Shown here: positions 1 to 64,000 of the stretch, one piece after another
Layout of the letters: the number at the start of each line of letters is the position of its first letter
Position numbering within the stretch: position 1 is the first letter of the stretch
Assembly: GCF_026210795.1 (NCBI RefSeq)
Contig: NC_089430.1
Coordinates: 3,658,001 to 3,722,000 of the forward strand
DNA length: 64,000 bases
Source of the DNA: Rhizophagus irregularis
Lineage: Eukaryota
Reading direction: 5' to 3'
Notes under the pieces: model-generated
What the model was told of the DNA's origin: nothing
The model's input: only the letters and a program-made list of their open reading frames with translations
Database searches by the model: none
Made by a program: the position numbers and the translations under genes

Positions 1-2300
1 GCTGATTGGCGTGAAGCGCTTGTTTATCCCATTCCGAAGCCTCATGAATTTGACGCCCAATTAAAGAATACGCGTCCTATTACTCTGTTAGAAACTGTGC
101 AGAAATGTGTGGTTAAATTCGTTACAACTCGACTTTCAAAAATCCTAGCTGATAACCAAGTGCTTCAAGGTGGTAATTTTGCTGGATTACCAGGCGGTTC
201 TACTGACATTCCTATTAAAATGCTTGATGCTATTATTCATCAACGCCGTTTTGACAAAACTGATGACCAAGAGTTATGGATTGTTTCTCAAGACATTTCT
301 AAGGCCTTTGACTCGATTGATTTAAATATGCTCAAATTAGCTTTAATCCGTTTACATATTCCACCTTTGTTGACCAAATTTATTATTAATCTTTTTACAA
401 GACGCAACAACAAAATTATTACACATTATGGGGATACCTCTGGATATAGAGTTAGAATTGGTATTGACCAGGGTGAAATTATTTTCCCGTTATTATGGGT
501 AATTTACTTAGATCCTTTGCTCACAACACTTAATCGAGAAGATTGTGATCCCTTTATTTTGAAATCCTCTGCATTATTGGATTATTCTTCGTTTGAATAT
601 GAATAACATAATCTTCCTGTTTCACATATTACATTTATGGATGACTCTACATTGATTGCTTCATCTAAACGAGGAATTGAAGATCGCCTTTCAATCACTG
701 CTGAATTTTATACTCTAAATAATACTCAAGCTAATTCAGCAAAATATATCCTTCTTTCTTCTGAACAAATTTCTCAAACTATAGTGTTTGATCTTTTCCC
801 ATCTCCTTTAATCCCTATTTGTTCCCTTACTTTAAAGGCGTTAACTTTATCCAAATCTTTCCATTTTTTAGGTGTTTGGTTTTGCCTTTCAGCTTCTTCT
901 CGCTTTGTTCATGATCAATGCACTTCCATGGTCAAAGACATGGCTGCCCTACTTAGCCCTAAAAAACTTTTGGCACAACATGTGGCTTATCTTTATAATA
1001 TTGTTCTACTTTCAAGGCTAGAATTTCGCCTACAAACCACGTTATTTGCTGAATCCACCATTAACCATATGGTTTTCCCAATGCTTTCTCTCATTCAACA
1101 GAAGGCTGGTTTTGCCTCAACAACTCCTCTTTCCGCACTTTTTACATTGTTGCCATTTTCAATCCAACAAGCATTTGGTCGATTTTTATCGTCTCATGTG
1201 GCTTCACGACAAAGAATTTTTTCTCATCCTTTATATAAAACCTTTGCCAATTATGTAATTACTTATCTCCAAGGCTTTCTAGATTGTGATGCCTGTCCTT
1301 CTACTATTGATTTAGAACCATGGTCCCATACCTTTTCTCTTCGCACACATTCTTTATTTAATTTTTTATTGTTCTCTTCTCGATTGAAAATCACGTGGTC
1401 TTTATTATTCTGACCTCCGAAAAAGGATCTACGTCCGGCGATTCCACTCTGGTCTATTTTACCTAAAGATTTATTTACTTCCATGAAAAATGTTCGAAAC
1501 AATTTTGGTACTCGTTTTCTTGCCCAACTGGTTACTCCATGTGGCTCCACCGCTCCAGACTTCTTTCATGGAAAGATTTACACTTTCTTAAACGAGTTTC
1601 GAACAAAGGATCTGTGCCTGCTTGGTTTACTTATTTATTTAATTTTGTTATTATTTCTAATTCTCCTTCCTTTTTTGTTTTACCGCAATTTAGAATACCT
1701 AATTCCCATACTGTAGCTTCTATCCATTTTATAGATATTAGTCGAAATTATTTGTTTAATCTCCAATGGGCTATTTCTTTTAATCGTAATACTAATTCTT
1801 TTCTCGTTGGCCGTGTGATCATTACCTATCCTGCTCCATGCAATGAAGCTCTTATTTCACATTGGATTGTGTCATCTGTTGATGACTTATTATCCGATTT
1901 TACTGCATGCCAAGGTTGTGCCTCTGCTATTCCACGATCCTCAACTTCCAAGACATTGCTTAAATGGTGTCCCTCTGAAAAGTGCTTTTCTTATGTGTCT
2001 TTATCAACTCTTATCCGTTACCCTACGAAGCCCCGTACTTATATACATGCGGAAACTCGTTCGGTCTCGCTTTCCGTCTCGTTAGGCTATGCCAAATCTC
2101 TATTATTACTATTTTATCTTTTTGCTCCAGTTCGATCATTTCTCATGAATAATTAAGTGTCTAGGATTTCGGATATCCAACTTCCCTCTTTGGTGTCTAC
2201 ACTATATATCAATGGCTCTTTCCTTTCTTTTCCCAGTCATTCGGTACCTTCGATGGCTTATGTATAGACTGCTATCGATTCTGATGGATTCATTCTTGAA

Positions 2301-4055
2301 TAGTGCTCTAAAAAAAATCCGATCTGATCTGGATCCGCAAATTTGATCCGAGTCAGATCCGGTTTGGTTTTCAAAATTCTGATCCGTAGATCAGATCAGA
2401 TTTAAAAAAAATCTGATCCGATCAATTTCAGATCAGATCAGATCATAACACAAGAAAATCTGATCCGATCTGAACAGATTCAGATCAGATTTTTTTTTAA
2501 ATAAAAAAAAAAATTTTTTTTTTAAAAACTTTTCCTGGACGAACGGACGAAGCCGGACGACCAAGATTTAAAAGAACGAACTAGGTAAGTTCGTTTCTTT
2601 TTTTTTGTTTTTTTTACTTGAGGGAACGTATTTAACGGTTCCCTTCTTTAGTAGGAAGCCTGGACGAACGAAACCTAACGACATGACCAGGATTTAAAAA
2701 AAATGAACGAACTATGGTAAGTTTGTTCCTTTTTTTTATTTTTTATTTTTTATTTTTTATTTAAGGGAACGTAATTAACGTTCCCTTTCTTTTTTTTAGG
2801 AAACCTGGACGTGAGACGAAGGAACGACCAGGATTTAAGAGAACGAACTATGGTAAATTCGTTTCTTTTATTTTTATTTTTTATTTTTTATTTAAGGAAC
2901 GTAATTAACGTTCCCTTTCTTTTTTTAGAAAACCTGGACGTGAGACAAAGGAACGACCAGGATTTAAAAAAAAGAACGAACTATGGTAAGTTCATTTCTT
3001 TTATTTTTATTTTATTTTTTTTACTTAAGGGAACGTAATTAACGTTCCCTTTCTTCTTTTTTTTTTAGGAAACCTGGACGTGAGACAAAGGAACGACCAG
3101 GATTTAAGAGAACGAACTATGGTAAGTTCATTTCTTTTATTTTTTTTTTTATTTTTTATTTAAGGGAACGTAATTAACGTTCCCTTTCTTTTTTTAGGAA
3201 ACCTGGATGTGAGACGAAGGAACGACCAGATTTAAAAAAAAGAACGAACTATGGTAAGTTCATTTCTTTTATTTTTATTTTATTTTTTTACTTAAGGGAA
3301 CGTAATTAACGTTCTCTTTCTTTTTTTTAGGAAACCTGGACGTGAGACGAAGGAACGACCAGGATTTAAGAGAACAAACTATGGTAAGTTCGTTTCTTTT
3401 ATTTTATTTTATTTTTTTACTTAAGGGAACGTAATTAACGTTCCCTTTCTTTTTTTAGGAAACCTGGACGTGAGACGAAGCTGAACGACCAGGATTCAAA
3501 AAAAAGAACGAACTATGGTAAGTTCGTTTCTTTTTTTTATTTTTTTATTTTTACTTAAGGGAACGTACTAATTAACGTTCCTTTCTTTTTTTTAGGAAAC
3601 CTGGACGTGAGACGAAACTGAACGACCAGGATTCAAAAAAAAGAACGAACTATGTTAAGTTCGTTTCTTTTTTTGTTTTTTTTTTTATTTTTACTTAAGG
3701 GAATGTAATTAACGTTCCCTTTCTTTTTTTTTTAGGAAACCTGGACGTGAGACGAAGCTGAACGACCAGGATTCAAAAAAAAAACGAACTATGGTAAGTT
3801 CGTTTCTTTTTTTTGTTTTTTTTCTTTTTACTTGAGGAACGTAATTAACGTTCCCTTCCTTTTTTTAGGATAAGGACCAGATCTGAACCAGATTCGGATC
3901 AGATTCAAATCGGATTCAAATGGATCCGAACCAGATTCGGATCAGATTGAACCAGATCTGATCGGATTCGGATCAGATCAGATCTATTAAAATAAAAATC
4001 AGATCGGATCAGATTTAAGCTGAATCCCGTCTGAACCGATCTGTTAGGAGCACTA
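2301..4055. mobile_element. Non-autonomous hAT-like DNA transposon inserted in the LINE RNase H domain
   Basis: 8-bp TSD TTCTTGAA (2293-2300 and 4056-4063). TIR TAGTGCTC/GAGCACTA. Dense subterminal GATCCG/CAGATC motifs at 2316-2490 and 3878-4042. Removing it restores the frame ..DGFILE|SYYNTIPS.. Confidence 0.9.
2530..3870 (+). repeat. Tandem array of about 10 units (~130-140 bp), each a micro-exon plus GT-AG intron with hairpins
   Basis: Unit: TTTTTTAG|GAAACCTGGACGTGAGACGAAGGAACGACCAGGATTTAAGAGAACGAACTATG|GTAAGTTCGTTTCT..AAGGGAACGTAATTAACGTTCCCTT..TAG. Confidence 0.88.
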
Positions 4056-6194
4056 TTCTTGAATCTTATTATAATACCATTCCTTCTCTTTTCCCTTCTG
4101 CATTGCGTTCTGAAATTTTTGCTTTATTGCATGGATTGGACTCTCTCCCTCAGAATTCCAAGATTACTGTCGCTACTGATTGTGCTCATTTAATTTCCCT
4201 ATGGTCTACGTATGTGGATGCTTCTTTTATTCCTAAAATGCTTAAAGAATCCAACCACCTTTTATGGTCTTCGGCACGAGCTATTATTTCATAAAAGAAC
4301 CTAGAAGTTACTTTAATCAAGGTTCCTGCTCATGCTGACGATTCTTTGAATAATCATGTTGATGATTTAGCGAAAGCTGTTCATACGGACTCGCGTCTTT
4401 CCCTTCAGTCGCCTGCACTTTTGGCTCCTTGCATTTTACAATTTAATTCTTTACCTGTGGATATGAATATCCGAAAATTCATTGGAGAAATTTTTGACGC
4501 TAAGAATCTTTTGACTTTTGCTTTATTACCAAGATTCAATCTTAATTCCTCTATTCCAGACATCAATTGGGCTTGTACTAAATTTTGTTTTAATAATAAA
4601 CAATTACAATTTTCCCATCGCAATGGCCGCTCTGAATTTTGTGCTTTCTGTATCAAGATTTTATTGGATATGCTTCTGACACTCACAACTCTTTAGAAAC
4701 GAAAGCCTCATATCTATGATCCGAGTTGGCCCTGTCCTCAGTGCAACTCCTCTCCTGAGACCTTAGACCACTTATGGACTTGTCCTTATATTCTACCTGA
4801 ATTTAGCCCTTTTAATACTTTTAAAACTCTTCTACTGGACCTTCGTACTGTTTACCTTGATAAATTTCTTTTCGCGACTCCTTTGAAACCTTTACTGGAC
4901 TCTTTTGTTGCGGAATTTACGGCTATTGATTGTTGGGAATGTGACCCTCCTTCAAATTCCTGTCTGCGATTTGCACGTGGACTTATACCGATGTCTCTTA
5001 CAAGTTTTCTTGTAACTTATTTTTCACCATCCAATATTTGGTCTATCCTCGATACACCCCTACACAACTTTCATTTTGACCTTTATGTTCAAATCTGGTT
5101 GTGCCGTTCCATTTTCTTTCACCATTGGGAATCAGCTCAAGGCATTACTAATAAGATGAAATCGTCTGCTATTGGTCCTTCTTCTATTTCTCATCCTTCC
5201 TCTCATATTGTTCCTGATTTTTTGACACCTTCCCTGGCGACAGTTTCCTTGGATTCCTGGGTTTCTTGGGTTTCCTCTTATGTAATCCGTGGGGGATCTT
5301 GGATTTCGCACTTGGATTTTTGGCGCCGCTTAACAGTTCAGCCTCTACTTAGGATTTCTTTTTGGTAACGGATTGGATCTTAGGACATGCTGGATAGTTG
5401 ACTCACACTGGCCTTCGGGTAAAGTTGAGGTATGCGTTTCTGTAATAGTTTAGTTTTTCTTTACTTAATTTTATTTTGTTTAGATTTCTTTACTTGTATG
5501 AATCGTGAAGCTAGTTCTTTTTATTTTTTATGTTTAATTTCTATATTTGTTCTTTGTAATATTGTTCGATTTGATTATTGTACTTTTCGTTTAAAATTAA
5601 ATAAAAATAAAGTCAAAAGACTGTTTGCTCATAATCACCAAATATAGACTGTCCCAAATGTGTGACTATAAAGAGAGTTGACTGTAATTCCAAACATCTA
5701 GATCCCTTCTATACCATCATATTAAATACTAAGTCTTATTTAAAAGCCACTACAACTTGTGATTATCTAGCATCAATAGTATAGTTGTAATCTCCAAGTG
5801 GTATACTTTGTAGTAACCATTTAGACATTAAGATGTACAGCTCAATACAGAATCATTCTTTAAAATGGATATTAACCATAAGGAATTACCACCTAGTATC
5901 CATCCAGTGGAAAGTCAAATCCTATTATTAAACTATCTGTTCTGTTTAGAAATATACATATAGTACATGAAAAAAATAATTATAATAATATTTTTGTTTA
6001 TTGTATAACAAATATTTATTAAACTTTCATGAAAATTTAAACATACAGTCCCCTTGATATAACGAACTCTACGTTTCAGCCGATCAGGGCTTTGTTATAA
6101 GCAACTTCATTTACACTATAACGAATTATTTGGTATAGATATATTGGTCATATAAATCATGTGACTTGTTAATCTGATTACCGATAATTTAATT

Positions 6195-6665
6195 ACTAAT
6201 ATTTTTTTATTTTTTTTATTGTAGTGAACTTCCAGACTTCAAAATGATCGCCTGAAATGAGAAGTAAGTGGGAACAATTCATTTTTTTATTAATTTCGTT
6301 TAAGAATATTTACTACTAATGTTCTTTTTTTATTTTTTTTATTGTAGTAAACTTCTCAGATTTTGAAATGGACGTCTAAAATGAGAAGTAAATGGAGACA
6401 ATTCATTTTTTTTTATTAATTTTGTTTAAGAACATTTACTAATGTTCTTTTTTTATTTTTTTTTATTGTAGTAAACTTCCTGGACTTTGAAATGGACGCC
6501 TAAAACGAAAAGTAAGTGGAAAACTTATTTTTTTTTATTAATTTCGTATAACATTATTTACTAATGTTTATTTTTTTATTTTTTTATTGCAGGGAATGCT
6601 TCCTGAAGTGTTCTACTTTTTTTTGTAGATTTTAGCTTAGGACTTGGAAATGGAGACCGATAAGT
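6195..6665 (+). repeat. Tandem array of 3-4 micro-exon/intron units (~125 bp)
   Basis: Repeated ATTGTAG|T(G/A)AACTT..GAAATGGACG(C/T)CTAAAA(T/C)GA(G/A)AA|GTAAGTGG..AAGAACATTTACTAATGTTCTT.. Confidence 0.75.
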
Positions 6666-6724
6666 ATTTTTAAAGGGTTGGAACTTGGAAGTGGATTTTT
6701 AATTTTTTTATGTAAAAATGTTTA

Positions 6725-6906
6725 GGGGAGTTACACATATCACGTAATATTCATTTTATTATAAACCTTACCCCCCCCCCCTTGTTAGATTTCATAACCA
6801 ATCAAATTATAATATTTATAAATCATATGATTTAAATAAGTGTAACGTAAAATTTTAACTACCCCCCTCCCCCCCTATAATAATTACATAATATGTGTAA
6901 GCTCCC
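6725..6906. mobile_element. PIF/Harbinger-type (Tourist-like) MITE, copy 1
   Basis: TTA TSD. TIR GGGGAGTTACACATAT / ATATGTGTAAGCTCCC. Near-identical copy at 17798-17975. Confidence 0.85.
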
Positions 6907-7358
6907 TTATTATATTTCTTTTTTTGTAGGAAATAATTTAATGTTATTTACAATAACTGACTATATAATAAATAAATAATTATTGTTTTTTAATGATATG
7001 TTAATTTAACCAGAAGTATTCTTTAGGGTCCTGTTACTACTGTGATAAATATAAATTAATAATAACTTATATCGAATCCTAATACAACTGAATTAATGTA
7101 AATTAACATAATTCTGCCTAAATATTAAATAAAATAGCCAGAATTATCAATCCTAATACGATTCTGATATGATTCTGATCTATAATTTAAATATAAAATA
7201 CGGGAATGATATTTAATGTTATATAATATTTTGTGCATCAATCTAATTATTAATAGAATTATTTAATTACATACAATCAAAAACTGCAAAATTTTTCATT
7301 ATACTGAAAAAAAAATTTGTTATAAAAAAAATCCATTATATTGAGAATAAAGATGTAG

Positions 7359-7720
7359 TATGTAATTGATAATTACTACATTGTGTTGTAATAGTAAGGG
7401 TTGCAACTGATGACTTTTATTTTAAAGTTAAAGGTAATATTACAACACTTACGATTGTTCAAAAATTTCCTTTTTGAAAAATAAAAATTACAAAAATAAG
7501 TTTTTATAGAACAAATATCATCATAAAAGAAATAATTAATATATAATAATACATATTTATATAATTGGAAATAATTACAACACTATATAATAATTACAAT
7601 ACTAGTAGTAATTATAATACTATATAATAATTATAATATTGTGTTGTAATTACAACAAAAGTGTTGTATGTATGTTGTAATAGTTGCAACCTTATAACCT
7701 TCTAAAAATAATTACATATT
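7359..7720. mobile_element. Short AT-rich MITE-like repeat with inverted (A)GGTTGCAACT motifs
   Basis: AAGGGTTGCAACT at ~7396 and AGTTGCAACCTT at ~7682. A reverse-complement copy is found in three pieces at ~50688-50826, 55165-55245 and 63026-63180. Confidence 0.65.
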
Positions 7721-8289
7721 ACATTTTTAATTGAGAAGTATTTTTATATAAGCAATTCACACACTTTACTTCGTACTATGTTATATAGTAAATAAATAGT
7801 AAACTTCGTTATATCAAGATTTTTTTTATATTTAAAATCAGTACCATACTGAAAATCTGTTATATTGTATTATTCGTTATATAGAGGTTCGCTGTAAAGA
7901 GGGGGGACTGTATATGTTTTATTATATTGCAAAAAAGTTTGAATAGGCTTAATTAATAATTTATTTTATTGCTATTATTTGCTTTAATCTTAATGGCATA
8001 CTTTTAATTAATAAATTAATAAAAATTTCACAGGCCAATTTCTTTCCACTTTTTTTCAAATTATTTTCTAGAAATATCTATGATAATTAATTTTTTTTTT
8101 ATTACTGGTTTATTAACCTGTCTTTCTACATGTTTCTTCAATATGTTTTACAATTTTCTATAGAATAGAAACCATTTTCCCAATATTATATAACATTATG
8201 CAAAAATTTCATAAACTATATTATTATAGATAAAGCATAATTGCATACTTTACAGAAACCTTGAAAATATGAGCGATGTTGAATTGATA

Positions 8290-8800
8290 CAGGTACGATA
8301 TAAATTTCATGTCATAATGGTATCAATTTCTGTGATGATATTGTTATAATGTTGATTTGATATCGTTACTTCATCACCATAATTTATCGCGAAAATATCG
8401 TGATGATATCTATTCAAAAGAATATCAAATCGGCACAGCCTTGATATCATTACGATGTTGGTAATTTCAAAAAAAGGATGCGATATTGATTTGATATCGT
8501 CACTTCATCCCACAATTTATCGCCGAGATATCGTGACAATATTTATTTAAAAAAATATCTGATTGGTATAGTCTTGATATCGTTACGATATTGGTAATTC
8601 AGGATAAAAAAAGATGCATTTACGATATTGATTTGATATCGTCACTTCATCCCACAATTTATCGCCGAGATATCGTGACAACATTTATTTAAAAAAAATA
8701 TCTGATTGGTATAGTCATGATATCGTTACGATATTGGTAATTCAGGGATAAAAAAAGATGCATTTACGATATTGATTTGATATCGTCACTTCATTGCCGC
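8290..8800. repeat. Subterminal tandem repeats (~130-145 bp, ~4 copies), rich in GATATC
   Basis: GAT(A/G)TTGATTTGATATCGT(C/T)ACTTCAT recurs near 8350, 8482, 8624 and 8768. Confidence 0.85.
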
Positions 8801-8961
8801 AACTCATTTGTGGTATCGCAACTCATCTGCAATACCGCAAATATTAAACTTTACAACTTTTATATGTATAACGTGCTGCCATATTATTAAAATAAAATTC
8901 TGATATTTTAAACGATTAAGCAATGAAGATTACATAAAAATATACTAATATGGGACTTTGA

Positions 8962-9215
8962 CTACTTCCGTATGTCGCCGCCACAGAGTTGCGGTTGCAA
9001 AGGCTTCCAAATTTTAATAAGAGAATTCTTTTTACAAATTTCTTGTTCTTGTATAGGTTTATTACGATATTGAGAAGACATTTTTAAAACTTGTTTGATG
9101 ATGATTCTACAGGTTAAAATGTGAGTCAAAAAATTTTTTTTTCTTCTCATTTTTTATAAATCAATTCTTTCATTCCTTATTTTTGCATTGATCTTACCAC
9201 ATCATGATCGAGTAT
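8962..9215 (-). pseudogene. Truncated 5' fragment of the MSSQ..SLIKHW cargo-gene family with its upstream motif
   Basis: MSSQYRNKPIQEQEICKKNSLIKIW matches the N-termini at 12465 and 16682. Shared upstream motif TCTTACCACATCATGATCGA. Confidence 0.75.
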
Positions 9216-10520
9216 GATTAGTATGGTGGTCAATTTCGAAAGAAAAAATATATTTTTTTTGATATACTTTGATGTATTTTCCATATGATTTTAGATATTG
9301 AGAATTTGGTAAGAGAAGAGTTTTTTTAATTACTACTTTAACGAAATGTACTAACACTTGTTCTTTTTTTTAGACAGGTTCAAAGCATGGGATTTCAACT
9401 GCTGGAGCTCAGGGGTGTAGATTTCGGTGGATATTTTATAACATTTTTTTTTAAAATCTTTTTTTTTTTAATGTACTATTACTAACAGTTCGTTTCTTTT
9501 TTTTTAAGCGGGTTTTCATGATTGCTTTGACGGAATTTTTCTATTTTGTAAATTATACTAGTAGTTTATGTATTATTATTTAGCCGTATAATAAAATAAT
9601 TTATTGGCATTTTAAAATATATTAATCATGTTCTGTCAATGCAATCTTTACAAAATTGTGAAAATTATCATAAAATGGTTTTAAATACATTGTCAGGATG
9701 ACATATTTTATGATGTTCTGGTAAGCATCGGAAATGGGGTTCTAACGTGGTTTTCAAAATGATTTTTTATTATGTAAAATGTCTTTACAACCATATTAAA
9801 ATTCGAATTTTAAGTACATTTATGATATCATAAAAGTATCATACGATATCTTGAAAAAATTGCCTTGTCCAGTAAAAGTAGTCTCATTTTATTTACGAAT
9901 GTATATTTTAATATACAGTATTTGAAATGTATTAGAGACATTATTCTATTCAATACATTTACTAAGTTTTATCGACATGGTTAAAAATCGGAACGACTTT
10001 AATAATAATTCGTGACGATTTATCGGTAAATTGATCCACGATCGGTAGACGATTATTTGCATGATATGTTTACTATTCGGATACAATTCAATACATTCCA
10101 GCAAAGAATAAATTATATATTAAGCAAAATTATTGATATGAACTTTATTTATGATTAAAAGTGTTAATAATAAAAGTATTAATAATGTAAATGTTAAGTA
10201 TAATTACTAAATTATAGCTCCTCTATGCTAAATATTTACTATAAACTATTGATCGAATAAAAAAAATCAAAGCCAACAACCAAATGCTATAACATTATAA
10301 GACCAACAAGTTTCCACGAATATTTATTTTCTATCCCTTTTGTTCTTAGAGTATTAAAAATCTTCCAGAACCTTAAAGTATTATCGTCACCACCAGCTCC
10401 AGCTACAATGTCCTCTCCATTTGGAGAAATATAAAAATAAAGGACGTGATAAAAATGTAAAATGATATATAATAAAAATATATTATATAAAATTTATAAT
10501 AACGCTTCTCACTAGCCTCC

Positions 10521-12465
10521 TTAATTTGCAATCTTCTTAGTTCCTTTTTTTTTATGCTTTCTTTGCTCTCTTTCATCATCATCATCCTTTTCGTCATCAT
10601 CTTCGGGAAATGACCTTGCAGCACTTATGTAATAATGAGACAGCTCCATTGATCTTGTAACATCTATTTTATCAGTACAAGCAAAGTCCAAATTTATTGT
10701 GTATAAATCTGTATTTGCCATAAAAAAGTTGCGACGAGCTGTCTTGTCATCATCCACCTCCTCACTTAAACAACTAATCCCGTAAATAATAACATTTCGG
10801 AGCGCTTTTTCCATTTCTTCTGATAGTTCATTTGAAACACATGTCAACCACTGACGAAATATAGTTGAAACTGAAACTTTGAATTTTAACTGGGAAATAT
10901 TATCGTTAGTGCAACTATTCTGATATGCGAAAACTATATTCGACTATAATTCGCTCCTCCATCCATCAAAAACTTTTCGAAAACGTTTGCACATAAAACC
11001 AATTTTTTGTTTGTTTTCTTTCTTCTTAGCAAAATGTGGAAATAATTTACTAATTATATCTTCTATCATTAAATTTCTAGTAGAATGGTCAAGGTGCCGA
11101 GTACGAAGGAATAATGCTCTTAATTCAACGTAAATGATATCTAAGACCCATTTTGGGAGAGAACTATAATTATTTTCTAATATTTCACTCATCTGTTTTT
11201 GACTATATTCGCGACTAGTTTTAGGTTCCGTATATTTATCTGGAACATTTGCGTCAGGTCTTGGGGAAGGACTTCTGGGGTAATGACGTTCTTTAGTAAA
11301 ATATTGAGACGGTAACTCCAAATTGTTATTTATGAGTTGTCGTTCGAAATTATCCCTATAATAAAAATAAATGGGCTCAGAACATGTGAATTATAAATCT
11401 TACAGATTTACTATATATATATTTACATTGGAGCGCGATTCTTCAAAGGCGGAGAACGTAGCGGAGAATGTGGCGAAGTCACCGGGGAAGATTCCAGTGA
11501 TGTTATTGTTGATATGGGACTTTGACTTTTCCTGTATTTCTCGGTCATAAAATTGACATACTCGGGTAAAATTAGGCTGAATTCATCCGCTATTTTCTTC
11601 TTAGTTTTATAGGGATCTGAAGATATATTTATTATCTCCTCAATCCTCAAGAACTCCTCTTTCAGCATTTTGTCTACAATTATTAAATATCAAGGTAAGT
11701 GAACTATTCATATCACAAAAAGAAAGAATAATGAATTTCAATCATAGGTCACCTATTTTTTCTTCATCGATTGGTTGAGGTGGTAATTGAGGTTGAGAAG
11801 GTGATTGCGACCATTGATATTCATGATGTGGCCATTGACGTTGCTGATTTTGTTGAGGTTGTTGAGGTTGTTGAGACCATTGAGGTAGAGGTTGTTAAGG
11901 TTGTCGAGCCCATTGAGATAGAGGTTGTTGGGGTTGTTGAGGTTGTTGAGGCCATTGAGATTGAGGTGGTTGCGGCCATTGAAATTGTTGAGGTTGAGAT
12001 TGTTGAGGTTGTTGAGGCCATTGAGATTGAGGTGGTTGCGGCCATTGAAATTGTTGAGGTTGAGATTGTTGAGGTTGTTGAGGCCATTGAGATTGAGGTG
12101 GTTGCGGCCATTGAAATTGTTGAGATTGAGATTGTTGAGGTTGTTGAGGTTGTTGAGGCCATTGAGATTGAGGTGGTTGCGGACATTGAAATTGTTGAGG
12201 TTGAGATTGTTGAGGTTGAGATTGTTGAGGTTGTTGAGGTCCATTGAGATTGAGATTGAGGTGGTTGCGGCCATTGAAATTGTTGAGGTTGAGATTGTTG
12301 AAATTGTTGAGGTTGTCGCGGCCACTGAAATAGAGTTTGGGGTTGAGATTGTTGCGGTTGTTGAGACTGAGGTTGTTGATATTGCGGTTGCGATGGCTGC
12401 CAATGTTTAATAAGCGAGCCTTTTTTACGAATTCCTTGTTCTTTATCAAAATCTTGAGAAGACAT
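10521..12465 (-). pseudogene. Cargo gene A: 3 exons, Q/P/W-repeat N-terminus, C-terminal LFLRTR domain; one frameshift and two nonsense codons
   Basis: MSSQDFDKEQ..SLIKHW followed by SQPQQFQWPQPPQSQWPQQPQQ repeats. Introns at about 11752-11676 and 11426-11358. ELRALFLRTRHLD..WRSEL*(TAG where paralog B has W)..RNFFMANTDLYTIN.. acidic/basic tail. Confidence 0.75.
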
Positions 12466-13739
12466 TTTAATGATAGTTAAAAAATGCAAGTCAAAAAAAA
12501 AACAAATATCTAAATATAAAAAAAAAAAAGAAATAATTAATTGAATAAAAAAAAAAATTTTTTTTATCCCCTTTTTTTTGCGTTGATCTTACCACATCAT
12601 GATCGAAAAAAATTAATCTTTTTCTTGCATCGTAATTATATCTATGATTAATATGGTTAATTACGAAAAGAAAAAAAATTCTTTTTGCCATTGATCTTAT
12701 TACATCATATGATACAGATTTTTTTAAGGAAAAAAAAATATGATTAATATAATGATGGATATTGTGATTAAATCATGGCCAAGTAAAATTAATATTTTTC
12801 TCACATTGTTACGATTAATTTCGAAAATAAGTTTCTTTTTTACCATTGATCTCAATAGATTTTCTAAGGAAAAAAATTTGATTAATATAATGACGGACAT
12901 TGTGATTATCGAGTAAAAATTAATCTTTTTTTCAATTTTTTTCTTTTTTTAAAAATTCTATATCGTGGTTATACCTATTACCGAAAAAAACTTTTTCTGC
13001 AAAAAAAGTTGTTTGCATTGATATCATAACACTACGAGTTATCTTTTCCTTGAACCTTCTCAAACATTTTAAGTCGTATAATTAATAATTAACCTCTCCT
13101 ATAAACAGAGAGCAACTTACTTTAATATAAACACGAATAGAGAGCGAGTGATTTGAACTAAGCCAAAGTTAGAAACAAGATAGTTTCGGTATCTTCAGGC
13201 GGTATGGATGAAGACAATTCACGTATTAGCCCTTGTTCTACAATTTGATTTTTATCAAACTCGCTCTACATTGATTATTTCAGTTCTGTCTCAACCGATC
13301 TCCGAGGAAGAAGCAAAGTAGAAATCAAAGAATGGGAATCATGTATGGAAAAGGAACATCCTAAAAAGAAAGAGGCAACGGTTCTGCGAGTTAGAAATAT
13401 CTGAGTAGATGATTCATGCTGAAGCTTCTCTTCTCTCATTTCATCACTGATGCTTTTTCTTATGCGCCTTATCCAAGAAAACATCCATTTCCCTTTCCTT
13501 CGATGACTTGGTATTCTTGAGCTGGTCTATGGAGTCGGATACATCTACAGCTTATATCTCTGGTGTTACGATCAGTGAAAAAATCCAGGTAACACCGGAA
13601 ACGATACGGAATCACAATCACATGCCCTCTGAATATCATCTTGAATGCCAAATTGATATGGTGATAATGTTAAATTCATATTGCAGAAAATATAAAAAAA
13701 AATTGTTCAATATGGAAGTCAGTAATTTGATGGATCAGT

Positions 13740-13930
13740 GATGTCAGAATCAACATCAGAAGTGCATATTGAAAGATCACGTCGTATTTTGATAAATTTA
13801 TCGATGTCGCGACGTTATAACCAGAAGTACTTGGAAAATCACAGTTAACTGTGTAGAGGCTTCCATTAAACGAGAAAAATTTTTCATGTGCTGCGTCATT
13901 GCTCCTCTTCCAAATTAATGATTTCTGCTT
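13740..13930 (-). pseudogene. C-terminal relic of the LFLRTR-domain family
   Basis: DAAHEKFFSFNGSLYTVNCDFPSTSGYNVATSINLSKYDV aligns with DARERFFTHTGNLYTVNNIFNNLSGYNIGSSIDLSKYEI in 14847-15677. Confidence 0.7.
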
Positions 13931-14846
13931 GTCTGGTTGATTGAGATTGTTGTCTGTCTCCTCTTCAAAATGTGGACACCTGGGCAATATTGTAAACGAG
14001 GTAGTTGTTCATCCTCATAAGGATATTGCAATCGAAATGGTCTGTAATTACGTCCAAATTCAGGATAATATTGTGATTGAGGTTTATAAATGGATTGTTG
14101 TTGCCGTTGATATTGCTGATGATGTTGTTGTAGATGTTGTTGGTGAAGTTGATGTTGATGTTGCTGTTGCTGTTTTTAAAAATAACCTTCACGATTAACT
14201 CAATTTAATATTTTATTATTGTATTATAAAATCCAATATACTAATAAAAATGATTTGATTTATTTTAAAAAAACACTGCATGATATCTTCGTGATATCAG
14301 TTTGTAATTGTAAAAAAATTATCTAAATGATATCGCCGTGATGTTTCATAATTGTACCAAAAAAAATCTAAATGATATCGCCGTGTTCGATTCAGTTAAA
14401 GAATGTGAATGAATGTTCGTTAATTTTGGTTGCAAATTTGAAGTTTTATTTTGGCAATAATGTTATACAATAGAAATAAAAATGATAAAGAATATACTAT
14501 CTACCCGTCTTCTTTTAGATTGTGAAAGTGAAAATATATATATATATATATATATATAGATACAAAGAAAAAAATTATTGTTGTAGTAACAATGATAATT
14601 ATAATCATTTGACCTGGTTTTTAAAATGATGGTTTTTTACATAGAATTTTTTTTTAAAAAAAAAAGAAAAATTTGCTCAGCACTTTCTTCATAAAAGGGA
14701 TTTTTTAGACATATCGTGGGATTAACAGCACATCTAGACACGTGTTTTATAAATTTACATACGAACCTCTCAAACTTCAACACACGACCAGACACTTTAC
14801 TTTCTACGCTAAAAATTTAAATTGAAAAAAATCTACATAATATATA

Positions 14847-16682
14847 TTATTTTTTTCGCTTTTTAGTAGATTTCTTTGATTTCGGCTTTGGTTCATCCTC
14901 AGAGCTGGAATTTGAATCATCATCATCATTATTTTCAATTTCATACTTTGATAAATCAATCGAAGAACCAATATTATATCCAGATAAATTGTTAAAAATA
15001 TTATTAACCGTATAAAGGTTTCCGGTGTGAGTAAAAAAACGCTCACGTGCATCACTGTTATAAATTTCTAAACAGTGGAATCCAAAAAGAATTAAATTTT
15101 TAAGCGAATTTTCGTTTTCTTGAGATATCGGCTTGTCCGAAAATTTCAACCAAAGGTTGAATATTTCTTCAATATGACGACCTTTTAAGTACGGTTTGAA
15201 ATCAAGACTTTTGTCTTTTTCTTTACGTTTTTGATAAGTTTCGTATCTAAGCTTGATGTTATCCCATAATGTATTTCTCCAGTACAACCAGGTTTTACAA
15301 AAACTTTTTGCTACAATATGTAATATGTCAGGATGATCGTTCATAAAAGTTGGTAACAATGACGCTAAGAAATCTTCTATAATTTGATTATTGTTGCTTT
15401 TATCTAAGTTTCTTGTTCTTAGGAATAATGATTTTAATTCGTTAATCACTATTATTCTTAACCACTTTGGGATAGAGTTTTGCATCGATATAATATTAGA
15501 AATTCTCTTTTGGTTATATGATATATTTGCATCACGATCTGTGAACTTTTCAGGAGAATTTGCATGAGGGCGAATCGATGTTGGATATCTTCGATTCTCG
15601 AGATAGATTTTTGGCAGCTGTAAGCCTGAGCTTAAGAGTTCTTCTTCCATGTCATCCCTAATTTTTAAAGAAAACATTGTTATATGAAGATTACAAGATG
15701 ATAAATATGAAAAAAATATATTTGTTACATTGGATTCATCCGAGGGAGAGTTGAAGATGTAACAGAAGGTATAGCAATACCAAGAGAAGAAGTACTAGTA
15801 CTACTTTGAGTTATAAGAGGAATTTCTTCCAAGGTATCCCTAATTTTAAAAAACATTATGTTAATATGAAGATTATAAGATTATAAATATGAAAAAGTCA
15901 TATTTGTTACATTGAATCCGTCCGTGTGAGAGTTGGGGTCATAACAGGTGTAGAAGATGAGGAAGTGCGGCTTCGTTCTTCGCTAGCATAACGCTTGCCT
16001 CTGTGGATCATCTGCTCGATTTGATCATGTAAATGTTCAGGGAGCGTCATGGCAAAGCGTTCTGCAATAGATTGTTGGACATAAACAGGATTAACGGCTC
16101 TGGACATGATGTCCTCGATTTGTAGAAATAGTGTAGCGAGTAAATTATCTATATGATAGAAATAACGTTACAAGTTATTGTTCTGTTATTGAAGATTTCT
16201 TCAAATACCGAATATTATTAAATAATACAGACCAATTTCTTCATCAGAAAGTAATTGTGTTGAAGGATGCTGCAAGTATTGTGAGGAATACGAGGGATAT
16301 GGAAAGGGGTATGGAGACTGTTGTTGTGACGAGGGGTATGGAGACTGTTGTTGTGACGAGGGGTATGGAGACTGTTGTTGTGACGAGGGGTATGGAGACT
16401 GTTGTTGTGACGAGGGTATGGAGACTGTTGTTGTGACGAGGGGTATGGAGACTGTTGTTGTACCGAGGAATGATGCGGATACAAGGGGTATGGAGAATGT
16501 TGCCGTGACGAAAAACGTTGATAGGGATATGGAGGTAAATATTGTTGTGACCATTGAGGTTGAGATTGCGATTGCGAAGGCGATTGCGAAGGCGATTGCG
16601 AAGGTTCCCAATGCTTAATAAGAGAGCTCCGTCTATGACTTTCTTTTTCTTGTACAGGCTTATTACGATCTTGAGAAGACAT
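14847..16682 (-). CDS. Cargo gene B: 4 exons, (SPYPSSQQQ)n N-terminus, C-terminal LFLRTR domain; 1-bp frameshift in a G-run of the 27-bp repeat (~16414)
   Basis: Exons ~16682-16232, 16148-15910, 15839-15730 and 15658-14847 with GT-AG borders. IPKWLRIIVINELKSLFLRTRNLD. Paralogous to gene A with matching intron positions (EEI|G and PM|R). Confidence 0.75.
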
Positions 16683-17797
16683 TTTTTGATAATGGTTTCT
16701 ATGAGTTAAAAAATGTGGATCAAAAATTTTTTCAATTTTTTTTTTTTATTTAAATAATTTTAATCTTACCACATCATGATCGAGTAAAAATATGGTTAAT
16801 TTCGAAAATAAAAATTATTTTTTGCCATTGATCTATTACATCGTGTAATACAGATTTTTTTAAGGGAAAAAAAATCTGATTAATTATTTAATATAATGAT
16901 GGATATTGTGATTAAATCATGAACAAGTAATTTTTTCATATCGTGATTATATTACTTTTTTTCCTTAAAAAAATCATACGGTACAATAAGAACAATGGAA
17001 ATAAGAATTTTTTTTTTCTTTTCGAAATTAAATAGATTAGATTGAGTCAATAATTAGACTTTTCTTTTTTTCGAAATTAATCTCATCATATGATTACGGA
17101 TATTGTAATTAAATCATGATCGAGTAGAATCTTTTTTCAATTTTTCTTTTTTTTCTTTGTGATCGAATAAAATTCCATATCGTGGTTATACACCTATTAG
17201 CAAAAAAACTTTTTTGCAAAAAAAAATTGTATTGATATCGGTTTCCTAATAACACTACGGGTTCCTTGAACCCTCTCAAGCATCTAAAGTTAAACTCTCT
17301 CATAAACACAGAGAGCGCAACTTACCTTAATATGACATGAATACTAAATATGCTTAGTAGTGAGAACGAAAAATTAAATTTTGGGAAAAGGGGAAAGATA
17401 AAATGGATCAACAAACTGAAATGGATTTTAACACATGAATCCTTCAGATGAAATTACTATGTTAGTAGAAAATTCAGGAGGTGGAAATAAACAGTATAAT
17501 TATAATTTTGCTTCGCCACAATAACTTTTTATGATGGTAACAATCGTTATATAATTTTGATTATTTTCTACATGACCAAAATAAGTATATCGTCTTTTTA
17601 ACAAAATTTTTTAAGATCATCAAAATATTATTTTGATATTAGCAACTGAATGTTGGAACACATGATCGGAAATCAATAATTTAAGTATAATACTTATACG
17701 AAAAAATAGAAACTATCATGATGTTTAACTGAACAATTTATAGCATATTTTTTTTTTATTTTATATTATAGTGTATTATAAGTTTATTATATTATTA

Positions 17798-17975
17798 GGG
17801 GAGTTACACATATCACGTAATATTCATTTTATTATAAACCTTACCCCCCCCCCTGTTAGATTTCATAACCAATCAAATTATAATATTTATAAATCATATG
17901 ATTTAAATAAGTGTAACGTAAAATTTTAACTACCCCCTCCCCCCTATAATAATTACATAATATGTGTAAGCTCCC
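17798..17975. mobile_element. PIF/Harbinger-type MITE, copy 2
   Basis: TTA TSD, same TIRs and internal sequence as 6725-6906. Confidence 0.85.
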
Positions 17976-17999
17976 TTATTATCATAAAAAAAAATTGTG

Positions 18000-18705
18000 A
18001 CCCGTCTTGCATAATTGCGCTTCTTCACTCCAATGTAAATAAAATGTGATAAAAGATAATTTTTTTATTATAGTACTACCTAATATCATAAAAACGCTAA
18101 CATTTTATTTATTAGGGATGATATTGAAAAAAGCTTGTTGAAGCTGGATTATCGTTACCATTAAAATATCTGGAAATTTGATCATTTTTCAAAATTTGAT
18201 TTGACGAATCGTTCCAAGTACATCGTTCCTAAATAATGGCTTCAATTCGCCGAAAATTATCTTTCTAATCCACTTCGGTAGTGATTTGTACGACTCAAAA
18301 AGCAAACGTGCCATTTGAACTTGGGTAATGCTGCCTGAATTGTGTGGATCAATGAATTCTTTTTAAGGATACGCTGACGTGTTACAAATTTATAATAATT
18401 TGCGTAACGTCCTTTGGAAGAAATTAGTAGAAAGGTACATTAAATATAAAAATAGTAAAGAGAAGATTAAGCCGAATGTAAATCTAAAGAATCGACAAAT
18501 TAAGGAAAATACTAACGGAGGAGAATGAGAGCGCACTTAAAATCTCATCATCTTTGGGTTTTATTGTATTGAGAATTTATAAGATGCGCACGACAAATTT
18601 TTCTCATTTTACGGAAGCCTTTTCACAGTTACTTGTGATTTTCCAAGCTCTTCGAGATATAATATTGCGGCTTCTATGGATTTATCAAATTTTTATGTAG
18701 TTTTT
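18000..18705 (+). pseudogene. Inverted, decayed paralog of cargo genes A/B
   Basis: TAG|GGATGATATTGAA encodes RDDIEK..EAGLSLPLKYLE (cf. RDDMEEELLSSGLQLPKIYLE). Later ALKNLIIFGFYCIE..DAHDKFFSFYGSLFTVTCDFPSSSRYNIAASMDLS. Confidence 0.7.
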
Positions 18706-18971
18706 AAATAATAATAATCATACACGTGATAATACAGTGGCCATAAGTCACACGCTCCTGGGTATAATTTATGGGATGGTTTTTTTCCCTTCGGGAAAAA
18801 ACCCCTGAACTACTGTAGTTACTGAAACAGGAATTATACACGAGATCTTTACGTTGTACTAAACTAATTTTGACGACAGTACAATTGGATAATTTCCAAA
18901 ATTGTTGAATCCCAATAATAAATAACATCTTTTTTCGATAAAAAAAAAAGGTAATTTTCTTTTCATTAATA

Positions 18972-19541
18972 ATGGGAAAACCATCATTACATTCTAGGAA
19001 AACGGCCTGGCGTAGACAAAAAAAACGACAATATAAAAAATTTAAACAAAAAGAAATTGAAATATCTGATCTCCAGATACAGCTCCAGGATTTCCAAAAA
19101 GCTGTTGAGACAGCCGGTGAACAAGTGATTTCCAAGCTAGACAAAACTGAGCGTGAAAACGCAAATCTATTGAAGTGGATCGATATTTTTTCAAATCAAA
19201 TCTCAAGTCAGGAAGAAGAGATATATAAGCTTGAATTAAAGAGTTATTTAGCACAATCAACATCGTCTCTGTCATCTCCACCACAGCCACCATCATCATC
19301 ATCATCATCACAATTGTCACCGACATCTTTTAAAAGCATGGATGAGTACTTTAAACATAATCAAGTTAGTAATTTTTTAGGTATTGTGCAATTTTTAATG
19401 ATTTTTATTTTTATAATTAATGAATTGTTCTCATTTTTTAGTAAAAGAAATCTAGTAGTTCATTATTTTTTTTTTTTTGAAACCATTTTGAACTATTCTC
19501 ATTTTTTTTTAATAAAAGAAATTTTTGTAATATTGAAATAA
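18972..19541 (+). CDS. Hypothetical protein with basic N-terminus and coiled coil (true 3' end probably spliced near 19365)
   Basis: MGKPSLHSRKTAWRRQKKRQYKK followed by a heptad-like segment EISDLQIQLQDFQKAVE..LELKSYL and a Ser/Pro tract. The hydrophobic tail looks like intron read-through. Confidence 0.5.
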   Translation: MGKPSLHSRKTAWRRQKKRQYKKFKQKEIEISDLQIQLQDFQKAVETAGEQVISKLDKTERENANLLKWIDIFSNQISSQEEEIYKLELKSYLAQSTSSLSSPPQPPSSSSSSQLSPTSFKSMDEYFKHNQVSNFLGIVQFLMIFIFIINELFSFFSKRNLVVHYFFFFETILNYSHFFLIKEIFVILK

Positions 19542-20237
19542 ATACATAAAATAATCAAATTCGTATTAATAATATATCGTGTAAAATATGTTTTATTTGC
19601 CAGTAAATAATAAAAAAAATATTTGTAAAGGTTTAACTGGGAAATTTTCGCCTATCAGGAGGATATGGGGAAATTTTCGCCCGCTAGAACTCTACGATAA
19701 TAATCGCCATAAGGTATACATAGTAATCGAACCAGAGACCCGCTGCGATGCGGATTTCCTATCTCAAACTACTCTACCACATGCGATTATCTGTTTAAGG
19801 GATATTTATTGATTACTCTTTATTACTAAATTACTGGATTATTGATTGTGCTATTCCCTAATAAGGTTTGTACGATCACTGTAAGACCTGTTATGTATGT
19901 ATATATACATGTTAATTGTTACTGCGTTAAGAGATTGTTAATTTTTTTTTTTATCAAAAATTAAATGAGAAAACGATTACAGTTATGATAATTGATGATT
20001 ATAAGGTCAAGGTTACGATAAAAAAAAATTTTTAGAGAATGACATAAATAACAGATTAATAGTTATATTTTAGCGTCAAATTGTGTTAGTGAAGTTATTA
20101 CGACATTAACTTATTAACTTGTGAAGTCACATTCTATAAACTTTTAAAACAATATGATATATTGTAATCTTTATTATAATAAAGGAATAAAAAACATATC
20201 AATGTTATCACGGTCTTTTATGTGATATGTACTGTAT

Positions 20238-21794
20238 TTATGAAAAAAGATGGAGTTTTAAAGAGCTAGCAATGTTTCTTCCGCTACGGGAAGGAATTTC
20301 TAGATCTTCTGTAATAACATCTAACTCCTTAACCTTTTCTTTGATATTTGCGCTTTCAGTTTCAACCCAGACTATTTTGAAGCATTTTCTGGAGAATTCT
20401 ATTAATTTATCTAGTGAAGTTTCCGATAATTTTGTAAAATCGATGGCTGAAACATATCGGCTTAAGATTCTCTTTAAAACCACCTCACGTGATATGAAGT
20501 TGTTTACTTCCTCGTCGGTAGGATCTGAACTTTCCGTATATTCACTTTAATAGAAAAAAAGTTTAAATCATTAAATCATTGTAGTAAAAACAACATAACG
20601 ATATGAACGTATCGATCACCTTTCTACAATTTGTCGAAATTCTTTTACTAATGTTGAAAGTACATTTTTCAATTGATATCGATAGTCGGAAAATGATTTA
20701 CGATATCGTTCGTTAATTGACTTCGCCACGCTTTGATAAGCATCATGCCCAAAAATTTTTTGTGTTATTTTATCAAACGCATGATCGGGCGGATTTCTAG
20801 TTCGCAAAAAAAGGCATTTCATTTCTTCGTCAATAAGACGATAATTATCCTAAATAGTAATAATATCAATAATACATAATACATCAGTAATTCTGCTGTG
20901 TAATAACGATTGTTCTTAATTGGTAAGAATGTAACAACCAAAATAAGAAATGGACTTTACGTTGTCAGATGATGACGAAGTCGAGGTGGTTAGTGGCAAA
21001 TTTGTTGATGGCTGCTTCGTCGAGACATCAAGCATTTTGTTTGCCAGATGTAGTACACTTGAATGTAAGACCAACCAATTGCAAATTTGCAATTGATTGG
21101 TCATTGCGCCAAACTGAACCAGAATTTCTTCTTCACTCTCTAGAAGTAATATTAAATGAGAATAAAATTATATTCATTAATTATGTTCAGATTTTATGTT
21201 TTACCGCTTTCATCATTTTCATTTTCTTCTTGTTCTTTATCTTGCTCTCTCCTATCCCTCTCTCTTCTCTCTTTCTCTCTTCTCTCTTTTTCTCTTCTTT
21301 CTTTTTCTCTTCTCTCTTTATCTCTCCTTTCCATCTCTTTCTTCTCATTTTCTCTTCTTTCTTTTTCAATATTTCTTTCTTCTTGCTCTGGAAGCATATC
21401 TTCATTATAACGAAGTAAATTTATTTTTAAATAAATTCGCAGAAATATCATTTCAATTGAATAATAAAACAATTATTATAAGGTATTTACCCATAATAAT
21501 TCTTTCAATATCATCATCTTGTCTATTATTACCTTCTCCAATATCTACATCTTGTCCATGTAAATTATCTTGTTCATGTTCACTTCCTTCCTCTCTCCTT
21601 TCATCTCTTTCCTTATTATAATCACGTGAAGAGTTGGCAACATATGTACGAATAGTTTTGGTAGTTTTTGCAGCTTTTGTTGCCTTGTCTTTTAGGTATC
21701 ATTATAATAGTATTAGGCGCAATTACTATATAAAATTTCAAATCAAAAATATAATTTTATTACCTTTTCCTGTTACTCCTCTGCGTTTAGTCAT
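20238..21794 (-). CDS. Cargo gene C: multi-exon, charged E/R/K-rich linker, TNQLQICNWLV motif, LFLRTR domain
   Basis: MTKRRGVTGK start with GT-AG introns. TNQLQICNWLVLH, EEMKCLFLRTRNPP, IPSRSGRNIASSLKL*. Clear paralog at 36516-38284. Confidence 0.75.
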
Positions 21795-21929
21795 GATAAA
21801 CAAACAAGGTGGTACTTATTGGTATTGTGCTAGTAGCAACGTAAAGAAATAGGTGATTCCTGACGAAACGAATACAGCATCATCTTTATTTATTTATAGA
21901 GATTTCTCCTAATATTAAGAAAAAATTAC

Positions 21930-24300
21930 ATCGTGACCGCAGCACATAAAAGGAAATTGGGTTAGCATTCTCGAAAAAAACGTTCATGGTTACATTAAAT
22001 CTTGGATAGTTGATCGGAAGAATTTGTTAATGGTTACATCGATTCTTTATGACGAAAATTTTGGGAAAATTTGATGTCTTAACGGTTACATGTAAAGAAA
22101 TTATATATGAGTATCGTAACTGTAGGACATAAACGGAAATTTGGCCAACAAAATTTTCAAATTATTGGAATAATTGATCGGGAAAATCCTTAATGGGTAT
22201 ATTAGCTCTTTGTCCGCAGAACATTAATGGTAATTTCGAGCAATATTAACGGTTACAAGTAAAGAAGCTATATATGAATATCGTGATCGCAGGACATAAA
22301 CGGATTTTCGGGATAATTTGTTCAGGAGAAAAAATTTGTTAATGGTTACATAATCAGGGTTGAAGAATTATACTGTACGTACTACTATATTATGCTACCC
22401 TAATACTTAAATAGAGTACTTTTTTTCATATGTTTAATATATTATATATTTATTTTAATAATTAGGATTGATAATAAATTATTAACTATTCTTTTAATCT
22501 TAATAGAAAAAATATTATATTAAATATTTAACAGTGCAATATTAATGCAATGTTTACAGTACATTGATAAAATTTTGGGCAATGGAAAAATTGCGGTTAC
22601 ATGTAAGGTGATCGCAGGACATAAAAGGAAATTTAGATTCAGATTTGGGGATAATAAAATTATTAATGGTTACACATTGATTTTTTATCTGCAGCGCATT
22701 GATAGAATTCAGGGGTAATCTGAAAAATTTGACAGAAATATCGTGATCGCAGGACATAAACAGAAATTTAGATCAAAAAATTGATCGGAAAAATATTTGT
22801 CAACAGTTCTGTTGATTCTTTATCTACAAAAGATCTTTATCTGCAGCACATTGGTGGAATCTAGGGTAATGATCTGAAAAATTTGGAATGAATATCGTAG
22901 TCGCAATAAATAAATAGAAATTTAGGTCAATAATTGATCAGAAAAAATTATCAATGGTTACATTGATTTTTTATCTGCAGCGCATTGATAGAATTCAGGG
23001 GTAATCTGAAAAATTTGACATGAATATCGTGATCGCAGGACATAAACGGATTTTCGGGATAATTGTAAAATTTGTTAATGGTTACATAATCAGGGTTAAA
23101 GAATTATACTGTACGTACTATATTATGCTGTCCTAATACTTAAATAGAGTACATTTTTTATATGTTTAATATATTATATATTTATTTTAATAATTAGGAT
23201 TGATAATAAATTATTAACTATTCTTTTAATCTTAATAGAAAAAATATTATATTAAATATTTAACAGTGCAATATTAGTGCAATGTATACAGTAAATTGAT
23301 GAATTTTGGGCAATGGGAAATTGCGGTTACATGTAAGGTGATCGCAGGACATGAACAAAAATTTAGATCAAAAAACTGATCGGAAAAAAATTTTTGTCAA
23401 CAGTTCTGTTGATTCTTTATCTGCAAAAGATCTTTATCTGCAGCACATTGGTGGAATCTAGGGTAATGATCTGAAAAATTTGGAATGAATATCGTAGTCG
23501 CAATAAATAAATAGAAATTTAGATCAATAATTGATCAGAAAAAATTGTTAATGATTACATTGATTTTTTATCTGCAGCGCATTGATAGAATTCAGGGGTA
23601 ATCTGAAAAATTTGACATGAATATCGTGATCGCAGGACATAAACGGATTTTCGGGATAATTGATCAGGAGAAAAAATTTGTTAATGGTTACATAATCAGA
23701 GTTGAAGAATTATACTGTACGTACTATATTATGCTGTCCTAATACTTAAATAGAGTACATTTTTTATATGTTTAATATATTATATATTTATTTTAATAAT
23801 TAGGATTGATAATAAATTATTAACTATTCTTTTAATCTTAATAGAAAAAATATTATATTAAATATTTAACAGTGCAATATTAGTGCAATGTATACAGTAA
23901 ATTGATGAATTTTGGGCAATGGAAAAATTGCGGTTACATGTAAGGTGATCGCAGGACATGAACAAAAATTTAAATCAAAAAACTGATCGGAAAAAAAATT
24001 TTTGTCAACAGTTCTGTTGATTCTTTATCTGCAAAAGATCTTTATCTGCAGCACATTGGTGGAATCTAGGGTAATGATCTGAAAAATTTGGAATGAATAT
24101 CGTGGTCGCAATAAATAAATAGAAATTTAGATCAATAATTGATCGGAAAAATTGTTAATGATTACATTGATTTTTATCTGCAGCGCATTGACAGAATTTG
24201 TTACATTAATTCTCTATCTCGGAATTATGTAATGAAATTTTAAAAAAAAAAACTTTTACAAGTTGTTGACCCAAATTTCCTTTTATGTAGTGCAGTCATG
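21930..24300 (+). repeat. Complex tandem repeat (three ~0.6-0.7 kb copies) built from the motif CGTGATCGCAGGACATAAACGGAAATTT
   Basis: TTATACTGTACGTACTA blocks near 22368, 23104 and 23710. The motif is repeated more than ten times. Confidence 0.9.
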
Positions 24301-24469
24301 ATATCACAATCGTAATATTATAAAAAAAATTACTTTGTACTTTTTTCCCAAAGAATTCAATTGATATTTTTTTAAAGTTTGACTGTCCATATCTTATCAG
24401 TTACATATAAAAATACCACATCTCAGATCAGAGTTTTTAGATTTCTAATAAAAAAAAGTTAGAAAGAAA

Positions 24470-24748
24470 ATGTCCTTTCCCAAACCTAGTAGAGAAGAAA
24501 CAGGTATAAAAAAAAAAATACCTCATATATTAATTCATTAAATAACGTATGATAATATTCATATAATTTCTTTCATATATAGATAATACGATATTGATCT
24601 CACTAGACGATCTAATAAAAGAACAAACCCGATTGAACAATCTTCGCCAAACCAACATTAAAAAGAAACGGCAACGTCCGTCTCGTAACAACCGAGCGAA
24701 GACCATGGGAGACTGGGCTCGGATGGTGAAAAAAGTATGATCATTTGA
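24470..24748 (+). CDS. Small 2-exon basic hypothetical protein (<70 aa)
   Basis: ATG at 24470, intron 24504-24582 (GT..AG). The spliced frame stays open: MSFPKPSREET|DNTILISLDDLIKEQTRLNNLRQTNIKKKRQRPSRK.. Confidence 0.45.
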
Positions 24749-24863
24749 TTCTTTAATATTTTGTGATAATTTGAAATATTTAACACTTTAAAATTATTTG
24801 TTAGAATTGATATTGCCATTATATGAAGTTATATCTCATTACAATACCGCAAAATATTACTAT

Positions 24864-25044
24864 CCCAGTAAAAAGTTCTTGTACCAAATATAGGCCAATT
24901 ATGAAATGAGTCCATTCGGTATAAAATTTGGCCATATGTATTTTAATTTTATCCCATTTATGGTCCAATTTTTCGTACCAAACGGGCTCATGTATAAATT
25001 CAATACAAACCTAATATAAATTCAGTACAGGACTTTTTACTGGG
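24864..25044. mobile_element. MITE with CCCAGTAAAAAG TIRs
   Basis: CCCAGTAAAAAGTTCTTGTAC / GTACAGGACTTTTTACTGGG. 2-bp TSD (AT, or TA if the TIR is one base longer). Confidence 0.8.
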
Positions 25045-25244
25045 ATATATTCACCTCCTTTTCAATTTATTTCAATAAAAAAATAAATCTTATGTAATTT
25101 TATAATTGTATATATCCGTAAAGCTCACCACTAGTGATTTTATCATAATAATTGATCGTAATAATTTAAAATCATAAAAATCAAAATTTCATATAAACTG
25201 GAACACGAATTGCTAACAATTTTTTTCTGATCATTTGTCTTGTC

Positions 25245-26170
25245 TAAATGTGCTGCGATCACGATATTCTTAAAATGTAATATCAATTTTTCAGAAAAGC
25301 TTTGTTAACCCAATTTCCGTTATGTCCAGCAGCCTATATAAATTTCTTTACATGTAATCGTCAAAACATCAATCAAGAGCTTTGTTAACCCAAATTTCTA
25401 TAGTTACGATGTTGTTCATTATATAATTCATTAACAGTTAATGTAACTAACTATTAACGAATTTTTTTTCTGATCAATTATCCCAAAATTCGATGATCTA
25501 AATTTCCGCTTATATCTTGCGGTCACAATATTCATATAAATTCCTTTATATATAACCGTTAAAGAAGTCAACTCTTCAGATCATTGCCTCAAAATTTCGT
25601 CAATGCATTGTAAGTAAAGAACCAATGTAGCCATTAAGAAAATTTCCCGATCAATTCAAATTTCCGTTTATGTCCCGCGGTCACAATATTCATACAAAAT
25701 TTCTTTGCACGTCAATTTTAGATCATTTTACCAAAATGTACTGTGGACAAAGAACTAACGATTGTAACTATTGACATTTTTTTCTGATCGATTTTCCCAA
25801 AATTTAAGAAATTAGTAATCTAAATTTCCGTTTATGTTCTGCAGTCACGCACGATATTCATACAAAATTTCTTTGCATGTAACTGGTTGTTAACACGTCA
25901 ATTTTAGATCATTTTCCCCAAGATTTCCATTAATGTACTGTGATCTAAGAACTAATGTAACCATTAACATTTTTTTTTCTCGAAATTTCGTGAAATTCGT
26001 AATATAAATTTCCGTTTATGTCCTGCGGTCACGATTTCATACAAAATTTCTTTACATGTAACCAGATCATTGCCCAAAATTTCCGTTAATGCACCACGGA
26101 CAAGGAACTAATGTAACCGTTAAGAAATTTGTTAACCCAAAATTTCCGTTTATGTGCTGCGGTCACGATA
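25245..26170 (-). repeat. Inverted-orientation array of the same motif (AAATTTCCGTTTATGTCCTGCGGTCACG) directly upstream of the transposase
   Basis: Copies near 25250, 25315, 25500, 25660, 25822, 26008 and 26142. Confidence 0.85.
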
Positions 26171-26298
26171 CTATGATATCCAATTGAAAATATTATAAAA
26201 GCAGTTAATGAATTAAATACACAAACGCGCATGGACATTTTTTAAATTTATGATTTTATTTCATTTTATTATTCCTTATTATAATTATTGTCATAGCC

Positions 26299-29119
26299 AT
26301 GTTACGAAATAAACCTCGAAAAGCGAATATTGCTGCAATACCTTTTCGTATCCGTAATAATTTTAGAAGGTTGCCCAACAGATTTTTATTATCGGATAAT
26401 GATGACAATGAAAAAATGGTACAAAAAGATTTTGAAGATGATAATATTAGTGGCGAAGAGTATAATGAATATGGCGACGGAGATGATGATTTAGAACAAC
26501 GAAGTGATGATGATCATATAGAACAGCGAAGCGATAATGGTGATGATTTAGAACAACGAAGCAATGATGATCATTTAGAACAACGAAGCGATAATGATCA
26601 TTTAGAACAACGAAATGATAATGATGATGATTTAGAACAACGAAGCAATAATGAAGAAGGTGATACCAACATGATTTCAACATCATCAGAGAATGAAACA
26701 GAAAGCGATTATATAATGTCCTTAGAAAGTGATGAAGATTATGAAACAATGTCGTCAGATAATGAAAAAAGACATGATTCTGATATCTCAGAAGAAAAGC
26801 TATTCGTTGATGAAGCATTGGCTAAAGATAAGTTACCATCTTTTGATGGTGATTTTGCTCCATATTTTCAAAATTTAACTACTGCTGCTTTATTTTGTTG
26901 GATTTATAAACATAATATTTCAACAAATGCATATGAAGATCTTGTTGACATTATCATGAGACCAGAATTTAATAGAGATCATATTGTAAAGAATATTCGG
27001 AGATTTCGATCATGGAGGGAGCATCTTCCTCTTCCCTCAATATCAGCAAAATCTATCTCAATTTCATCAAAAAAAACACCATCAACTTTAAAGGATTCAA
27101 AGATGGCATATCAACTTTCAATAAGTGATATCATTTGGAATATTCTTAACAACCCATCACTATTAAAGGAAATGTATTTTGGTGCTGGTGTCGATTCAAA
27201 AACAAAATCCGAGTACTGGCATGGTACCTTATGGGCAGAGTCACCTCTTTTCGGTCAAGAACAATTAATGATATCAGGGGGTAATTATTTATTAAATGCA
27301 AGCTGATGGTAGAGAGGCGAAGCAATAAAGTACAAGAGACTAACACTTTTTTCATATGTATATAATAGAGATATACCAATGCGGCGATTTTGTTTACTAT
27401 TACGATAATGAGCGAAAACTTGGCAGATTGAGAGCGATATTATTAAATGAAGAGAACCAACAGTATCGGCTAAGAATCCAAAAAGTTCTAGATTATAGTG
27501 ACTTGCCTGGAAATTTTAAGGGAGAATTAAGGCAAAATCGCTCTCTTTCCGGAGAAGTTTGGTTACAAGATGAACCATTCTTGACAATAACAACATCACA
27601 AATTTCCGAAAAGGTTGCTGCAGATACACTACGAATTACCGAAATACTTTATAAACATCATACACACTGGCGCATTCGTGATGCAACGTTCTCTTATCAA
27701 CATCCTTCAGAATATATTTCCATAAGGCAGCCACCATCTCCAACAATTCCGGTTTATAAGCTGTTTTTGGACATATACTATGATGATTTTGGAACATTTA
27801 GGAATGTTTATCATTCGTTAGGAGGTGTTTATGTGCAGTTTGGAAATATGCCTGCCCGTCAAAGAAAGTTGCTCAAAAATCACTTTGTTCTCGGGTTTGT
27901 TCCTTTCGGTGGTAATTTCAATGAATTCATGTTGCCATTCATTTCTGAAATGAAAGAATTCGAACAAGGAAAATTAATGGAAGTGAATGGCCAAGATGCT
28001 TGGGTGATAGCTGGTTTAGGTGTCGTAACTGCTGATTTACCACAAGGGAATGACATGTGTGGTGTATTACGACATAATGCCAATAAAGGTTGCCGCACTT
28101 GTACAGCCTCTCGAGAATCACTTACCAACTTCTCTCAGGATGTACCAGCAACATCAAGATATCATCACATCACTGACGATCAATTTAAAGAGATATTTGA
28201 TGAACCTGCTACCACAAGGCAAAGACGACTTTGTACTGAGTTTGGACTAAGAACAAGGCCTAGCATTTTGGATAGGCTGCTAAGAGAAAGGCATCTACAG
28301 ACACCTCAAGATATATATCATGCAACTGCTGGGAAGATTTGACGACTTCTTAAATTAACGTATGATCTTAGAATTTAATTAACTTTAGCTAGATATGTAA
28401 CGAACAAAATCTTTTAATAAAGCTTTTTGATTTCCACAGGTGCGAATTATTTTCACAAAAAGGAGAGGACGAGTTTATCAAAGCCTGGAAGAACTTTGAG
28501 AAACCAAAAAAATGGTCTCGTTTGCCAAATCCAATTAGCCACAATGCCAGTTTCATGATGTCTGACTATCTTAGGCTCGCTATGATAATGCCTTTTATAC
28601 TTAATAGTTTTTTAGAATCATCAAGCTTAAAGGAAAATGAATCCAGAAGCATTCTGCGACGAATTCAAGAATCACGCATTAACATGGCGAAAAATGTAAT
28701 AATTGCTTGTTGGGTATATGTAGCAAAAACAATGAGGATAGTTTTTGAAAGCAAGTTTACATTAGATTCGTATGACGAATTACAAAAATGCCTTGAAGAA
28801 GAAATGAAAATTCTTCTAAAGGTACAATTATTCATAATTCTTATATAATTTTTTATTTTTTATTTATCAATATATAAAATATTATTTAATAATGTGGCTT
28901 TAGGTTTTCCCTGAATTTGCTAACTTACCAAACCTGCATATCAATATCCACTTGCTGGTGCATGCAAGGACTTATGGTACTCTTATAAACACTCAAGTTG
29001 GTATCAAAGAGATGGTGCATCGGATCTTTAAAGCAATGGTACCACGAACAAATTGCAAGAATGTCGAGCTAGACTTGTTAAAGCGGTATACTACTCTCTT
29101 TGCAATTCGTCATTTAGTA
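26299..29119 (+). pseudogene. CMC/EnSpm(Plavaka)-like transposase of the outer element, 5' part
   Basis: LDIYYDDFGTFRN..GGVY..GNMP..RK..N, VVTADLPQGND, GCRTC, PQDIYH, PNLH..H motifs. BAH-like GDFVYY segment. Introns ~27281-27368, 28360-28439 and 28822-28903. TGA at 28340. Cut at FAIRHLV by the nested element. Confidence 0.85.
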
Positions 29120-30149
29120 CTTTACTGAAATATTCAAATCTAAAATAATATCTTAACGATATCATTATGAGATCGTAACGATTTCATGACGATTTTCTAA
29201 AATGATAACATATTGATATAGTTACGACTCTCTTAACGATAACGTAATAATACTGTGACGATACAGTGAATGATAACAAAACGATATCATCCAGATATTT
29301 ATTGATACTGAAATAGCATCATTTTAGTATCAGCACGATATCATCGCAGCAATGATACAGTGACAATACAGTGAATGATAGCAAAACGATATTATCCTAA
29401 CACTAAGATAGCATCATTTTGGTATCAGCACAATATCATCGCAGCAATAATACAGTGACAATACGGTGAATGATAGCAAAACGATATTATCCCGACACTA
29501 AGATAGCATCATTTTGGTATCAGCACGATATCGTCGCAGTATTATTACATTATCATAACTGTATCAGCATGTTATCATTTAAAAATCGGCATAAAACCAA
29601 TATGTTCCCATATTGATGTCGTTGAGATGTATAGAAAACAACTAATGATTATTCAGAATATCAATCATGATATCTTAACGATATTTAAATGTTATCAGCT
29701 TGGTATTATGACAATAATTAAAGTATCAATTTTATTAATAATCAAAATTTACTTATTACATATCTGATCATAAATAATAATTACAACATCGTTACTAGTG
29801 AAATTACTAGAACTAACTTTATTTCCATAGTATATGTGAAATTTAAAGCATTTACAATTATTTAATAATACCATTCAGTTTTTAAGAAATACGTGTAATT
29901 AATAATAATACCTACCATACTTACCGAAAATAAGATGCAACAATTGCAGACACAAGTGCTGTTTTAACACATACTAAATCCCTGATGGACATGGAATGAT
30001 TGTTTTGATTTTACCGCCAAGTCTATGGAAGCAACATCTCCAATTGTTCCTAAAAATACTCTAGTTGAATATGATATAAAGATAACGAGTGAGTAATAAT
30101 ATAATTTACTTATAATTTTTGATATTATAAAAACTTTGTTTATTAATAA

Positions 30150-30327
30150 CCTTTTGCAATATTTTATCGCCAATAGTTCCGCGCTCCTTGATAGGTTGTT
30201 ACTTCTTGGATGGTTGATATACGCTACATATTTCGTGTTGTCGGTCTTGATCAATACTGTCTGATTGGAATGGCCCTGTATTATAGAAGGGAAAATAAAT
30301 TGCTCTTAGCTCCAGGTGATTGATCAT
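30150..30327 (-). pseudogene. DIRS-type RNase H fragment
   Basis: INHLELRAIYF..VLIKTDNTKYVAYINH resembles the DIRS RNase H motifs HINxLEL and DNTTxVAYIN. Confidence 0.7.
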
Positions 30328-30735
30328 CTAAAGAACGAAGTATTAGTATTAGCATCTCATTTTTAAAGAATAAAGAAAATCAAGACTTCGAAGTAGTAAA
30401 ACCTTCGAAATCTTTGTATAAACTCTGTCCAATGATCAAGAAACTTAGAAATATAAAAGTGAACGTTAGATAACATTTGTTAAAATTTTTTTTTTGAAGT
30501 TTACCTTCAAAGTAAAGTCCAGGTCCGAACCTTTGGTGATATGTGTCCTGGAACCAACAAAAAAAGCAAATGAAGACGTTAGTTAACGTTTCGTTTAAGT
30601 GAAAAATAAAAAAATCGGATTTATCAAGCTTACCTTCGAGTAACAGCCTGGAAGCCGTGAACCTACAAAAGAGAAACTGAAATGTTTAGCTTCATTTAAT
30701 TGAGAAACAATAAATAAAAGAATTTCAAAGTTACC
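30328..30735 (-). repeat. Array of 4 hairpin-bearing introns separating 3 micro-exons
   Basis: Minus strand: GAAG|GTAAC, TCGAAG|GTAAGCTTGA, TTTGAAG|GTAAACTTCAAA, TTCGAAG|GTTTTACTACTTCGAA. Branch hairpin AACGTTAACTAACGT. Pyrimidine tracts end in AG except one degenerate acceptor (TTG). Confidence 0.6.
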
Positions 30736-31370
30736 TTCTAGGTGTAGTAAACTTTCGTTTGGAAGAGTCACTGAGCCATTCACCCTTTTAGCTTCAAACT
30801 TCTTTTTCTGTCGCGAAGTAACGCCCCAGAATGCAATCGTGCTGGAAAATCTGAGTTCGCAGTTGCCACAATCTTTCCTATCAACGAGGCAAGTTTTCGT
30901 ACGGGAGAATTTTGAGTTGTTTCGCCTTCTGACATTCCCTCACTAAGCTCTTTATTTTGTGTTTTGGCAATTTAAGTGTTATTGCCTTTGAATCGAATTT
31001 TAAACCCTAAGTAATCGATCACCCGTGTAGGAGTTAGATAAGATTTGTTTTCGTTTACTATGAACCCATGGTTCTACTAGCAATTTTACGATAATCGAAG
31101 CATGGTCTTGAGCCTGTTCTTTTGATGAAGCCATTATCAACAGGTCGTTTAGATAATCCACTATCCTTATTCCCTGAGCTCGATATTCTGGGACTTGTTG
31201 TCAAGCCGAACGGTAAACATGAGGAAATCGAATGCAAAATATTTTCGTTGGAACTCTGCTAGCGATATGTGATAGAAAAAGCTTGATTGAGGTCGATAGT
31301 GACCATAAAATAGCCGCGTCTCAACAATGACTTTACTAGGTCTAGTACATCTTGAAGTGGTTGTATTGAA
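30736..31370 (-). pseudogene. DIRS-type (tyrosine-recombinase retrotransposon) reverse transcriptase fragment, frameshifted and internally deleted
   Basis: VKSLLRRGYFMVTIDLNQAF/YHISLAEFQRKYFAF..GIRIVDYLNDLLIMASSKEQA..GFIVNENKSYLTPTRVIDYLGFKI/DSKAITLKLPKHKIK..KLASLIGKIVA..PARLH..NGSVTLPNESLLHLE. Confidence 0.8.
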
Positions 31371-31863
31371 CACGTTAGAATTTTTGAAGATTTGTAGCTA
31401 CTTTCGTTATGCTGTTTAGCTCTGGCGGTTTGACTGGCCACCCTAGTTGTCGTTTCCCGCAGGTTGATTCTTCCCTTTCCAAGTATTACTCTCATTTCTT
31501 CCTTTATAGTTGTTGTCGTTAGGTTTTTTAATATTGTGAAAAAAAACAGTAGTTAATCTGAAAAATAACTTACTTCAAACTTCAAAGGTATCAAATTTCA
31601 AAGAAACTGGTAATTATTTAACTTTAAATAAATATTTAAAAATAAAAAGTTTGGCGTAGAGGGATTTTATCAGTAAAACAAAAAAACAAAAAATTTAAGG
31701 TTTTTATTGGTTAATCAGATCCAGTCACGTGAAATAGCATTGCTAAATCACGAATATGAAGATCGATCGCTAAATGCATTATTTTAAATAACACTAAATG
31801 ATACCACCATTAATTTCATCCTACTAATTACAAATAAATATAATAAAAGTCCTTATTATAAAG

Positions 31864-34800
31864 TCATATAGCAGTAAAAAAAAAATCATTTTTTATCCAG
31901 CATTCATTCGTTGCATCATAAACAAAGTGAACCTTTTGCACACGGTCAATTACTAATATTGGGAATATTCTTCTCCAACATGTATCATAGGTTGCCTGAA
32001 TACGATAAAGAGGACATTTCAATACATGGTGAACTCTCTTAATTTCTTCAAACCAATCAATAATAATAAATGCATAAAATTTATTATTGTTGGCTTTATA
32101 TTTGAAGATTCCTTTTATAATTGCATAACATTCATCATGATTTTCTTCTTGTATTGTTACAAAGTCACCAATATGAAGATGGATTTTGGAGAAGACACCA
32201 CTAGTAGTTTCTTCTATTATATAGGTTGCCAATTTATACCAACTCATTTGAGAATATATAAGTGCTGACTTAAATCCAATATCTTCAAATGAAAGGAGCA
32301 ACTCAGAATTGAAATGTGGCAAGTTCAACATAATATTTTCACGATCTTGTTGGGATACCCCCTTTTTTAAAGTAATATGTGTAATAAAGTTTACTGGAGA
32401 AGTTACTATAATAAAATTACAATGTATAAAATTAATCATTCAGTAATCAGATTTGAATTTTAAAAAAAAAATAGTATCAAAAAATTTTGCACAAATTTTT
32501 CTTGATTAGAATTACTTAGTAAATAATAAAATTACAATACAAACCATTATCTTGTTCATCATGTTCATTTGATGTTTCTTTGTTTTCAGTAATATACCAA
32601 TTGGTTAATATATGCCTAAAATTTGATGTCAGAGAAGCAAACCCATTACAACTTTGAGATAACCTATAATCTATACCACCATCTACTAGATGACGAATTG
32701 CAAAAAGTGTGGTATATCGTTTTAATAAATCTAATTCAATATTCTTGCGATTTGTCCGGGGTACCATTGCTTTAAAGACCCGGTGTACCATTTCTTTGAT
32801 ACCACATTGAGTATTTATAAGAGTACCATAAGTTTTTGCATGCATTAGTAAATGAACACTAACATGCAGATTTGGCAAGTTGACAAATTCAGAGAAAACC
32901 TAAAAATCATTTATTATTAGTAAATAATTAATTCAAATTGCTATACTAAGTAATTATTTATACCTTTGGAAGAATATTCATTTCTTCTTTAAGACTTTGC
33001 TGTAATTCTTCATAAGAATTTATTGTAAACTTGCTTTTAAAGACCATACTCATTGTTTTTGCTATATGAACCCAACAAGTTATTATTGTATTTTTTACTA
33101 AATTAATACGTGATGCACCAGTTCGTTGTTGGATGTTTTTTGCCTCATTATTCTTCAAACTAGTTATTTTTAAAAACCGATTTAATATGAAAGGCATTAT
33201 TATAGCAAGCCGAAGGTAATCAGACATCATAAAACTTTCCCGGTGGCTAATGGGATTTGGTATACGTGACCATGTCTTTGGTTTCTCAAAATCTTTTCAG
33301 GTTTTAATGAAATCATTTTCTCCTTCTTGTGAAAATAATTCACAAGTTAATTTGAGTAGACGTCCAATTTTTCCTGCAGTAACATGGTAAATATCTTGTG
33401 GTGTTTGCAAATGTCTCTCTCTTTTCAGTTCATCTAAAATATTAGGCTGTAATTTCAATCCATATTTCCTACTAAGTTGTTTTTTTTGAGAAATAACTGT
33501 TTCAGCAGATATTAAAGCAAATTCAGAATCTGTCAAGTGATGATATCGAGAAGTTAAAGCTATATTTTGAGTAAAATCAGTAAATGAATCTTTACTTATA
33601 GTACAACTTCTACACCCCTTATTAGCATTTTGTCGCAATACACCAGCCAAATCATTACCTTGGGGTAAGTCAGCTGTTACAACTCCTATGCTTGCAATTA
33701 CCCAAACATCCTGTCCTTGTATATTCATTACTTTTCCTTTTTCAAGTTCTTTTATTTCAGAAATAAAAGGTTTTATAAACTCATTAAAATCACCACCAAA
33801 TGGGACAAATCCAAGGACAAAGTGATTTTTAAGCAACTTCCTTTGATGACTTGGCATATTTCCAAATTGTATATAAACACCTCCTAATGAATGGTAGACA
33901 TTTCGGTATGTGCCAAAATCATCATAATAAAGATCCAAAAATAGTTTGCAGACTTTCATGGAAGGAGATGGTGGTGGTCTTGTTATGATATAATCAGCAG
34001 GATGTTTATATGAAAAATCTACATTACGAATGCGCCAGTAACTATTATGTCTATAAACTATTTCAGTAATATGCAATGTTTCTTCAGGAATGAGATTATG
34101 CTGGAATATCATCATCACAGTAGCTTTTTTAGAAATTTGTGATATTCCAATTATTTGAAAAGATAGGTCTTGTAACCAAACTTCACCAGTAAGAGAACGG
34201 TTCCATCTTAGTACTCCCTTAAAAGCTCCAGGCAAATCATTATAATATAGAACTTTTTGGATTCTTAGCTGATATTGCTTATCAACTTCATTCATTAATA
34301 TTGCTCTCAATCTACCAAGGTGCAATTGTTCATTATTGTCATTATCATAATAATAAATAAAATCTCCACATCTATATGTCTCTATTAGATATAAAAAAAC
34401 AATAGAATTATTTTACACAAATTATGAATAAGAATAAATAACAAATATGATTATATGATCATTACCTTGTAATATTGTTAATTGTTCTTGGCCAAAAAGG
34501 GGTGATTCTGCCCATAAAGTTCCATGCCAGTATTCAGATTTTATTTCTGAATGAATACCTGGACCAAAATACATATTATTAACTAATGATGGATTACTAA
34601 GGACATGCCAAATAATATCATTTATTGAAAGTTGATATGCTAATTTTGAGTTTTTAGAAGTTGATGGTGTTTTTTTTGATGAAATTGGGATAGATTTTGC
34701 AGATATTGAAAGAAGAGGAAGATGTTGCCTCCATGTTCGAAATCTTCGGATATTTCTTACAATATGATTCCTATTGAATTCTTGATTCATAATAATATCA

Positions 34801-35447
34801 ACAAGATCTTCATACGCATTTGTTGAGATATCATGTTTATGAATCCAACAAAATAAAGCAGCAGTAGTAAAATCTTGGAAATATGGTGCAAAATTGCCAT
34901 TAAAATTTGGTAAATTGCTTTCATCTAGCGCTCTATCAATGAATATTTTTTCCTCTGATGAGGGATTAGCAATATTTTCTCCGCTTTCTGAAGATGTTGT
35001 TGTATCACTTTGTGATGATGCATAAACATGGTTTTCACCTTCTAGAGATGTTCTTCCTGTATCGCTATTATAATCATCATATTCTTCGTTTTCTGAAGAT
35101 GCTGTATAATTATCATCATTTTCTGACGATGTTGCATAATCATCATTTCCTGCATTCCCATAATCATCATATTCTTCGTTTTCTGAAGATGCTGTATAAT
35201 TATCACTATTTTCTGATGATGTTGCATAAATATCATCATTTCCTGCATCCTCATCATCGTCATATTCTTCATTTTCTAATTGCATATCAACATTATAATT
35301 ATTTCGTTGTTCATTACTATTATCAAAATTGTCACTACCATTATCATCATTTGGTGGTACTATTGTACCTTGTGGTTGCCTTCTAAAATTATTTCGAATA
35401 CGAAAAGGTAATGTAGTAGTATCCCTTCGTGCTCTATTTCGCAACAT
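31864..35447 (-). CDS. CMC/EnSpm(Plavaka)-like transposase of the inner element; 4 exons, one nonsense codon
   Basis: Exons ~35447-34467, 34382-32964, 32899-32543 and 32411-31864. LDLYYDDFGTYRN, VVTADLPQGNDL, GCRSC, PQDIYH. TGA at 33297 where the outer copy has W. Colinear with 26299-29119 plus 44351-45102. Confidence 0.88.
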
Positions 35448-36515
35448 TGTTAACAATCAAAATCAAAATTCTAAATTTTTATGAATATACAAAAATTAAT
35501 GCCTTATTCGTATATTTGCTTATAATGCAATAAATATTATTATACTGACCTATACGGTGGCTATAGTGACTGAAATATACGTATGTTGACTGAGCTAAGC
35601 TGAAGCTGAATCTCTGAATCGCCAAGTAAAAAATACACCAATCTTTTTTATATTGATATCTTGAAATTCAACAAAATCCCGGTTTCACCTTAATATGTCC
35701 TTTTCTTGATAAGGATAATCAAAATACACAAACATATATGAGTCAAACACAACGGATGCATTTTTCTTGATAGAACGTGACACAATTATTTTAGTTGTAT
35801 TACTTTCGCATCGATCAAATCACAGCACGTAAATAAAATAAAAATATTACAATAAAACAATAAAATAAATATAATAATGTTTTTTAATATATGTAAATTT
35901 ATTAGTGAAGTTGGAAAAATAAATTTAAAGGGGAATAAAAGAATAAAAAGGAGACGATAAAGTTGGAAATATAAAATAAAAAAAAAGTCAAGCCAACACC
36001 GATTATCGGTGTGGTATGATACCAATGATTGTTACTTAACAATGTTAATGTATTTCGTACAGAATTGCATATAATTTATTTTAATTGTAAAACTATTGTA
36101 AAAATTGAAGTCTGCATAATTAAATAGTAATCGCGAATTAATCATCGGTAGATCAGTATTCTATATAAGGTTAAAATTTATATTGTTCTTCCTAGCCAGA
36201 AATCAATCGGTAAATTAAACTAAATAATAGTTATCAATCGGTATTATTAAATAAATCAGGTGACCTTGTAGTAATTACATCTACTTGCGTCACATAATCT
36301 ACAACATGCAGATTTTATCAAATATCACTTTAACAAAATTTATCATGCATCATCGTGTATTATTTGTTATTAAGAAAAAAGAATTCTCAATGATGATATT
36401 ACTTTATATATCATCACATCATACATCAATAATATTCTGTCACAACAATAATATCACACCAATAATTTTTATTACAATATATTGCAACTTCACTGCATTT
36501 TATTACATTTTTTTA

Positions 36516-38284
36516 TTAAAATTTCAGTGAGCTAGCAAAATTCTTTCCACTACGGGACGGAATTTCTAAATTTTCCGTATTTTTATCTAATCTTTTGATT
36601 TGATTATAGAAAGCCTTAGTGTTGGTTTCGTTCCTTTCCTCCCACGCAATACTAAAACATTCTCTCGAAAATTCAATTAGTTTGTCCATTGATATTTCTG
36701 AAATTTCAGATATATCAACCGCAGAAAAATAGCGGTTAAGAATTCTCTTAATAGCAACTTCACATGAAATAAAATTGGTAATCTCAACTTGAGTTTCTGT
36801 TTCTGTAATAGTTCCTCCTCTTTATAAAAAAAAGGAAAGAAATTCATATTGACATTAGTTATAAATACAATTATAAATGCAAATAATATTATATTGATTA
36901 CCTTTCTAATTTTTTTTGAAATTCTCAGACTAATTCTTCAATTGACACCCTAAGCTGATAACGATAGTCTGAAAAGGATTTTCTACATCGATCTATAATT
37001 GATTTTGCTGTGCTACTATAAGTTTCAAATTCGGGAAAAATTTTTCGTACTAGTTTTTCAAAAACGAGACCAGGTGGGAACCGAGATCTTAAAAAAAGAC
37101 ATTTTATTTCTTCATCGATTAACCTATATTTTTCCTAAATAATAATAAAAGTTTTTGTGAAATATTTATGAAAATTATAGTCACAACAACTGAATGTATC
37201 GATCGAAATACAATAAACGCTTACATTGGATGCGGTTGATGGCGCGTGTGCTGGCTGCTGCACTGCTAGTGCTAATTGTGACGTACTATCCTTCATATTT
37301 AACATTTGAGTGGCTAGCTGCAGGATATCCGGATGATCAACTAGCCAATTGCAGATTTGCAATTGGTTTGTCATCGATTCGAATTGGGGGGGAACTTGAC
37401 GTCATATTTATTTTATTAATAATAAATGAAGATATTTATGTATAACAAAATATTGTATTAAACAAGATTTTACCAGAATAGTTATCGTCTTCTTTTTCTC
37501 TATAATCTTGATCATCTTCTCTTTCATTTCTTCTCCTCTTAATTCTTTCTCTATTCTCTATTTCTCGTCCTTCTTGTTCTTGATGACGACAGAGGGGATT
37601 CTGACGTTCTCGTTCTTGTTCTTGACGACCACGGTGAGGATTCTGACGTTCTCGTTCTTGTTCTTGACGACCACGGTGAGGATTCTGACATTCTCGTTCT
37701 TGTTCTTGACGATCACGGTGGGGATTCTGACGTTCTCGTACTTCTTGTTCTTGACGATCACGGTGGGGATTCTGACGTTCTCGTACTTCTTGTTCTTGAC
37801 GACCATGGTGAGGATTCTGCTGATCTTTGGAAAGATCTTATCATTATTTATTATTGTTTTATTATTGTGTGTTATTATCGTTTGTTTTTAATAGTTTTTA
37901 AGTAAAAATTAATATCTTCAATTGTATATAATAAAATGCAAAATTCATTAAATTCATAAATTAAGATTCTATGACTGACCTCCGAGAAAATCTATTTCGT
38001 CATCCTCATTGCTTATTTCATCGTTAATTCCTCCATCCTCATCGTTAAATTCATCATTAACTTCTTCGTCTGTTCCCGATACAGTTTTTGCTCGACCTTG
38101 ATTAGTTTTCGCAGCTTTTGATTGACTTTGAGCAATTCCTGCAGCTTTAATTCGACTTGCCGCGGACTTTGACTTTTTAGTAGGTTCTGTTATATAGATA
38201 GCATTAAAACCGCTATTCAAAAATCAAAAAAAAATCAAAAAAAAAGGAACCAAAAAATATTCAAATATTACTTGATCGAACCAT
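36516..38284 (-). CDS. Cargo gene D: multi-exon paralog of gene C with NPHRDRQEQE(V)RERQ repeats
   Basis: TNQLQICNWLVDHPDILQLA, EEIKCLFLRSRFPP, KRILNRYFSAVDI, IPSRSGKNFASSLKF*. 42-45 bp repeats at 37575-37820. Confidence 0.75.
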
Positions 38285-41200
38285 GATTTAAGAATACCAA
38301 TCAGATCAGAAAAATCTTAACCCATGGGAAAATAAAGTGTCTCCTGCTCTATTGTATTTATATCTGACTCTAGCAGTATAAGAACCTGTTTATTGGTAAT
38401 CATGCCTTGTCAAACCATTTTCTGAATGCCACTTTTCTGAATATACTTCTCCCTAAATCAATTATCTAAAATGCCAATTTTCCAAATAGGATCTTTCCCT
38501 GAAATATTCACGAATCTGTATTTCCTGAATTCCAAATTCCTGATGCTCAATTTCCCAAATCCCGAAACCTAATATATCCTTATACCCAATATCCCGAATG
38601 GGCAATTTCCCGAAATATAAAATAATATACTGTAATCTCTTTTAATTCATATGATTTATTATAAACTGTGTAATAGATAATGGATGAGAATTATTGTGAT
38701 AAATACTTTGTTTCCATAAATCGGAAATTGGCTGATACAGATGTACATATATCGTAAACAGATCAACGGATCGATCTGTTTATATACTGCAGTCACGATA
38801 ACAAAATTTTCCGGTTATGCACTTAACTGCTGTAATCATTGACCTATCGCATATTATTTAAAGTAATGTAAGAATATTAAATAATTGGCCAAAGATATGC
38901 ACATATAAGATCAAATGATAAAAGAATGAAGTCAAAAAAAAAAAAAAATTTTTTTAAAAAAAAAAAATTTGAAAAAGGAGTGCAGTGCAAGGAGTACAAA
39001 AAAAAAATTTAAGGGGCCGAAATGCAAAGCGGATAACCCAAATCAACCCGGTAACTTACGTGATCAAAGTATGTATCCTGGGAAATTTTCATAAGATAAA
39101 AAGGAAAAAAATTTGTGTATTATTAATTTGGAACATAATCATTGTGCTATAAACCCGATTTAGGTAGTAACTAATATGTATTTTATTTATATTTAAAATT
39201 TTTCTTCGTTTAAGAGCAATGATATAAAAAACAACATAAAAAACATATTTTATATACAATATACAGTGTATTCGACTTTTTAGTATACTGTAACGTTTCT
39301 CCAAATAAAAGAATTGGTATTGATATTGACCCAAAAAGAAAAGATGTAGTTAAAATTGACCGTAGCCCAATTGTAGAACAATATCCAAAATATTGTGTGA
39401 ACGCTAAAACGAATTTGCGTATTAAATATATTTTTTACAACTCCAACGGATGATCATGCATAATTAGATAAGCCATGTAACGGTTGTTACAAATAAATTT
39501 ACAAAATGTTTATATTATACTGTACGTGAATTTTATGATCTTTATATATATGTAAGAAAAATATTTAAAGAATTTATTATATAATCTTAATTTTATTTAT
39601 AGATAGACAATAATTAATTAATTGATTAGGTTCGTCAACGAATTATATATACTTTAGTAACAAACCTATTTCTGTTTTCTTGTCTAATACGCGTTGCTAA
39701 CTCCTGCACGCTATAAATTTTTTCCTAACGAATATCACATCTCCCTTTTCAAAATCTTTCTCAATATTCCTATCTGAATGAAGGCTTTGATTTTCAAATA
39801 ATTATTTTTTTGGATCATTAGCGTCTAATATTGACACAGCCGTAACCTCTTACTCTTGAGTGAGCCTTTCGCTAGAACCATGTAGAAACTTGGACATTTT
39901 TTGATAAATAGTATTTGTGGAGGTTCGGGTGCAATTGGTGTAAAAAGTTTTTTTGTTAAAATATTTTTTTACATGAAATTAATGAAAAAATCTAAAGGAT
40001 GATGACTTTTTATACCTTTTTTTATAATGTTAGAAATCTTCTTTTTTTCAAATTCATTCAAAAATTCAAAATTCGTTAAATTCGATCGTTGAAAAAAATT
40101 GATAATTTAATAATTGAAAAGAAGGAGCCTCAAATTTTCATTTTCCCTATGGAAAAAACATCATGAGGCATGAGACTTCGTTATTTCATTATCATTCTCA
40201 CGAGGCAATCACTTGCCATTATATTAAACGTCCGTATAAGGAACTGTAACATTTTTTTTCGTGAAATGATTTTTTTAATTAATTAATAAATCCAAAAAAA
40301 ATTTTTTTTAAGGAGGTTAAAAAAAAAAAAATCTTGGATTGAAACGTAATGATATAAGTTACAGGTCAGCAGCATCAGTGTAAATATATAGTTATATATT
40401 TATTATTAAAACATGACCTCTCCTTCAAGGAAAAAGAATCATACAATATATTTTAGATATTTTAACATGAATATTTGTAATTGCATACTTCAATCCCATA
40501 ATTCACAGTTTTTTATAAATTATTAAATTTTTTATTGTAGTTACAAATCGTTACCATCCTAGCAATAGGCATTGTACAATTGGTAGATCTAGCTCTGCTC
40601 TACCATTTCGTCTAACGATGGACATTGTATAACTGGTATCATTTTTTTTTGGGTTGTCATTAGTACCGACGTCCTCGTCGTGCAACCTGGGTACTAGTAA
40701 TATGCTAGTAGCAAACGGGTACTACTAAAATTGAAAAGAATGAAGCTGAAGCAAACAATTAAACTTTTTTTTATTGTTATTACACGTGAATCTTTTTTAC
40801 TAGTTATGAATTTTTTTTATCCGCTAATAAAAAACTTTTTTCACATGGTTTTTTCACGTTTTTTTTATATGTATACATTTTTTAAAATATTGATGAATTT
40901 TTTTATGTGATAATTATGTAAACAAGTCATTTTTTTTATAAAATAAATATTTCCTAAAATGATAATATTCCTCGAGTTTGATCGTTCGATTAATGATCTC
41001 AAGGCTATCTCTTTTTTTTGTATATAAGAACAAAAAAATGATTATTTTTTTAGTACTCCAACGTAGCGGAAGAAAATTTTTTAGGTATGAATTTATAAAA
41101 TTTTTTCTTTATATAAATTGACTTCAATAATTTAATTTATTTTTATTGATAATTTATTTAATAGAAAAATCAAAGCAGTGGTTTTAATTTTTTTTTTTTA

Positions 41201-41889
41201 TTAATTCAACGCGCAGTCAGCAGCAGAAAAAATTTTTTTAGGTACGAATTTAATAATTGACAATTCATATAGAGAGACAATTCATAAGCTACTATTAACA
41301 ATTAATTGATTAAAGCATGTCGCCACCTGGATCATCAAGAAAAAGGACGAGAAAGACCTATTTCCAGCGTCATACTCATCGTCAAAAAGACAAAGAAGAA
41401 AGAAGATGGAAAGATAAATCCTATGAATTGGAAAAGAAATATGATAATCTTTTGGAAAATTCTGCATTTTTTCTTATTTGGGGATTTTTTATTATTGTAG
41501 TTTTTATTTTTATTTTTATTGCTATTTTAATTAATAAATACTATTAGTATAAATACTTCTAATTTCATTTGCTGATTTTGATCACTTTTGACTATATTCT
41601 CAAACCTGACTTTTTAAAAATGATTGAACCCAACTGTACCACCACAGATTTGATGGTGATGCAGGAGACTAAAATCAAAAATTTGACCATGATCTACATT
41701 AGATATTGGTCGAATAATGCACTAATTAAACGTCACGCGTATTTAAAGTTTAAAAAAGGATCATCTTTTTTAAACTCCCCTTTCCCCTTCCACTTTCCCT
41801 CCTTTCGTTCGTCCTCCCTTTCCCTTTCGTCCTTCCCTTCCCCTTTCGTTCTCCCCTTTTCTCACACCTTCTTCCGCCTCTTTTTCTTG

Positions 41890-43570
41890 GAAGTAATGTA
41901 AGTTTCGTTTCGAAACTTACATATCTTTTTTTTAATTTTTTTTTTAATCTTTTTAATTTTAATTAAGAAACGAACTAACGTTTCTTTTCGTTATTTTTTT
42001 TATAGGACGTGTAGGAGGACGCCGGCTTGTTCACGAAACCGGACTTTAAGGTAAAAAACGGGGAAAGGGGAAGGAGGAAGGGGTTTTGGAACCTAAAATT
42101 CTTAAGAATCTTGGTTTTATTTATTTATTTTTTTTATTATTTTGGAACGGTTTACTAACCGTTCCTTTCTTTTTTTTATAGGCTCGGTGTATTTCCGACG
42201 AATAGATGAACCAAGATTCGTAAGTACGAGTACGAATCTTGGTTTATTTATTTTTTTTTTTAATATTATGGAACGGTTACTAATAACCGTTCCTTTCTTT
42301 TTTTAGGTTTCGGTGGAGCTTCCGAGTTCCGAAGAACAGAAAAACTAAGATTCGTAAGTAAGTACGAATCTTGGTTTTGTCTTTTTTAAATATTATTAAC
42401 GGTTACTAATAACCGTTTTTTTCTTTATTTTTTTAGGTTCGGGTGTCTTCCGAAGAACGGAAAAAGAGGACCAAGATTCGTAAGTACGAATCTTGGTTTT
42501 GTTTATTTTTTTTTAATATTATGAACGGTTACTAACCGTTCTTTCTTTTTTTTAGGTTCGGGTGGGCTTCTGAAGAACGGAAAACCCAAAGATTCGTAAG
42601 TACGAATCTTTAATTTTTTTTATTTATTATTACGAACGGTTTACTAACCGTTTTTGTATATTTTTTTATAGGTTCGGGTGGGCTTCCGAAGAACGAAAAC
42701 CCAAAGATTCGTAAGTACGAATCTTTACTTTGTTTTTATTTTTTATTATTACGAATGGTTTACTAACCATTCTTTCTTTTTTTTTATAGGTTTGTGGGCT
42801 TCCGAGGATCGGAAAAAGGAGAACTAAGGTTCGTTACGAACCTTGGATTTTTTTTTATTATTATGAACGGTTTCTAACTGTTCTTTTTCTTTTATTTTTA
42901 TAGGTTCGGTTGGCTTCCGAAGATCGAAGGAACCAAGATTCGTAAGTACGAGTACGAATCTTGATTTTTGTTTTTTTTTATTATTTTGGAACGGTTTACT
43001 AACCGTTCCTTTCTTTTTTTTAATAATTTCTTACGTTTGTAGGACGGTTCCTTGGAATTTTCTTCAGCTTTGGTAAGTTTCTTTTGAAAATTTATTTCTG
43101 GGAAAGGGAGGTGCAGCTGGTGTTTTTTCATAGTAATTAGATAAAATTTTTTTTTTACACCATAGCCACCATGTACGCTAGGAAAACGGAATCCTTCGTG
43201 TTGCATAACTCGCAAATGTTACGTGTAGGACGTGTAGATGTCTTGGAATTGGTAAGTTTTATTTTTTTATTATTAATTTTGATTTTTTTTTATTAATTTT
43301 TTTATTAATTTTTTTTATCTTTTAATTTGTAAAAATCGATAGTTTCACACTTCCCGGATCGAATTAGTAAGTTTTTTCACTTAAAACTTTTTTTAAAATT
43401 TTTTTTTATTATTATTTAATTTTTTTATTATCTTTTTTTGTAGTTTCGGCTTCCTTATCCCGGATCAGTAAGTTTCAAAACGGTTCGTTTTGAAACTTTT
43501 TTTTTAAGTTTAATTTTTCCGAATTTTTATTTCAGATCGGACTTGGACTTTATTTTTTTTCTTTAGGTAT
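41890..43570 (+). repeat. Tandem array of ~12 micro-exon/intron units (~115-130 bp) with hairpins over the 5' splice site and branch point
   Basis: Unit: TTTTTAG|GTTCGGGTGGGCTTCCGAAGAACGGAAAACCCAAAGATTC|GTAAGTACGAATCTTT..GAACGGTTTACTAACCGTTC..TAG. Confidence 0.88.
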
Positions 43571-44350
43571 AGTTAGACGACTTTTAACATTCGTTCTTTT
43601 CAAGATGTGATCACGTGATTTGAACTTTATCTTTTTTTTATTTATAATATTAGATAAATGCTAATATACGTGTACTGTAGCATTTAATAAATTAATAAAT
43701 TTGAAATTGAACTAATATTAAACTAAATTAATAAAAAAAATATTGAAGAATAAATTGGTCATCTTTAGAGCTTAAAATTTTGTCGAATAATATTTATCTG
43801 AACTTGTGCCTTAATTTGACTACTATTAGACCTATAGTCAAATTTAGGTTGAACGGTAGTGTAATGATAGTTGAATATTCTTTCCGTATAAGACGATTGG
43901 CACCCGAACTGCGCCAAAAAATTCGACCTTAATTTGACTTGTCTTTTTTCAACTAGTGTAAAAAAATCGTTTTAGCAATATTAAACCGATATCAATATGA
44001 TAATTATTTGTTGTTTTAGCGATATCAACATATTATTGATTTAACATTTTTAAAATAATATCGTTATGATATATTTTAATACTGAATTGATATTATATCA
44101 ATATCGTGTTTTTTCACATTTTTTTAAAAAAATATCATTGTCATTTTGACGATATTAAAGTGATATCGATTTGATATTTATTTAAATAAATATCTCTACG
44201 ATATCTTTTTGATATATCAAATCAATATTGGAACGATATCATCCTAATATTATAATGATATCATCTGCAAATCGATATCACTACGATATAGAATTAACAT
44301 CATTATTATATCAATTTGGCATTGTTTAAAATTTTGAGGTTTCTGTAAAG

Positions 44351-45102
44351 TAGATGGAGGCGCAGATCAAAGATTATCACAACCTTGTAGAGGTTTCGCT
44401 ACTATGTCCTCAAATTTTAGAAATTTATTGACTAATTGGTATATTACTGAAGACAAGGTATCAAATGAACAAGAACCGGAAGGAAATGAAGAAGGTTTGT
44501 ATTACAATTTTATAATAATAATATTTCCGCAATTATTAACGTATTTTTAATTTTATATAGCCATTTCATCTCCAGTGGATTTTATTACAAATATTATCTT
44601 AAAGAGGAGCTTATCCCGTCAGGATCGCGAAAATATCATGAAAAATTTGCCAAATTTCAAATCTGAGCTGCTTCTTTCATTTATGGACATTGGACAAAAG
44701 TCAGCTCTTATATATTCTCAAATGAGCTGGTATGAATTGGCGACATACACTATGGAAGAAAGCGATGGCGTATTTTCCAAAGTACATCTTCATATTGGTG
44801 ACGTCATAACAATACACGAGAAAGACAGTGGTGAATGTTATGCGATTATAAAAGGGATCTTCAAATACAAAGGCAATGATGATAAATATTATGCCTTTAT
44901 TACTATTGATTGGTTTGACAATATTAACAGAATTCACAACGTATTGAAATGTCCTCTTTTTCGCATTCAGACAAGCCAAGACATTCGCTGGAGAAGAATC
45001 TTCCCGATATCAATAATTGACCACGTACAGAAAGTTCACTGTGTCTATGATACGAAAATTGATTTGTGGATAAAAAATAATTATTATTTTACGGCTATAT
45101 AG
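44351..45102 (+). pseudogene. 3' part of the outer transposase with C-terminal BAH-like domain
   Basis: Resumes at DGGADQRLSQPCRGF, continuing FAIRHLV (cf. FAIRHLVDGGIDYRLSQSCNGF in the inner copy). LHIGDVITIHE..YAIIKGIF..FITIDWF. Confidence 0.88.
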
Positions 45103-46124
45103 CTTTATTATGCAGTACAATATCTCATGATTCTTTTCGGTATATTTATTTATGATAACGTGATTTATTAAATAAATAAAGATAACGATATCGTTACGAT
45201 ATCGTTTGATATCGTATTCATGAATTTATTAGGCACGTGACTTTGCAATTTTTATCCAATCAAATCATTGTTTGTTAGACATGTTAAACATTCGCACGAT
45301 TATGTTTATGTCTACATCTCTCTATTCAATTTTTTTTTTAATACCGAAAAACATTTTGACAGTTTTTGTTATCAACAGTATACTTTATTCAAAAAAATAT
45401 ATTCATATTAACAATTACAGTCAGACCACTGTATATGCGCGTCTATTTTTATTCTGGCGTACGACAGGTACATATTCTGCTCTCGCTGGGTTATGTTAAA
45501 CTATCTTTGATATTTATATAACGCGTCAAAAATAATTACGCGTTCAGTTTTAATAGTTTTTACCTTTTTATAATAATTTTTTTTTCATATCAATACCCAA
45601 AGAAAAAGAATAAAGGGAAAGAAGAAAAAAAAGAAAAAAACCATTGTGAAAAAACGAAAAAGAGAAAACAAAGGAACGAAAAGAAAGAGAGATTATCCTG
45701 AAATTTTTTCACAAAAGGTACTACTGTACTTGGGGGATCATTCGAGGGTTTTTTTTTGGCCGCTGATGGAAATGCACCATTTTTAAGACCTCTATATGGT
45801 AGGCCGTATCATGGAGGCAGGGTATGCACATAGCGAAAGCGCCGTGCTCCTATGTAATACTTGGGATCTTGTGGTATCGGAAGGTAGTGGTGATGTATCA
45901 TTGGTCATAGGCAGTTGGGTGCTAATGGCTGACGACCTAAGGGACACTCTAATGAGGTAGGCCCGCCGGATGAGCTCAACCCACTTATTGCATTTTTTGA
46001 TTCTTAAGGTTGAAAATCTTGGTGACCCAAGTGTTCTGAAACCAATTTTTATTTAAAAAAAAAATTTTGTTTGATTTCTATAAACGCAGTACTTTAATTT
46101 ATGCATCTTTTTTAGGATTAACAA

Positions 46125-46334
46125 CCAGCATTTGCAATGACTTTAATAAATCTCAAGAACTATCATTAAATTAGGTTGGTTTGTATCTTCAACTCCTGTA
46201 TTTTCTCATGGACAACTATATGTTGCATGTTCAAGAATAACATCAAGAAAAAATTTAAATAATTAAATTTTTACTTTATTTCAAGTTTAGGTTTTAACCA
46301 TTAACTGCTAATGTAGTTAACAGGTGAATCCTAG
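46125..46334 (+). mobile_element. 3' terminal fragment of a canonical Helitron (PIF1 helicase motifs V-VI, hairpin, CTAG)
   Basis: PAFAMTFNKSQ..VGLYL/PVFSHGQLYVACSRIT. Hairpin TTAACTGC-TAAT-GTAGTTAA at 46301-46320, then CTAG|T at 46331-46335. Confidence 0.8.
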
Positions 46335-46414
46335 TAGTATTTAATATTTGTGACGAAATCCGATAATGTTGTGCGTAACTACTCCATTATGTTATAACGA
46401 TATCGTCACGTTGG

Positions 46415-46860
46415 TTTATGTTAACCATCCGGGAGAGAGATGTGTCTAATTTACCAGGTACGATCGTATCTTTAATTTCGCAGAAACTTGCACCATAATC
46501 CGTGTACTTATTAATTTAACAATTGTCACAAAGTTTCGATACAATATTAGTGTCATAACAGTTAACCATCTGGAGAGAGAGAGATGTCTAATTTACCAGG
46601 TACTTATCTTTAATTTCGCAGAAACTTGCGTTGTATGTAATACAGACTCTTGTCAATTCAGTATTTGATATAATATTAGTGTCTTATGTTAACCGTCGGA
46701 GAGAGAAGTAATTTACCAGGTGCGTCGTAATCAGGAAACTTACATCAATTCAACATTTATAATATTATTGTCATACCGATATTGTCACATTGTTTTATGT
46801 TACTAGAGAGGGATGCACCTACATAATTTACCAAGTACGATTAAACTTCGCAATACTTAC
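46415..46860 (+). repeat. Degenerate tandem repeat (~125-140 bp, 4 copies)
   Basis: GTTAACC..GGAGAGAGA..TAATTTACCAGGT recurs near 46420, 46561, 46688 and 46800. Confidence 0.75.
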
Positions 46861-47129
46861 TATCAATTCAACAATTGTGAATCAATAATGACGGAACGCG
46901 ACTACTTCAAGCTGTAATAACAATGATATCGATACGTTGTTTTTGTTTTTCATTTTGACCATCATAATTGCATATTAATAATATATACGGCATTATCAAT
47001 TAATAAAAATTATTGAATGTACTACCTATGGTTCACAATTATTTCATGACCCTCTAAATTCTTGTCAAATATCATCTTGATACTGTTTAAATGTCGTCCT
47101 GATATCTTAATAATATTTTTAAATGAAAT

Positions 47130-47720
47130 AATATTTTTAAATGATATCGTAACAGTACGGTTTGATAATTATATCGATACATTTTCAACATCATCATAAC
47201 ATCTTCACGAAAACATCACGATTTTTAAATGATATTGTAACAGTACAGCTTTGATAATCATAACGATACATTTTCAACATCATCATAACATCTTCACGAA
47301 AACATCACGATTTTTAAATGATATCGTAACAGTACGGTTTGATAATTATATCGATACATTTTCAACATCATCGCAACATCTTCACGATAACATCACGATT
47401 TTTAAATGATATCGTAACAGTACAGCTTTGATAATCATAACGATACATTTTCAACATCATCGTAACATCTTCACGACGACATCACGATTTTTTTGAAGAT
47501 ATCGCGACGATATAGTTATGATAGTCTTAACGATACCTTTCCAACATCTTCACAATATCAAATTACGAAATCAATATGATATTGTTCTGATATCAAAATA
47601 TTACCGATTTTAATATCGCGAAGATGTTGGAAAGGTATCGTTAAGACTATCATAACTATATCGTCGCGATATCATCAAAAAAAATCGTGATGTCATCGTG
47701 AAGATGTTGAAAATGTATCA
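47130..47720. repeat. Subterminal 89-bp tandem repeats ending in a ~90-bp-arm inverted repeat
   Basis: TTTTTAAATGATAT(C/T)GTAACAGTAC at ~47133, 47222, 47311 and 47399. 47465-47550 is the reverse complement of 47620-47710. Confidence 0.85.
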
Positions 47721-48704
47721 TTAAAATATTGTGGCAAATTTGAAGATTTCAGCAAAGTAACTAATTGTAAATAGACATGTAAACAAAAAATAATCATTAT
47801 ATATAAATATGTTTATTGTATAATCAGATAAAATTATTTATCCAATTTATTATAATTATTTTTTCACATATTATACCCTTGTAGACTATGATTTTTTAGA
47901 AGACCAGGCCTCAAAGGACCCTTTAACTATCACAGTTGATAATATCATTAAACTGCCACTTGAAAAGATTATGCCAATCATTTGAAGAGAAAGGATTTAC
48001 CATTTATGGTAACCATTTAACACTTTGAACCTCTACAGTAAAGCTTTTAGTACTTCCAGTGGTATTGTAAAATGACCATTGGAACAGAACACTACTCTGA
48101 AATATGTAAGTAGTAACTTTAAAGACAGGATTTTGAATATTCTAAAAACCTTATAAGAAATGTTAAAAATGTGTGACCTAACTGTATATACTAATTTACT
48201 ATGGTGCAGTTTAACTACTCTAATTCTTATATTTTCATATTATTGATAATAGTGTTTGCAGTAAAATTTGTTTAATTTCTGTGATCAGCAGAATTAAACC
48301 TATGACTTTACCATAATCAGACTTAATAAAGAAATGCGATCTTAACAACTATACTAGAATGATTAACCTTTAATAAAAATTTATTTTTGCACAAATGCTT
48401 ACAAACATCATAGTTAGCTTAAACTTATTAGAAGATAAACTACTGTAAAGACATTATACCTAAGACTTTACCATCTATGGACCCCATCTAACATGTGAAC
48501 CTTTGCAGTAAAGTTCAACATACCCTTAGTGATATCGTAGAATGACCACTAAGACAAGAGTCCATCTGAGTAGTATGCAAGTAGTGACTACTTAGACAGA
48601 AAAATTGGCTTCCCATTGCTTTAGTTTCAGAACGGAGGACACCATGATTCTCTGTTAAAATGTGCAGCCTAACTGTACATACTGATACACCATGATGCAG
48701 TTCA

Positions 48705-49314
48705 TATACATGAAACCGAAATTGGTTAATTTTGACCTCCAAAATGGTCGAAATGGTCAAAATGATTTTGACTTGAGCCTCTTCAAAAGTAGAAATGGTT
48801 GAAATTACGTCATAGTCATATGATTTTATAGTAAACAATAATATTAAAATTCAAAGTTAACGAGCTCCGCATCCAGTAATTCGATTTTTATGATCTTTAT
48901 ACGGTTGGATTTAGCTCATCAAGAGGATTCCAATGATATGTATTTCATATTTGTAGCATCAATATTGACGGAGTTATTCACGTTTAAAATTTGGTATTAA
49001 ATAGTCTTATAATTTTTATAGTAAACAATAATTTTAAAATTCAAAGTTAACGATCTCCGCATCCAGTGATTCGATTTTTATGATCTTTACGCGGTTGGAT
49101 TCAGCTCATCGAGAGGATTCCAATGATATGTATTTCATATCTGTAGCATTAATATTGACGGAGTTATTCACATTTAAAATTTTATATTAAATTATAATTA
49201 TAAAAATCACATGACTATAATGTAATTTCGACCATTTTGACTTTAATTTCATCTTTTGACCTTCCCAAGTCGAAATATTTCTACTTTTGGGCTTTAATTT
49301 CGACTTCATATATA
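48705..49314. mobile_element. hAT-like MITE with internal ~190-bp tandem duplication
   Basis: 8-bp TSD GCAGTTCA (48697-48704 and 49315-49322). TIR TATACATGAAACCGAAATT / AATTTCGACTTCATATATA. Confidence 0.8.
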
Positions 49315-49454
49315 GCAGTTCACACTAATCCTATAACTCCACTTCAACAATATGATATGTTTGTATGCAGTAAAATTCAGTGCAGATTCTGTGATCAACC
49401 AGAATTGAACCTGCATCCTCACTATAATCAGGTTTCACAAGAGGACTCACAGAC

Positions 49455-49739
49455 AGGACCCTGAACATTATTAAAACAACTCAGATCCTGTGTGACTAAA
49501 ATTTCAAATGAGATATCTCAGTCAAGATTATACCTAAAAAGATGAATTATATATCAAAATGTTCGCCTCAATGAGACGAATCTAACAAGCCAAATATCAT
49601 TAAAATCCAATCACTGGATCCCGAGATAGCAAAATTTGAGGCTAAAATCTACATATAACTTTATACATTTGGAACAGAAATTAATTATAAGGTTTATACA
49701 AATTCAGATCTGAGTTTTATTAGTAATGTTCGGGGTCCT
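49455..49739. mobile_element. MITE with ~30-bp TIRs
   Basis: AGGACCCTGAACATTATTAAAACAACTCAGATC / GATCTGAGTTTTATTAGTAATGTTCGGGGTCCT. Imperfect 8-bp TSD T(C/T)ACAGAC. Confidence 0.75.
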
Positions 49740-50039
49740 TTACAGACTAACCAATGAGCCAAGGGTGATCAACTCTTGATTCTAATTATATTATATTAGA
49801 AGAATATATATAATATACTAGTTTTCAAAAACAAGAATAATAATAATATATTAAAAATAAAAAATCATACTTATCTATCAAGAAATAATATTTTGTATAA
49901 TTAAATAAAATTAAAACAATTAGAATAAGATTATCAAGAAATTATTCACAAATATTAATTTTATATATTTTACATGAAGTTAGCTTAAAGTGAAAAAATT
50001 AAAATAATATTAAATATTTTTTATAAAAATCAACACTAG

Positions 50040-50460
50040 CTAAAGTAAAAGCTAATACAGTTTTTAAAATGATGTTAGAAATAACAGATAAATGGTTAAT
50101 TGAATTTTTTGATAAATTATATAAAGAAACTAATTCTACTAATAAATCAGAAAAAACTAATAATAGTAATAAGAAAAAATTGGTTTTTCTATGTTATTTT
50201 TTAGCATGTATTAATAATAAGTATATTAATGAAATTAAAGTTGATATTAGTTTATATTTGCATTTTGCAAACTTCTAGAGCATCAGCTACTTCTATTGAT
50301 ATACTTGCAAACATAAGATTATTAATATTAAGAAAAACTGTAGATAGGTAAAAAAAAGTTATTTCAAATGAACATGAACAATCTGTTAATAATTATTCTT
50401 ACAAAATATAGAAAAAAAAATTATTTTAAATATTGATGATTATCATAATATTTATTATCA
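50040..50460 (+). pseudogene. Decayed ORF fragment, possibly transposase-related (NIDDYH motif)
   Basis: KKLVFLCYFLACINNKYIN..SIDILANI..LNIDDYHNIY read across stops and frameshifts. Family not securely identified. Confidence 0.35.
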
Positions 50461-50501
50461 TACTATATCATCATTATTTCATTATTAGAAGTATAATTAT
50501 A

Positions 50502-50687
50502 CACTGGTAAAAAAATAACCTATCCTATACATATCTTACACATATCTTATATATATCGGATACTTAAAATATAGAAAATCTTACACAAATAATATACATA
50601 TCATACACACATCAGATATTTATATATATCGTATACCTATCAGGTATCTGATATTTGTATGATATATATATAAGTTAAAGATATACT
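50502..50687. mobile_element. Half copy of the CACTG MITE
   Basis: CACTGGTAAAAAAAT start and internal similarity to one arm of 52276-52554. Confidence 0.7.
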
Positions 50688-51080
50688 AATATGTAATTAT
50701 TTTTAGAAATTTATATATAAGGTTGCAATTATTACAACATACATAGTTGTAATTACAACACAATATTATAATTATTATATAATATTATAATTACTACTAG
50801 TATTATAATTATTATATAATGTTGTACAGTCAGACCTCTATAATTGCACTTTCTATAATTGCACCCACTATATCATCAGGAAATTTTATAGCGCGAAAAA
50901 TTGCGTAAGTTTACGATTTTGTAAGTTTACGAAAGTTTATGGCATAATATTTCGAAAAATTTCAAAATATTACGTAAGTTTACAATTTCGTAAGATTTAT
51001 GTGATATTACGGTTAAAATATTACGTAAGTTTTCAATATCGTAAGATTTACGCAATATTACGGTCAAAATATTCTGCAAA

Positions 51081-51650
51081 TTTACGAAACTGTAAACCTG
51101 CGTAATATTACGGTTGAAATATTTCAAAAATTTACGAAACTGTAAACCTGCGTAATATTACGGTTGAAATATTTCGAAAATTTACGAAACTGTAAACCTG
51201 CGTAATATTACGGTTAAAATATTTCAAAAATTTACGAAACTGTAAACCTGCGTAATATTACGGTTAAAATATTTCAAAAATTTACGAAACTGTAAACCTG
51301 CGTAATATTACGGTTAAAATATTTCGAAAATTTACAAAACTGTAAACCTGCGTAATATTACGGTTAAAATATTTCGAAAATTTACGAAACTGTAAATCTG
51401 CGTAATATTACGGTTGAAATATTTCGAAAATTTACGAAACTGTAAACCTGCATAATATTACGGTTAAAATATTTCGAAAATTTACGAAACTGTAAACCTG
51501 CGTAATATTACGGTTGAAATATTTCGAAAATTTACGAGATTGTAAACCTGCGTAATATTACGGTTAAAATATTTTGAAAATTTACGAAACTGTAAACCTG
51601 CGTAATATTACGGTTGAAATATTTCGAAAATTTACGAGATTGTAAACTGC
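51081..51650 (+). repeat. 50-bp tandem repeat, ~11.4 near-identical copies
   Basis: TTTACGAAACTGTAAACCTGCGTAATATTACGGTT(A/G)AAATATTTC(A/G)AAAA. Confidence 0.95.
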
Positions 51651-52020
51651 ATATGCAGTAGAACGTATACAAGGGGCATGTGATACTATTGAATAATCAA
51701 AAATAATATAAACACCTTTTCTTTTATATAAACACCTTTTTTTTTAAGTTTGGGAAAGCAAATTTATTTTTATTTACAAATTTTTTATTATTTACAATTT
51801 TTATGTTAAAAATTAAAGTAAATTCTAATTTTTATTATAACTTAATAAAAAAAATACACATTTGATACTTGTTCGCTACTATTTTATAAAATAGTACCCA
51901 GGCTGTACGGCGTGGACGTCAGTATCAGTCACAGCCCAAAAAAACGTGAGTCTCCAGCCGATATTTGGTACAAACTGGGCCTAGCTACTCACTTAATAAA
52001 TAATAAAAAAATAAAAATAA

Positions 52021-52927
52021 TTATCTTCTTCTACGATACGTAGGTAAGTTTCTCCTTGCCCTACGATCATCACGCGTGACTAAAATTGATCAAATTTATC
52101 AAATTTAAAACATGAACGTAAATATTAATTATAAATTTTATTATAGTATAATTACCCGGCCTCTCCCAAAATCTCGTTCTAAATTCACGATAATATCTTG
52201 TGCCGGTACACGTCCACAGCCGCCGCCCAGGGTTACCATTACGATAAAGGACATAGTTCTAAATATCAAAATCAGCACTGGTAAAAAAATGATTTATCCT
52301 ACACATATCTTACACATATTGGGTACTTAAAATGTAGAAAATCATACACAAATAATACACATATCATATACATATCAGGTACTAATATATATATCATACA
52401 TATATCAGGTATCTGATAGGTATACTATATATATAAGTACCCGATATGTGTATGATATGTGTATTATTTGTGTATGATTTTCTACATTTTGAGTACCCGA
52501 TATATGTAAGATATGTGTAGGATATGTGTAGGATAGACCATTTTTTTACCAGTGCAGTTTGAATATTCGGTAAATACATTTAATTTATATGAATGTAATT
52601 TTATTTATTTACTTACATGGTAATCCCTGACGAGGTTCCTCCACTTTTGGCTGCACTGTTGCCCGGAAACCCTCGTTCGAAATATTCTATTTATTCTGAT
52701 TCAATTAAATGGATTGGTTAATTTGAATTTAAATTCTTTCTTAAAGAAATTATAAATATTAGTCATATGAACCTATTGGCAACAGAGTCCCAAAAATCTT
52801 GGCGGCTTCTACCATTAATATTGTGGTAGGCGCGGTTTCTGTCTCGGCGTATGTCAACAAGTTCGTCCATCATAGCCCAGTTCTAATGGACGTTATAGTG
52901 GGAACGACGACGTGTGTGGCGAGGCAT
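52021..52927 (-). pseudogene. 4-exon Myb/SANT-like (trihelix/MADF-type) DNA-binding protein with one premature TAG
   Basis: MPRHTRRRSHYNVH*NWAMMDELVDIRRDRNRAYHNINGRSRQDFWDSVANR|INRIFRTRVSGQQCSQKWRNLVRDYH|NYVLYRNG..FWERP|VTRDDRRARRNLPTYRRRR*. Splice phases are consistent. Confidence 0.75.
52276..52554. mobile_element. Palindromic CACTG (CMC/CACTA-type) MITE in intron 2 of the Myb-like gene
   Basis: CACTGGTAAAAAAATG / CATTTTTTTACCAGTG. 3-bp TSD CAG. Confidence 0.9.
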
Positions 52928-55865
52928 TATTAGATTAGATTTGATTTTTATAATTTGATTTTGGGATGAGTAAAAATTTGAAAGAAAGTCGTAAAATGTC
53001 ACTTTAAATAAAATTTGAACAATACCTCTTTGGTTTGATTTTATTTCTCGTTTCAATTAAAATTTAATTTATTAGACTTTTCATCATTAAACAGATTAAT
53101 TAAATCTCATGCGGATATGGATTATCTAAATATAAATATCATGATTCTAAATATAAATATAAATCACTTAATTTATTTTAATTTTTTTTTAAAAAAAAAA
53201 ATCTTAGTTTGATTTCAATTAAAAATAATTAAAAATCATGTACATGTTTTGGTTATTTAAATATAAATATCAATATATTATATTTAAAAATAAACCAATT
53301 TATTATTAGCACATTCTATTGAATTTTAAAAAAATCAATTTTTTTTTAAAAAAAAATCATCAATATATCATATTTAAAAATAAAACAATTATATTCTGAT
53401 TAAATATTTTGCGTACATTTCTTAAAAAAATCATAAAAAAAAATCTTGTACGTCGTACATGCAATTACTAAATATCATCCCCTCGTGATAAATAAAAAAT
53501 TACGCAACACAAATTCAACACAAACTCAACACAAATTTAACAAATTTAACGAAATTTGGCCAAAATTAATAATTTTTTACCAGAATTATCAACACAAATT
53601 AAACACAAATTGTACACAAATTTCAGTCACGATTTATTTATGTCACACCCGCTGTACAATATACATAATTTTTTAAAATGCAAATTTCTGTAATTTTATG
53701 ATATCGTATTTTCTGGCCAATCAAAATTAGGCTGATCCTTGCATGTGATTTAATCATTTAATCATGCACGCGTTTTTGTCTTATTTATTTTTGTTTCTTA
53801 TTTCTTTATTCTTTTGTTCAATATTTTTAATTTTTTTGTCTCTTCTTTCTATTATTTCTTTAATTATATACAATATGTTTACATATATTTCATAATTTAT
53901 TGCTTTGCAGGTATAGAAATATTTGTTTATTAATACTAATTATTTTCATTTTTTTTTACCTCTTTGTTATTTTGTATCGTAATACTAACAATAATATCCA
54001 TGTTTCCTTTATTCCTTTTTACTTGTACTTTAATACTAACGATACTAACAATACTAACAACATGTTTATTTTTTCCTTTCTCTTTATTTCTTTATTCTTT
54101 TGTTCAATTACTTTGCAGTTATAGAAATATTTATTTATTAATACTAATTATTTTAATATTAACGCGTTTTTTTTTTACCTCTTTGTTACTTTATGTCGTA
54201 ATACTAACAATACTATCTACGTTTCCTTTATTTCTTTTTACTTGTACTTTAATACTAATGATAATATCCATGTTTCTTTTACTCCTTTTACTGTTTCTTT
54301 AACTCTTTTTACCTTAATACTAACAATAATAACAATATTTCTTTTATCTTTATATCTAATACTAACGTTACTATAGCTGTTTCTCTTCTTTTTACTTCTA
54401 ATAATATTGTTACTCTACTCTTTCTTTTTTTTACTTTTATGTATTCTGTATATATTAATAAATACTTGTAATTTTTTATGATTATATCTAATAAAACATA
54501 CATTATATAAACTTATAGTACAGAAAATGAAGTATTATTTATCGAAATATTTTGAAATATTACGAAATATTAAGTTGTGTAAAATCACAGAATATTACGA
54601 ATCATCAAATTATGGAACATTACGCATCATAGAATTTCGAAATATTTTAAAAAGTTGTGAAGTATTACGCAGTAAAATTACGGAATATTACGAATCGTAA
54701 AATTACAAAGCCTTGCATACAGTAATATTTCGAAATATTTTAAAAAGTTACAAAATATTACGCTTACGCAAACTTGCGGCAGGTCTGAAAACTTACGAAA
54801 TATTATGTAAAATTACGAAATATTGTGAACCGCAAAATTACGGAATATTACAAATCGTAAAATTACGAAGCTTTGCATATCGTAATATTTCGAAATATTT
54901 TAAAAAGTTACAAAATATTACGCTTACGCAAACTTGCGGCGGGTCTGGAAGCTTACGAAATATTATGATGTGTAAACTTGCGCAACTTTTCGCACTATAT
55001 AATTTCCTGATGATATACCCTCTCTAAATGCACCCTCTGATTCAGTTCTAAGCTTATATGATCTCTAATTATTTTACCTCTATAAATACACACCCTCTTT
55101 AAATGCACTATTTTTAAAATTATACATATGGTCCCAAAGGTGTGCAATTATGGAGGTCTGACTGTAATTATTTTTAATTATACAAATATATATTATAATA
55201 TATTAATCATTTTTTTTATGATGATATTTGTTCTATAAAAACTTATAACTCTTTTCCATTACTCACTTGATCAAAAATTTCCATCAAGAAATGGATGAAA
55301 AGTATGAAGACTTTTTGCTTTTAGAATAATTAAAAGACTTTTTGAGGTGTTCTGAAGTGTCTGTCGTGGTTTGTAGGTTTTGCTCAGGCTCTTACAGCTT
55401 ATTATTAGGAACGTTATAATATGTCTTAGAGTCCATCAAAAATATTGTAAGATGGCAGTTCTGTACGAACATTTTCCTGGTCTTTCTGAAGAGTTTTGTA
55501 GCAGTGTGTCTGGTTTTTGCGCTCTTAAAGACTAACTGGCCAAGCGATTCACAGGTTAGACCTTTATTTCTGAAAGAAGCCTTTGCTGCGTAGCTCTTAC
55601 TAGCTGTTGTAACGGGTGTTGTTTTCTTACTTCTTTTCCTTATTATTATTATCATGGTTACTTTTCCTACTTTGTATATATTTTAGTTTATTCTTTCTGT
55701 CACTACCTTTTATTTTATTTTCATTATTTTCTTTTTTCCTGTACCACCTTTCTGCACATATTGGAAATTTGAAAAATAAACCAAAATCAGTTTATTCCTT
55801 CTAAATGATCATCCTAGTCATGTGATTGATCTTTTTTTTTTTCTTTTTGATATATTGATCAATTT

Positions 55866-58800
55866 TATTAGTCCAGAGTGAAGCGAAGGACTATATACTA
55901 TTCATTTCAGTTTCACAAATATCCTGATATCTGCCTGCTCACTGTATAAGTTGATGCTTATACAATCGTATTGGTTCTTTCGGTTTATTTATGCATGTAA
56001 TTTTATTTTTTATAAAAATAAAACAACTACTTTCATTTGATGATCACGTCATACTGTTTATTTTTAATTTTTTTAATTAATAATCATTTTTTTTGTTTGA
56101 TTTTAATTAATCATTTTTTTTTGTTTGATTTTAATTATTGTTCAATTTTCTATTTTATATTTGAAAAAAATAAAAAAATTTAAAACAACCTGTAACGAAA
56201 AAAATAAATGTAAAAATAAATGTAATATTGTTTATTTAACCTGAATTTTAAATGATCCATTTATTATATTTTTTTATATATATTCTTTTTATTCAAAACA
56301 ATAAAAATTAAATAAAAATAATTAAGCTCTATGACAACGCGTGTCTTGCAAACAAATAATACAATTCTATCAAGCTATCCTGAAAGTAAGCTGTTCTTCC
56401 TCCGCCTTCCTTTCCTGACCTGCTGCTGTTTTTAATATGTTAAAGTCTATCAAATGTAAATTGTCTGAAATAAATGTCATTAAGAGAACGAATGTATGAT
56501 ACCATGATGAATGTTAGTCCAGCAGTGAATTCTTTACTTCCAATATTGATTTTGGCCTTTGACAACGTCAGACCTTGACTTTTGTGTACAGTTATTACCC
56601 ATGCTAGGCAGAGAGGAACTTGTTGTCTAAAACATATCATCCCAGACTTACCTTCCCAACTTCTTTTAATGGACACTATTGGAACAATATGGTCTCCTTC
56701 TGTTGATATTATGGTGGGTCCTTCATATGCGTTGAACTTGACGAAAACTGCTGCTGGAAGTGATGGTGGACTTTGATTTTTGAACAGGATGTCATGAACG
56801 ATTCTAATCAATCCGTTCACTAATCCTCCTTTGGTCCACAGGTTTGCTGTGAGCATTACTCGAGCTCCTTTTGCCAATAATAACTGAGGTTCAAGTTCCT
56901 TTGCCACATCTGAACTGGCTTTTTTGGCTTCATTTTCACCGGTATGAACTGCCATAATCTTGGCCACAGGTCGCTTCAAAGATCTGAGCTTCTTTATATT
57001 AATTTTGTCAACATCATTTCACGTTGTTAATAAGAATACAGCATCTGAAAATCTTTCACGTTCCTGCTGATTTAGATTCTCTTTGAACCGTATACTGAGT
57101 ATCTTCCAATCATCAAGGCTGCTTTCCCCATCACACATCCTTAGAAGTATGTCACAGAATTCTTTTTGTTCATTTGAATTACCTGTTTGCCTTAGAATTA
57201 CGTCGAGCTTGAATACTTCTCTTATACGTTTATATGCAGCTATACCTTTATTAGAATTTCCGTCTACACTTGTGTTCTTGGAAAATATAGGAACGTCAAG
57301 TACTGGCGGTAATTAACCAAAATCGCCAAGTAATATGATGGATCTTCCTCCGAAGGGCTCTTTGGAATTTTCAGGAAAAGCCTGTCTTAATCTCACATTT
57401 ATTATCGCAAGCATTCGACGTCTGATCATGCTTTCTCGTCTATTATTAGATAAATTACTTTTTGTAACCTTTCTTGTAATTGTTTCAGTTGCCTGCTATC
57501 AAGTTCAAGGTTTTTTGGGTTGCGTATCAGTATGGAAAGCGTTGAGTGTATTATTGATCCATTTATATTAAAGGCTGCTACTTCTGTAGGTGTAATAACC
57601 AGAATTGGAGAATCAGTGTCAGTTCCTGCCATTTTGTGAAGTTTCTGCCGTATCATTTTGATAAGATACAACTTTCCCGTACTAGCGGTTCCCATTATCA
57701 TAATCCTTAACACTTTTGACCTTCTTCCCATTGAGAATATCATTGTAATGTGATTTTATTCGCGGGAATATTTTTTTGATTTTTGTTTAACTTTCGATAA
57801 TCTATTGAATCAATATCAACTTCTCTTCCGTCTAATATCCCAGAATTCGAAATGTTCTTAATGAATTCATCAACACTAGCAATATCGTTATTGGAGTAGT
57901 TTTGTTATGCGTCAGTTATCCAATTGTGATTCTGATCTATATCACGAGAACTAAGATCGGATGCGCAATGTATGATCGCTTTGAAACCCATCTTCACAAG
58001 CCGCATCCAGTCGTACGTATATTGTTCCTCATCCTCATCTTCGTCCTCTTCGAACGGTAGTTCATCTTCACTTTCTTCATTATAAACCTCTTCATCGTCA
58101 ACAGGTTGTTTGAGCAAGTTCTGTGATGCATTATTTATCATATCTATATGTTGATCGTATAAAGTAGACCAATTGATATTGCCGTTTTTCGTAAGTACTT
58201 GCATATTGCAATGTCGGACGTGGAGTAGAACTTTTACTCTGCAATAAGCCTCCCATTGATATCCGTTATGATAAGATGATGGATGAGGCCAGACACGAAC
58301 TATGTTTTCTTTCTTACACTTTTCTATTGACCCCTGGAAAACCTATGCGTAAGGTATAATTCAAATAACGAATAATCTTCTAATTCTTCTGGTCGTTCCC
58401 AATATCTTTTTAAAGCTGATTGAGTTGTACGTCCAGTGTCTTCTACGTTATTTCTACTACCTGTGCCTTGGATCCACTTTAACTCTTCCTCGTTAACATT
58501 TAAATATACAAAGGAACGACTTAAATGATATAGTGCAGTTCCATTAAGAAGATGACAGGTTTCCTGAGCTGATATGTCGTGTTCCAATACGCTGTTGAGT
58601 AGGTCAGTAGGAGTTTCTGAATTGAAGAAAGTGAAGAATTGTCAGGATTGCTGTTGTTAAGAATTTGCTTGAAGATCTCAAAGAATGCCAGTGAACTTGG
58701 TTCCGTTTTACTGGTATATTTTGATATATATTGGAGCGCTGTGTGAATGCTAAGAATAGGCTTTAAAGCCACATTTGCATCCCTGTAGCTGTATTCTGTT

Positions 58801-60980
58801 ATGTGGATTAATGTAAGGATCATTTCTTGCCGTAAGTAATTCTGGCTGCCCATTTTTATTATCACGTATTAATGTGCTTTCAATATGTTCTTTAGGGTAC
58901 CTAAATTGACATGTTTGCACTTCTTCACGATTTGTGTGTATGCAGTACGATGGGCTACATCTCGTGTGATGCTGAAGTTTGTTGATTAATTCAATATAAT
59001 CTTGTAAGCCGTCATCAATTTTGCTGCTATCTTTTTGGCATGGGTGCTTCTCAGGTATGGGTGCATGTATTACTGGATTTATTGTGGTGACTATAGAATC
59101 GATGTAATCAATTACATTTTTCATCTCTTCTTCATTGTTTTTTAAATCCTTCCATTCAATAGTGAGTGCATTGCGTTTCTTTCCAATACCGTGCATGTGG
59201 ATGCTCTCTCTGTGCTGCCATTCATACCGAAACCACCAGTCCTCAAGGTCCCATTTTTCCTTAAGCACATCATTAAAAAAACTTTCAAATCATTTGGTAA
59301 AGAACCAAGCCGTGATATGAGAGTTATTGATAACTTTTGATTGAGTGTCTTCATCATCTAGCATGAGTCGATGAAGGTTAGGCCAGTGAAAGTCTGCCGC
59401 GCTGAAATTATAAAATATTAAACTTTTGTGTCCTATTTGCTTTATCATGTCTGTAAGTTCACCACGTCTTGCTATCCAAAATTGCCTTGTCCCTCTTAGC
59501 CCTTTACCGTATCTCATTATTCTGTCTGCTAATTGTTAATCTCCATTGGATATCATCTCTAGAATGTTGGAAACGTCAAGCTATTTTTCGCTTAAATTCT
59601 GTCAGACGTATACCTTTTCTTCTTACATAGCTAGTCATCGCATCATAGAATTTAATGCGAAGTAGTTCCATCTCAAGTGACGTTCAAATCATCCATCTTT
59701 GATTCAGAGTAAGTGTTTAAAATACTCTGCTAGCTTGATATCTCGTAAACGATTGGATCTGAGATTAGCTTTTCTGTATAGATATAGAGTCAGAAACGCC
59801 CTCGCAATATACCTGGTGTTTGGAATTCGTTTATTGGACTTTTATCGATCTCAGGCCACAATACTAGTTGCTCGTTACTTTGTATGCGATCAAGTGTGTC
59901 GTTAATAATGGCATTTTCTTTTTACATTGTAAGGTATGGCAGGCACAAATGAACGAGTTATTGCGTGCATTTCGTCATGCCGTTTTTCCGTTTTTTGTTT
60001 CAAATATCATCCATCTCATCGATTATTTGGTCAGATTTTATCTGATGTATCTGATTAATGATAGAACCATTTTGAGGTAATGATTTAAGTATTTCATCGT
60101 CAATGATTATATCTTCATAATAAGGGTTATTTGCTTTTAACCAATATAGCGCTTTTGCTATTTTTTTGCGGTGTATGATGAAATCTCTAAATCCTGATAT
60201 GTCGTTTGCTAATTTTCGTCGCACTACTAGAACGTCTAATGATGAAGGATTTCGTGGAAGGTGCCTTGTGAACTCCCGAACGTCATGCAGAAAATTAATC
60301 ACATTGCCTTTGTAGCCGTTTTGTCCACCTCGTAATCGATATACTGACATCACCATAAAAACCTGCGCAATGAGCATTTCTTCGATATTGGTAAGTCCCT
60401 GAAGTTCATCAGGAACCTCGCCTGGGTCCATGTTATTATCTGCAAAAAATTTTTTTGGTATCTTTTTGTCATTGTAGCAATGACGATACTTGCCCATGAT
60501 GAGAGTCATATCGGGGATCCATTCGTTATATTCGAGGCAAGTATTATACTGAATGTTATCCATTTTGTTACGAAATTTCTGCAATACTTTGTGATCATCC
60601 TCGCTAATAGTAGTAGACGATGTTGACCTGACATGCATGTTTCTATTATTAAGCTCTCTTTGAATATGTTCATTATCATTTGGTTTGTTTATTTGCTAAT
60701 CTTGTAGTTGATTCTTATTATGAGCTCTCAACACGTGTTTACGATTACTTTCATGTGCTAAGCGAATAACACGTTCATCATCCTTTTCCATTTCTTTTTT
60801 ATTATTTCTTCTTTTGCGAAGACTTTCTAGATGTTCATTACGTTTATTTTCACTTTCTTTCACTCACTTTTGACATTTTCTTTCACTTTCTCGATTTAGT
60901 CAAGCTTGCCTTTGTTCTGACGTCTCCTGTGCTTTAGCTTTTTGCTTTCGAATCATTTTGGGATTAACGTTTTCATATGT
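55866..60980 (-). mobile_element. Degenerate Helitron2/Helentron-type element: DUF6570-like region, HUH Rep, PIF1 helicase
   Basis: MDPGEVPDELQGLTNIEEMLIA..GYKGNVINF. FRYEWQHRESIHMHG (HUH). YISKYTSK (Y2). GTASTGK, IIDEK, GDFG*LPPV, TVHKSQGLTL. Many stops. Terminal stem-loop TAGTCC..GGACTA at 55869-55893. Confidence 0.85.
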
Positions 60981-61211
60981 ATTGTCTGACATTTCTCAAA
61001 ATATTTGATCTTTATAATCAAATTTACCATTTCTTAAAAAAAAAATTCCAATCTTTATATTTTTGTAGAATTTTACTTTATAAGCTTTGCAATCTATCAA
61101 GAACAATCCATCTGTGCGCCATTGAGAAAATGACTGTCAAGAACAATCCATTCATGTGGCATTGAGAAAATGACCAATGTTATAGCTAAATCGAGAATAA
61201 TTAGTTTAAAT

Positions 61212-61747
61212 CACAGGTCGAAAAGTGAAAAATCAGGCACCAATCGGTTACCAATCAGGTAGCTGATTGGTGACTGATTGGTGACCGATTGATGACTGAT
61301 TGGCATTTTCGCCAAATACTGTCACCAATTAAACAGTTTGCTAACTTTTGATCCAGTGATCAGAAAAGGATGAAATATAGCTCATTGGAATCGTCTTAAC
61401 AAGACGAATCTAATGGTAGTAAAATCGCATTTCTAGGAGTAATACTTGATGAGAAATTAAGTAAAATATAAAAATAAAAATGTATCATTTATATTTTATT
61501 TAATTTTTTATTAACTATTAATCCTAGAAATGCGATTTTACTACCATTAGATTCGTCTTGTTGAGACGATTCCAATGAGCTATATTTCATCCTTTTCTGA
61601 TCACTGGATCAAAAGTTAGCAAACTGCCTGATTGGTGATGGTATTTGGCGAAAATGCCAATCAGTCACCAATCGGTCACCAATTAGGTACCTGATTGGTG
61701 ACTGATTGGTGACGATTGATGCCTGATTTTTCACTTTTCGACCTGTG
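61212..61747. mobile_element. Foldback (almost fully palindromic) CACAG-ended MITE
   Basis: CACAGGTCGAAAAGTGAAAAATCAGGCA.. arms of ~250 bp. 3-bp TSD AAT. Confidence 0.9.
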
Positions 61748-63846
61748 AATGATGTACACACTTATTGTTATTCTTTATTGTTGTTCTCTACATTGTTATT
61801 AGGTAATTTATTACATATAAAAAAACATTTACATTTTATTCATTGAAGACATTTTGATCTTATATTTTTCGCTTTATTTGATAGTGATTTGAATTGAATT
61901 AATATTACAAACGTTGAATTTTAATTATTTTGACTTTTTTTTTCGAATACTTATAAATAAATTTTTATTTTTGTAAAACTCGTGGCTTATCATCATATTA
62001 CATTTGTACGAAATATGGTTATTCGTGGCTTATAATATAAACCTCGTGGCTAATTTATTAACATATTATATAAATAATTAATTAGACTAGCTATTTTGTT
62101 ACGTTCGTTAACTACCTTCTGCTTCAATCAAATTTATCTGTGTTTAGTTAAATTTACCTATGTTTAATTAAGTCGCTTTTCGCTCTGGACTCCCAATAGT
62201 TCCTGTTCCCTAGTTATATAATTGATCACGTTTTCTTTCCTTATTTGGATAAACTATTGGACTTGGATTATTTGATTTTTCCTTTTGGCTTTATTACCTC
62301 TACTACCGATATTAGAATAGTTTTGTTTTTTACTAACTCTTTGTAGTCAGTACTGGTCACTAGGCTTCTACATCTTCCACCCTATTTGCACCATAGTTTT
62401 ATGATCAAAATTTTGTGACATATAGTTCATCACACGTTTAATTGGATATAGCATCTGAGATCTAGAGTTCGTAACAGCTTCTTCTTTTATTTTATTTTTC
62501 TGGTGTTTGTAATAGTAGTTTTATTGTTATGTTATGTTCTTTTTTTGTAATCCAGTCCATGTTTCTTTTTGTGTGTTTTTATTTTATTCCTTTTTGAATT
62601 TCATTTTTGCTCAATTAGGTATTTATCTATGAGCTTCTTAACCTTATGTAATAGTTATTCTTTATAGTTTATCTTTTTTTCTACTCCCTTTACGTAATTT
62701 ATGTAAAGATTAATGGCATGTTTAAATTTACCAGTTGTCCACTCCTATTTGGCATTTTTTACAAAAGTTAAGTAGGAAGTAAATCTTATGTACAGTAGCG
62801 TTTACTTTATTTGAAATATAGCTTAGAGGACGACACTTTGGATTATTTAGTCTGTAGTCTTTAGTTTTACTTTAGTTTATTTTCTGAATAGTTTGTAGTG
62901 ATACTGTTATGTTGCTCTTACTTTTGTATCGTGCTATTTTAATGTTTATTTGTTTAATATTGAAATTCACTACTTAAATAAAATTTGTGACTATCATGAA
63001 TTGTTTGCATAGTTTTTGACCAGTGTTATTTTTGTAATTTTTATTTTTCAAAAAGGAAATTTTCGAATAATTATAAGTGTTGTAATATTACAACACTTTA
63101 ACTTTAAAAGTAGTACTAATAGGTTGCAACCCTTACTATTACAACACAAGATAGTAATTATCAATTATATATTACATTTTTAATATTGGCATCTATCAAT
63201 TCCTCATATAAAAAATCAAAATGATATAAATTTTTTATTTTCAAAAATTGGTTAATGCTTGCAAGAATTTCTTACGCCAATAATATTAAAAATGCATCAT
63301 AATGAGATGAATCAATCCTTATATTATGTGGCAAACCAGTTAATTTAAGATGTTGACGTACATGAGGTAAATTGTTAAGTAGATTTATTATGAGTATTTT
63401 ACATACAAATTTATTAATAATTACTAATAAACAATTTATCATATAGTGCAAAACCTCTATACTCAACTACTTATGTATAGTAACAATTGATTGATTATAA
63501 ATTCTTAAAAAAAAATTTTTTTATATTAAAGTAAAAAATTTAACCAATAATTTTTATAGATATGACTATTAGCTTTAAAAATTATCAGTTATTTTTTTTC
63601 TAAATTAAATTTTGGCTGAGTTTTAGCTGTTTAAAAATCTGTAATTTAAATATATTGATTAAATTTAGTCAAAATTGAGACTAATTTAAATTTTTGTATT
63701 ACAGGTTTTTTTAATCATATTAGTGTTCATCTGTTGTCTACGACAACAGTTAATATGTAATTCCGGCCAGAATTAAAAGATCTGCAAAGAATTTCCTTTT
63801 TTGGAAATTTGAGCAACACAATTTTTTTAATTTCTCTGAAAAGTAA

Positions 63847-64000
63847 GGGCGATGACATTTATTACGTAATATTTTAGGGGTGGGGGTCACGAAAAATCTT
63901 ACGTTAATATGGATCACGTGATATCATTAAAAGTATATAACCGATTTAGTGGCTTAGAATTTATTAGTCATTTGTGTTACTATGGTTTCCCACGTTAACA
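63847..64000. mobile_element. Possible left end of a Harbinger-type MITE
   Basis: TAA|GGGCGATGACATTTATTACGTAAT..GGGGTGGGGG resembles the termini of the 6725 family. The other end is not seen. Confidence 0.3.

Follow-up and report, generated by a model that had tools for sequence, protein, structure and literature searches.

The stretch of DNA analysed here, a 64-kb window of Rhizophagus irregularis contig NC_089430.1, raises the question of why a mobile element should carry between its ends nothing other than a tandem array of intron look-alikes, and whether these units are spliced, kept by selection or passively accumulated. The element is 1,755 bp long (positions 2301-4055) and non-coding. 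On either side it is flanked by the identical 8 bp TTCTTGAA (TSD), and it terminates in TAGTGCTC on the left and GAGCACTA on the right, giving a perfect TIR of 8 bp (TAGTGCTC) beyond which the ends can be aligned imperfectly up to about 58 bp. The motif GATC is frequent near both ends, with 16 copies in the left subterminal block (192 bp) and 12 in the right one (179 bp), and the array (1,339 bp) has 0. The left block, made up of GATC/CAGAT motifs, is, as we assume from known hAT anatomy, a likely site of transposase binding. The label hAT is likewise our assignment from terminal features typical of that superfamily, and other superfamilies can also leave an 8-bp TSD.

A frame search of the right flank matched 46 proteins, all named Rhizophagus irregularis and several of them RNase H. 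In silico removal of the element together with one TSD restored a single reading frame, the junction of which was spanned by 9 of 47 proteins. Judged from these matches, the element inserted into a decayed LINE, within its RNase H region. The identity of the flanks was derived from the right-flank protein matches instead of Pfam, which gave no matches for the LINE frames (4 among the 17 proteins scanned). The library type of sequencing run X15 is not on record, and its contigs were treated as DNA because the flanks were covered; 10 of them pass directly from the left to the right flank and represent the empty LINE site, and in 4 the left TIR is adjoined by different flanking sequence, representing copies at other loci. 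Within the 64-kb window, the ends of the element recur nowhere else. With an 8-bp TSD, a short TIR accompanied by subterminal motif repeats, an empty site and copies elsewhere, the element is, by its sequence features, a non-autonomous DNA transposon of the hAT type that carries no payload other than the array. A preliminary description of this DNA had proposed a hAT-like element that is mobilised with the array as cargo and holds only about ten units between the GATC blocks. The TSD, the TIR, the empty-site contigs and the copies at other loci bear out the former, and the ten units counted from 2530 to 3868 in a GATC-free array the latter. A functional link of the array to the LINE was considered and rejected, as nothing ties its sense orientation to the interrupted element.

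Table 1. Coordinates of the hAT-type element, its insertion site and the related arrays in the 64-kb window.
Feature	Position	Strand	Basis or remark
Decayed non-LTR retrotransposon (LINE), 5' part, received the insertion	1..2300	+	Frame restored at empty site
Left TSD, 8 bp, TTCTTGAA	2293..2300		Flank identity
Left TIR	2301..2308	+	8 bp perfect; imperfect to ~58 bp
Left subterminal block, GATC/CAGAT motifs	2309..2500		16 GATC in 192 bp
Ten exon plus intron-like units	2530..3868	+	Splice signals; predicted exon, donor and branch stems
Introns 1-5	2585-2651/2654, 2717-2799, 2853-2928, 2986-3068, 3122-3197	+	Predicted
Introns 6-10	3254-3330, 3384-3458, 3518-3595, 3655-3735, 3794-3868	+	Predicted
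Broken donor of unit 9, TT replaces GT	3655..3656	+	Reads ATG/TTAAGT (exon/intron)
Right subterminal GATC block	3869..4047		12 GATC; in translation, forms the end of 5 of 10 public gene models
Right TIR	4048..4055	-	Pairs with left TIR
Right TSD, TTCTTGAA	4056..4063		Flank identity
LINE, 3' part (RNase H / RT zinc-finger region)	4064..5400	+	46 protein matches
Element with CAGTCCC termini, TA-flanked; degenerate kin array at ~6170-6650 inside	6046..7910		Ends and array similarity
Kin array with other donor stem and homologous branch stem; element ends not found	41890..43025	+	Unit similarity

The array displays the signals of U2 introns, namely a GT donor, a branch motif, a pyrimidine tract and an AG acceptor. 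Across the ten units the introns measure 67-83 nt and the exons 53-65 nt, the acceptor AG and a TTAAC branch are present in all ten, the donor GT is present in nine, and the branch A lies 19-26 nt from the AG. The motif TTAAC differs from the usual CTAAC. A core exon of 53 nt, not divisible by three, had been described before; this size applies to only 3 of the 10 exons, and one exon of 57 nt is a multiple of 3. Joining the exons yields stop codons in all three frames. A coding function was rejected on account of these stops and of the differing frames used by the public gene models discussed below.

In the predicted folds, all three stems named earlier (exon, donor and branch) are present. 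The donor stem places ATG/GTA in the loop and pairs the intron from +4 onward, and the branch stem is closed by the branch A, both according to the prediction. For five units of the array, the predicted fold is better than that of shuffled sequences with the same dinucleotides (z -2.1 to -5.5), and the minus strand folds equally well (z -6.8). Perfect stems of at least 6 bp over the branch A were observed in 9 of 10 units as compared to 1 of 115 control stretches, the controls being regex-defined intron-like stretches of the window and not validated introns; stems of this kind over both donor and branch occurred in 4 of 10 units and in none of the controls. The inverted arms are perfect over 10 bp with a 5-bp spacer and repeat at a period of about 134 bp. 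The earlier account of the stem layout thus holds for the presence of the three stems and less so for the donor stem, which is perfect over at least 8 bp in only 4 of 10 units. In the Rfam comparison, 0 of 55 weak matches reached the gathering score.

Two further arrays in the window are related to that of the hAT-type element (array 1). Kinship was scored for two units of array 1 against nine units of the 42-kb and 6.2-kb arrays, that is in 18 comparisons, and was also set against shuffles. Twelve of the 18 scores lay above every control, and the remainder were exceeded by 1-7 of the 115 controls. By this similarity, the three arrays are relatives by descent and not independent look-alikes; an independent convergent origin was rejected because the units score above intron-like controls. 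The array at 42-43 kb had been thought to differ in sequence and to be alike only in layout, which has to be corrected, since it is sequence kin of common descent. The 6.2-kb array is more degenerate than array 1 and lacks any perfect donor stem. It resides in the 6046-7910 element, which we take to be Tc1/pogo-like by its ends, and therefore the unit is cargo common to differing types of transposons. For the 42-kb array, a search for a TIR+TSD pair found none.

Some details of these neighbours may be recorded here. The 6046-7910 element has TATAACGAA subterminal repeats and a small nested element with TAGGG ends. Ahead of the 42-kb array lies a lone unit (41890-42005) in which the donor pairs with a downstream arm in a 12-bp stem and the branch stem is found in an A-T-rich version. 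At 42220 and 42354, short duplications in the loops of the donor hairpins create doubled donor-like words that are predicted to resemble nested (stwintron-like) donors. Such loop duplications occur in 42-kb units and in unit 8 of array 1.

Outside the window, the pattern scan of metagenomes returned one contig (L001), and the scans gave 0 viral and 0 prokaryotic matches. In L001 the unit is present about 1.3 times (182 bp, 80-91% alike) and GATC blocks are missing, which suggests from its sequence that the context is another element family or a rearranged fragment. At its positions 1-510, TGCGCAG-type repeats precede the unit instead of GATC blocks. Among public proteins, 10 of 11 candidates (P0047-P0056) are translations of exon-joined units. 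They are filed at NCBI as hypothetical proteins. Nine belong to R. irregularis, and the tenth, P0054 of R. diaphanus, has the unit in another sequence context. Five of the ten gene models, drawn from several accession series of R. irregularis, close with a translation of the right subterminal block and therefore point to further copies of this element. On these grounds the array unit is, as far as the sequences tell, cargo that is at least genus-wide and is carried by elements with differing termini. The earlier proposal of a recurrent cargo type is in line with the family at other loci, the kin arrays and the gene models ending in the right block.

Of the junction peptides in the gene models, 27 fall on the predicted sites, 6 use a different acceptor and 1 is of the unspliced type; the models maintain an open frame by leaving out exons and changing acceptors. 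All ten are single-member clusters in differing frames, the predicted structure has a pLDDT of 0.34, and P0047 is filed under two annotation series. A comparison with the ESM Atlas gave a best score of 0.90 to unnamed bacterial clusters, which we treated as chance. The locus-tag prefix of the models is absent from the text of PMC10234402. P0047-P0056 are probably false gene models seeded by the repeat.

To what extent the units are transcribed and spliced was assessed with RNA reads from two poly(A) runs of one study, which are unstranded and come without a positive control for splicing. The comparison covered positions 2150-3130, equivalent to introns 1-4 of 10, and drew on about a quarter of each run. 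The two runs contributed 207 and 330 reads (537 in total) and a third run 10. These reads cover the array and are almost missing from the subterminal block and the LINE flank; the excess of array over flank in RNA is about 200-fold relative to the depth ratio of the X15 contigs, contig depth being no copy number. Uniform DNA contamination as the source of the reads was rejected, as the flanks are nearly readless. Only 8 of the 537 reads are at least 99% alike to the window copy. Therefore, the RNA stems mainly from paralogues and speaks for the family rather than for the window locus itself. Mean depth in the two runs was 28 and 51 over five exon bins and 26 and 47 over seven intron bins. Among the five joints listed for introns 1-4 in these unstranded reads, for which no positive control was available, none connects a predicted donor with a predicted acceptor. 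The listed RNA joints instead skip a whole unit mid-exon, one of them with 2-4 reads, and the same joints are present in the X15 contigs. Loose read ends run from exon through donor and from intron through acceptor, both unspliced, and at least 22 of them continue into sequence resembling the right subterminal block. The reads may derive from A-rich antisense RNA caught by oligo(dT) and would then be uninformative on splicing. Splicing of the units, as implied by the preliminary description, finds no counterpart in these data, in which the 537 unstranded reads over introns 1-4 cover exons and introns equally, include reads that retain the intron and give no listed GT-AG junction.

Constraint and decay are both visible in the arrays. 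At the 22 listed acceptors of the three arrays, AG is kept without exception. In the branch stem, counted by stem register since the MAFFT alignment was out of register, the 22 units exchange G-C for A-T or C-G for T-A at 5 of 7 registers examined. The 42-kb family has an extra G-C pair in this stem, and its outer registers are often unpaired. The stems tolerate G-U pairs and differ in sequence between families, and donor pairing takes three geometries across families, with the loop at -3..+3, with the loop at +4..+5, or with a downstream arm. These comparisons suggest that the layout is kept up between families. All compensatory changes are transitions, which could arise without selection from CpG methylation damage or deamination followed by palindrome-templated repair. 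Relative to the consensus, 8 of 112 CpG positions in array 1 are changed as compared to 13 of 560 others (p 0.014, with units that are not independent). The array 1 copy shows no sign of protection, with uncompensated breaks in its stems and the loss of one GT, and is probably a decaying passenger. Among the X15 contigs, C>T or G>A accounts for 54 of 83 changed places; therefore, the family has been methylated. Variants in unit number cut mid-exon in both the DNA contigs and the RNA, with joints that skip 129-144 nt. As to the selected cargo postulated earlier, covariation of stems between families and the retained signals speak for it, whereas the uncompensated breakage of stems and of one GT within the copy speaks against it.

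We tentatively hypothesize here, leaning neither firmly for nor against, that the array is a set of splice-masked introns kept by selection at the level of the element, whose unspliced intron marks lessen silencing. The descriptive part of our analysis is far firmer than this function. The array would have originated from a genuine intron and its exon, located where the transcript of a transposon is non-coding, would have been amplified by slippage of whole units and would then have passed from one element family to another. According to the predicted folds, stems over donor and branch may mask the U1 and U2 sites, so that transcripts are intron-marked yet mostly intron-keeping. T-rich marks recognisable by U1/U2 could make the transcripts of the element resemble host pre-mRNA and thus be silenced less, and, by the same analogy, less silencing might keep a larger number of copies accessible to a transposase provided in trans.

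The analogy is with HUSH, a vertebrate system of which we know no fungal counterpart. In human cells, T-rich introns that are retained and unspliced still protect from HUSH silencing (PMC7619638), which is the likeness on which the camouflage reading is built. RNA structure can sequester splice sites (PMC12350175), and hAT and TcMar elements of R. irregularis have many copies with low methylation (PMC8647823). Mobile ends, the shared cargo, the constraint on stems between families and the intron-retaining poly(A) RNA are all compatible with camouflage. Several observations argue against it. The family is methylated according to the C>T / G>A changes in X15, which is not expected of good camouflage; a non-autonomous DNA transposon moves without needing RNA; the unstranded reads are possibly antisense, the compensatory changes are all transitions and the CpG decay is uncompensated. 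In addition, poorly spliced introns trigger and do not prevent RNAi in Cryptococcus (PMC6643885, citing Dumesic 2013). The wider notion of a selected 'locked intron' module that passes between Rhizophagus DNA transposons of differing superfamilies and is amplified in them, and in which stems keep the U1/U2 sites recognisable and unspliced and thereby set the silencing response of the host, is in our view unlikely, with an appreciable chance nonetheless.

A close rival of the splice-masked reading, and a serious possibility even if we rather doubt it, is a passive minisatellite derived from an intron. After capture of an intron and exon, the palindromes would perfect themselves by template switching and promote slippage of whole units, and no benefit would result. 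The mid-exon variants in unit number, found in DNA and RNA alike, fit such a process, as do the loop duplications in the 42-kb units and unit 8, the uncompensated CpG decay and the fact that no splicing was seen, and MITEs that carry tandem repeats along with them are a well-known phenomenon (PMC6947457). What slippage and template switching leave unexplained is why stems sit on donor and branch in each family, a combination that was found in none of the controls, why the donor stem takes three geometries, and why AG and branch persist in the 22 listed units while the exons diverge.

Two other explanations have to be weighed against masked introns. We regard it as improbable that the array is a spliced non-coding RNA cassette, whose short stop-ridden RNAs decay or feed the production of small RNAs, so that spliced reads would be rare. 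The canonical signals, the intron-like length, the 10 public gene models that join exons, mostly at predicted sites, and the presence of P0047 in two annotation series would agree with a cassette, and stalled spliceosomes are known to trigger siRNA in Cryptococcus (PMC6643885). However, GT-AG was missing among the five listed joints although a whole-unit joint with as few as 2 to 4 reads was listed, exons were not enriched, and the gene models are predictions that hop between acceptors for the sake of frame. Very improbable, in our judgement, is a role at the DNA level, with palindromes acting as sites for a dimeric protein or as cruciforms that aid transposition and with intron likeness left over from the origin. 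The perfect, regularly spaced arms and the equally good folding of the minus strand would suit this, and the element needs no RNA. It is difficult to reconcile with an array that lacks the GATC motif of the termini and is common to elements with other termini, and with stems that tolerate G-U and change their sequence between families.

With respect to known systems, tandem repeats in MITEs, interiors conserved across families and structured multi-copy fungal introns are already described. Ds-like non-autonomous hAT elements and MITEs with internal tandem repeats, such as Xstir on a Xenopus MITE (PMC6947457), share the short TIR, the 8-bp TSD, the subterminal motifs and a non-coding, tandem interior. 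In contrast to these, the unit here mimics an intron in full, bears stems at its donor and branch and is common to other element types; at 1,755 bp, the element also exceeds the range of 50 bp to 1 kb used to define MITEs in R. irregularis (PMC11075540). The CMITEs of Acropora corals (PMC2872659) resemble it in an interior that varies less from family to family than the termini do, which hints at a contribution to successful transposition, but they are piggyBac-related and not described as intron-like, whereas the interior here is a tandem intron-exon unit. Fungal introner-like elements (PMC3609843) and the sister stwintrons of Hypoxylaceae (PMC8469720) are likewise multi-copy, related introns of the spliceosomal type with stable predicted structure. 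Those enter host genes one at a time and are removed by splicing, whereas the present units are arranged in tandem with an exon inside a DNA transposon, carry stems on the splice signals and were not seen to be spliced. The array is not an introner because the TSD flanks it as a whole. HUSH (PMC7619638) and the stalled-spliceosome RNAi of Cryptococcus (PMC6643885) have in common that intron features of a transposon transcript decide on silencing; for Rhizophagus, both are analogies of mechanism only, and they predict opposite effects.

In the literature searched, we found no description of arrays of intron hairpins for Glomeromycotina; in repeat libraries, the element family may already figure among the unclassified repeats. 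A count of the word 'intron' in the main text of two studies of R. irregularis transposons (PMC11075540 and PMC8647823) gave 0. Unclassified repeats make up about a quarter of the genome of R. irregularis (PMC8647823). One class of this fraction now gains an anatomy, and it is a class that seeds false gene models, 10 of which were found. If the array is selected, it would amount to an experiment of nature, in many copies and in a fungus whose small-RNA system is expanded, on whether a transposon is protected by intron marks or exposed by them to RNAi.

The window contains further repeats that were noted in passing. A miniature element of about 185 bp with the ends TAGGGGAGTTACAC and GTGTAAGCTCCCTTA is present in two copies (6723-6909 and 17796-17978), the 17.8-kb copy having TTAT on both sides. 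Large direct and inverted arrays of GGTTACAT and GATCGCAGGACAT motifs surround a small gene at 21950-26200. Inverted paralogous gene pieces of 73-79% identity (26254-29119 with 32684-34958, and 31855-32422 with 44545-45111) are presumably Plavaka-like; at the cut-off, they had no Pfam match. Foldback (self-inverted) repeats were detected at 61211-61748 (540 bp at 88.5%) and also at 52262-52567, 47464-47708 and 29150-29628. A broken Helitron occupies 56440-60695 on the minus strand, with a DUF6570 match (E 5e-35) and weak matches to Helitron_like_N and Pif1.

Follow-up and report, generated by a model that had tools for sequence, protein, structure and literature searches.

Probable nested copies of large cut-and-paste DNA transposons with predicted RAG1/Transib-like transposases in Rhizophagus irregularis

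Described relatives and the elements of this locus

In the CACTA/Mirage/Chapaev/Transib (CMCT) clade, Transib elements have CAC ends and 5-bp target duplications. CACTA/EnSpm elements follow a two-protein design, and TnpA binds the subterminal arrays in CACTA. For most CMCT members 5′-CA..TG-3′ termini hold, PlavakaA excepted, which has TGTCRGAAAA ends and 2-bp duplications (PMC12730594). Giant red-algal Plavaka elements are described as 17.4-19.1 kb long with three accessory genes (10.1101/2025.02.11.637652). Among the ESTA entries listed, all 5′ ends start with CAC, elements measure 6.6-12.1 kb and the hosts are rust fungi, with one further entry of basidiomycete type (Kojima, 2025). Plavaka, CMC, and Transib families have been reported in R. 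irregularis from a repeat library that limited elements to 17 kb, and about two-thirds of the repeats in Rhizophagus have yet to be classified (PMC11075540). Giant Plavaka with accessory genes and TA-duplicating ESTA are already known, and the present elements vary on these.

In the window (the whole 64-kb stretch of R. irregularis DNA analyzed), it is likely, all parts of the statement being taken together, that two decayed and nested copies of large cut-and-paste DNA transposons are present, that their DDE transposase has a predicted RAG1/Transib fold and that they represent an uncatalogued fungal CMCT lineage. Element A measures 24,277 bp after subtraction of element B and one TA, and B measures 15,231 bp (Table 1), close to the sizes of the original prediction (about 24 and 15.2 kb). 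A correction concerns their arrangement: B is nested within the transposase gene of A. No description of the family turned up in the literature searched, as distinct from repeat collections (Repbase, Dfam and the curated library for Rhizophagus).

Table 1. Coordinates of the features of elements A and B in the window.
Feature	Position	Strand	Remarks
Element A (outer)	8248..47757	+	TA flanks 8246-8247 and 47758-47759
A 5′ terminal repeat (CTTTACAGAAACCT...) and GATATC-rich subterminal repeats	8248..8800	+	same end at other insertion in locus L028
Accessory gene X, remnant N-terminal exon	8989..9129	-	
WD40-like host gene fragment (weak)	10290..10439	-	Pfam WD40 E=0.02, below cut-off
Accessory gene X1	10521..12465	-	Q/P-rich first exon and helical domain; premature stop
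Accessory gene X2 remnant	13775..14180	-	
Accessory gene X3	14847..16682	-	last exon open; predicted helical domain
~190-bp repeat	17795..17982		second copy outside A at 6722-6913, 97% identical
Rearranged X remnants	18231..18702	both	
Short open frame	18972..19541	+	coiled-coil-like stretch; no family assigned
Accessory gene Y of A	20238..21794	-	distant paralogue of X
Tandem and inverted repeat block	21900..26200		between gene Y and transposase of A
Transposase A, 5′ part	26299..29119	+	introns 27281-27368, 28360-28439, 28822-28903; stop at codon 652; broken by B
Element B (nested)	29120..44350	-	TA at 29118-29119 and 44351-44352
B 3′ terminal repeat (CTTTACTGAAAT...) and subterminal repeats	29120..29750	-	
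Decayed reverse-transcriptase-like fragment	30250..31520	-	no Pfam match on one piece scanned
Transposase B	31864..35447	-	three introns; stop at codon 689
Accessory gene Y of B	36516..38250	-	premature stop
Tandem array of small exon-intron-like units	42106..43022	+	opposite orientation to B
B 5′ terminal repeat and subterminal repeats	43950..44350	-	second insertion with TA flank in run X2
Transposase A, 3′ part	44353..45102	+	intron 44495-44560; holds C-terminal BAH-like domain
A 3′ subterminal repeats (89-bp tandem unit) and terminal repeat	47100..47757	+	second TA-flanked insertion in run X2

Transposase and classification

A spliced transposase of about 1000 residues, ending some 2.7 kb from the 3′ end, had been predicted in each element. 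The lengths (1,084 residues in A and 1,098 in B) and the distances from stop codon to 3′ end (2,655 and 2,743 bp) agree with this, but both genes carry a premature stop. The segment 28360-28439, considered as a disrupting insertion, proved to be a GT-AG intron of 80 nt. An intact R. irregularis protein of 1,084 residues shares 99.1% identity with transposase A, and annotated Rhizophagus proteins include intact A-type copies, often under the name "BAH domain-containing protein"; many such entries in these fungi are transposases mislabelled as host proteins. A-type transposases are abundant in R. clarus, and one family is 97-99% identical between R. irregularis and R. clarus, which makes it a candidate for transfer between species. 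Relatives were found in Glomeromycota and Pezizomycotina, and none in the viral contigs and prokaryote genomes searched.

Sequence searches against solved structures gave nothing useful. With the predicted structure, the best Foldseek match is RAG1 (E 4e-7), and superposition gives Z-scores of 14.9 with RAG1 (rmsd 4.0-5.4, 358-378 residues aligned), 13.7 with ProtoRAG and 10.9 with Transib. In an alignment of 41 sequences, D465 (41/41), D549 (40/41) and E820 (35/41, with 5 gaps) are conserved, as are C568 (40/41), C571 (41/41), H796 and H800 (40/41 each). N-terminal to the catalytic core, residues 295-433 adopt a BAH fold in the predicted structure (Z 12.3, rmsd 2.1, 109 aligned; pLDDT mostly 78-94), which supports the anticipated BAH-like domain. 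The C-terminal BAH-like domain scores below the Pfam cut-off (E 0.002-0.009), and profile comparison of the two regions gives a probability of 1.1%. The transposase is predicted to combine a RAG1/Transib-like fold, bearing the D-D-E, CxxC, and H..H motifs, with an internal BAH domain. Such a chromatin-reader fold in a RAG1-like enzyme would open the idea of target choice guided by chromatin to experiment.

As to CMCT features, D-D-E in an RNase H fold, CxxC/H..H (40-41/41) and a duplication within 2-5 bp are present; CA..TG termini are not, the ends starting with CTTT. Transib, ProtoRAG, and RAG1 provide the closest solved folds and have the CxxC and H..H motifs in common with the present transposase, but identity is ~10% and BAH is absent from their chains. 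With CACTA/EnSpm the elements share short terminal repeats backed by subterminal arrays, as well as a transposase gene that is spliced and accompanied by another gene, whereas fungal EnSpm have CAC ends and 3-bp duplications, against CTTT(A/G)C and 2 bp here. ESTA, also of the CMCT clade and RAG1-like by structure-based search, duplicates TA, as do five of the eight two-ended copies here, with TT in one; the CAC ends of its listed entries differ from the CTTT(A/G)C ends. The giant Plavaka of red algae resemble the present elements in large size and accessory genes. Plavaka elements in general resemble them in CMCT motifs, 2-bp duplications and a weak Pfam similarity, and differ in their TGT..ACA or CATCA..TGATG termini (PMC12730594).

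An alternative is that the elements are a divergent sub-branch of Plavaka, forming a third group next to PlavakaA and PlavakaB, and that curated Rhizophagus libraries already list them under Plavaka, CMC or Transib. We regard this as rather unlikely. Plavaka (PF18759) is indeed the sole CMCT-type Pfam family that scores, with matches both among near relatives (1 of 28, E 1.2e-5) and among distant relatives (7 of 27); however, the seven distant scores (16-24.5 bits) fall short of the 26.3 cut-off and are confined to the model's second half, and the window's own exons give no match. Similarly, PlavakaA shows that ends other than CA..TG can accompany 2-bp duplications, and its TGTCRGAAAA is loosely similar to the ends found here (PMC12730594), but these ends fit neither Plavaka pattern. 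The families reported in R. irregularis could include the present one, except that the library's 17-kb limit stands against it (PMC11075540). The transposase tree included no Plavaka, EnSpm or ESTA references. None of the 26 window frames, 28 near relatives and 27 distant relatives matched Transposase_21 or Transposase_24. The profile check suggested at the outset was sub-threshold for Plavaka in the seven distant relatives, negative for Transposase_21 and below cut-off for the C-terminal BAH. The predicted fold, the conserved motifs and the sub-threshold Plavaka scores agree with the original proposal of a large lineage close to CMC/Plavaka whose ends are atypical. An Atlas feature lead to Transposase_21 stayed under 0.9.

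Accessory genes and other contents

Part of the length of the elements is decayed or inserted DNA rather than dedicated cargo. The ~190-bp repeat is likely a separate small insertion, the tandem array in B is probably not dedicated cargo and the reverse-transcriptase-like fragment is, by its motifs, presumably DIRS-like. Rfam gave no match. An Mrr-like nuclease passenger is carried at another locus, L056.

A and B both code for members of a single novel family of helical accessory proteins, which is also found next to the 5′ ends of other copies. X and Y are homologous (profile probability 89.8%, E 1.8e-6), with 28-56% identity among paralogues. Inward of their 5′ ends, loci L006, L043, L055, and L056 carry the X domain and L028 the first exon of X. 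X/Y show weak matches to a homeo-prospero domain (Z 5.7, rmsd 3.6) and to Myb/SANT (E 0.15); Foldseek with X returned nothing under E 0.001. SET, methylase and oxygenase families were not detected in the accessory genes, and the name R. clarus is absent among 29 X matches. Of the dedicated accessory gene set originally predicted, what stands is one paralogous family, shared by A, B and further copies, plus fragments.

It is unlikely that X/Y, instead of being transposase partners, were captured from the host or make up a mobile family of their own that is carried passively. Most copies in the window are broken, other passengers exist (the WD40-like fragment in A and the L056 nuclease) and unnamed similar clusters of 69-164 members occur in Mucoromycota (score 0.88, a lead only), all of which would suit passive carriage; yet the paralogues recur in A, in B and across several divergent families, invariably lying between 5′ end and transposase, which argues for a partnership.

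A mechanism can be proposed. The transposase would bind and cut at the ~22-bp terminal repeats, and insertion would occur with a 2-nt stagger at A/T dinucleotides. By analogy with TnpA of CACTA, X/Y may bind the GATATC-rich subterminal arrays, helping to pair ends 15-24 kb apart or to counter silencing. The BAH domain may touch nucleosomes and so bias target choice. Most of the large size probably goes back to accessory genes that were duplicated in tandem and decayed, to repeats, and to passive insertions. Neither copy in the window is autonomous, and the enzyme would be provided by intact A-type transposases elsewhere in Rhizophagus. More tentatively, and with the odds somewhat against all parts being right together, the elements may belong to a new superfamily-level CMCT lineage of Glomeromycota and Pezizomycotina with a RAG1-like core and built-in BAH readers, whose giant members have a tandemly expanded homeodomain/Myb-like family binding GATATC arrays for end pairing or silencing escape, and of which one family recently jumped between Rhizophagus species.

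Termini, target duplications and nesting

With up to two mismatches, the CTTTRCWGAAAYMTYVAAAW motif has exactly four matches in the window (8248+, 29120+, 44350- and 47757-), against a chance mean of 0.37 and no set of four in 100 shuffles. All four have a TA flank. The ends had been described as asymmetric; they are instead imperfect inverted repeats of ~22 bp, 16/22 positions matching within each element. The reported GATATC-rich subterminal repeats are confirmed, with 27 occurrences in the four 600-bp end zones vs 0.39 per 600 bp elsewhere.

In metagenome contigs, 94 distinct pattern matches were found, 25 of them with family-type inner sequence. At these 25 true ends the flanks differ and conservation ceases at position -1; TA stands in front of 10, vs 3 of 68 chance matches (p=7e-5). 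A 2-bp duplication is seen in six of eight two-ended copies (five TA, one TT), while one of the other two shows AAT/AAT and one none. The TA duplication originally described is a preference (5/8) and not exclusive. The reading of the ends as ACTTT..AAAGT without duplication was discarded, position -1 being A in just 56% of the 25 ends. No 3′-type end of a long element was found among 112 metagenome loci with a pattern that left out B's own 3′ end, and in viral contigs the terminal patterns gave 0 matches and 1 chance match.

Excision of B with one TA gives FAIRHLVDGGADQ and restores the transposase A frame, which is lost if both TA copies are kept or both dropped. This empty site is present in 4/4 runs examined and its junction is also found in database proteins. 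The A 3′ junction shows 0 differences in 4/4 runs. Run shares of 0.66-0.71 had been taken as an absent flank suggesting transfer, a reading ruled out by the flank's 0 differences in the same four runs.

We infer that 8248 and 47757 are the two ends of one element A; the 24-kb size is established for this copy only, since a full-length second copy was not seen. As the pairing is deduced, the ends could stem from two insertions, the 8248 end belonging to a transposase-less, X-carrying relative and its neighbor being 5′-truncated, with its end lost in the 21.9-26.2 kb repeats. The repeat block between gene Y and transposase in A, the orientation of Y (away from the transposase in A, towards it in B) and the weakness of the TA flanks as evidence, TA being preferred, would agree with this; it is nevertheless quite improbable, as a profile scan found no fifth CTTT(A/G)C-type end in the window, even with two mismatches allowed for the motif, and 9 kb of L043 join a 5′ end to X genes and a remnant transposase that share its orientation. 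L056 runs 8.8 kb inward of its 5′ end through three X-like genes and meets no second end.

An abundant family among the unclassified Rhizophagus repeats is now defined by ends, duplication, MITEs and genes. The MITEs, of 60-279 bp, have these same ends, with the 5′-type end on both sides.

Ends, nesting and copies

Elements A (the outer transposon) and B (nested in it) form a real, well-bounded transposon family. Their four ends lie where the original prediction had set them, and a shared 20-bp end motif matches the window only there with up to two mismatches allowed (chance mean 0.37; 0 of 100 shuffles reached four matches). A profile built from 33 ends detected no fifth end in the window. 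The predicted GATATC-rich subterminal repeats are borne out as well, with 27 copies in the four 600-bp end zones versus 0.39 per 600 bp elsewhere. The ends had been called asymmetric; the 5' and 3' ends do differ, yet they agree at 16 of 22 positions, in A and in B alike, and are therefore imperfect inverted repeats.

Features of the window
Feature	Position	Strand	Remarks
Terminal end, A	8248	+	adjoins TA
Terminal end, B	29120	+	adjoins TA
Terminal end, B	44350	-	adjoins TA
Terminal end, A	47757	-	adjoins TA
Accessory gene X, two long copies and several remnants	8989-18702		in A
4-kb repeat block	21900-26200		tandem units of ~600 bp plus inverted repeats; flanked by the divergent Y and transposase genes
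Decayed non-LTR retrotransposon	607-5368		weakly matches reverse transcriptase and RNase H
Exon-like unit array	2557-3870		inside the decayed non-LTR element
Exon-like unit array	42106-43022		inside B
Foldback or MITE-like structure	50502-52554		long inverted arms enclosing a 50-bp tandem array
Decayed Helitron	56400-60700		Pif1-like, Helitron_like_N and DUF6570 matches
Foldback or MITE-like structure	61247-61713		long inverted arms

B (15,231 bp, minus strand) sits in an exon of A's transposase, and A without B measures 24,277 bp, in line with the predicted 15.2 and ~24 kb. The transposase frame is restored by deleting B together with one TA, and not when both TA copies are kept or both dropped. 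Moreover, the junction lacking B is present as DNA in four of four sequencing runs, from four studies, and database proteins read through it. Thus, B's ends and its 2-bp duplication are fixed. A's 3' junction occurs, with 0 differences, in the same four runs. Among the run matches listed, neither the window's own B-in-A junction nor an A-empty allele is found, and that A's two ends belong together is an inference.

The family is multicopy. Contigs of the element body have ~12-24 times the depth of junction contigs (a depth, not a copy number), protein clusters with 123 and 41 members are in keeping with this, and run X2 holds a further 3' end of A and a further 5' end of B, each flanked by TA. 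Runs X21-X24, which carry the same species label as the top holders, contain almost none of A's words, and the A family may be patchy among strains. Between 44351 and 47757, the window copy differs from the runs most often by transitions (A>G, T>C, C>T and G>A). Together with the low CpG observed/expected ratio of transposase B (0.46 versus about 1 in flanks), they suggest methylation-driven decay.

Scanning metagenome contigs for the terminal pattern yielded 118 matches at 112 loci, 94 of them distinct; one was dropped at a contig edge, 25 have family-type inner sequence and 68 do not. Conservation of the metagenome ends starts at the C and ceases at -1. TA precedes 10 of the 25 true ends as against 3 of the 68 chance matches (p=7e-5); the other true ends follow TT (6), AA (4), AT (3), AC (1) and TC (1). 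Loci L043 and L055 are 99.6% identical across 3.3 kb, with different flanks. Six MITEs (60-279 bp) have both ends, and show that two 5'-type ends and a short repeat array can make a complete element. The predicted TA duplication holds in A, in B and in three MITEs, but the other MITEs have TT/TT, AAT/AAT or no duplication (one each). Overall, six of eight two-ended copies (six MITEs, A and B) have a 2-bp duplication.

The transposase and its relatives

A spliced transposase of ~1000 aa had been expected and is found in both elements, but each copy carries a stop. That of A (1,084 aa, four GT-AG introns) has a single stop at codon 652 and shares 99.1% identity with an intact protein of R. irregularis; that of B (1,098 aa) has a stop at codon 689 and a best match at 66% identity. 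All 105 transposase matches come from Glomeromycota, many labelled 'BAH domain-containing protein', from which Rhizophagus follows as the likely source of the window. In the transposase A family (26299-45102 in the window), identity between six members from R. clarus and six from R. irregularis is 97.2-98.9% over ~1,000 aa, close to the within-species values (98.4-100%); horizontal transfer between the two species is possible.

A profile search gave 3,117 matches (150 listed). Among those listed, 27 are long and distant; 20 were looked up, and all 15 that are named belong to Pezizomycotina (Morchella, Ascobolus, Geopyxis, Orbilia, Xylaria, Aspergillus and lichen fungi). A tree of 43 core sequences, without outgroup, unites the 16 Glomeromycota rows (support 92/96). 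Across 41 aligned proteins, the D, D, E, CxxC and H..H residues hardly vary, and all 41 retain a segment of 119-512 residues at the BAH position.

A RAG1/Transib-like fold is predicted: P0003, a member from R. clarus, was modelled at a mean pLDDT of 65, with its first 270 residues unresolved, and best matches RAG1 (Foldseek E 4e-7, Z 14.9), followed by ProtoRAG (Z 13.7) and Transib (Z 10.9). Of the BAH-like domains originally proposed, an internal one appears in this predicted model, where residues 295-433 resemble BAH domains (Z 12.3, rmsd 2.1) inside the RAG1-aligned range and ahead of the first catalytic D. For the C-terminal domain, Pfam BAH scores stay below threshold.

According to excerpts of Kojima 2025 (PMC12730594), CMCT transposons are defined by their C(2)C and H(3-4)H motifs, by termini that are CA..TG in most cases and by duplications of 2-5 bp. 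CMC/EnSpm-like motifs with atypical ends had been proposed; the C(2)C and H..H motifs and the duplication do fit CMCT, whereas the ends depart from it. Nor do the termini fit those of PlavakaA/B, ESTA or EnSpm, as far as the partial descriptions go. It is likely that A and B represent an uncatalogued CMCT lineage. The available parts of PMC5751038, PMC11952901, PMC13465315 and PMC8245031 do not describe the family, and the literature searched holds no account of elements with CTTT termini or of a comparable transposase with a BAH domain. Plavaka, CMC and Transib families of R. irregularis are reported in excerpts of Oliveira and Corradi 2024 (PMC11075540), where element length is limited to 17 kb; the present family may be filed in the library of that study. 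Large size and accessory genes have a precedent in the giant Plavaka of a red alga (17.4-19.1 kb, three accessory genes; bioRxiv 2025.02.11.637652, in part). Novelty lies in the CTTT termini, the BAH domain (a predicted fold) inserted in the transposase, the X/Y family and the spread into Pezizomycotina.

Accessory genes, proposed mechanism and other repeats

Besides its X copies, A carries the accessory gene Y, and B carries Y only; the two genes are homologues (P 89.8%). An X domain lies just within the 5' end at loci L006, L043, L055 and L056, and the first exon of X inside that of L028; none is found along 3.3 kb inward at L062. In L043, a transposase remnant follows 9 kb inward of the 5' end, in the same orientation. 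Of the proposed dedicated accessory gene set, a single family of paralogues is seen, with X/Y in A, Y in B and X in other copies; repeats, fragments and insertions make up the remaining element length. No Pfam family matches X. Its model (pLDDT 78) best matches a homeo-prospero domain (Z 5.7, rmsd 3.6, 132/139 aligned; next 4.0), and Y weakly matches Myb/SANT (E 0.15); as leads only, these point to a helix-turn-helix DNA binder.

Transposition would be of the cut-and-paste type and staggered by 2 nt at A/T dinucleotides, and the BAH domain would contact nucleosomes. CACTA TnpA offers a model for accessory-protein binding to subterminal arrays. By analogy, X/Y proteins may bind such arrays, like TnpA or in the manner of anti-silencing factors, for example those of VANDAL, which are mentioned in the available part of bioRxiv 2025.02.11.637652.

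At L056, a Mrr-like nuclease frame (4762-5298, Pfam E 3e-7) lies among X genes within a related element. Motifs of the 4-kb repeat block of A were found in none of six loci checked. The two exon-like arrays consist of ~40-nt units in tandem, set apart by intron-like spacers that have hairpins near the branch point.

Follow-up and report, generated by a model that had tools for sequence, protein, structure and literature searches.

Prospero/PROX1 determines neural and lymphatic cell fate, and we know of no origin for its DNA-binding domain. The paired domain, thought to derive from a Tc1-like transposase, offers a parallel for how Prospero/PROX1 may have arisen. Among transposons, plant En/Spm TnpA binds subterminal repeats. 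VANC of VANDAL elements is likewise an element-encoded second protein thought to target repeated motifs of its own element, according to the accessible parts of two sources (PMC12730594; bioRxiv 10.1101/2025.02.11.637652). The Prospero family PF05044 is described as bilaterian-only in the available portion of bioRxiv 10.1101/041806.

Here, we analyse a 64,000-nucleotide stretch of Rhizophagus irregularis contig NC_089430.1 (the window), in which two nested CMC/Plavaka-like transposons of this Rhizophagus fungus carry four related genes, A to D. We judge it moderately probable, with predicted models as part of the basis, that A–D represent an old accessory family of Rhizophagus CMC/Plavaka-like transposons whose homeo-prospero-like domain makes the protein a sequence-specific DNA-binding self-regulator of its element. 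The accessory-family reading is supported by the element boundaries, by linkage at other loci, by purifying selection, and by the predicted fold.

Nested transposons with CTTT..AAAG ends

The outer transposon, 24,277 bases long once the nested element is removed, contains A, B, C, family relics, the small genes E and F, and the transposase T1, and the inner transposon sits inside T1 at a duplicated TA (Table 1). The alignment of an intact relative (P0110) to T1 stops at residue 856 (position 29,119) and picks up again at 44,350, and the T1 reading frame is uninterrupted across the insertion when one TA is counted. All four element ends read CTTT..AAAG with TA at all four junctions, and all four carry GATATC arrays (29 sites over 4 x 700 bases, or 10.3 per kb versus 0.62 per kb elsewhere). 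As the preliminary description had stated, a C/D-type copy lies upstream of the transposase in each element: C precedes T1 and diverges from it, and D precedes T2 in the same orientation.

Table 1. Features of the nested transposons, in window coordinates
Feature	Position	Strand	Remarks
Outer transposon	8248..47757	+	CTTTAC.. / ..GCAAAG ends, TA on each flank
Outer-element end, transposase-upstream side	8248..8948	.	GATATC-rich subterminal array
5' relic, A/B-type gene	8992..9081	-	63% over 30 aa to P0282
Gene A	10521..12465	-	B-subfamily, QWPQQP repeat; broken copy
3' relic, B-type gene	13778..13900	-	54% over 41 aa
Gene B	14847..16682	-	4 exons, SPYPSSQQQ repeat
B-type relic, two opposite-strand pieces	18,231-18,362; 18,403-18,699	-; +	
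Gene E	18972..19300	+	small reading frame, basic/coiled-coil-like; convergent with C
Gene C	20238..21794	-	intact, 379 aa, 6 exons, E/R/K repeat
21-base CpG-containing motif array (TCGTGAYYGCAGSACATAAAC type)	21931..26168	.	between divergent starts of C and T1
Transposase T1, 5' part	26299..29119	+	CMCT-type motifs, weak BAH-like segments
Inner transposon	29120..44350	-	15,231 bases; contains D and T2
Transposase T2	31864..35447	-	in-frame TGA at 33,297-33,299
Gene D	36516..38283	-	C-subfamily, NPHRDRQEQE repeat
Lone 21-base motif	38778..38798	-	upstream of D
Transposase T1, 3' part	44351..45102	+	split from 5' part by inner element

The transposases resemble the CMCT clade, as described in the accessible part of PMC12730594, in having C(2)C and H(3)H following two conserved aspartates. 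The residues D465/466, D549, C568xxC571 and H796xxxH800 are kept in 14 or more of the 15 relatives; the last E falls below that column count, with a KEM motif visible in the long relatives. The TA duplication agrees with the 2-5 base target duplication of the clade and, as far as the same text goes, with the ESTA lineage. In contrast to the ESTA and Plavaka elements covered there (PMC12730594), the ends are CTTT..AAAG rather than the CA..TG of most CMCT lineages, TGT..ACA or CATCA..TGATG, and the accessory gene is not of the TET/JBP kind; neither Rhizophagus nor Glomer- occurs in the accessible text of that source. The best score against the Plavaka family PF18759 was 25.1 bits (cut-off 26.3), in one of the four transposases scanned. 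Giant Plavaka elements of red algae offer a further likeness in the available part of their description (bioRxiv 10.1101/2025.02.11.637652): they are large and CMC-type (17-19 kb there, 15-24 kb here), and they carry several accessory genes (PAG1-3) with a repeat array beside the putative DNA-binding one. By contrast, the methylase, SET, ParB and oxygenase domains of PAG2/3 reported there were not found here.

A diverse accessory family under purifying selection

The shared motifs from which the family had been proposed were confirmed. E[LMI][KR]xLFLR[TS]R matches the window exactly four times, at 11,114 (A), 15,428 (B), 20,813 (C) and 37,098 (D), each time on the minus strand, while 200 triplet shuffles gave a mean of 0.0 matches. 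B, C and D carry the C-terminal S(G/R)xN motif, as do two relics, one on the minus strand at 13.8 kb and one on the plus strand at 18.65 kb, and A has it in a diverged form; the helical segment [LV]Ix[FY]xxxC recurs in all four genes and the 18.5-kb relic, and the four low-complexity repeats originally named are all present. By a profile match (97.9%, E 3e-13), A–D and the relics belong to one family, split into the old subfamilies A/B and C/D. Profiles were required to join the two because their similarity is too low for tblastn, which gave no match at E 0.01 in one run and a single weak C-to-A match (E 0.008) in another.

Gene C, whose introns are all GT-AG, is the only copy that is cleanly intact within the window. 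Gene A has a frame change in its repeat exon and an in-frame TAG at 10,944-10,946 (W in the database relative P0355), and D has a TGA at 36,925-36,927 (R in the relative P0344). The domain of B lies wholly in its last exon, with the predicted homeodomain-like part at ~15,470-15,240 and a helical bundle to 14,950; one unit of its 27-base repeat has only 26 bases. Contigs of four runs, aligned to the three conserved C exons, were uninformative on expression (three read through introns, one had no match, and there were no splice joints).

dN/dS ranges from 0.12 to 0.27 overall, indicating purifying selection (C 0.115-0.25 against seven diverged metagenome copies; C-D 0.165; A-B 0.27). The family falls into 157 clusters at 50% identity, and 140 more distant matches come without names or genomic context; P0379, which has SEA repeats, was removed as a false match before the 41/99 split. 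Pfam scans of the family returned nothing significant, and no family fits.

Linkage of the family with the transposase

Elsewhere too, in R. clarus, R. irregularis and soil contigs, family members accompany the transposase, an association that the preliminary description had proposed as a check. Linkage was assessed by accession and locus-tag adjacency, with 15 of 123, 15 of 61 and 15 of 60 members listed, and at 22 short metagenome loci. In R. clarus, 12 of 21 transposase loci have a listed C gene at most 7 accession numbers away, against 0.37 expected (null mean 0.37, maximum 4 in 20,000 draws), or 6 of 13 after dropping eight loci chosen for a shared contig; the other nine have no C neighbour among the members listed. 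In one R. irregularis assembly, all six OCT59-tagged B genes have a C gene or transposase no more than 4 locus tags away, and several B-type entries from another assembly have no neighbour among the members listed. Among the 22 metagenome loci, a transposase is reached in the two whose upstream part spans at least 3.8 kb, but not in L019, whose upstream part is 3.1 kb. On soil contigs L014 and L015, a 35%-identical C-type gene lies 3.5 kb from the transposase and is divergent from it as in the window. The C type looks like the constant partner and the B type an optional one.

Further passenger genes limit one part of the original reading. The description of an element-borne, helical and, by its predicted fold, probably DNA-binding protein with variable tails stands, but the family is not the sole second gene, as the elements also carry E, F and, in another element subfamily (L014), a Myb/SANT-like gene. 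The position of E is kept in L005 and L010.

Predicted likeness to the homeo-prospero domain

For models of both subfamilies, the homeo-prospero domain of Drosophila Prospero (1mij) was the sole match at Z of at least 5 among 48,161 chains. The C-type AlphaFold model (pLDDT 70.7) matched it with Z 8.5 and rmsd 3.2 over 127 of 139 residues (next Z 4.5), and the B model (pLDDT 93.9) with Z 7.5 and rmsd 3.5 over 133 of 139 (next Z 4.2); by the comparison tool's guidance, Z values of 7.5-8.5 may reflect a merely common helical arrangement. The two models are partly dependent, as each alignment contained both subfamilies. In a second structural comparison, 1mij, 1xpx and human PROX1 (2lmd) occupied ranks 1-3. 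Structural identity between models and Prospero is 6-10%.

The PROS class, as defined in the excerpt of PMC4901127 available to us, combines a homeodomain with an extended helix 3 that forms a four-helix bundle with the following ~100-residue Prospero domain. The family shows both features in prediction: B-model residues ~60-139 match ordinary homeodomains (e.g. 4cyc, 3a01, 1lfb, 1b72), and a long helix (110-148 in B, 119-162 in C) is followed by more helices. As in Prospero/PROX1 (PF05044; 1mij, 1xpx, 2lmd), the predicted homeodomain is atypical, with extra residues ahead of helix 3, and the domain is C-terminal, behind a low-complexity region. The conserved motifs map onto predicted homeodomain helices 1 and 3, and in the family alignment the columns with K 98%, F 98%, R 86% and P 84% and those with D 84% and R 88% fall in the same register as the helix-1/loop segment and the FSNFR segment of Drosophila Prospero when compared by eye with the sequence printed in a supplement. 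The family differs from Prospero/PROX1 in being fungal, transposon-borne, multicopy and very diverse. Homeodomain position 51 is D in 84% of C-type rows, where the Prospero class has asparagine, and position 50, a serine in that class, is among 52 C-type rows T in 30%, S in 26% (including C and D), G in 18% and N in 14%. The spacing from the helix-1 F to the helix-3 aromatic is mostly 39 or 45, longer than canonical and than the 32 counted in the printed Prospero sequence.

Sequence-level comparisons did not reach Prospero. PF05044 was absent among the 25 of 30 families listed for 80 members at E 0.05, and gave no match for 16 proteins at E 10 or for 32 proteins at E 0.001; sequence searches of solved structures returned no Prospero chain and nothing significant. 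In the structural check proposed earlier, the predicted models match the Prospero fold; Foldseek found nothing at E<=0.001 in the PDB (for B, 1mij ranked 23 at E 5.2) and nothing significant among viral models. A match to a known host family, which had been named as grounds for rejecting the accessory reading, was seen at fold level only; the family concerned is animal rather than a fungal host one, and the match does not refute the reading. Judging from these models, the family likely shares ancestry with Prospero; common descent is likely rather than established because the Z scores are moderate and sequence searches fall short of Prospero.

A candidate target array

The 21-base motif matches the window 11 times, against 0.00 expected. 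In the array, six plus-strand copies lie beside C and four minus-strand copies beside T1, as candidate binding sites. The window scan placed no copy next to A or B, and just one next to D. At loci L004 and L005 the motif likewise lies upstream of C-type genes, while in L014 and L019 the 35%-identical gene has a different four-copy repeat there instead. R. irregularis TEs are CG-methylated, and expressed TEs less so, according to the available part of PMC8647823.

Proposed function and alternatives

In the self-regulator model that we favour, helices 1-3 would form an atypical homeodomain, with LFLRxR predicted to make up helix 1 plus the loop and the recognition helix predicted to be F-x-D-[FY]-R; helix 3 would extend into a Prospero-like helical bundle. 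The C-type protein may bind the CpG-containing array between the starts of C and T1, and its low-complexity tail could keep the divergent C/T1 promoters active despite host methylation. B-type paralogues would be optional extras, presumably multiplied by tandem duplication within the element. By analogy, the family's role would resemble that of En/Spm TnpA, VANC and the Myb/SANT protein of PIF/Harbinger, second proteins acting on repeated motifs of their elements, although no sequence or fold similarity to any of the three was seen.

The same family and fold could instead serve a TnpA-like transposition cofactor that binds the GATATC subterminal arrays and assists the transposase in pairing the element ends. 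The presence of these arrays at all four ends is consistent with such a role, as is the fact that a C-type gene occurs in each element of the window while the 21-base array is almost missing from the inner one. We nevertheless consider a cofactor unlikely: two to four paralogues per element with long variable tails better suit a regulator, the internal repeat varies among subfamilies, and Pfam scans gave no match to the TnpA families. The VANC families were likewise absent from the Pfam results. Quite unlikely, in our view, is that the Prospero match reflects chance helical packing and that what the element accessory carries is a novel module, helical or Myb/trihelix-like. Models of both subfamilies single out the same outlier, with alignments over 91-96% of the Prospero domain; the three Prospero/PROX1 entries rank top, and the conserved motifs are in register with Prospero. 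The moderate Z, the low identity and the lack of a significant sequence or Foldseek match point the other way, as do language-model atlas leads to Myb/SANT-like clusters (0.77-0.81, C type) and Cas9 pieces (0.75-0.78, B), which we rejected as below the 0.9 lead level and unsupported by folds. We regard as very improbable the idea that host transcription-factor genes were captured as passive cargo and that the family consists mostly of ordinary fungal genes. The gene–transposase arrangement is unchanged at 35% identity, element copies are under purifying selection, and family copy numbers follow the transposase; the cargo reading draws instead on the 140 distant matches that come without genomic context and on the ability of elements to acquire other genes, such as the Myb-like gene in L014.

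Implications

Our literature search found no Prospero-like domain in fungi or transposons and no description of this accessory family; subscription journals, Repbase and a curated R. irregularis TE library (PMC11075540) lay outside the search and may hold the elements. A Prospero-like family in fungal DNA transposons makes the origin of the Prospero domain testable. We tentatively suggest that the homeo-prospero domain did not originate in animals but exists as a large transposon-accessory family in arbuscular mycorrhizal fungi, that bilaterian Prospero/PROX1 came from a domesticated accessory gene of a CMCT-type transposon, and that in the fungus each element subfamily combines a Prospero-like protein with a CpG-containing target array of its own, co-evolving as an anti-silencing pair. 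In a genome where transposons are silenced by CG methylation, the family also offers a candidate self-regulator and a candidate target array.

The family also gives an identity to a block of high-copy Rhizophagus orphan genes whose annotation reads 'split ends isoform' or hypothetical. We rejected 'split ends', 'virilizer' and 'proline-rich protein 12', the names found in databases, as low-complexity name transfer. The unusual CTTT..AAAG ends, in turn, mark out an element lineage.

A transposon-borne family in two old subfamilies

The preliminary description proposed an unnamed, element-borne family of accessory proteins with a probable DNA-binding helical domain. The family is real and carried by the elements, and a predicted Prospero-like fold makes it more surprising than was then supposed. 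LFLR(T/S)R occurs four times in accessory genes A-D, where it had been reported (0.0 in 200 shuffles), and the accompanying C-terminal motif, helical segment and four low-complexity repeats were all found in the window sequence.

In one tblastn comparison of the family no link was detected between the A/B (B-type) and C/D (C-type) subfamilies, and the initial profile-to-profile match was weak (40%, E = 3e-4). A combined-profile search yielded 157 clusters at 50% identity; 140 new clusters divided into 41 B-like and 99 C-like. Profiles each built from one group alone, the groups having originally been collected with a mixed profile, matched at 97.9% (E = 3e-13, 159 columns; reversed controls at most 12 bits). 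A tree of 50 core domains separated the two groups with support of 1.0 and placed the A-B divergence deep inside its own group, indicating that these paralogues are old.

The accessory genes are under purifying selection. C compared with seven diverged copies from metagenomes gives dN/dS of 0.115-0.25; the C-D pair gives 0.165 and the A-B pair 0.27, values close to the 0.20 between T1 and T2, the transposases of the outer and inner elements. Genes in the window (30% G+C) are spliced, and C is intact (379 aa, six exons, GT-AG). A and D each contain a single in-frame stop, at which database relatives have W and R, respectively, and the repeat of B has a one-base shift for which an alternative donor still allows a stop-free model. 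Identity between the domains of A and B is just 35%, although their upstream regions are similar; we read the promoter units of A and B, and that of the 9-kb relic (a decayed A/B-type piece), as possibly duplicated or homogenised apart from the coding core.

Predicted structure

Pfam searches of the family proteins returned no fitting family. A C-type model (pLDDT 70.7) compared with 48,161 chains gave a sole match at Z ≥ 5, to Drosophila Prospero through its homeo-prospero domain (Z 8.5, rmsd 3.2, 127/139 residues; next 4.5); further Prospero-class matches were a Prospero-DNA structure (Z 8.4) and human PROX1 (Z 7.0). The B model (pLDDT 93.9, pTM 0.90) recovered the same lone outlier (Z 7.5, 133/139 residues; next 4.2), the folding alignments for both models having contained both subfamilies. 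Ordinary homeodomains align to about residues 60-139 of the B model, and a homeodomain-like pattern had been spotted in the sequence ahead of the fold search. Aligned by eye with the Prospero sequence given in supplement 1 of PMC4901127, the best-conserved family columns, KxLFLRxRNP and [FL]xD[FY]R, correspond to the end of helix 1 plus the following loop and to the FSNFR recognition helix. These features predict a homeodomain-type recognition helix with conserved arginines.

Homology with the Prospero domain is in our judgement probable. Against this, the Z-scores are moderate for helical folds, the aligned structures share 6-10% identity, neither Foldseek nor sequence searches returned a significant match, and the family differs from the Prospero homeodomain in having D at position 51. 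A review (PMC4901127) defines the PROS class by additional residues in loop 2 and by a lengthened helix 3 that makes a four-helix bundle; we do not assign the proteins to this class. The homeo-prospero domain is called bilaterian-only in the available text of bioRxiv 10.1101/041806, and our literature search found no description of the accessory family, or of a Prospero-like domain in fungi or transposons.

Element anatomy and linkage to the transposase

All four element ends read CTTT(A/G)C(A/T)GAAA and are preceded by TA. The alignment to an intact transposase relative (P0110) covers 26,299-29,119, breaks off and picks up again at 44,350, revealing that the inner element inserted into T1 with TA duplication. 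The transposase conserves two aspartates, CxxC and HxxxH, which the accessible text of PMC12730594 gives as hallmarks of the CMCT clade; there, ESTA has a similar TA duplication and none of the CMCT lineages covered has matching ends. Plavaka elements are reported to be prevalent in R. irregularis in section 10 of PMC11075540, which describes no accessory genes in them. CMC elements with several genes are already known: bioRxiv 10.1101/2025.02.11.637652 describes red-algal Plavaka elements with PAG1-3. T1, T2 and relatives also contain a pair of BAH-like segments, both weak (E about 0.01), and the UniRef name of the transposase is BAH domain-containing; this suggests chromatin reading.

The accessory genes lie within the element ends and are linked to the transposase. 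In R. clarus, among the members listed, a C-type protein lies at most seven accession numbers away at 12 of 21 transposase loci (0.37 by chance), and at 6 of 13 once eight loci selected for sharing a contig are set aside. In one R. irregularis assembly 6/6 B genes are at most four locus tags away from either a C gene or a transposase; a 16,325-base contig of a second has B four tags from the transposase; further B-type entries had no neighbour among the matches listed. Every named relative of B, C and the transposase comes from R. irregularis or R. clarus, pointing to a Rhizophagus host.

No R. clarus name appeared in the 31 B-type clusters, and in metagenome locus L009 the C end is joined via a Tc1-like fragment to sequence from around 13.7 kb of the window, skipping E and B. 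C thus looks like the constant partner, with B optional. Clusters at 90% identity contain proteins from both R. clarus and R. irregularis, and R. clarus has at least 38 C loci; recent horizontal transfer or introgression of the element followed by a burst is possible.

Among the 22 metagenome loci, two (L014 and L015) place a C-type gene of 35% identity 3.5 kb from the transposase, in divergent orientation. In L014 a Myb/SANT-like gene with an RS-rich tail (L014:2466-2897, minus strand) lies between these two genes. In other subfamilies such a gene sits directly upstream of the transposase (PF13837 in fused models P0159, P0164, P0168 and P0195), recalling PIF/Harbinger.

A candidate target array

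A 21-base CpG-containing motif has 11 copies in the window (0 expected) and may be the protein's DNA target. The strongest competing reading is that the protein would play a TnpA-like part at the element ends, on their GATATC arrays; GATATC is about 17-fold enriched across the four end regions. Close relatives L004 and L005 keep the 21-base motif, and another repeat, in four copies, takes its place in the 35%-identical subfamily; this fits a protein and target array that would change together between subfamilies. Acting at the 21-base array, the accessory protein would regulate the divergent C and T1 promoters within a CG-methylating genome; R. irregularis transposons are CG-methylated, expressed copies less so, according to the available text of PMC8647823.

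Other features

Gene E gave no Pfam match. Further observations are collected below.

Features of the window and their positions
Feature	Position	Strand	Details
Outer element	8,248-47,757		24,277 bases excluding the inner element; A, B, C, three relics, T1
Inner element	29,120-44,350		15,231 bases; D, T2
C and T1	20,238-29,119; 44,351-45,102		98-99% identity to many R. clarus proteins
21-base motif			six beside C; four beside T1, opposite orientation; one upstream of D
Near-perfect 34-base palindrome	21,069-21,102; about 37,340-37,372		encodes TNQLQICNW from both strands; several of the metagenome copies retain it, as do C and D
Upstream DNA plus first codons (A, B, 9-kb relic)	12,650-13,139; 16,789-17,343; 8,991-9,258		68-85% alike
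Gene E	18,972-19,300	plus	basic, then coiled-coil-like; convergent to C; conserved in L005, L010
Gene F	about 24,460-24,750	plus	small, basic reading frame with two exons, amid motif array, C-T1 interval
Short-exon genes	2,582-3,867; 6,200-6,600; 41,900-43,060		near-identical introns (about 120-140 bases) that contain a palindrome and a TACTAAC-like branch site; inner element holds one set
Reverse-transcriptase-like fragments	30,400-31,550	minus	decayed, DIRS-like by eye; inner element
Helitron remains	56,400-60,700	minus	DUF6570 (E 5e-35); weak Helitron_like_N and Pif1 matches
Tandem array	50,951-51,797		50-base unit
192-base insertion	6,722-6,913; 17,795-17,982		97% identity; one copy within outer element
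Palindrome	61,211-61,748		540 bases

Follow-up and report, generated by a model that had tools for sequence, protein, structure and literature searches.

The window (the whole 64,000-nucleotide stretch of Rhizophagus irregularis DNA analysed here) is an AT-rich transposon nest, in which the 3' interval of a large and putatively CACTA-like element carries two decayed pieces of a DIRS-type pol, one from the reverse transcriptase (RT) and one from the RNase H, separated by an array of micro-exons and introns (Table 1). These pieces are supported as collinear, non-coding and DIRS-type. As to how they came together, the explanation judged probable, with appreciable room for doubt, is that template-switching DNA repair brought the DIRS fragments together and that they afterwards persisted as functionless, eroding cargo of the transposon.

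Table 1. Features of the chimeric locus and its host transposon, in window positions.
Feature	Position	Strand	Remarks
Host DNA transposon, inner element	29120..44350	-	15.2 kb; CTTTAC...GTAAAG termini; TA duplication
Host 3' terminal and subterminal repeats	29120..29700	.	Repeats of the 15.2-kb element
Next predicted exon	29925..30060	-	GTAAGT donor at 29924 follows
Intron 5	30061..30150	-	90 nt, GT...AG
Non-DIRS exon end	30151..30171	-	Probable host sequence, before donor at 30150
Decayed DIRS-type RNase H piece	30172..30327	-	INHLEL to ELL; profile match; end from related contigs
Array intron 4	30328..30402	-	75 nt; weak donor GTTTTA in loop of 12-bp hairpin
Micro-exon 3	30403..30443	-	41 nt
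Array intron 3	30444..30504	-	61 nt; 7-bp hairpin around donor
Micro-exon 2	30505..30554	-	50 nt
Array intron 2	30555..30633	-	79 nt; acceptor TTG here, AG in other alleles or copies
Micro-exon 1	30634..30662	-	29 nt
Array intron 1	30663..30734	-	72 nt, GTAAC...TAG
GAAG exon end of array	30735..30738	-	Overlaps last DIRS codon; loose end at 30738 in run X8
Decayed DIRS-type RT piece	30739..31522	-	Many frameshifts, small deletions; start approximate, significance from 31380 down
Array-type exon 0	31574..31606	-	CAG acceptor before, GTAAGT donor at 31573 after
CACGTGAC...CCAAT promoter-like motif	31706..31731	-	About 133 nt past transposase stop
Host transposase	31864..35456	-	Multi-exon; CxxC motif; weak BAH matches; CACTA/CMCT-like

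A phmmer search with 31003-31200 gave four matches, namely two R. irregularis gene models that cover the same RT/array/RNase H chimera and two RVT_1 proteins (E-values of 2.4e-5 and 9.3e-4), the better of which led to three longer proteins that combine RT with RNase H; a Dam match was present as well in two of the three. It is the RT-RNase H-Dam layout of these references that marks them as DIRS, and the profile comparison covered this DIRS-type set alone. Against a frameshift-tolerant profile built from the three reference proteins, no shuffle scored as high as the RT core (144.7; 100 shuffles), the 3' part of the RT (35.3; 300 shuffles) or the RNase H piece (43.2; 300 shuffles), which bears out the DIRS-type identity proposed in the preliminary description of this DNA. 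The first 140 nt of the RT piece (31522-31380) were not significant against the profile (58 of 300 shuffles as high), pol similarity upstream of that piece did not exceed chance (72 of 300), and no methyltransferase was detected downstream of the RNase H piece (93 of 100), where the fragment stops before the position of that domain.

The remaining DIRS sequence comes to about 940 nt and keeps a DIRS trait, in that RT precedes RNase H in pol order with similarity to DIRS-type pol. As had been described, the RT is frameshifted many times and reads IVDYLNDLL (YLDD is visible in reference proteins P0008-P0010), continues up to LLHLE and is followed by GAAG/GTAAC, with the GT at 30734; the last acceptor (TAG at 30328) likewise opens on M-INHLELRA, with TDNT..VAYINH in another frame. 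Internally, the RT piece skips reference stretches of 7-11 residues, and a reading of the profile alignment puts the gap from LHLE to INHLEL at some 57 residues of the references. The reported lack of a WW..TDAS..GWG segment, of which TDAS..GWG is visible in the same three reference proteins, was upheld, since the spliced micro-exons 1-3 scored 14.0 against that segment, a value equalled or exceeded by 159 of 300 shuffles. With all introns removed, each frame of the product contains 13-22 stops, so that it is non-coding, as previously stated. Other searches were less sensitive: Pfam on fragments returned RVT_1 only (E 0.14-0.17), and no Pfam match to gag or tyrosine recombinase was obtained on 12 local stop-free fragments, a search that also missed the window's own RT pieces. 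In the ESM Atlas, an RVT_1 cluster at rank 7 (score 0.89) was taken as a lead only, and kinase clusters returned for the RNase H piece were rejected as unrelated. An exact 21-nt scan of metagenome contigs gave no matches, none of 25 candidates for protein P0001 in viral contigs was confirmed, and none of 390 candidates scored when P0001 was compared with longer proteins.

The intervening array had been characterised as three micro-exons with hairpinned introns. Three exons, which sum to 120 nt, and four introns are indeed present, but the hairpins held for only two of the four donors: that of intron 4 is strong (0 of 300 shuffles as high) and that of intron 3 modest (10 of 300), whereas introns 1 and 2 have none (189 of 300 and 209 of 300, respectively). 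Array units have (T)TCGAAG or TTTGAAG at their ends, and their donors tend to be buried in a hairpin; at intron 1 the hairpin is lost where DIRS sequence replaces its 5' arm. GAAG/GTAAC, earlier taken as the exact end of the RT at a donor, does follow LLHLE, but GAAG/GT belongs to the array. The intron 2 acceptor is lost in the window copy, and other alleles have an AG one base further on that is used by the P0002 model; alleles restoring AG in this way could mean that splicing matters. In the window copy, the splice signals of the array are decaying, and an automatic intron scan picked up none of its introns. Taken as a set, its branch-point stems show no excess over shuffles (131 of 500 as high), and those of the arrays at 42 kb and 3 kb were matched by 0 of 500 shuffles each. 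A transposase-intron control for branch hairpins gave 12 of 500, a figure not relied on because the ends of two of its three introns are imprecise; it hints that branch hairpins may be common in ordinary introns of R. irregularis. The claimed likeness of a micro-exon to the exons at 42-43 kb survives only as a weak resemblance of micro-exon 1 (3 of 300 shuffles as high at best, among 21 comparisons). Given the array-type exon 0 on the upstream side of the RT and the lack of terminal repeats around the block, the DIRS pieces sit within the array cassette and not the reverse. They are thus not split by a separate repeat-bounded insertion, in keeping with the earlier reading of them as captured; no inverted match of at least 6 nt was found at the ends of the cassette or of the block.

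The inner element interrupts the transposase of an outer, related element (8248-47757), with which it has in common its termini, its transposase (73-79% DNA identity) and one accessory gene; the 3' intervals of the two do not align beyond chance. Without the inner element, the outer one measures about 24 kb; among its several accessory genes, those at 10.5-12.5 kb and at 14.8-16.7 kb form related pairs. Its own 3' interval includes a patch of 50% GC (45720-46050) with no Pfam match and no alignment with related loci L009 or L010, as well as repeats (46390-46850) that end in AATTTACCAG/GT and are common to L009. The host transposase family appears to be CACTA/CMCT-like, judging from motifs read by eye and from the account of such families in PMC12730594: the transposase has C(2)C and His motifs and the target duplication (TA) falls within 2-5 bp. 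The 5'-CA...TG-3' ends usual in CMCT are absent from the host element, which ends in CTTTAC...GTAAAG, and no Pfam Plavaka match to the host was obtained. The outer element has CACGTGAC...CCAAT in the equivalent place (45234), likewise about 133 nt past the transposase stop, and a promoter role for this motif seems plausible. The locus also has the Pack-type trait of a foreign fragment within intact terminal repeats and a target duplication. The CpG observed/expected ratio is 0.26 in the inner transposase (33300-34412) versus 0.83-1.19 in the DIRS pieces and array.

Eleven metagenome loci with a transposase end at 68-80% identity were compared with the inner element. Their downstream DNA (228-4098 nt, with less than 500 nt at three loci) is of unrelated types; DIRS pol lies downstream of none of the 11 transposases, and no close sibling of the inner 3' interval was found among them. 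Compared across related elements, along the lines suggested earlier, the 3' interval does vary. Loci L009 and L010 resemble the 3' interval of the outer element, and L009 has hairpin-intron pieces. Across seven related loci and four window intervals, 0 of 68 frames reached the Pfam cut-off, a test of low sensitivity that missed the window's own RT. At L002 (8250-8278), the last letters of the contig are the terminus of the family and a subsequent TA, so that an independent sample confirms the definition of the end.

Among the sequencing runs listed, 20 of 24 (from nine studies) contain the stretch or part of it, and three may be its source. Run X1, a possible source, has the stretch in one identical contig, run X5 differs from the window locus at 9 positions in 1806 nt, and conservation of the locus between isolates is about 99.5%; over 31102-31549, a single contig at 80% likeness was obtained in each of four runs. 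No separate full-length donor RT was thus seen, a result not counted as evidence because contigs show presence and not absence. Diverged relatives also occur among the contigs listed: runs X12, X15 and X8 have additional array contigs (10-14 differences over 124-179 nt), and in runs X5, X12, X15 and X8, contigs matching the RNase H piece continue past 30172 as RNase H-like sequence resembling the W..CL.R stretch found in the reference proteins, which places the end of the DIRS sequence at 30172, 21 nt before the donor. The contigs that run past 30172 are likely linked to the diverged array copies, and since diverged contigs cover both the array and the RNase H parts, the fusion may predate the window copy. 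Among the same listed contigs, a path skipping 30172-31029 is present in runs X15 and X8, and a further 10-nt deletion in run X19.

Of the four junctions, two coincide with a splice site or are no more than 4 nt away from one. In a contig of run X8, a related array exon ends in TTCGAAG/GT and is preceded by non-DIRS sequence; in one of run X12, the related intron 4 runs on for about 10 nt to another AG, so that the intron-4 acceptor of the window may be a product of the junction. GAAG at 30735-30738 is likely a microhomology junction, although its shared GAA(G) was seen on the array side only, no donor DIRS DNA or empty cassette copy having been obtained.

Three runs (X17, X18 and X19) are only guessed to be RNA, and the contigs of these runs, which drop rare forms and show neither strand nor level, cross the array introns unspliced in all three cases among those listed. 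The segment 30150-30061 (GT...AG) is left out of one X19 contig, whose shorter flank measures 20 nt; as this contig starts at 30170, it contains no DIRS sequence. This joint, the only intron-like one among the contigs listed, begins downstream of the DIRS sequence, and the same intron is retained in one X17 contig. Run X18 has a single contig at the locus; because it lies on the array, the region may be transcribed.

If the chimera arose by repair, a longer DIRS stretch would have been copied into the first intron of the array, a break in that stretch would then have been filled with 3.5 array units in place of about 170 nt, with GAA(G) serving as microhomology, and later deletions would have trimmed the RNase H end; the array would likely be transcribed from the motif at 31731 and, at this locus, likely be left mostly unspliced. 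Microhomology at breakpoints is described as typical of Pack-TIR gap filling (PMC8277862). The repair reading also draws on the DIRS-type identity and collinearity of the pieces, on exons that are of array and not of DIRS type, on the X8 exon preceded by non-DIRS sequence, on the lost donor hairpin of intron 1 and on the lack of terminal repeats around the block. Erosion is read from the skips within the RT, the X19 deletion, the path that skips 30172-31029 and the longer RNase H contigs, and variable cargo from the non-aligning inner and outer 3' intervals together with the 11 related loci that lack DIRS pol. Counting against repair are the junctions near splice sites, not something to be expected of blind repair, the one-sided view of the microhomology, the conservation of the locus, the AG-restoring alleles and the possible transcription. 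Ordinary nesting differs from the repair reading only in that the DIRS would have arrived by its own integration: a whole element would have inserted in the array cassette and lost both ends, and the array block in its middle would stem from a related array by later ectopic repair. The nested state of the window, the many internal deletions and the related contigs with more RNase H than the window copy would all suit such a history, yet complete loss of both ends is required, DIRS terminal repeats were not found, and there is neither methyltransferase downstream nor pol similarity upstream (see above); it is regarded as rather unlikely. An origin at the RNA level, whereby an exon-skipping array lariat spanning the first GT to the last AG entered a DIRS RNA by reverse splicing or template switching, was copied into DNA by the DIRS RT and was later captured by the DNA transposon, would draw on the extent of the block, which starts 4 nt ahead of a donor and stops at an acceptor, and on the possibly greater age of the fusion indicated by the diverged contigs. 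It accounts neither for the roughly 170 nt of DIRS sequence that were lost nor for exon 0 upstream of the RT, the related X12 intron continues to another AG, and the scenario is accordingly held to be highly improbable. Almost no credence is given to the micro-exons being the missing DIRS segment itself, cut by four gained, introner-like introns. In a lenient frameshift alignment, the TDAS and W-T motifs did pair loosely with exons 2 and 3, and the summed exon length was also counted in favour; the lenient alignment strayed into non-homologous sequence, however, and reliance was placed on the strict profile test, in which exons 1-3 were unremarkable (as given above) and control exons gave 84 of 300 and 189 of 300. 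Related arrays without DIRS have similar exon words, and in place of precise insertion into intact coding sequence, as with introners, some 57 residues are lost and the exons are not DIRS-derived.

The preliminary description had viewed the locus as a spliced chimera that displays foreign sequence, in the manner of a small-RNA trap: a spliced non-coding array would turn foreign transposon sequence into small RNA, for instance through slow splicing at hairpin-buried sites, and thereby silence DIRS elements or divert silencing. Retained introns would fit a stalled-spliceosome route and were counted in favour of this proposal, as were the junctions near splice sites and a promoter-like motif conserved in position. 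Small RNAs of R. irregularis come from all transposon superfamilies (10.1101/2021.03.30.436303), and in maize, captured sequence serves as a reservoir of siRNA (PMC13317346). Nevertheless, the display itself was not supported: splice signals and hairpins are decaying, the listed contigs from the guessed-RNA runs are unspliced, and the sole joint among them is free of DIRS sequence. In addition, neither the 11 related loci nor the 68 Pfam-searched frames yielded DIRS pol or a match at the cut-off, respectively, and the best-preserved arrays (3 kb and 42 kb) are runs of like units without such an insert; on balance, the trap is deemed highly improbable. Because two junctions sit at splice sites, which neither repair nor nesting explains, the trap and the RNA-level origin nonetheless keep a small probability. 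A broader form, in which DNA transposon arrays of mycorrhizal fungi, with hairpin-buried donors and branch points, act as a mobile splicing-coupled trap that takes up transposon pieces at splice sites and feeds small-RNA silencing, the present locus being an ageing example, is likewise considered quite unlikely; repeated uptake of varied transposon fragments across copies was not seen among the 11 related loci.

Similar arrays are found elsewhere. At 2301-4055, a non-autonomous and probably hAT-like element (TAG...CTA ends, 8-bp duplication), inserted in a LINE, contains about ten near-identical exon/hairpin-intron units (2530-3870). A second array of the inner element (41880-43560, + strand) has its donors looped out by hairpins of 10-23 bp and its branch points within stems of 8-10 bp; as it reads outward at the other end, both ends of the inner element carry outward-facing arrays. 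Further small arrays of the same style occupy 6200-6700, following a CATGTGAC motif at 6158, and 9250-9510, and hairpin-intron pieces like those of the window lie inside a tandem repeat of a related metagenome element (L009, 2680-2810). A decayed Helitron-like element, with Pif1, Helitron_like_N and DUF6570 matches, is present at 56440-60700. Non-coding micro-exon/hairpin-intron arrays are thus associated with at least two unrelated DNA transposon types in the window and with a metagenome relative, and no published description of such arrays was found in searches of an open-access library; existing repeat libraries (PMC11075540, PMC12730594) may already include the host family. On the favoured reading, the locus is a modest case of transposon-in-transposon capture and a useful illustration of large CACTA-like elements of mycorrhizal fungi gathering and eroding cargo. 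The array family is a better lead than the DIRS capture: if these arrays couple splicing to silencing, or to escape from silencing, they would represent a new side of transposon control in mycorrhizal fungi.

Several known systems invite comparison. As in Pack-TIR and Pack-CACTA capture, foreign fragments lie in a DNA transposon with terminal repeats, with likely microhomology, low copy number and possible transcription (PMC8277862, PMC13317346); here, however, the cargo is another transposon and not a host gene, and it is broken into two parts interspersed with units of the intron array. Those papers cover animals and plants; the donor in the present case was not recovered. DIRS elements have the layout RT, RNase H, methyltransferase, and fungal copies are mostly short or truncated remnants (PMC3783388). 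The order of RT and RNase H agrees with the DIRS of early-branching fungi, the closest full proteins having RT, RNase H and Dam, whereas an intron array parts RT from RNase H at this locus and neither methyltransferase nor terminal repeats were found. Plavaka/CMC families are common in R. irregularis (PMC12730594; PMC11075540), and the host resembles the CMCT clade (Plavaka, EnSpm, ESTA) in its CxxC and subsequent His motif and, as in ESTA, its TA duplication (PMC12730594). Its ends differ from the CA...TG, TGT...ACA or CATCA...TGATG of that clade, as does its large variable cargo, intron arrays included. Lastly, introners and Glomhopper introns (PMC13465315) are also repeated, hairpin-forming spliceosomal introns tied to transposons; in place of the precise coding-sequence insertion that marks introners, exon and intron here repeat jointly in tandem non-coding arrays.

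Follow-up and report, generated by a model that had tools for sequence, protein, structure and literature searches.

A tandem array of short exons and introns with predicted hairpins at its donors and branch sites in transposon-rich DNA of Rhizophagus irregularis

Runs of very short exons are known from the micro-exon genes of schistosomes, which are alternatively spliced with the frame kept and encode secreted proteins; tandem arrays borne by Helentrons are reportedly present in Crassostrea gigas, and sister stwintrons are said to comprise many similar spliceosomal introns. The available text on DTC84 of Donax trunculus describes a MITE that contains tandem repeats (PMC3879986), and that on the introner-like elements of fungi describes many similar introns with a stable predicted structure (PMC3609843). 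The array that we report here from Rhizophagus irregularis is like tandem-repeat MITEs and Helentron arrays, as far as their accessible descriptions go, in being non-autonomous and of high copy number; in each case the central array varies in its number of units, every unit contains a palindrome, and the variants are laid out in an order. It differs from both, to the same extent, in that an exon and an entire spliceosomal intron make up each unit, that the hairpins lie on the splice signals and that the transcripts are spliced. With introner-like elements and sister stwintrons it has in common the many similar introns of stable predicted structure, but introner-like elements are, in the partial text, single introns at unrelated gene sites, whereas here the exon is duplicated in tandem along with its intron, the array is non-coding and one hairpin spans the exon border. 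The exons flanking the introns are homologous and repeat together with the intron, so the array does not consist of lone introns at unrelated exonic sites in the manner of an introner-like element. Unlike those of the schistosome micro-exon genes, its exons do not keep frame.

Glomhopper Cryptons were considered and set aside: in the available text their introns lie within recombinase genes and do not match the array design (PMC13465315). The accessible parts of two R. irregularis genome papers (PMC10234402 and PMC8647823) and of a survey of fungal hairpin RNAs (PMC9757828) contain no description of the design, and a search of the literature, to which Repbase and Dfam entries, subscription papers and supplements did not belong, returned none, in line with an earlier reading made from the sequence alone (hereafter the sequence-only reading), which knew of no named element with this architecture. 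The family may be present as an unclassified repeat in the supplementary repeat libraries of PMC8647823 and PMC10234402. Judged from the partial texts, what is new is the repeat unit of exon plus intron, which neither tandem-repeat MITEs nor introner-like elements have. The fungus itself is an arbuscular mycorrhizal symbiont of roots.

Anatomy of the array and its relatives

The DNA analysed, referred to as the window, is a stretch of 64,000 nucleotides. The cassette within it has a fixed order, from a pyrimidine-rich leader through a first intron, the core array and short exons to a terminal exon:

41760..43620, plus strand: whole repeat cassette, about 1.86 kb with approximate ends; translated gene models from other loci match 41763-43612
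41763..41897, plus strand: pyrimidine-rich leader (gene models P0204 and P0231)
41898..42005, plus strand: first intron, with a 12-bp hairpin that encloses the entire donor (pairing 1.00; z -4.0 and -3.6)
42006..42050, plus strand: 45-nt exon, common to other loci
42062..42181, plus strand: decayed core unit, donor TTAAG, both hairpins retained
42182..43042, plus strand: core array of 7 exon-plus-intron units; exon-exon joins seen in RNA reads from family members
42220, 42354, 42480, 42596, 42711, 42833 (damaged) and 42942, plus strand: core donors
42306, 42436, 42555, 42671, 42789, 42903 and 43042, plus strand: core acceptors
42471..42496, plus strand: example of a donor hairpin, crossing the exon/intron border, loop AAGT
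42523..42541, plus strand: example of a branch-site hairpin, whose 3' arm holds the branch A
43043..43467, plus strand: four short 3' exons (30, 23, 24 and 24 nt) with GTAAGT donors
43537..43620, plus strand: terminal exon, acceptor at 43536 or 43566, ending at the palindrome TCACGTGA; six gene models from other loci match it

When 38000-46000 was searched with the gene models from other loci, no plus-strand match fell outside 41763-43612. Units were delimited by cutting at acceptor AGs, and conservation of the acceptor AG is therefore circular. The seven core exons measure 38, 47, 43, 40, 39, 43 and 38 nt and the core introns 71-101 nt; the array introns have the GT donor, branch motif, pyrimidine tract and AG of U2 spliceosomal introns. 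GTAAGT occurs 11 times on the plus strand of 41890-43570, the damaged donor at 42833 reads GTTACG, and in the last core unit 41 nt separate branch site and acceptor. The tandem array of tiny exons and short introns is thus present as the sequence-only reading had it. Its estimate of about 12 units stands in part: seven core units and the decayed unit have the full design, but the count had taken in four 3' exons that lack it and the first intron, which is of other geometry and whose branch hairpin differs in sequence from those of the core units.

Compared with dinucleotide shuffles, the core units have folding z values between -2.3 and -9.5, and in all seven a hairpin is predicted across the donor, over the exon/intron border, and another on the branch site, as previously proposed; a third small hairpin at the exon start, missing from that proposal, is predicted in six of the seven. 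The local fold z averages -5.6 at the donor and -4.5 at the branch site, against +0.1 and +0.2 in 13 ordinary introns (p < 0.001 for both measures), a control set hand-picked from 16 candidates by homology gaps or appearance, on sequence only, after failed anchors had removed three. None of these 13 has a GTAAGT donor, the array donors being stronger. Perfect hairpins of at least 7 bp across GTAAG number 10 on the plus strand (9 of them in two arrays) and one on the minus strand, whereas 20 block shuffles gave 0-4. The further proposal that the splice signals are locked in these hairpins does not hold: 29-50% of donor positions +1..+6 are paired in the core units and AAGT lies in the loop, leaving the signals half exposed, and only the first intron (41898) has a donor that is paired throughout. 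The stretches of the four 3' exons show little or no folding (z +1.4 to -2.0), and the branch hairpin is absent from the three of their introns that were measured. Once joined, the exons of this copy make a spliced product without special structure (z -0.9 against mononucleotide shuffles), which folds no better than shuffles; it is the unspliced form or the DNA that has the structure.

Two further arrays lie in the window:

2530..3868, plus strand: second array (family 2), 10 units of the same three-hairpin design with diverged exons
6202..6592, plus strand: third array, 3 units, two of them with the branch hairpin

A covariance model of 16 family-1 units matches nine family-2 units at 2657-3871 with E between 2e-5 and 4e-3 on a rough calibration, and matches 30555-30644, 6246-6465 and 9294-9508 more weakly; the sequence round the branch hairpin is common to families 1 and 2, which may therefore share one ancestor. 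Over the 26 units of these two families the donor is GT in 24, a TAAC branch motif is found in all 26 and lies 20-27 nt from the intron end in 25, and the introns measure 70-101 nt despite diverged exons, so that the splice grammar is what persists across diverged families. The repeat is dispersed and of high copy number: gene models occur on many contigs, a metagenome scan found one locus, the second copy L001, on a contig with 8 complete units and part of a ninth (the two donors checked are both GTAAG), and 3350 contigs of a DNA-like set, X16, matched the array region, most of them less than 99% alike.

Because the short introns are numerous and nearly identical, and each has inside it a hairpin that would outlast excision, the array could be taken for the host transcript of stable intron-derived RNAs of mirtron, snoRNA or lariat type. 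Yet excision destroys the donor hairpin, which needs the exon, and leaves an intron that does not form a single end-to-end hairpin, the Rfam search of the whole window gave no match at the gathering score (ten weak matches in 41500-44000 fell far under the cut-off, the best at E 0.028), and the reads, which are from long-RNA libraries, show no pile-up of molecule starts or ends; we consider such a host transcript very improbable. Kissing of donor and branch loops, possible in family 1, was rejected on the loops of family 2, which are not complementary. A hammerhead ribozyme was rejected by inspection: a CTGA-type core, which we take to be the hammerhead motif, occurs in one of the seven core exons. 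Viral contigs, searched for the donor hairpin, gave no match.

Transcripts and reading frames

Reads were analysed over 42150-43100 of the window in two poly(A) runs (X21 and X22), in a third run (X24) that is only guessed to be RNA and whose joins have one dominant sequence, and in X16. The poly(A) runs contributed 1979 and 2353 reads of 11 million and the third run 315; 81-87% of reads in these three runs depart from the DNA sequence partway, against 1% in X16. Among the loose ends listed, from which exon-exon joins were taken, 67 reads of X21 at 42708 pass from an exon end directly to a next-exon start and 50 at 42556 have an exon end preceding the exon start, while in X24 an exon end is joined to the next exon in 104 reads at 42708, with a variant exon sequence, and an exon-exon join is seen in 17 reads at 42584; the X16 contigs with loose ends listed at 42708 and 42677 read on into the intron. 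No GT..AG joint is among the 15 of 200 joints listed. The ratio of exon to intron depth, from four exon and four intron bins of 30, is 41 in X24, 1.17 in X21, 1.11 in X22 and 0.92 in X16; family members are thus almost fully spliced in X24 and mostly unspliced in X21 and X22, two libraries that look unstranded, so that their intron reads may be DNA or antisense RNA. Reads at least 99% alike to this copy number 45 of 1979 and 48 of 2353, most reads being from other copies. Through the exon-exon joins and the depth, transcription and splicing at the sites that the sequence-only reading had predicted are supported at the level of the family, from reads mostly of other copies.

When proteins were searched with a public model derived from the array, the matches comprised 183 public "hypothetical protein" clusters that are exon chains in mixed frames, a figure that includes isoforms and strains and is not a locus count; at least 150 are named R. 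irregularis (the 120 listed and all 30 of the others looked up). These clusters mostly have one or two members. In the 120 listed models, which are predictions, exact exon-exon join peptides occur 338 times (in 108 models) and intron read-through 6 times, and an alternative donor 4 nt downstream is used 107 times. The public annotation implies a protein-coding micro-exon family with variable peptides made by alternative splicing; some of the 183 clusters are indeed annotated as several isoforms, and in this copy joining the exons yields open stretches of 122 and 100 codons. Against this, one of the seven core exons has a length divisible by three, 91 of the 120 listed models mix two or three frames, in this copy every frame of the joined exons contains 3-5 stops and the longest open stretch has no Met, and a Pfam search of chain P0066 found no family. 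The array does not encode a conserved protein, which agrees with the earlier suggestion that exon lengths keep no frame; a conserved protein in the joined exons, named there as one outcome that would refute it, is not seen. We see next to no likelihood of a coding family.

Origin of the hairpins

All three compensatory stem changes quoted in the sequence-only reading are present. In the 16 family-1 units 93% of cells pair, and the 11 cells with double changes all fall on three pairs, a number that 211 of 500 shuffles attain; the covariation score exceeds all 500, under a shuffle control that ignores relatedness. An anchored count gives four independent double changes within stems. Distinct single changes over the 26 units comprise 8 of sense-strand G-U and 10 of A-C type, small numbers that decayed copies blur, and there is no excess of G-U, which RNA-level selection predicts; such selection on the stems is accordingly not supported, and the result matches DNA-level palindrome repair, an explanation that the sequence-only reading had named among those that would overturn its own. 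Double changes occur largely without intermediates and loop duplications extend stems perfectly, both of which fit template switching in DNA, a process that, in the available text, can create and maintain stems (10.1101/2021.04.15.439925). Such switching can explain the covariation.

That reading had favoured a regulator selected as RNA, in which hairpins stall spliceosomes and the transcript feeds RNAi against the carrier transposons. Most reads of the two poly(A) runs look unspliced, and the covariation score lies above every shuffle; in the partial texts, SCANR of Cryptococcus targets poorly spliced transposon transcripts (PMC5851062) and unannotated regions hold 41% of the small-RNA loci of R. 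irregularis (PMC8647823). The array resembles the SCANR substrates of Cryptococcus neoformans, as far as that source goes, in being linked to transposons and in having slowly spliced introns, but those substrates have weak signals in coding transposon genes, whereas the array signals are strong, arrayed and hairpin-bound. With donors stronger than those of ordinary introns, a shuffle control that leaves relatedness aside, double-change pairs that shuffles often reach and no G-U bias on the sense strand, we judge a stalling regulator to be distinctly unlikely.

The array might also be a matter of DNA only, a satellite-like array in non-autonomous elements whose palindromes drive slippage, whose splice signals descend from a single UTR intron of an ancestor and whose splicing is incidental. 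The balance of single changes, the double changes mostly without intermediates and the duplications that extend stems perfectly favour it, and there is a precedent in DTC84, which in the accessible text has a palindrome in every core repeat (PMC3879986). Donors are damaged in three of the 26 units, and the most frequent differences in the three read sets are C>T and G>A, a CpG-type decay; the units thereby resemble decaying repeats, which counts against the explanation that we prefer below. On the other hand, donor and branch hairpins recur in two diverged families and the branch hairpin in a third, signals, spacing and intron length have outlasted exon divergence, and splicing is nearly complete in X24. 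We regard an array of DNA alone as possible but, on the whole, doubtful.

Carriers of the arrays and a proposed explanation

The window is AT-rich and holds many transposon remains, among them Helitron domains (56443-60695) and a BAH-like gene family. A reading frame in the neighbourhood is 98% identical to a protein of R. irregularis. Three elements enclose the arrays:

2301..4055, no strand assigned: non-autonomous TIR element of 1.75 kb with an 8-bp target duplication, filled by the second array
6046-7910: TA-flanked TIR element that encloses the third array
29120..44350, no strand assigned: 15.2-kb insertion bounded by short inverted ends and flanked on either side by TA, containing the array of 41760..43620

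The first, presumably hAT-like, has GATC-rich subterminal repeats and sits in a decayed LINE-like element; the second we take to be Tc1/pogo-like. The 15.2-kb insertion splits a BAH-like transposon gene (P0002, between 28999 and 44350) and has within it, on the minus strand, a homologue of the gene (31867-35456); an end similar to its own lies near 8250. The array of family 1 is probably nested cargo of this insertion. A terminal search in the window found no convincing TIR or target duplication directly round it; 3' of it is an unpaired end at 43958, with no partner in the window, which we assume to be CACTA-like or Helitron-like, and a repeated 12-mer accompanies that end in 43809-43958. The central tandem array holds no transposase. 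The proposal that the array is transposon-borne is thus borne out for families 2 and 3, by TIRs with a target duplication or TA, but this array's own ends were not found, and its carriage is likely rather than observed. Gene model P0242 fuses an array chain to a Harbinger-type transposase, and P0102, P0158, P0191 and P0194 fuse chains to other apparent transposon genes, as identified by eye with no Pfam support.

Other repeats were seen in the window. On the minus strand, 30400-31520 holds a degraded piece of reverse transcriptase (weak RVT_1, E 0.022) and, after it, short exons and introns, one of which weakly matches the array model. Two related 73-nt stretches of hairpin plus CTAG (40644-40716 and 51871-51944) are presumably like Helitron 3' ends, and a long inverted repeat (61342-61464 / 61537-61660), found by eye, lies upstream of the Helitron reading frames. 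Thirteen copies of a 50-bp tandem repeat, 92% alike, occupy 51004-51647, with similar motifs near 54542-54967; 53930-54430 is T-rich with several TACTAAC motifs and CAG acceptors and no GTAAGT donor; and 47133-47727 is a GATATC-rich foldback of 89-bp tandem units with 84-bp arms.

The explanation that we prefer, although its chances seem to us evenly balanced, is a transposon-borne exon-intron cassette that is kept spliceable, with hairpins made in DNA and with host-like handling as its gain. The locus would be a non-coding copy of a dispersed repeat, its tandem units transcribed and, in family members, partly spliced, and DNA transposons would be its likely means of movement. The arrays may expand when slippage or unequal crossing-over takes place between T-rich introns, and template switching in DNA would probably build and repair the hairpins. 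Under the rules by which U1 and U2 pair with donor and branch site, these hairpins would expose only loop bases to the two, slowing splicing and leading to intron retention and to use of the second donor 4 nt downstream. Selection would then act on the retention of spliceable introns and not on the spliced RNA. Splicing would let transcripts of the element be treated as host RNA, which is the likely reason for keeping introns; this host-like handling is proposed by analogy with Cryptococcus, where introns raise expression and export according to the available text (PMC5851062), and with HUSH, whose intron-based marking of self and non-self would account for an element that gains by its introns (PMC7619638). 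HUSH is described for mammals, and no such system is known from Glomeromycota.

In two or more diverged families, this cassette repeats a working intron together with a non-coding exon, and both splice signals bear hairpins. In the public annotations of R. irregularis it explains at least 183 orphan "protein" clusters, isoforms and strains included, and it may belong to the 24% of the genome that, in the available text, is unclassified repeat (PMC8647823). Its hundreds of natural variants offer a test of whether transposon introns act as marks of self or as triggers of RNAi, and the arrays equally offer a test of how much apparent covariation stems from DNA template switching alone. A broader and more tentative proposal, which we think unlikely, is that splice cassettes occur in several DNA-transposon superfamilies of arbuscular mycorrhizal fungi, where a four-base toehold for U1 and U2 would set the splicing rate and so steer transcripts towards host-like export or RNAi; if true, such cassettes would be a new class of transposon cis-element acting via the spliceosome.
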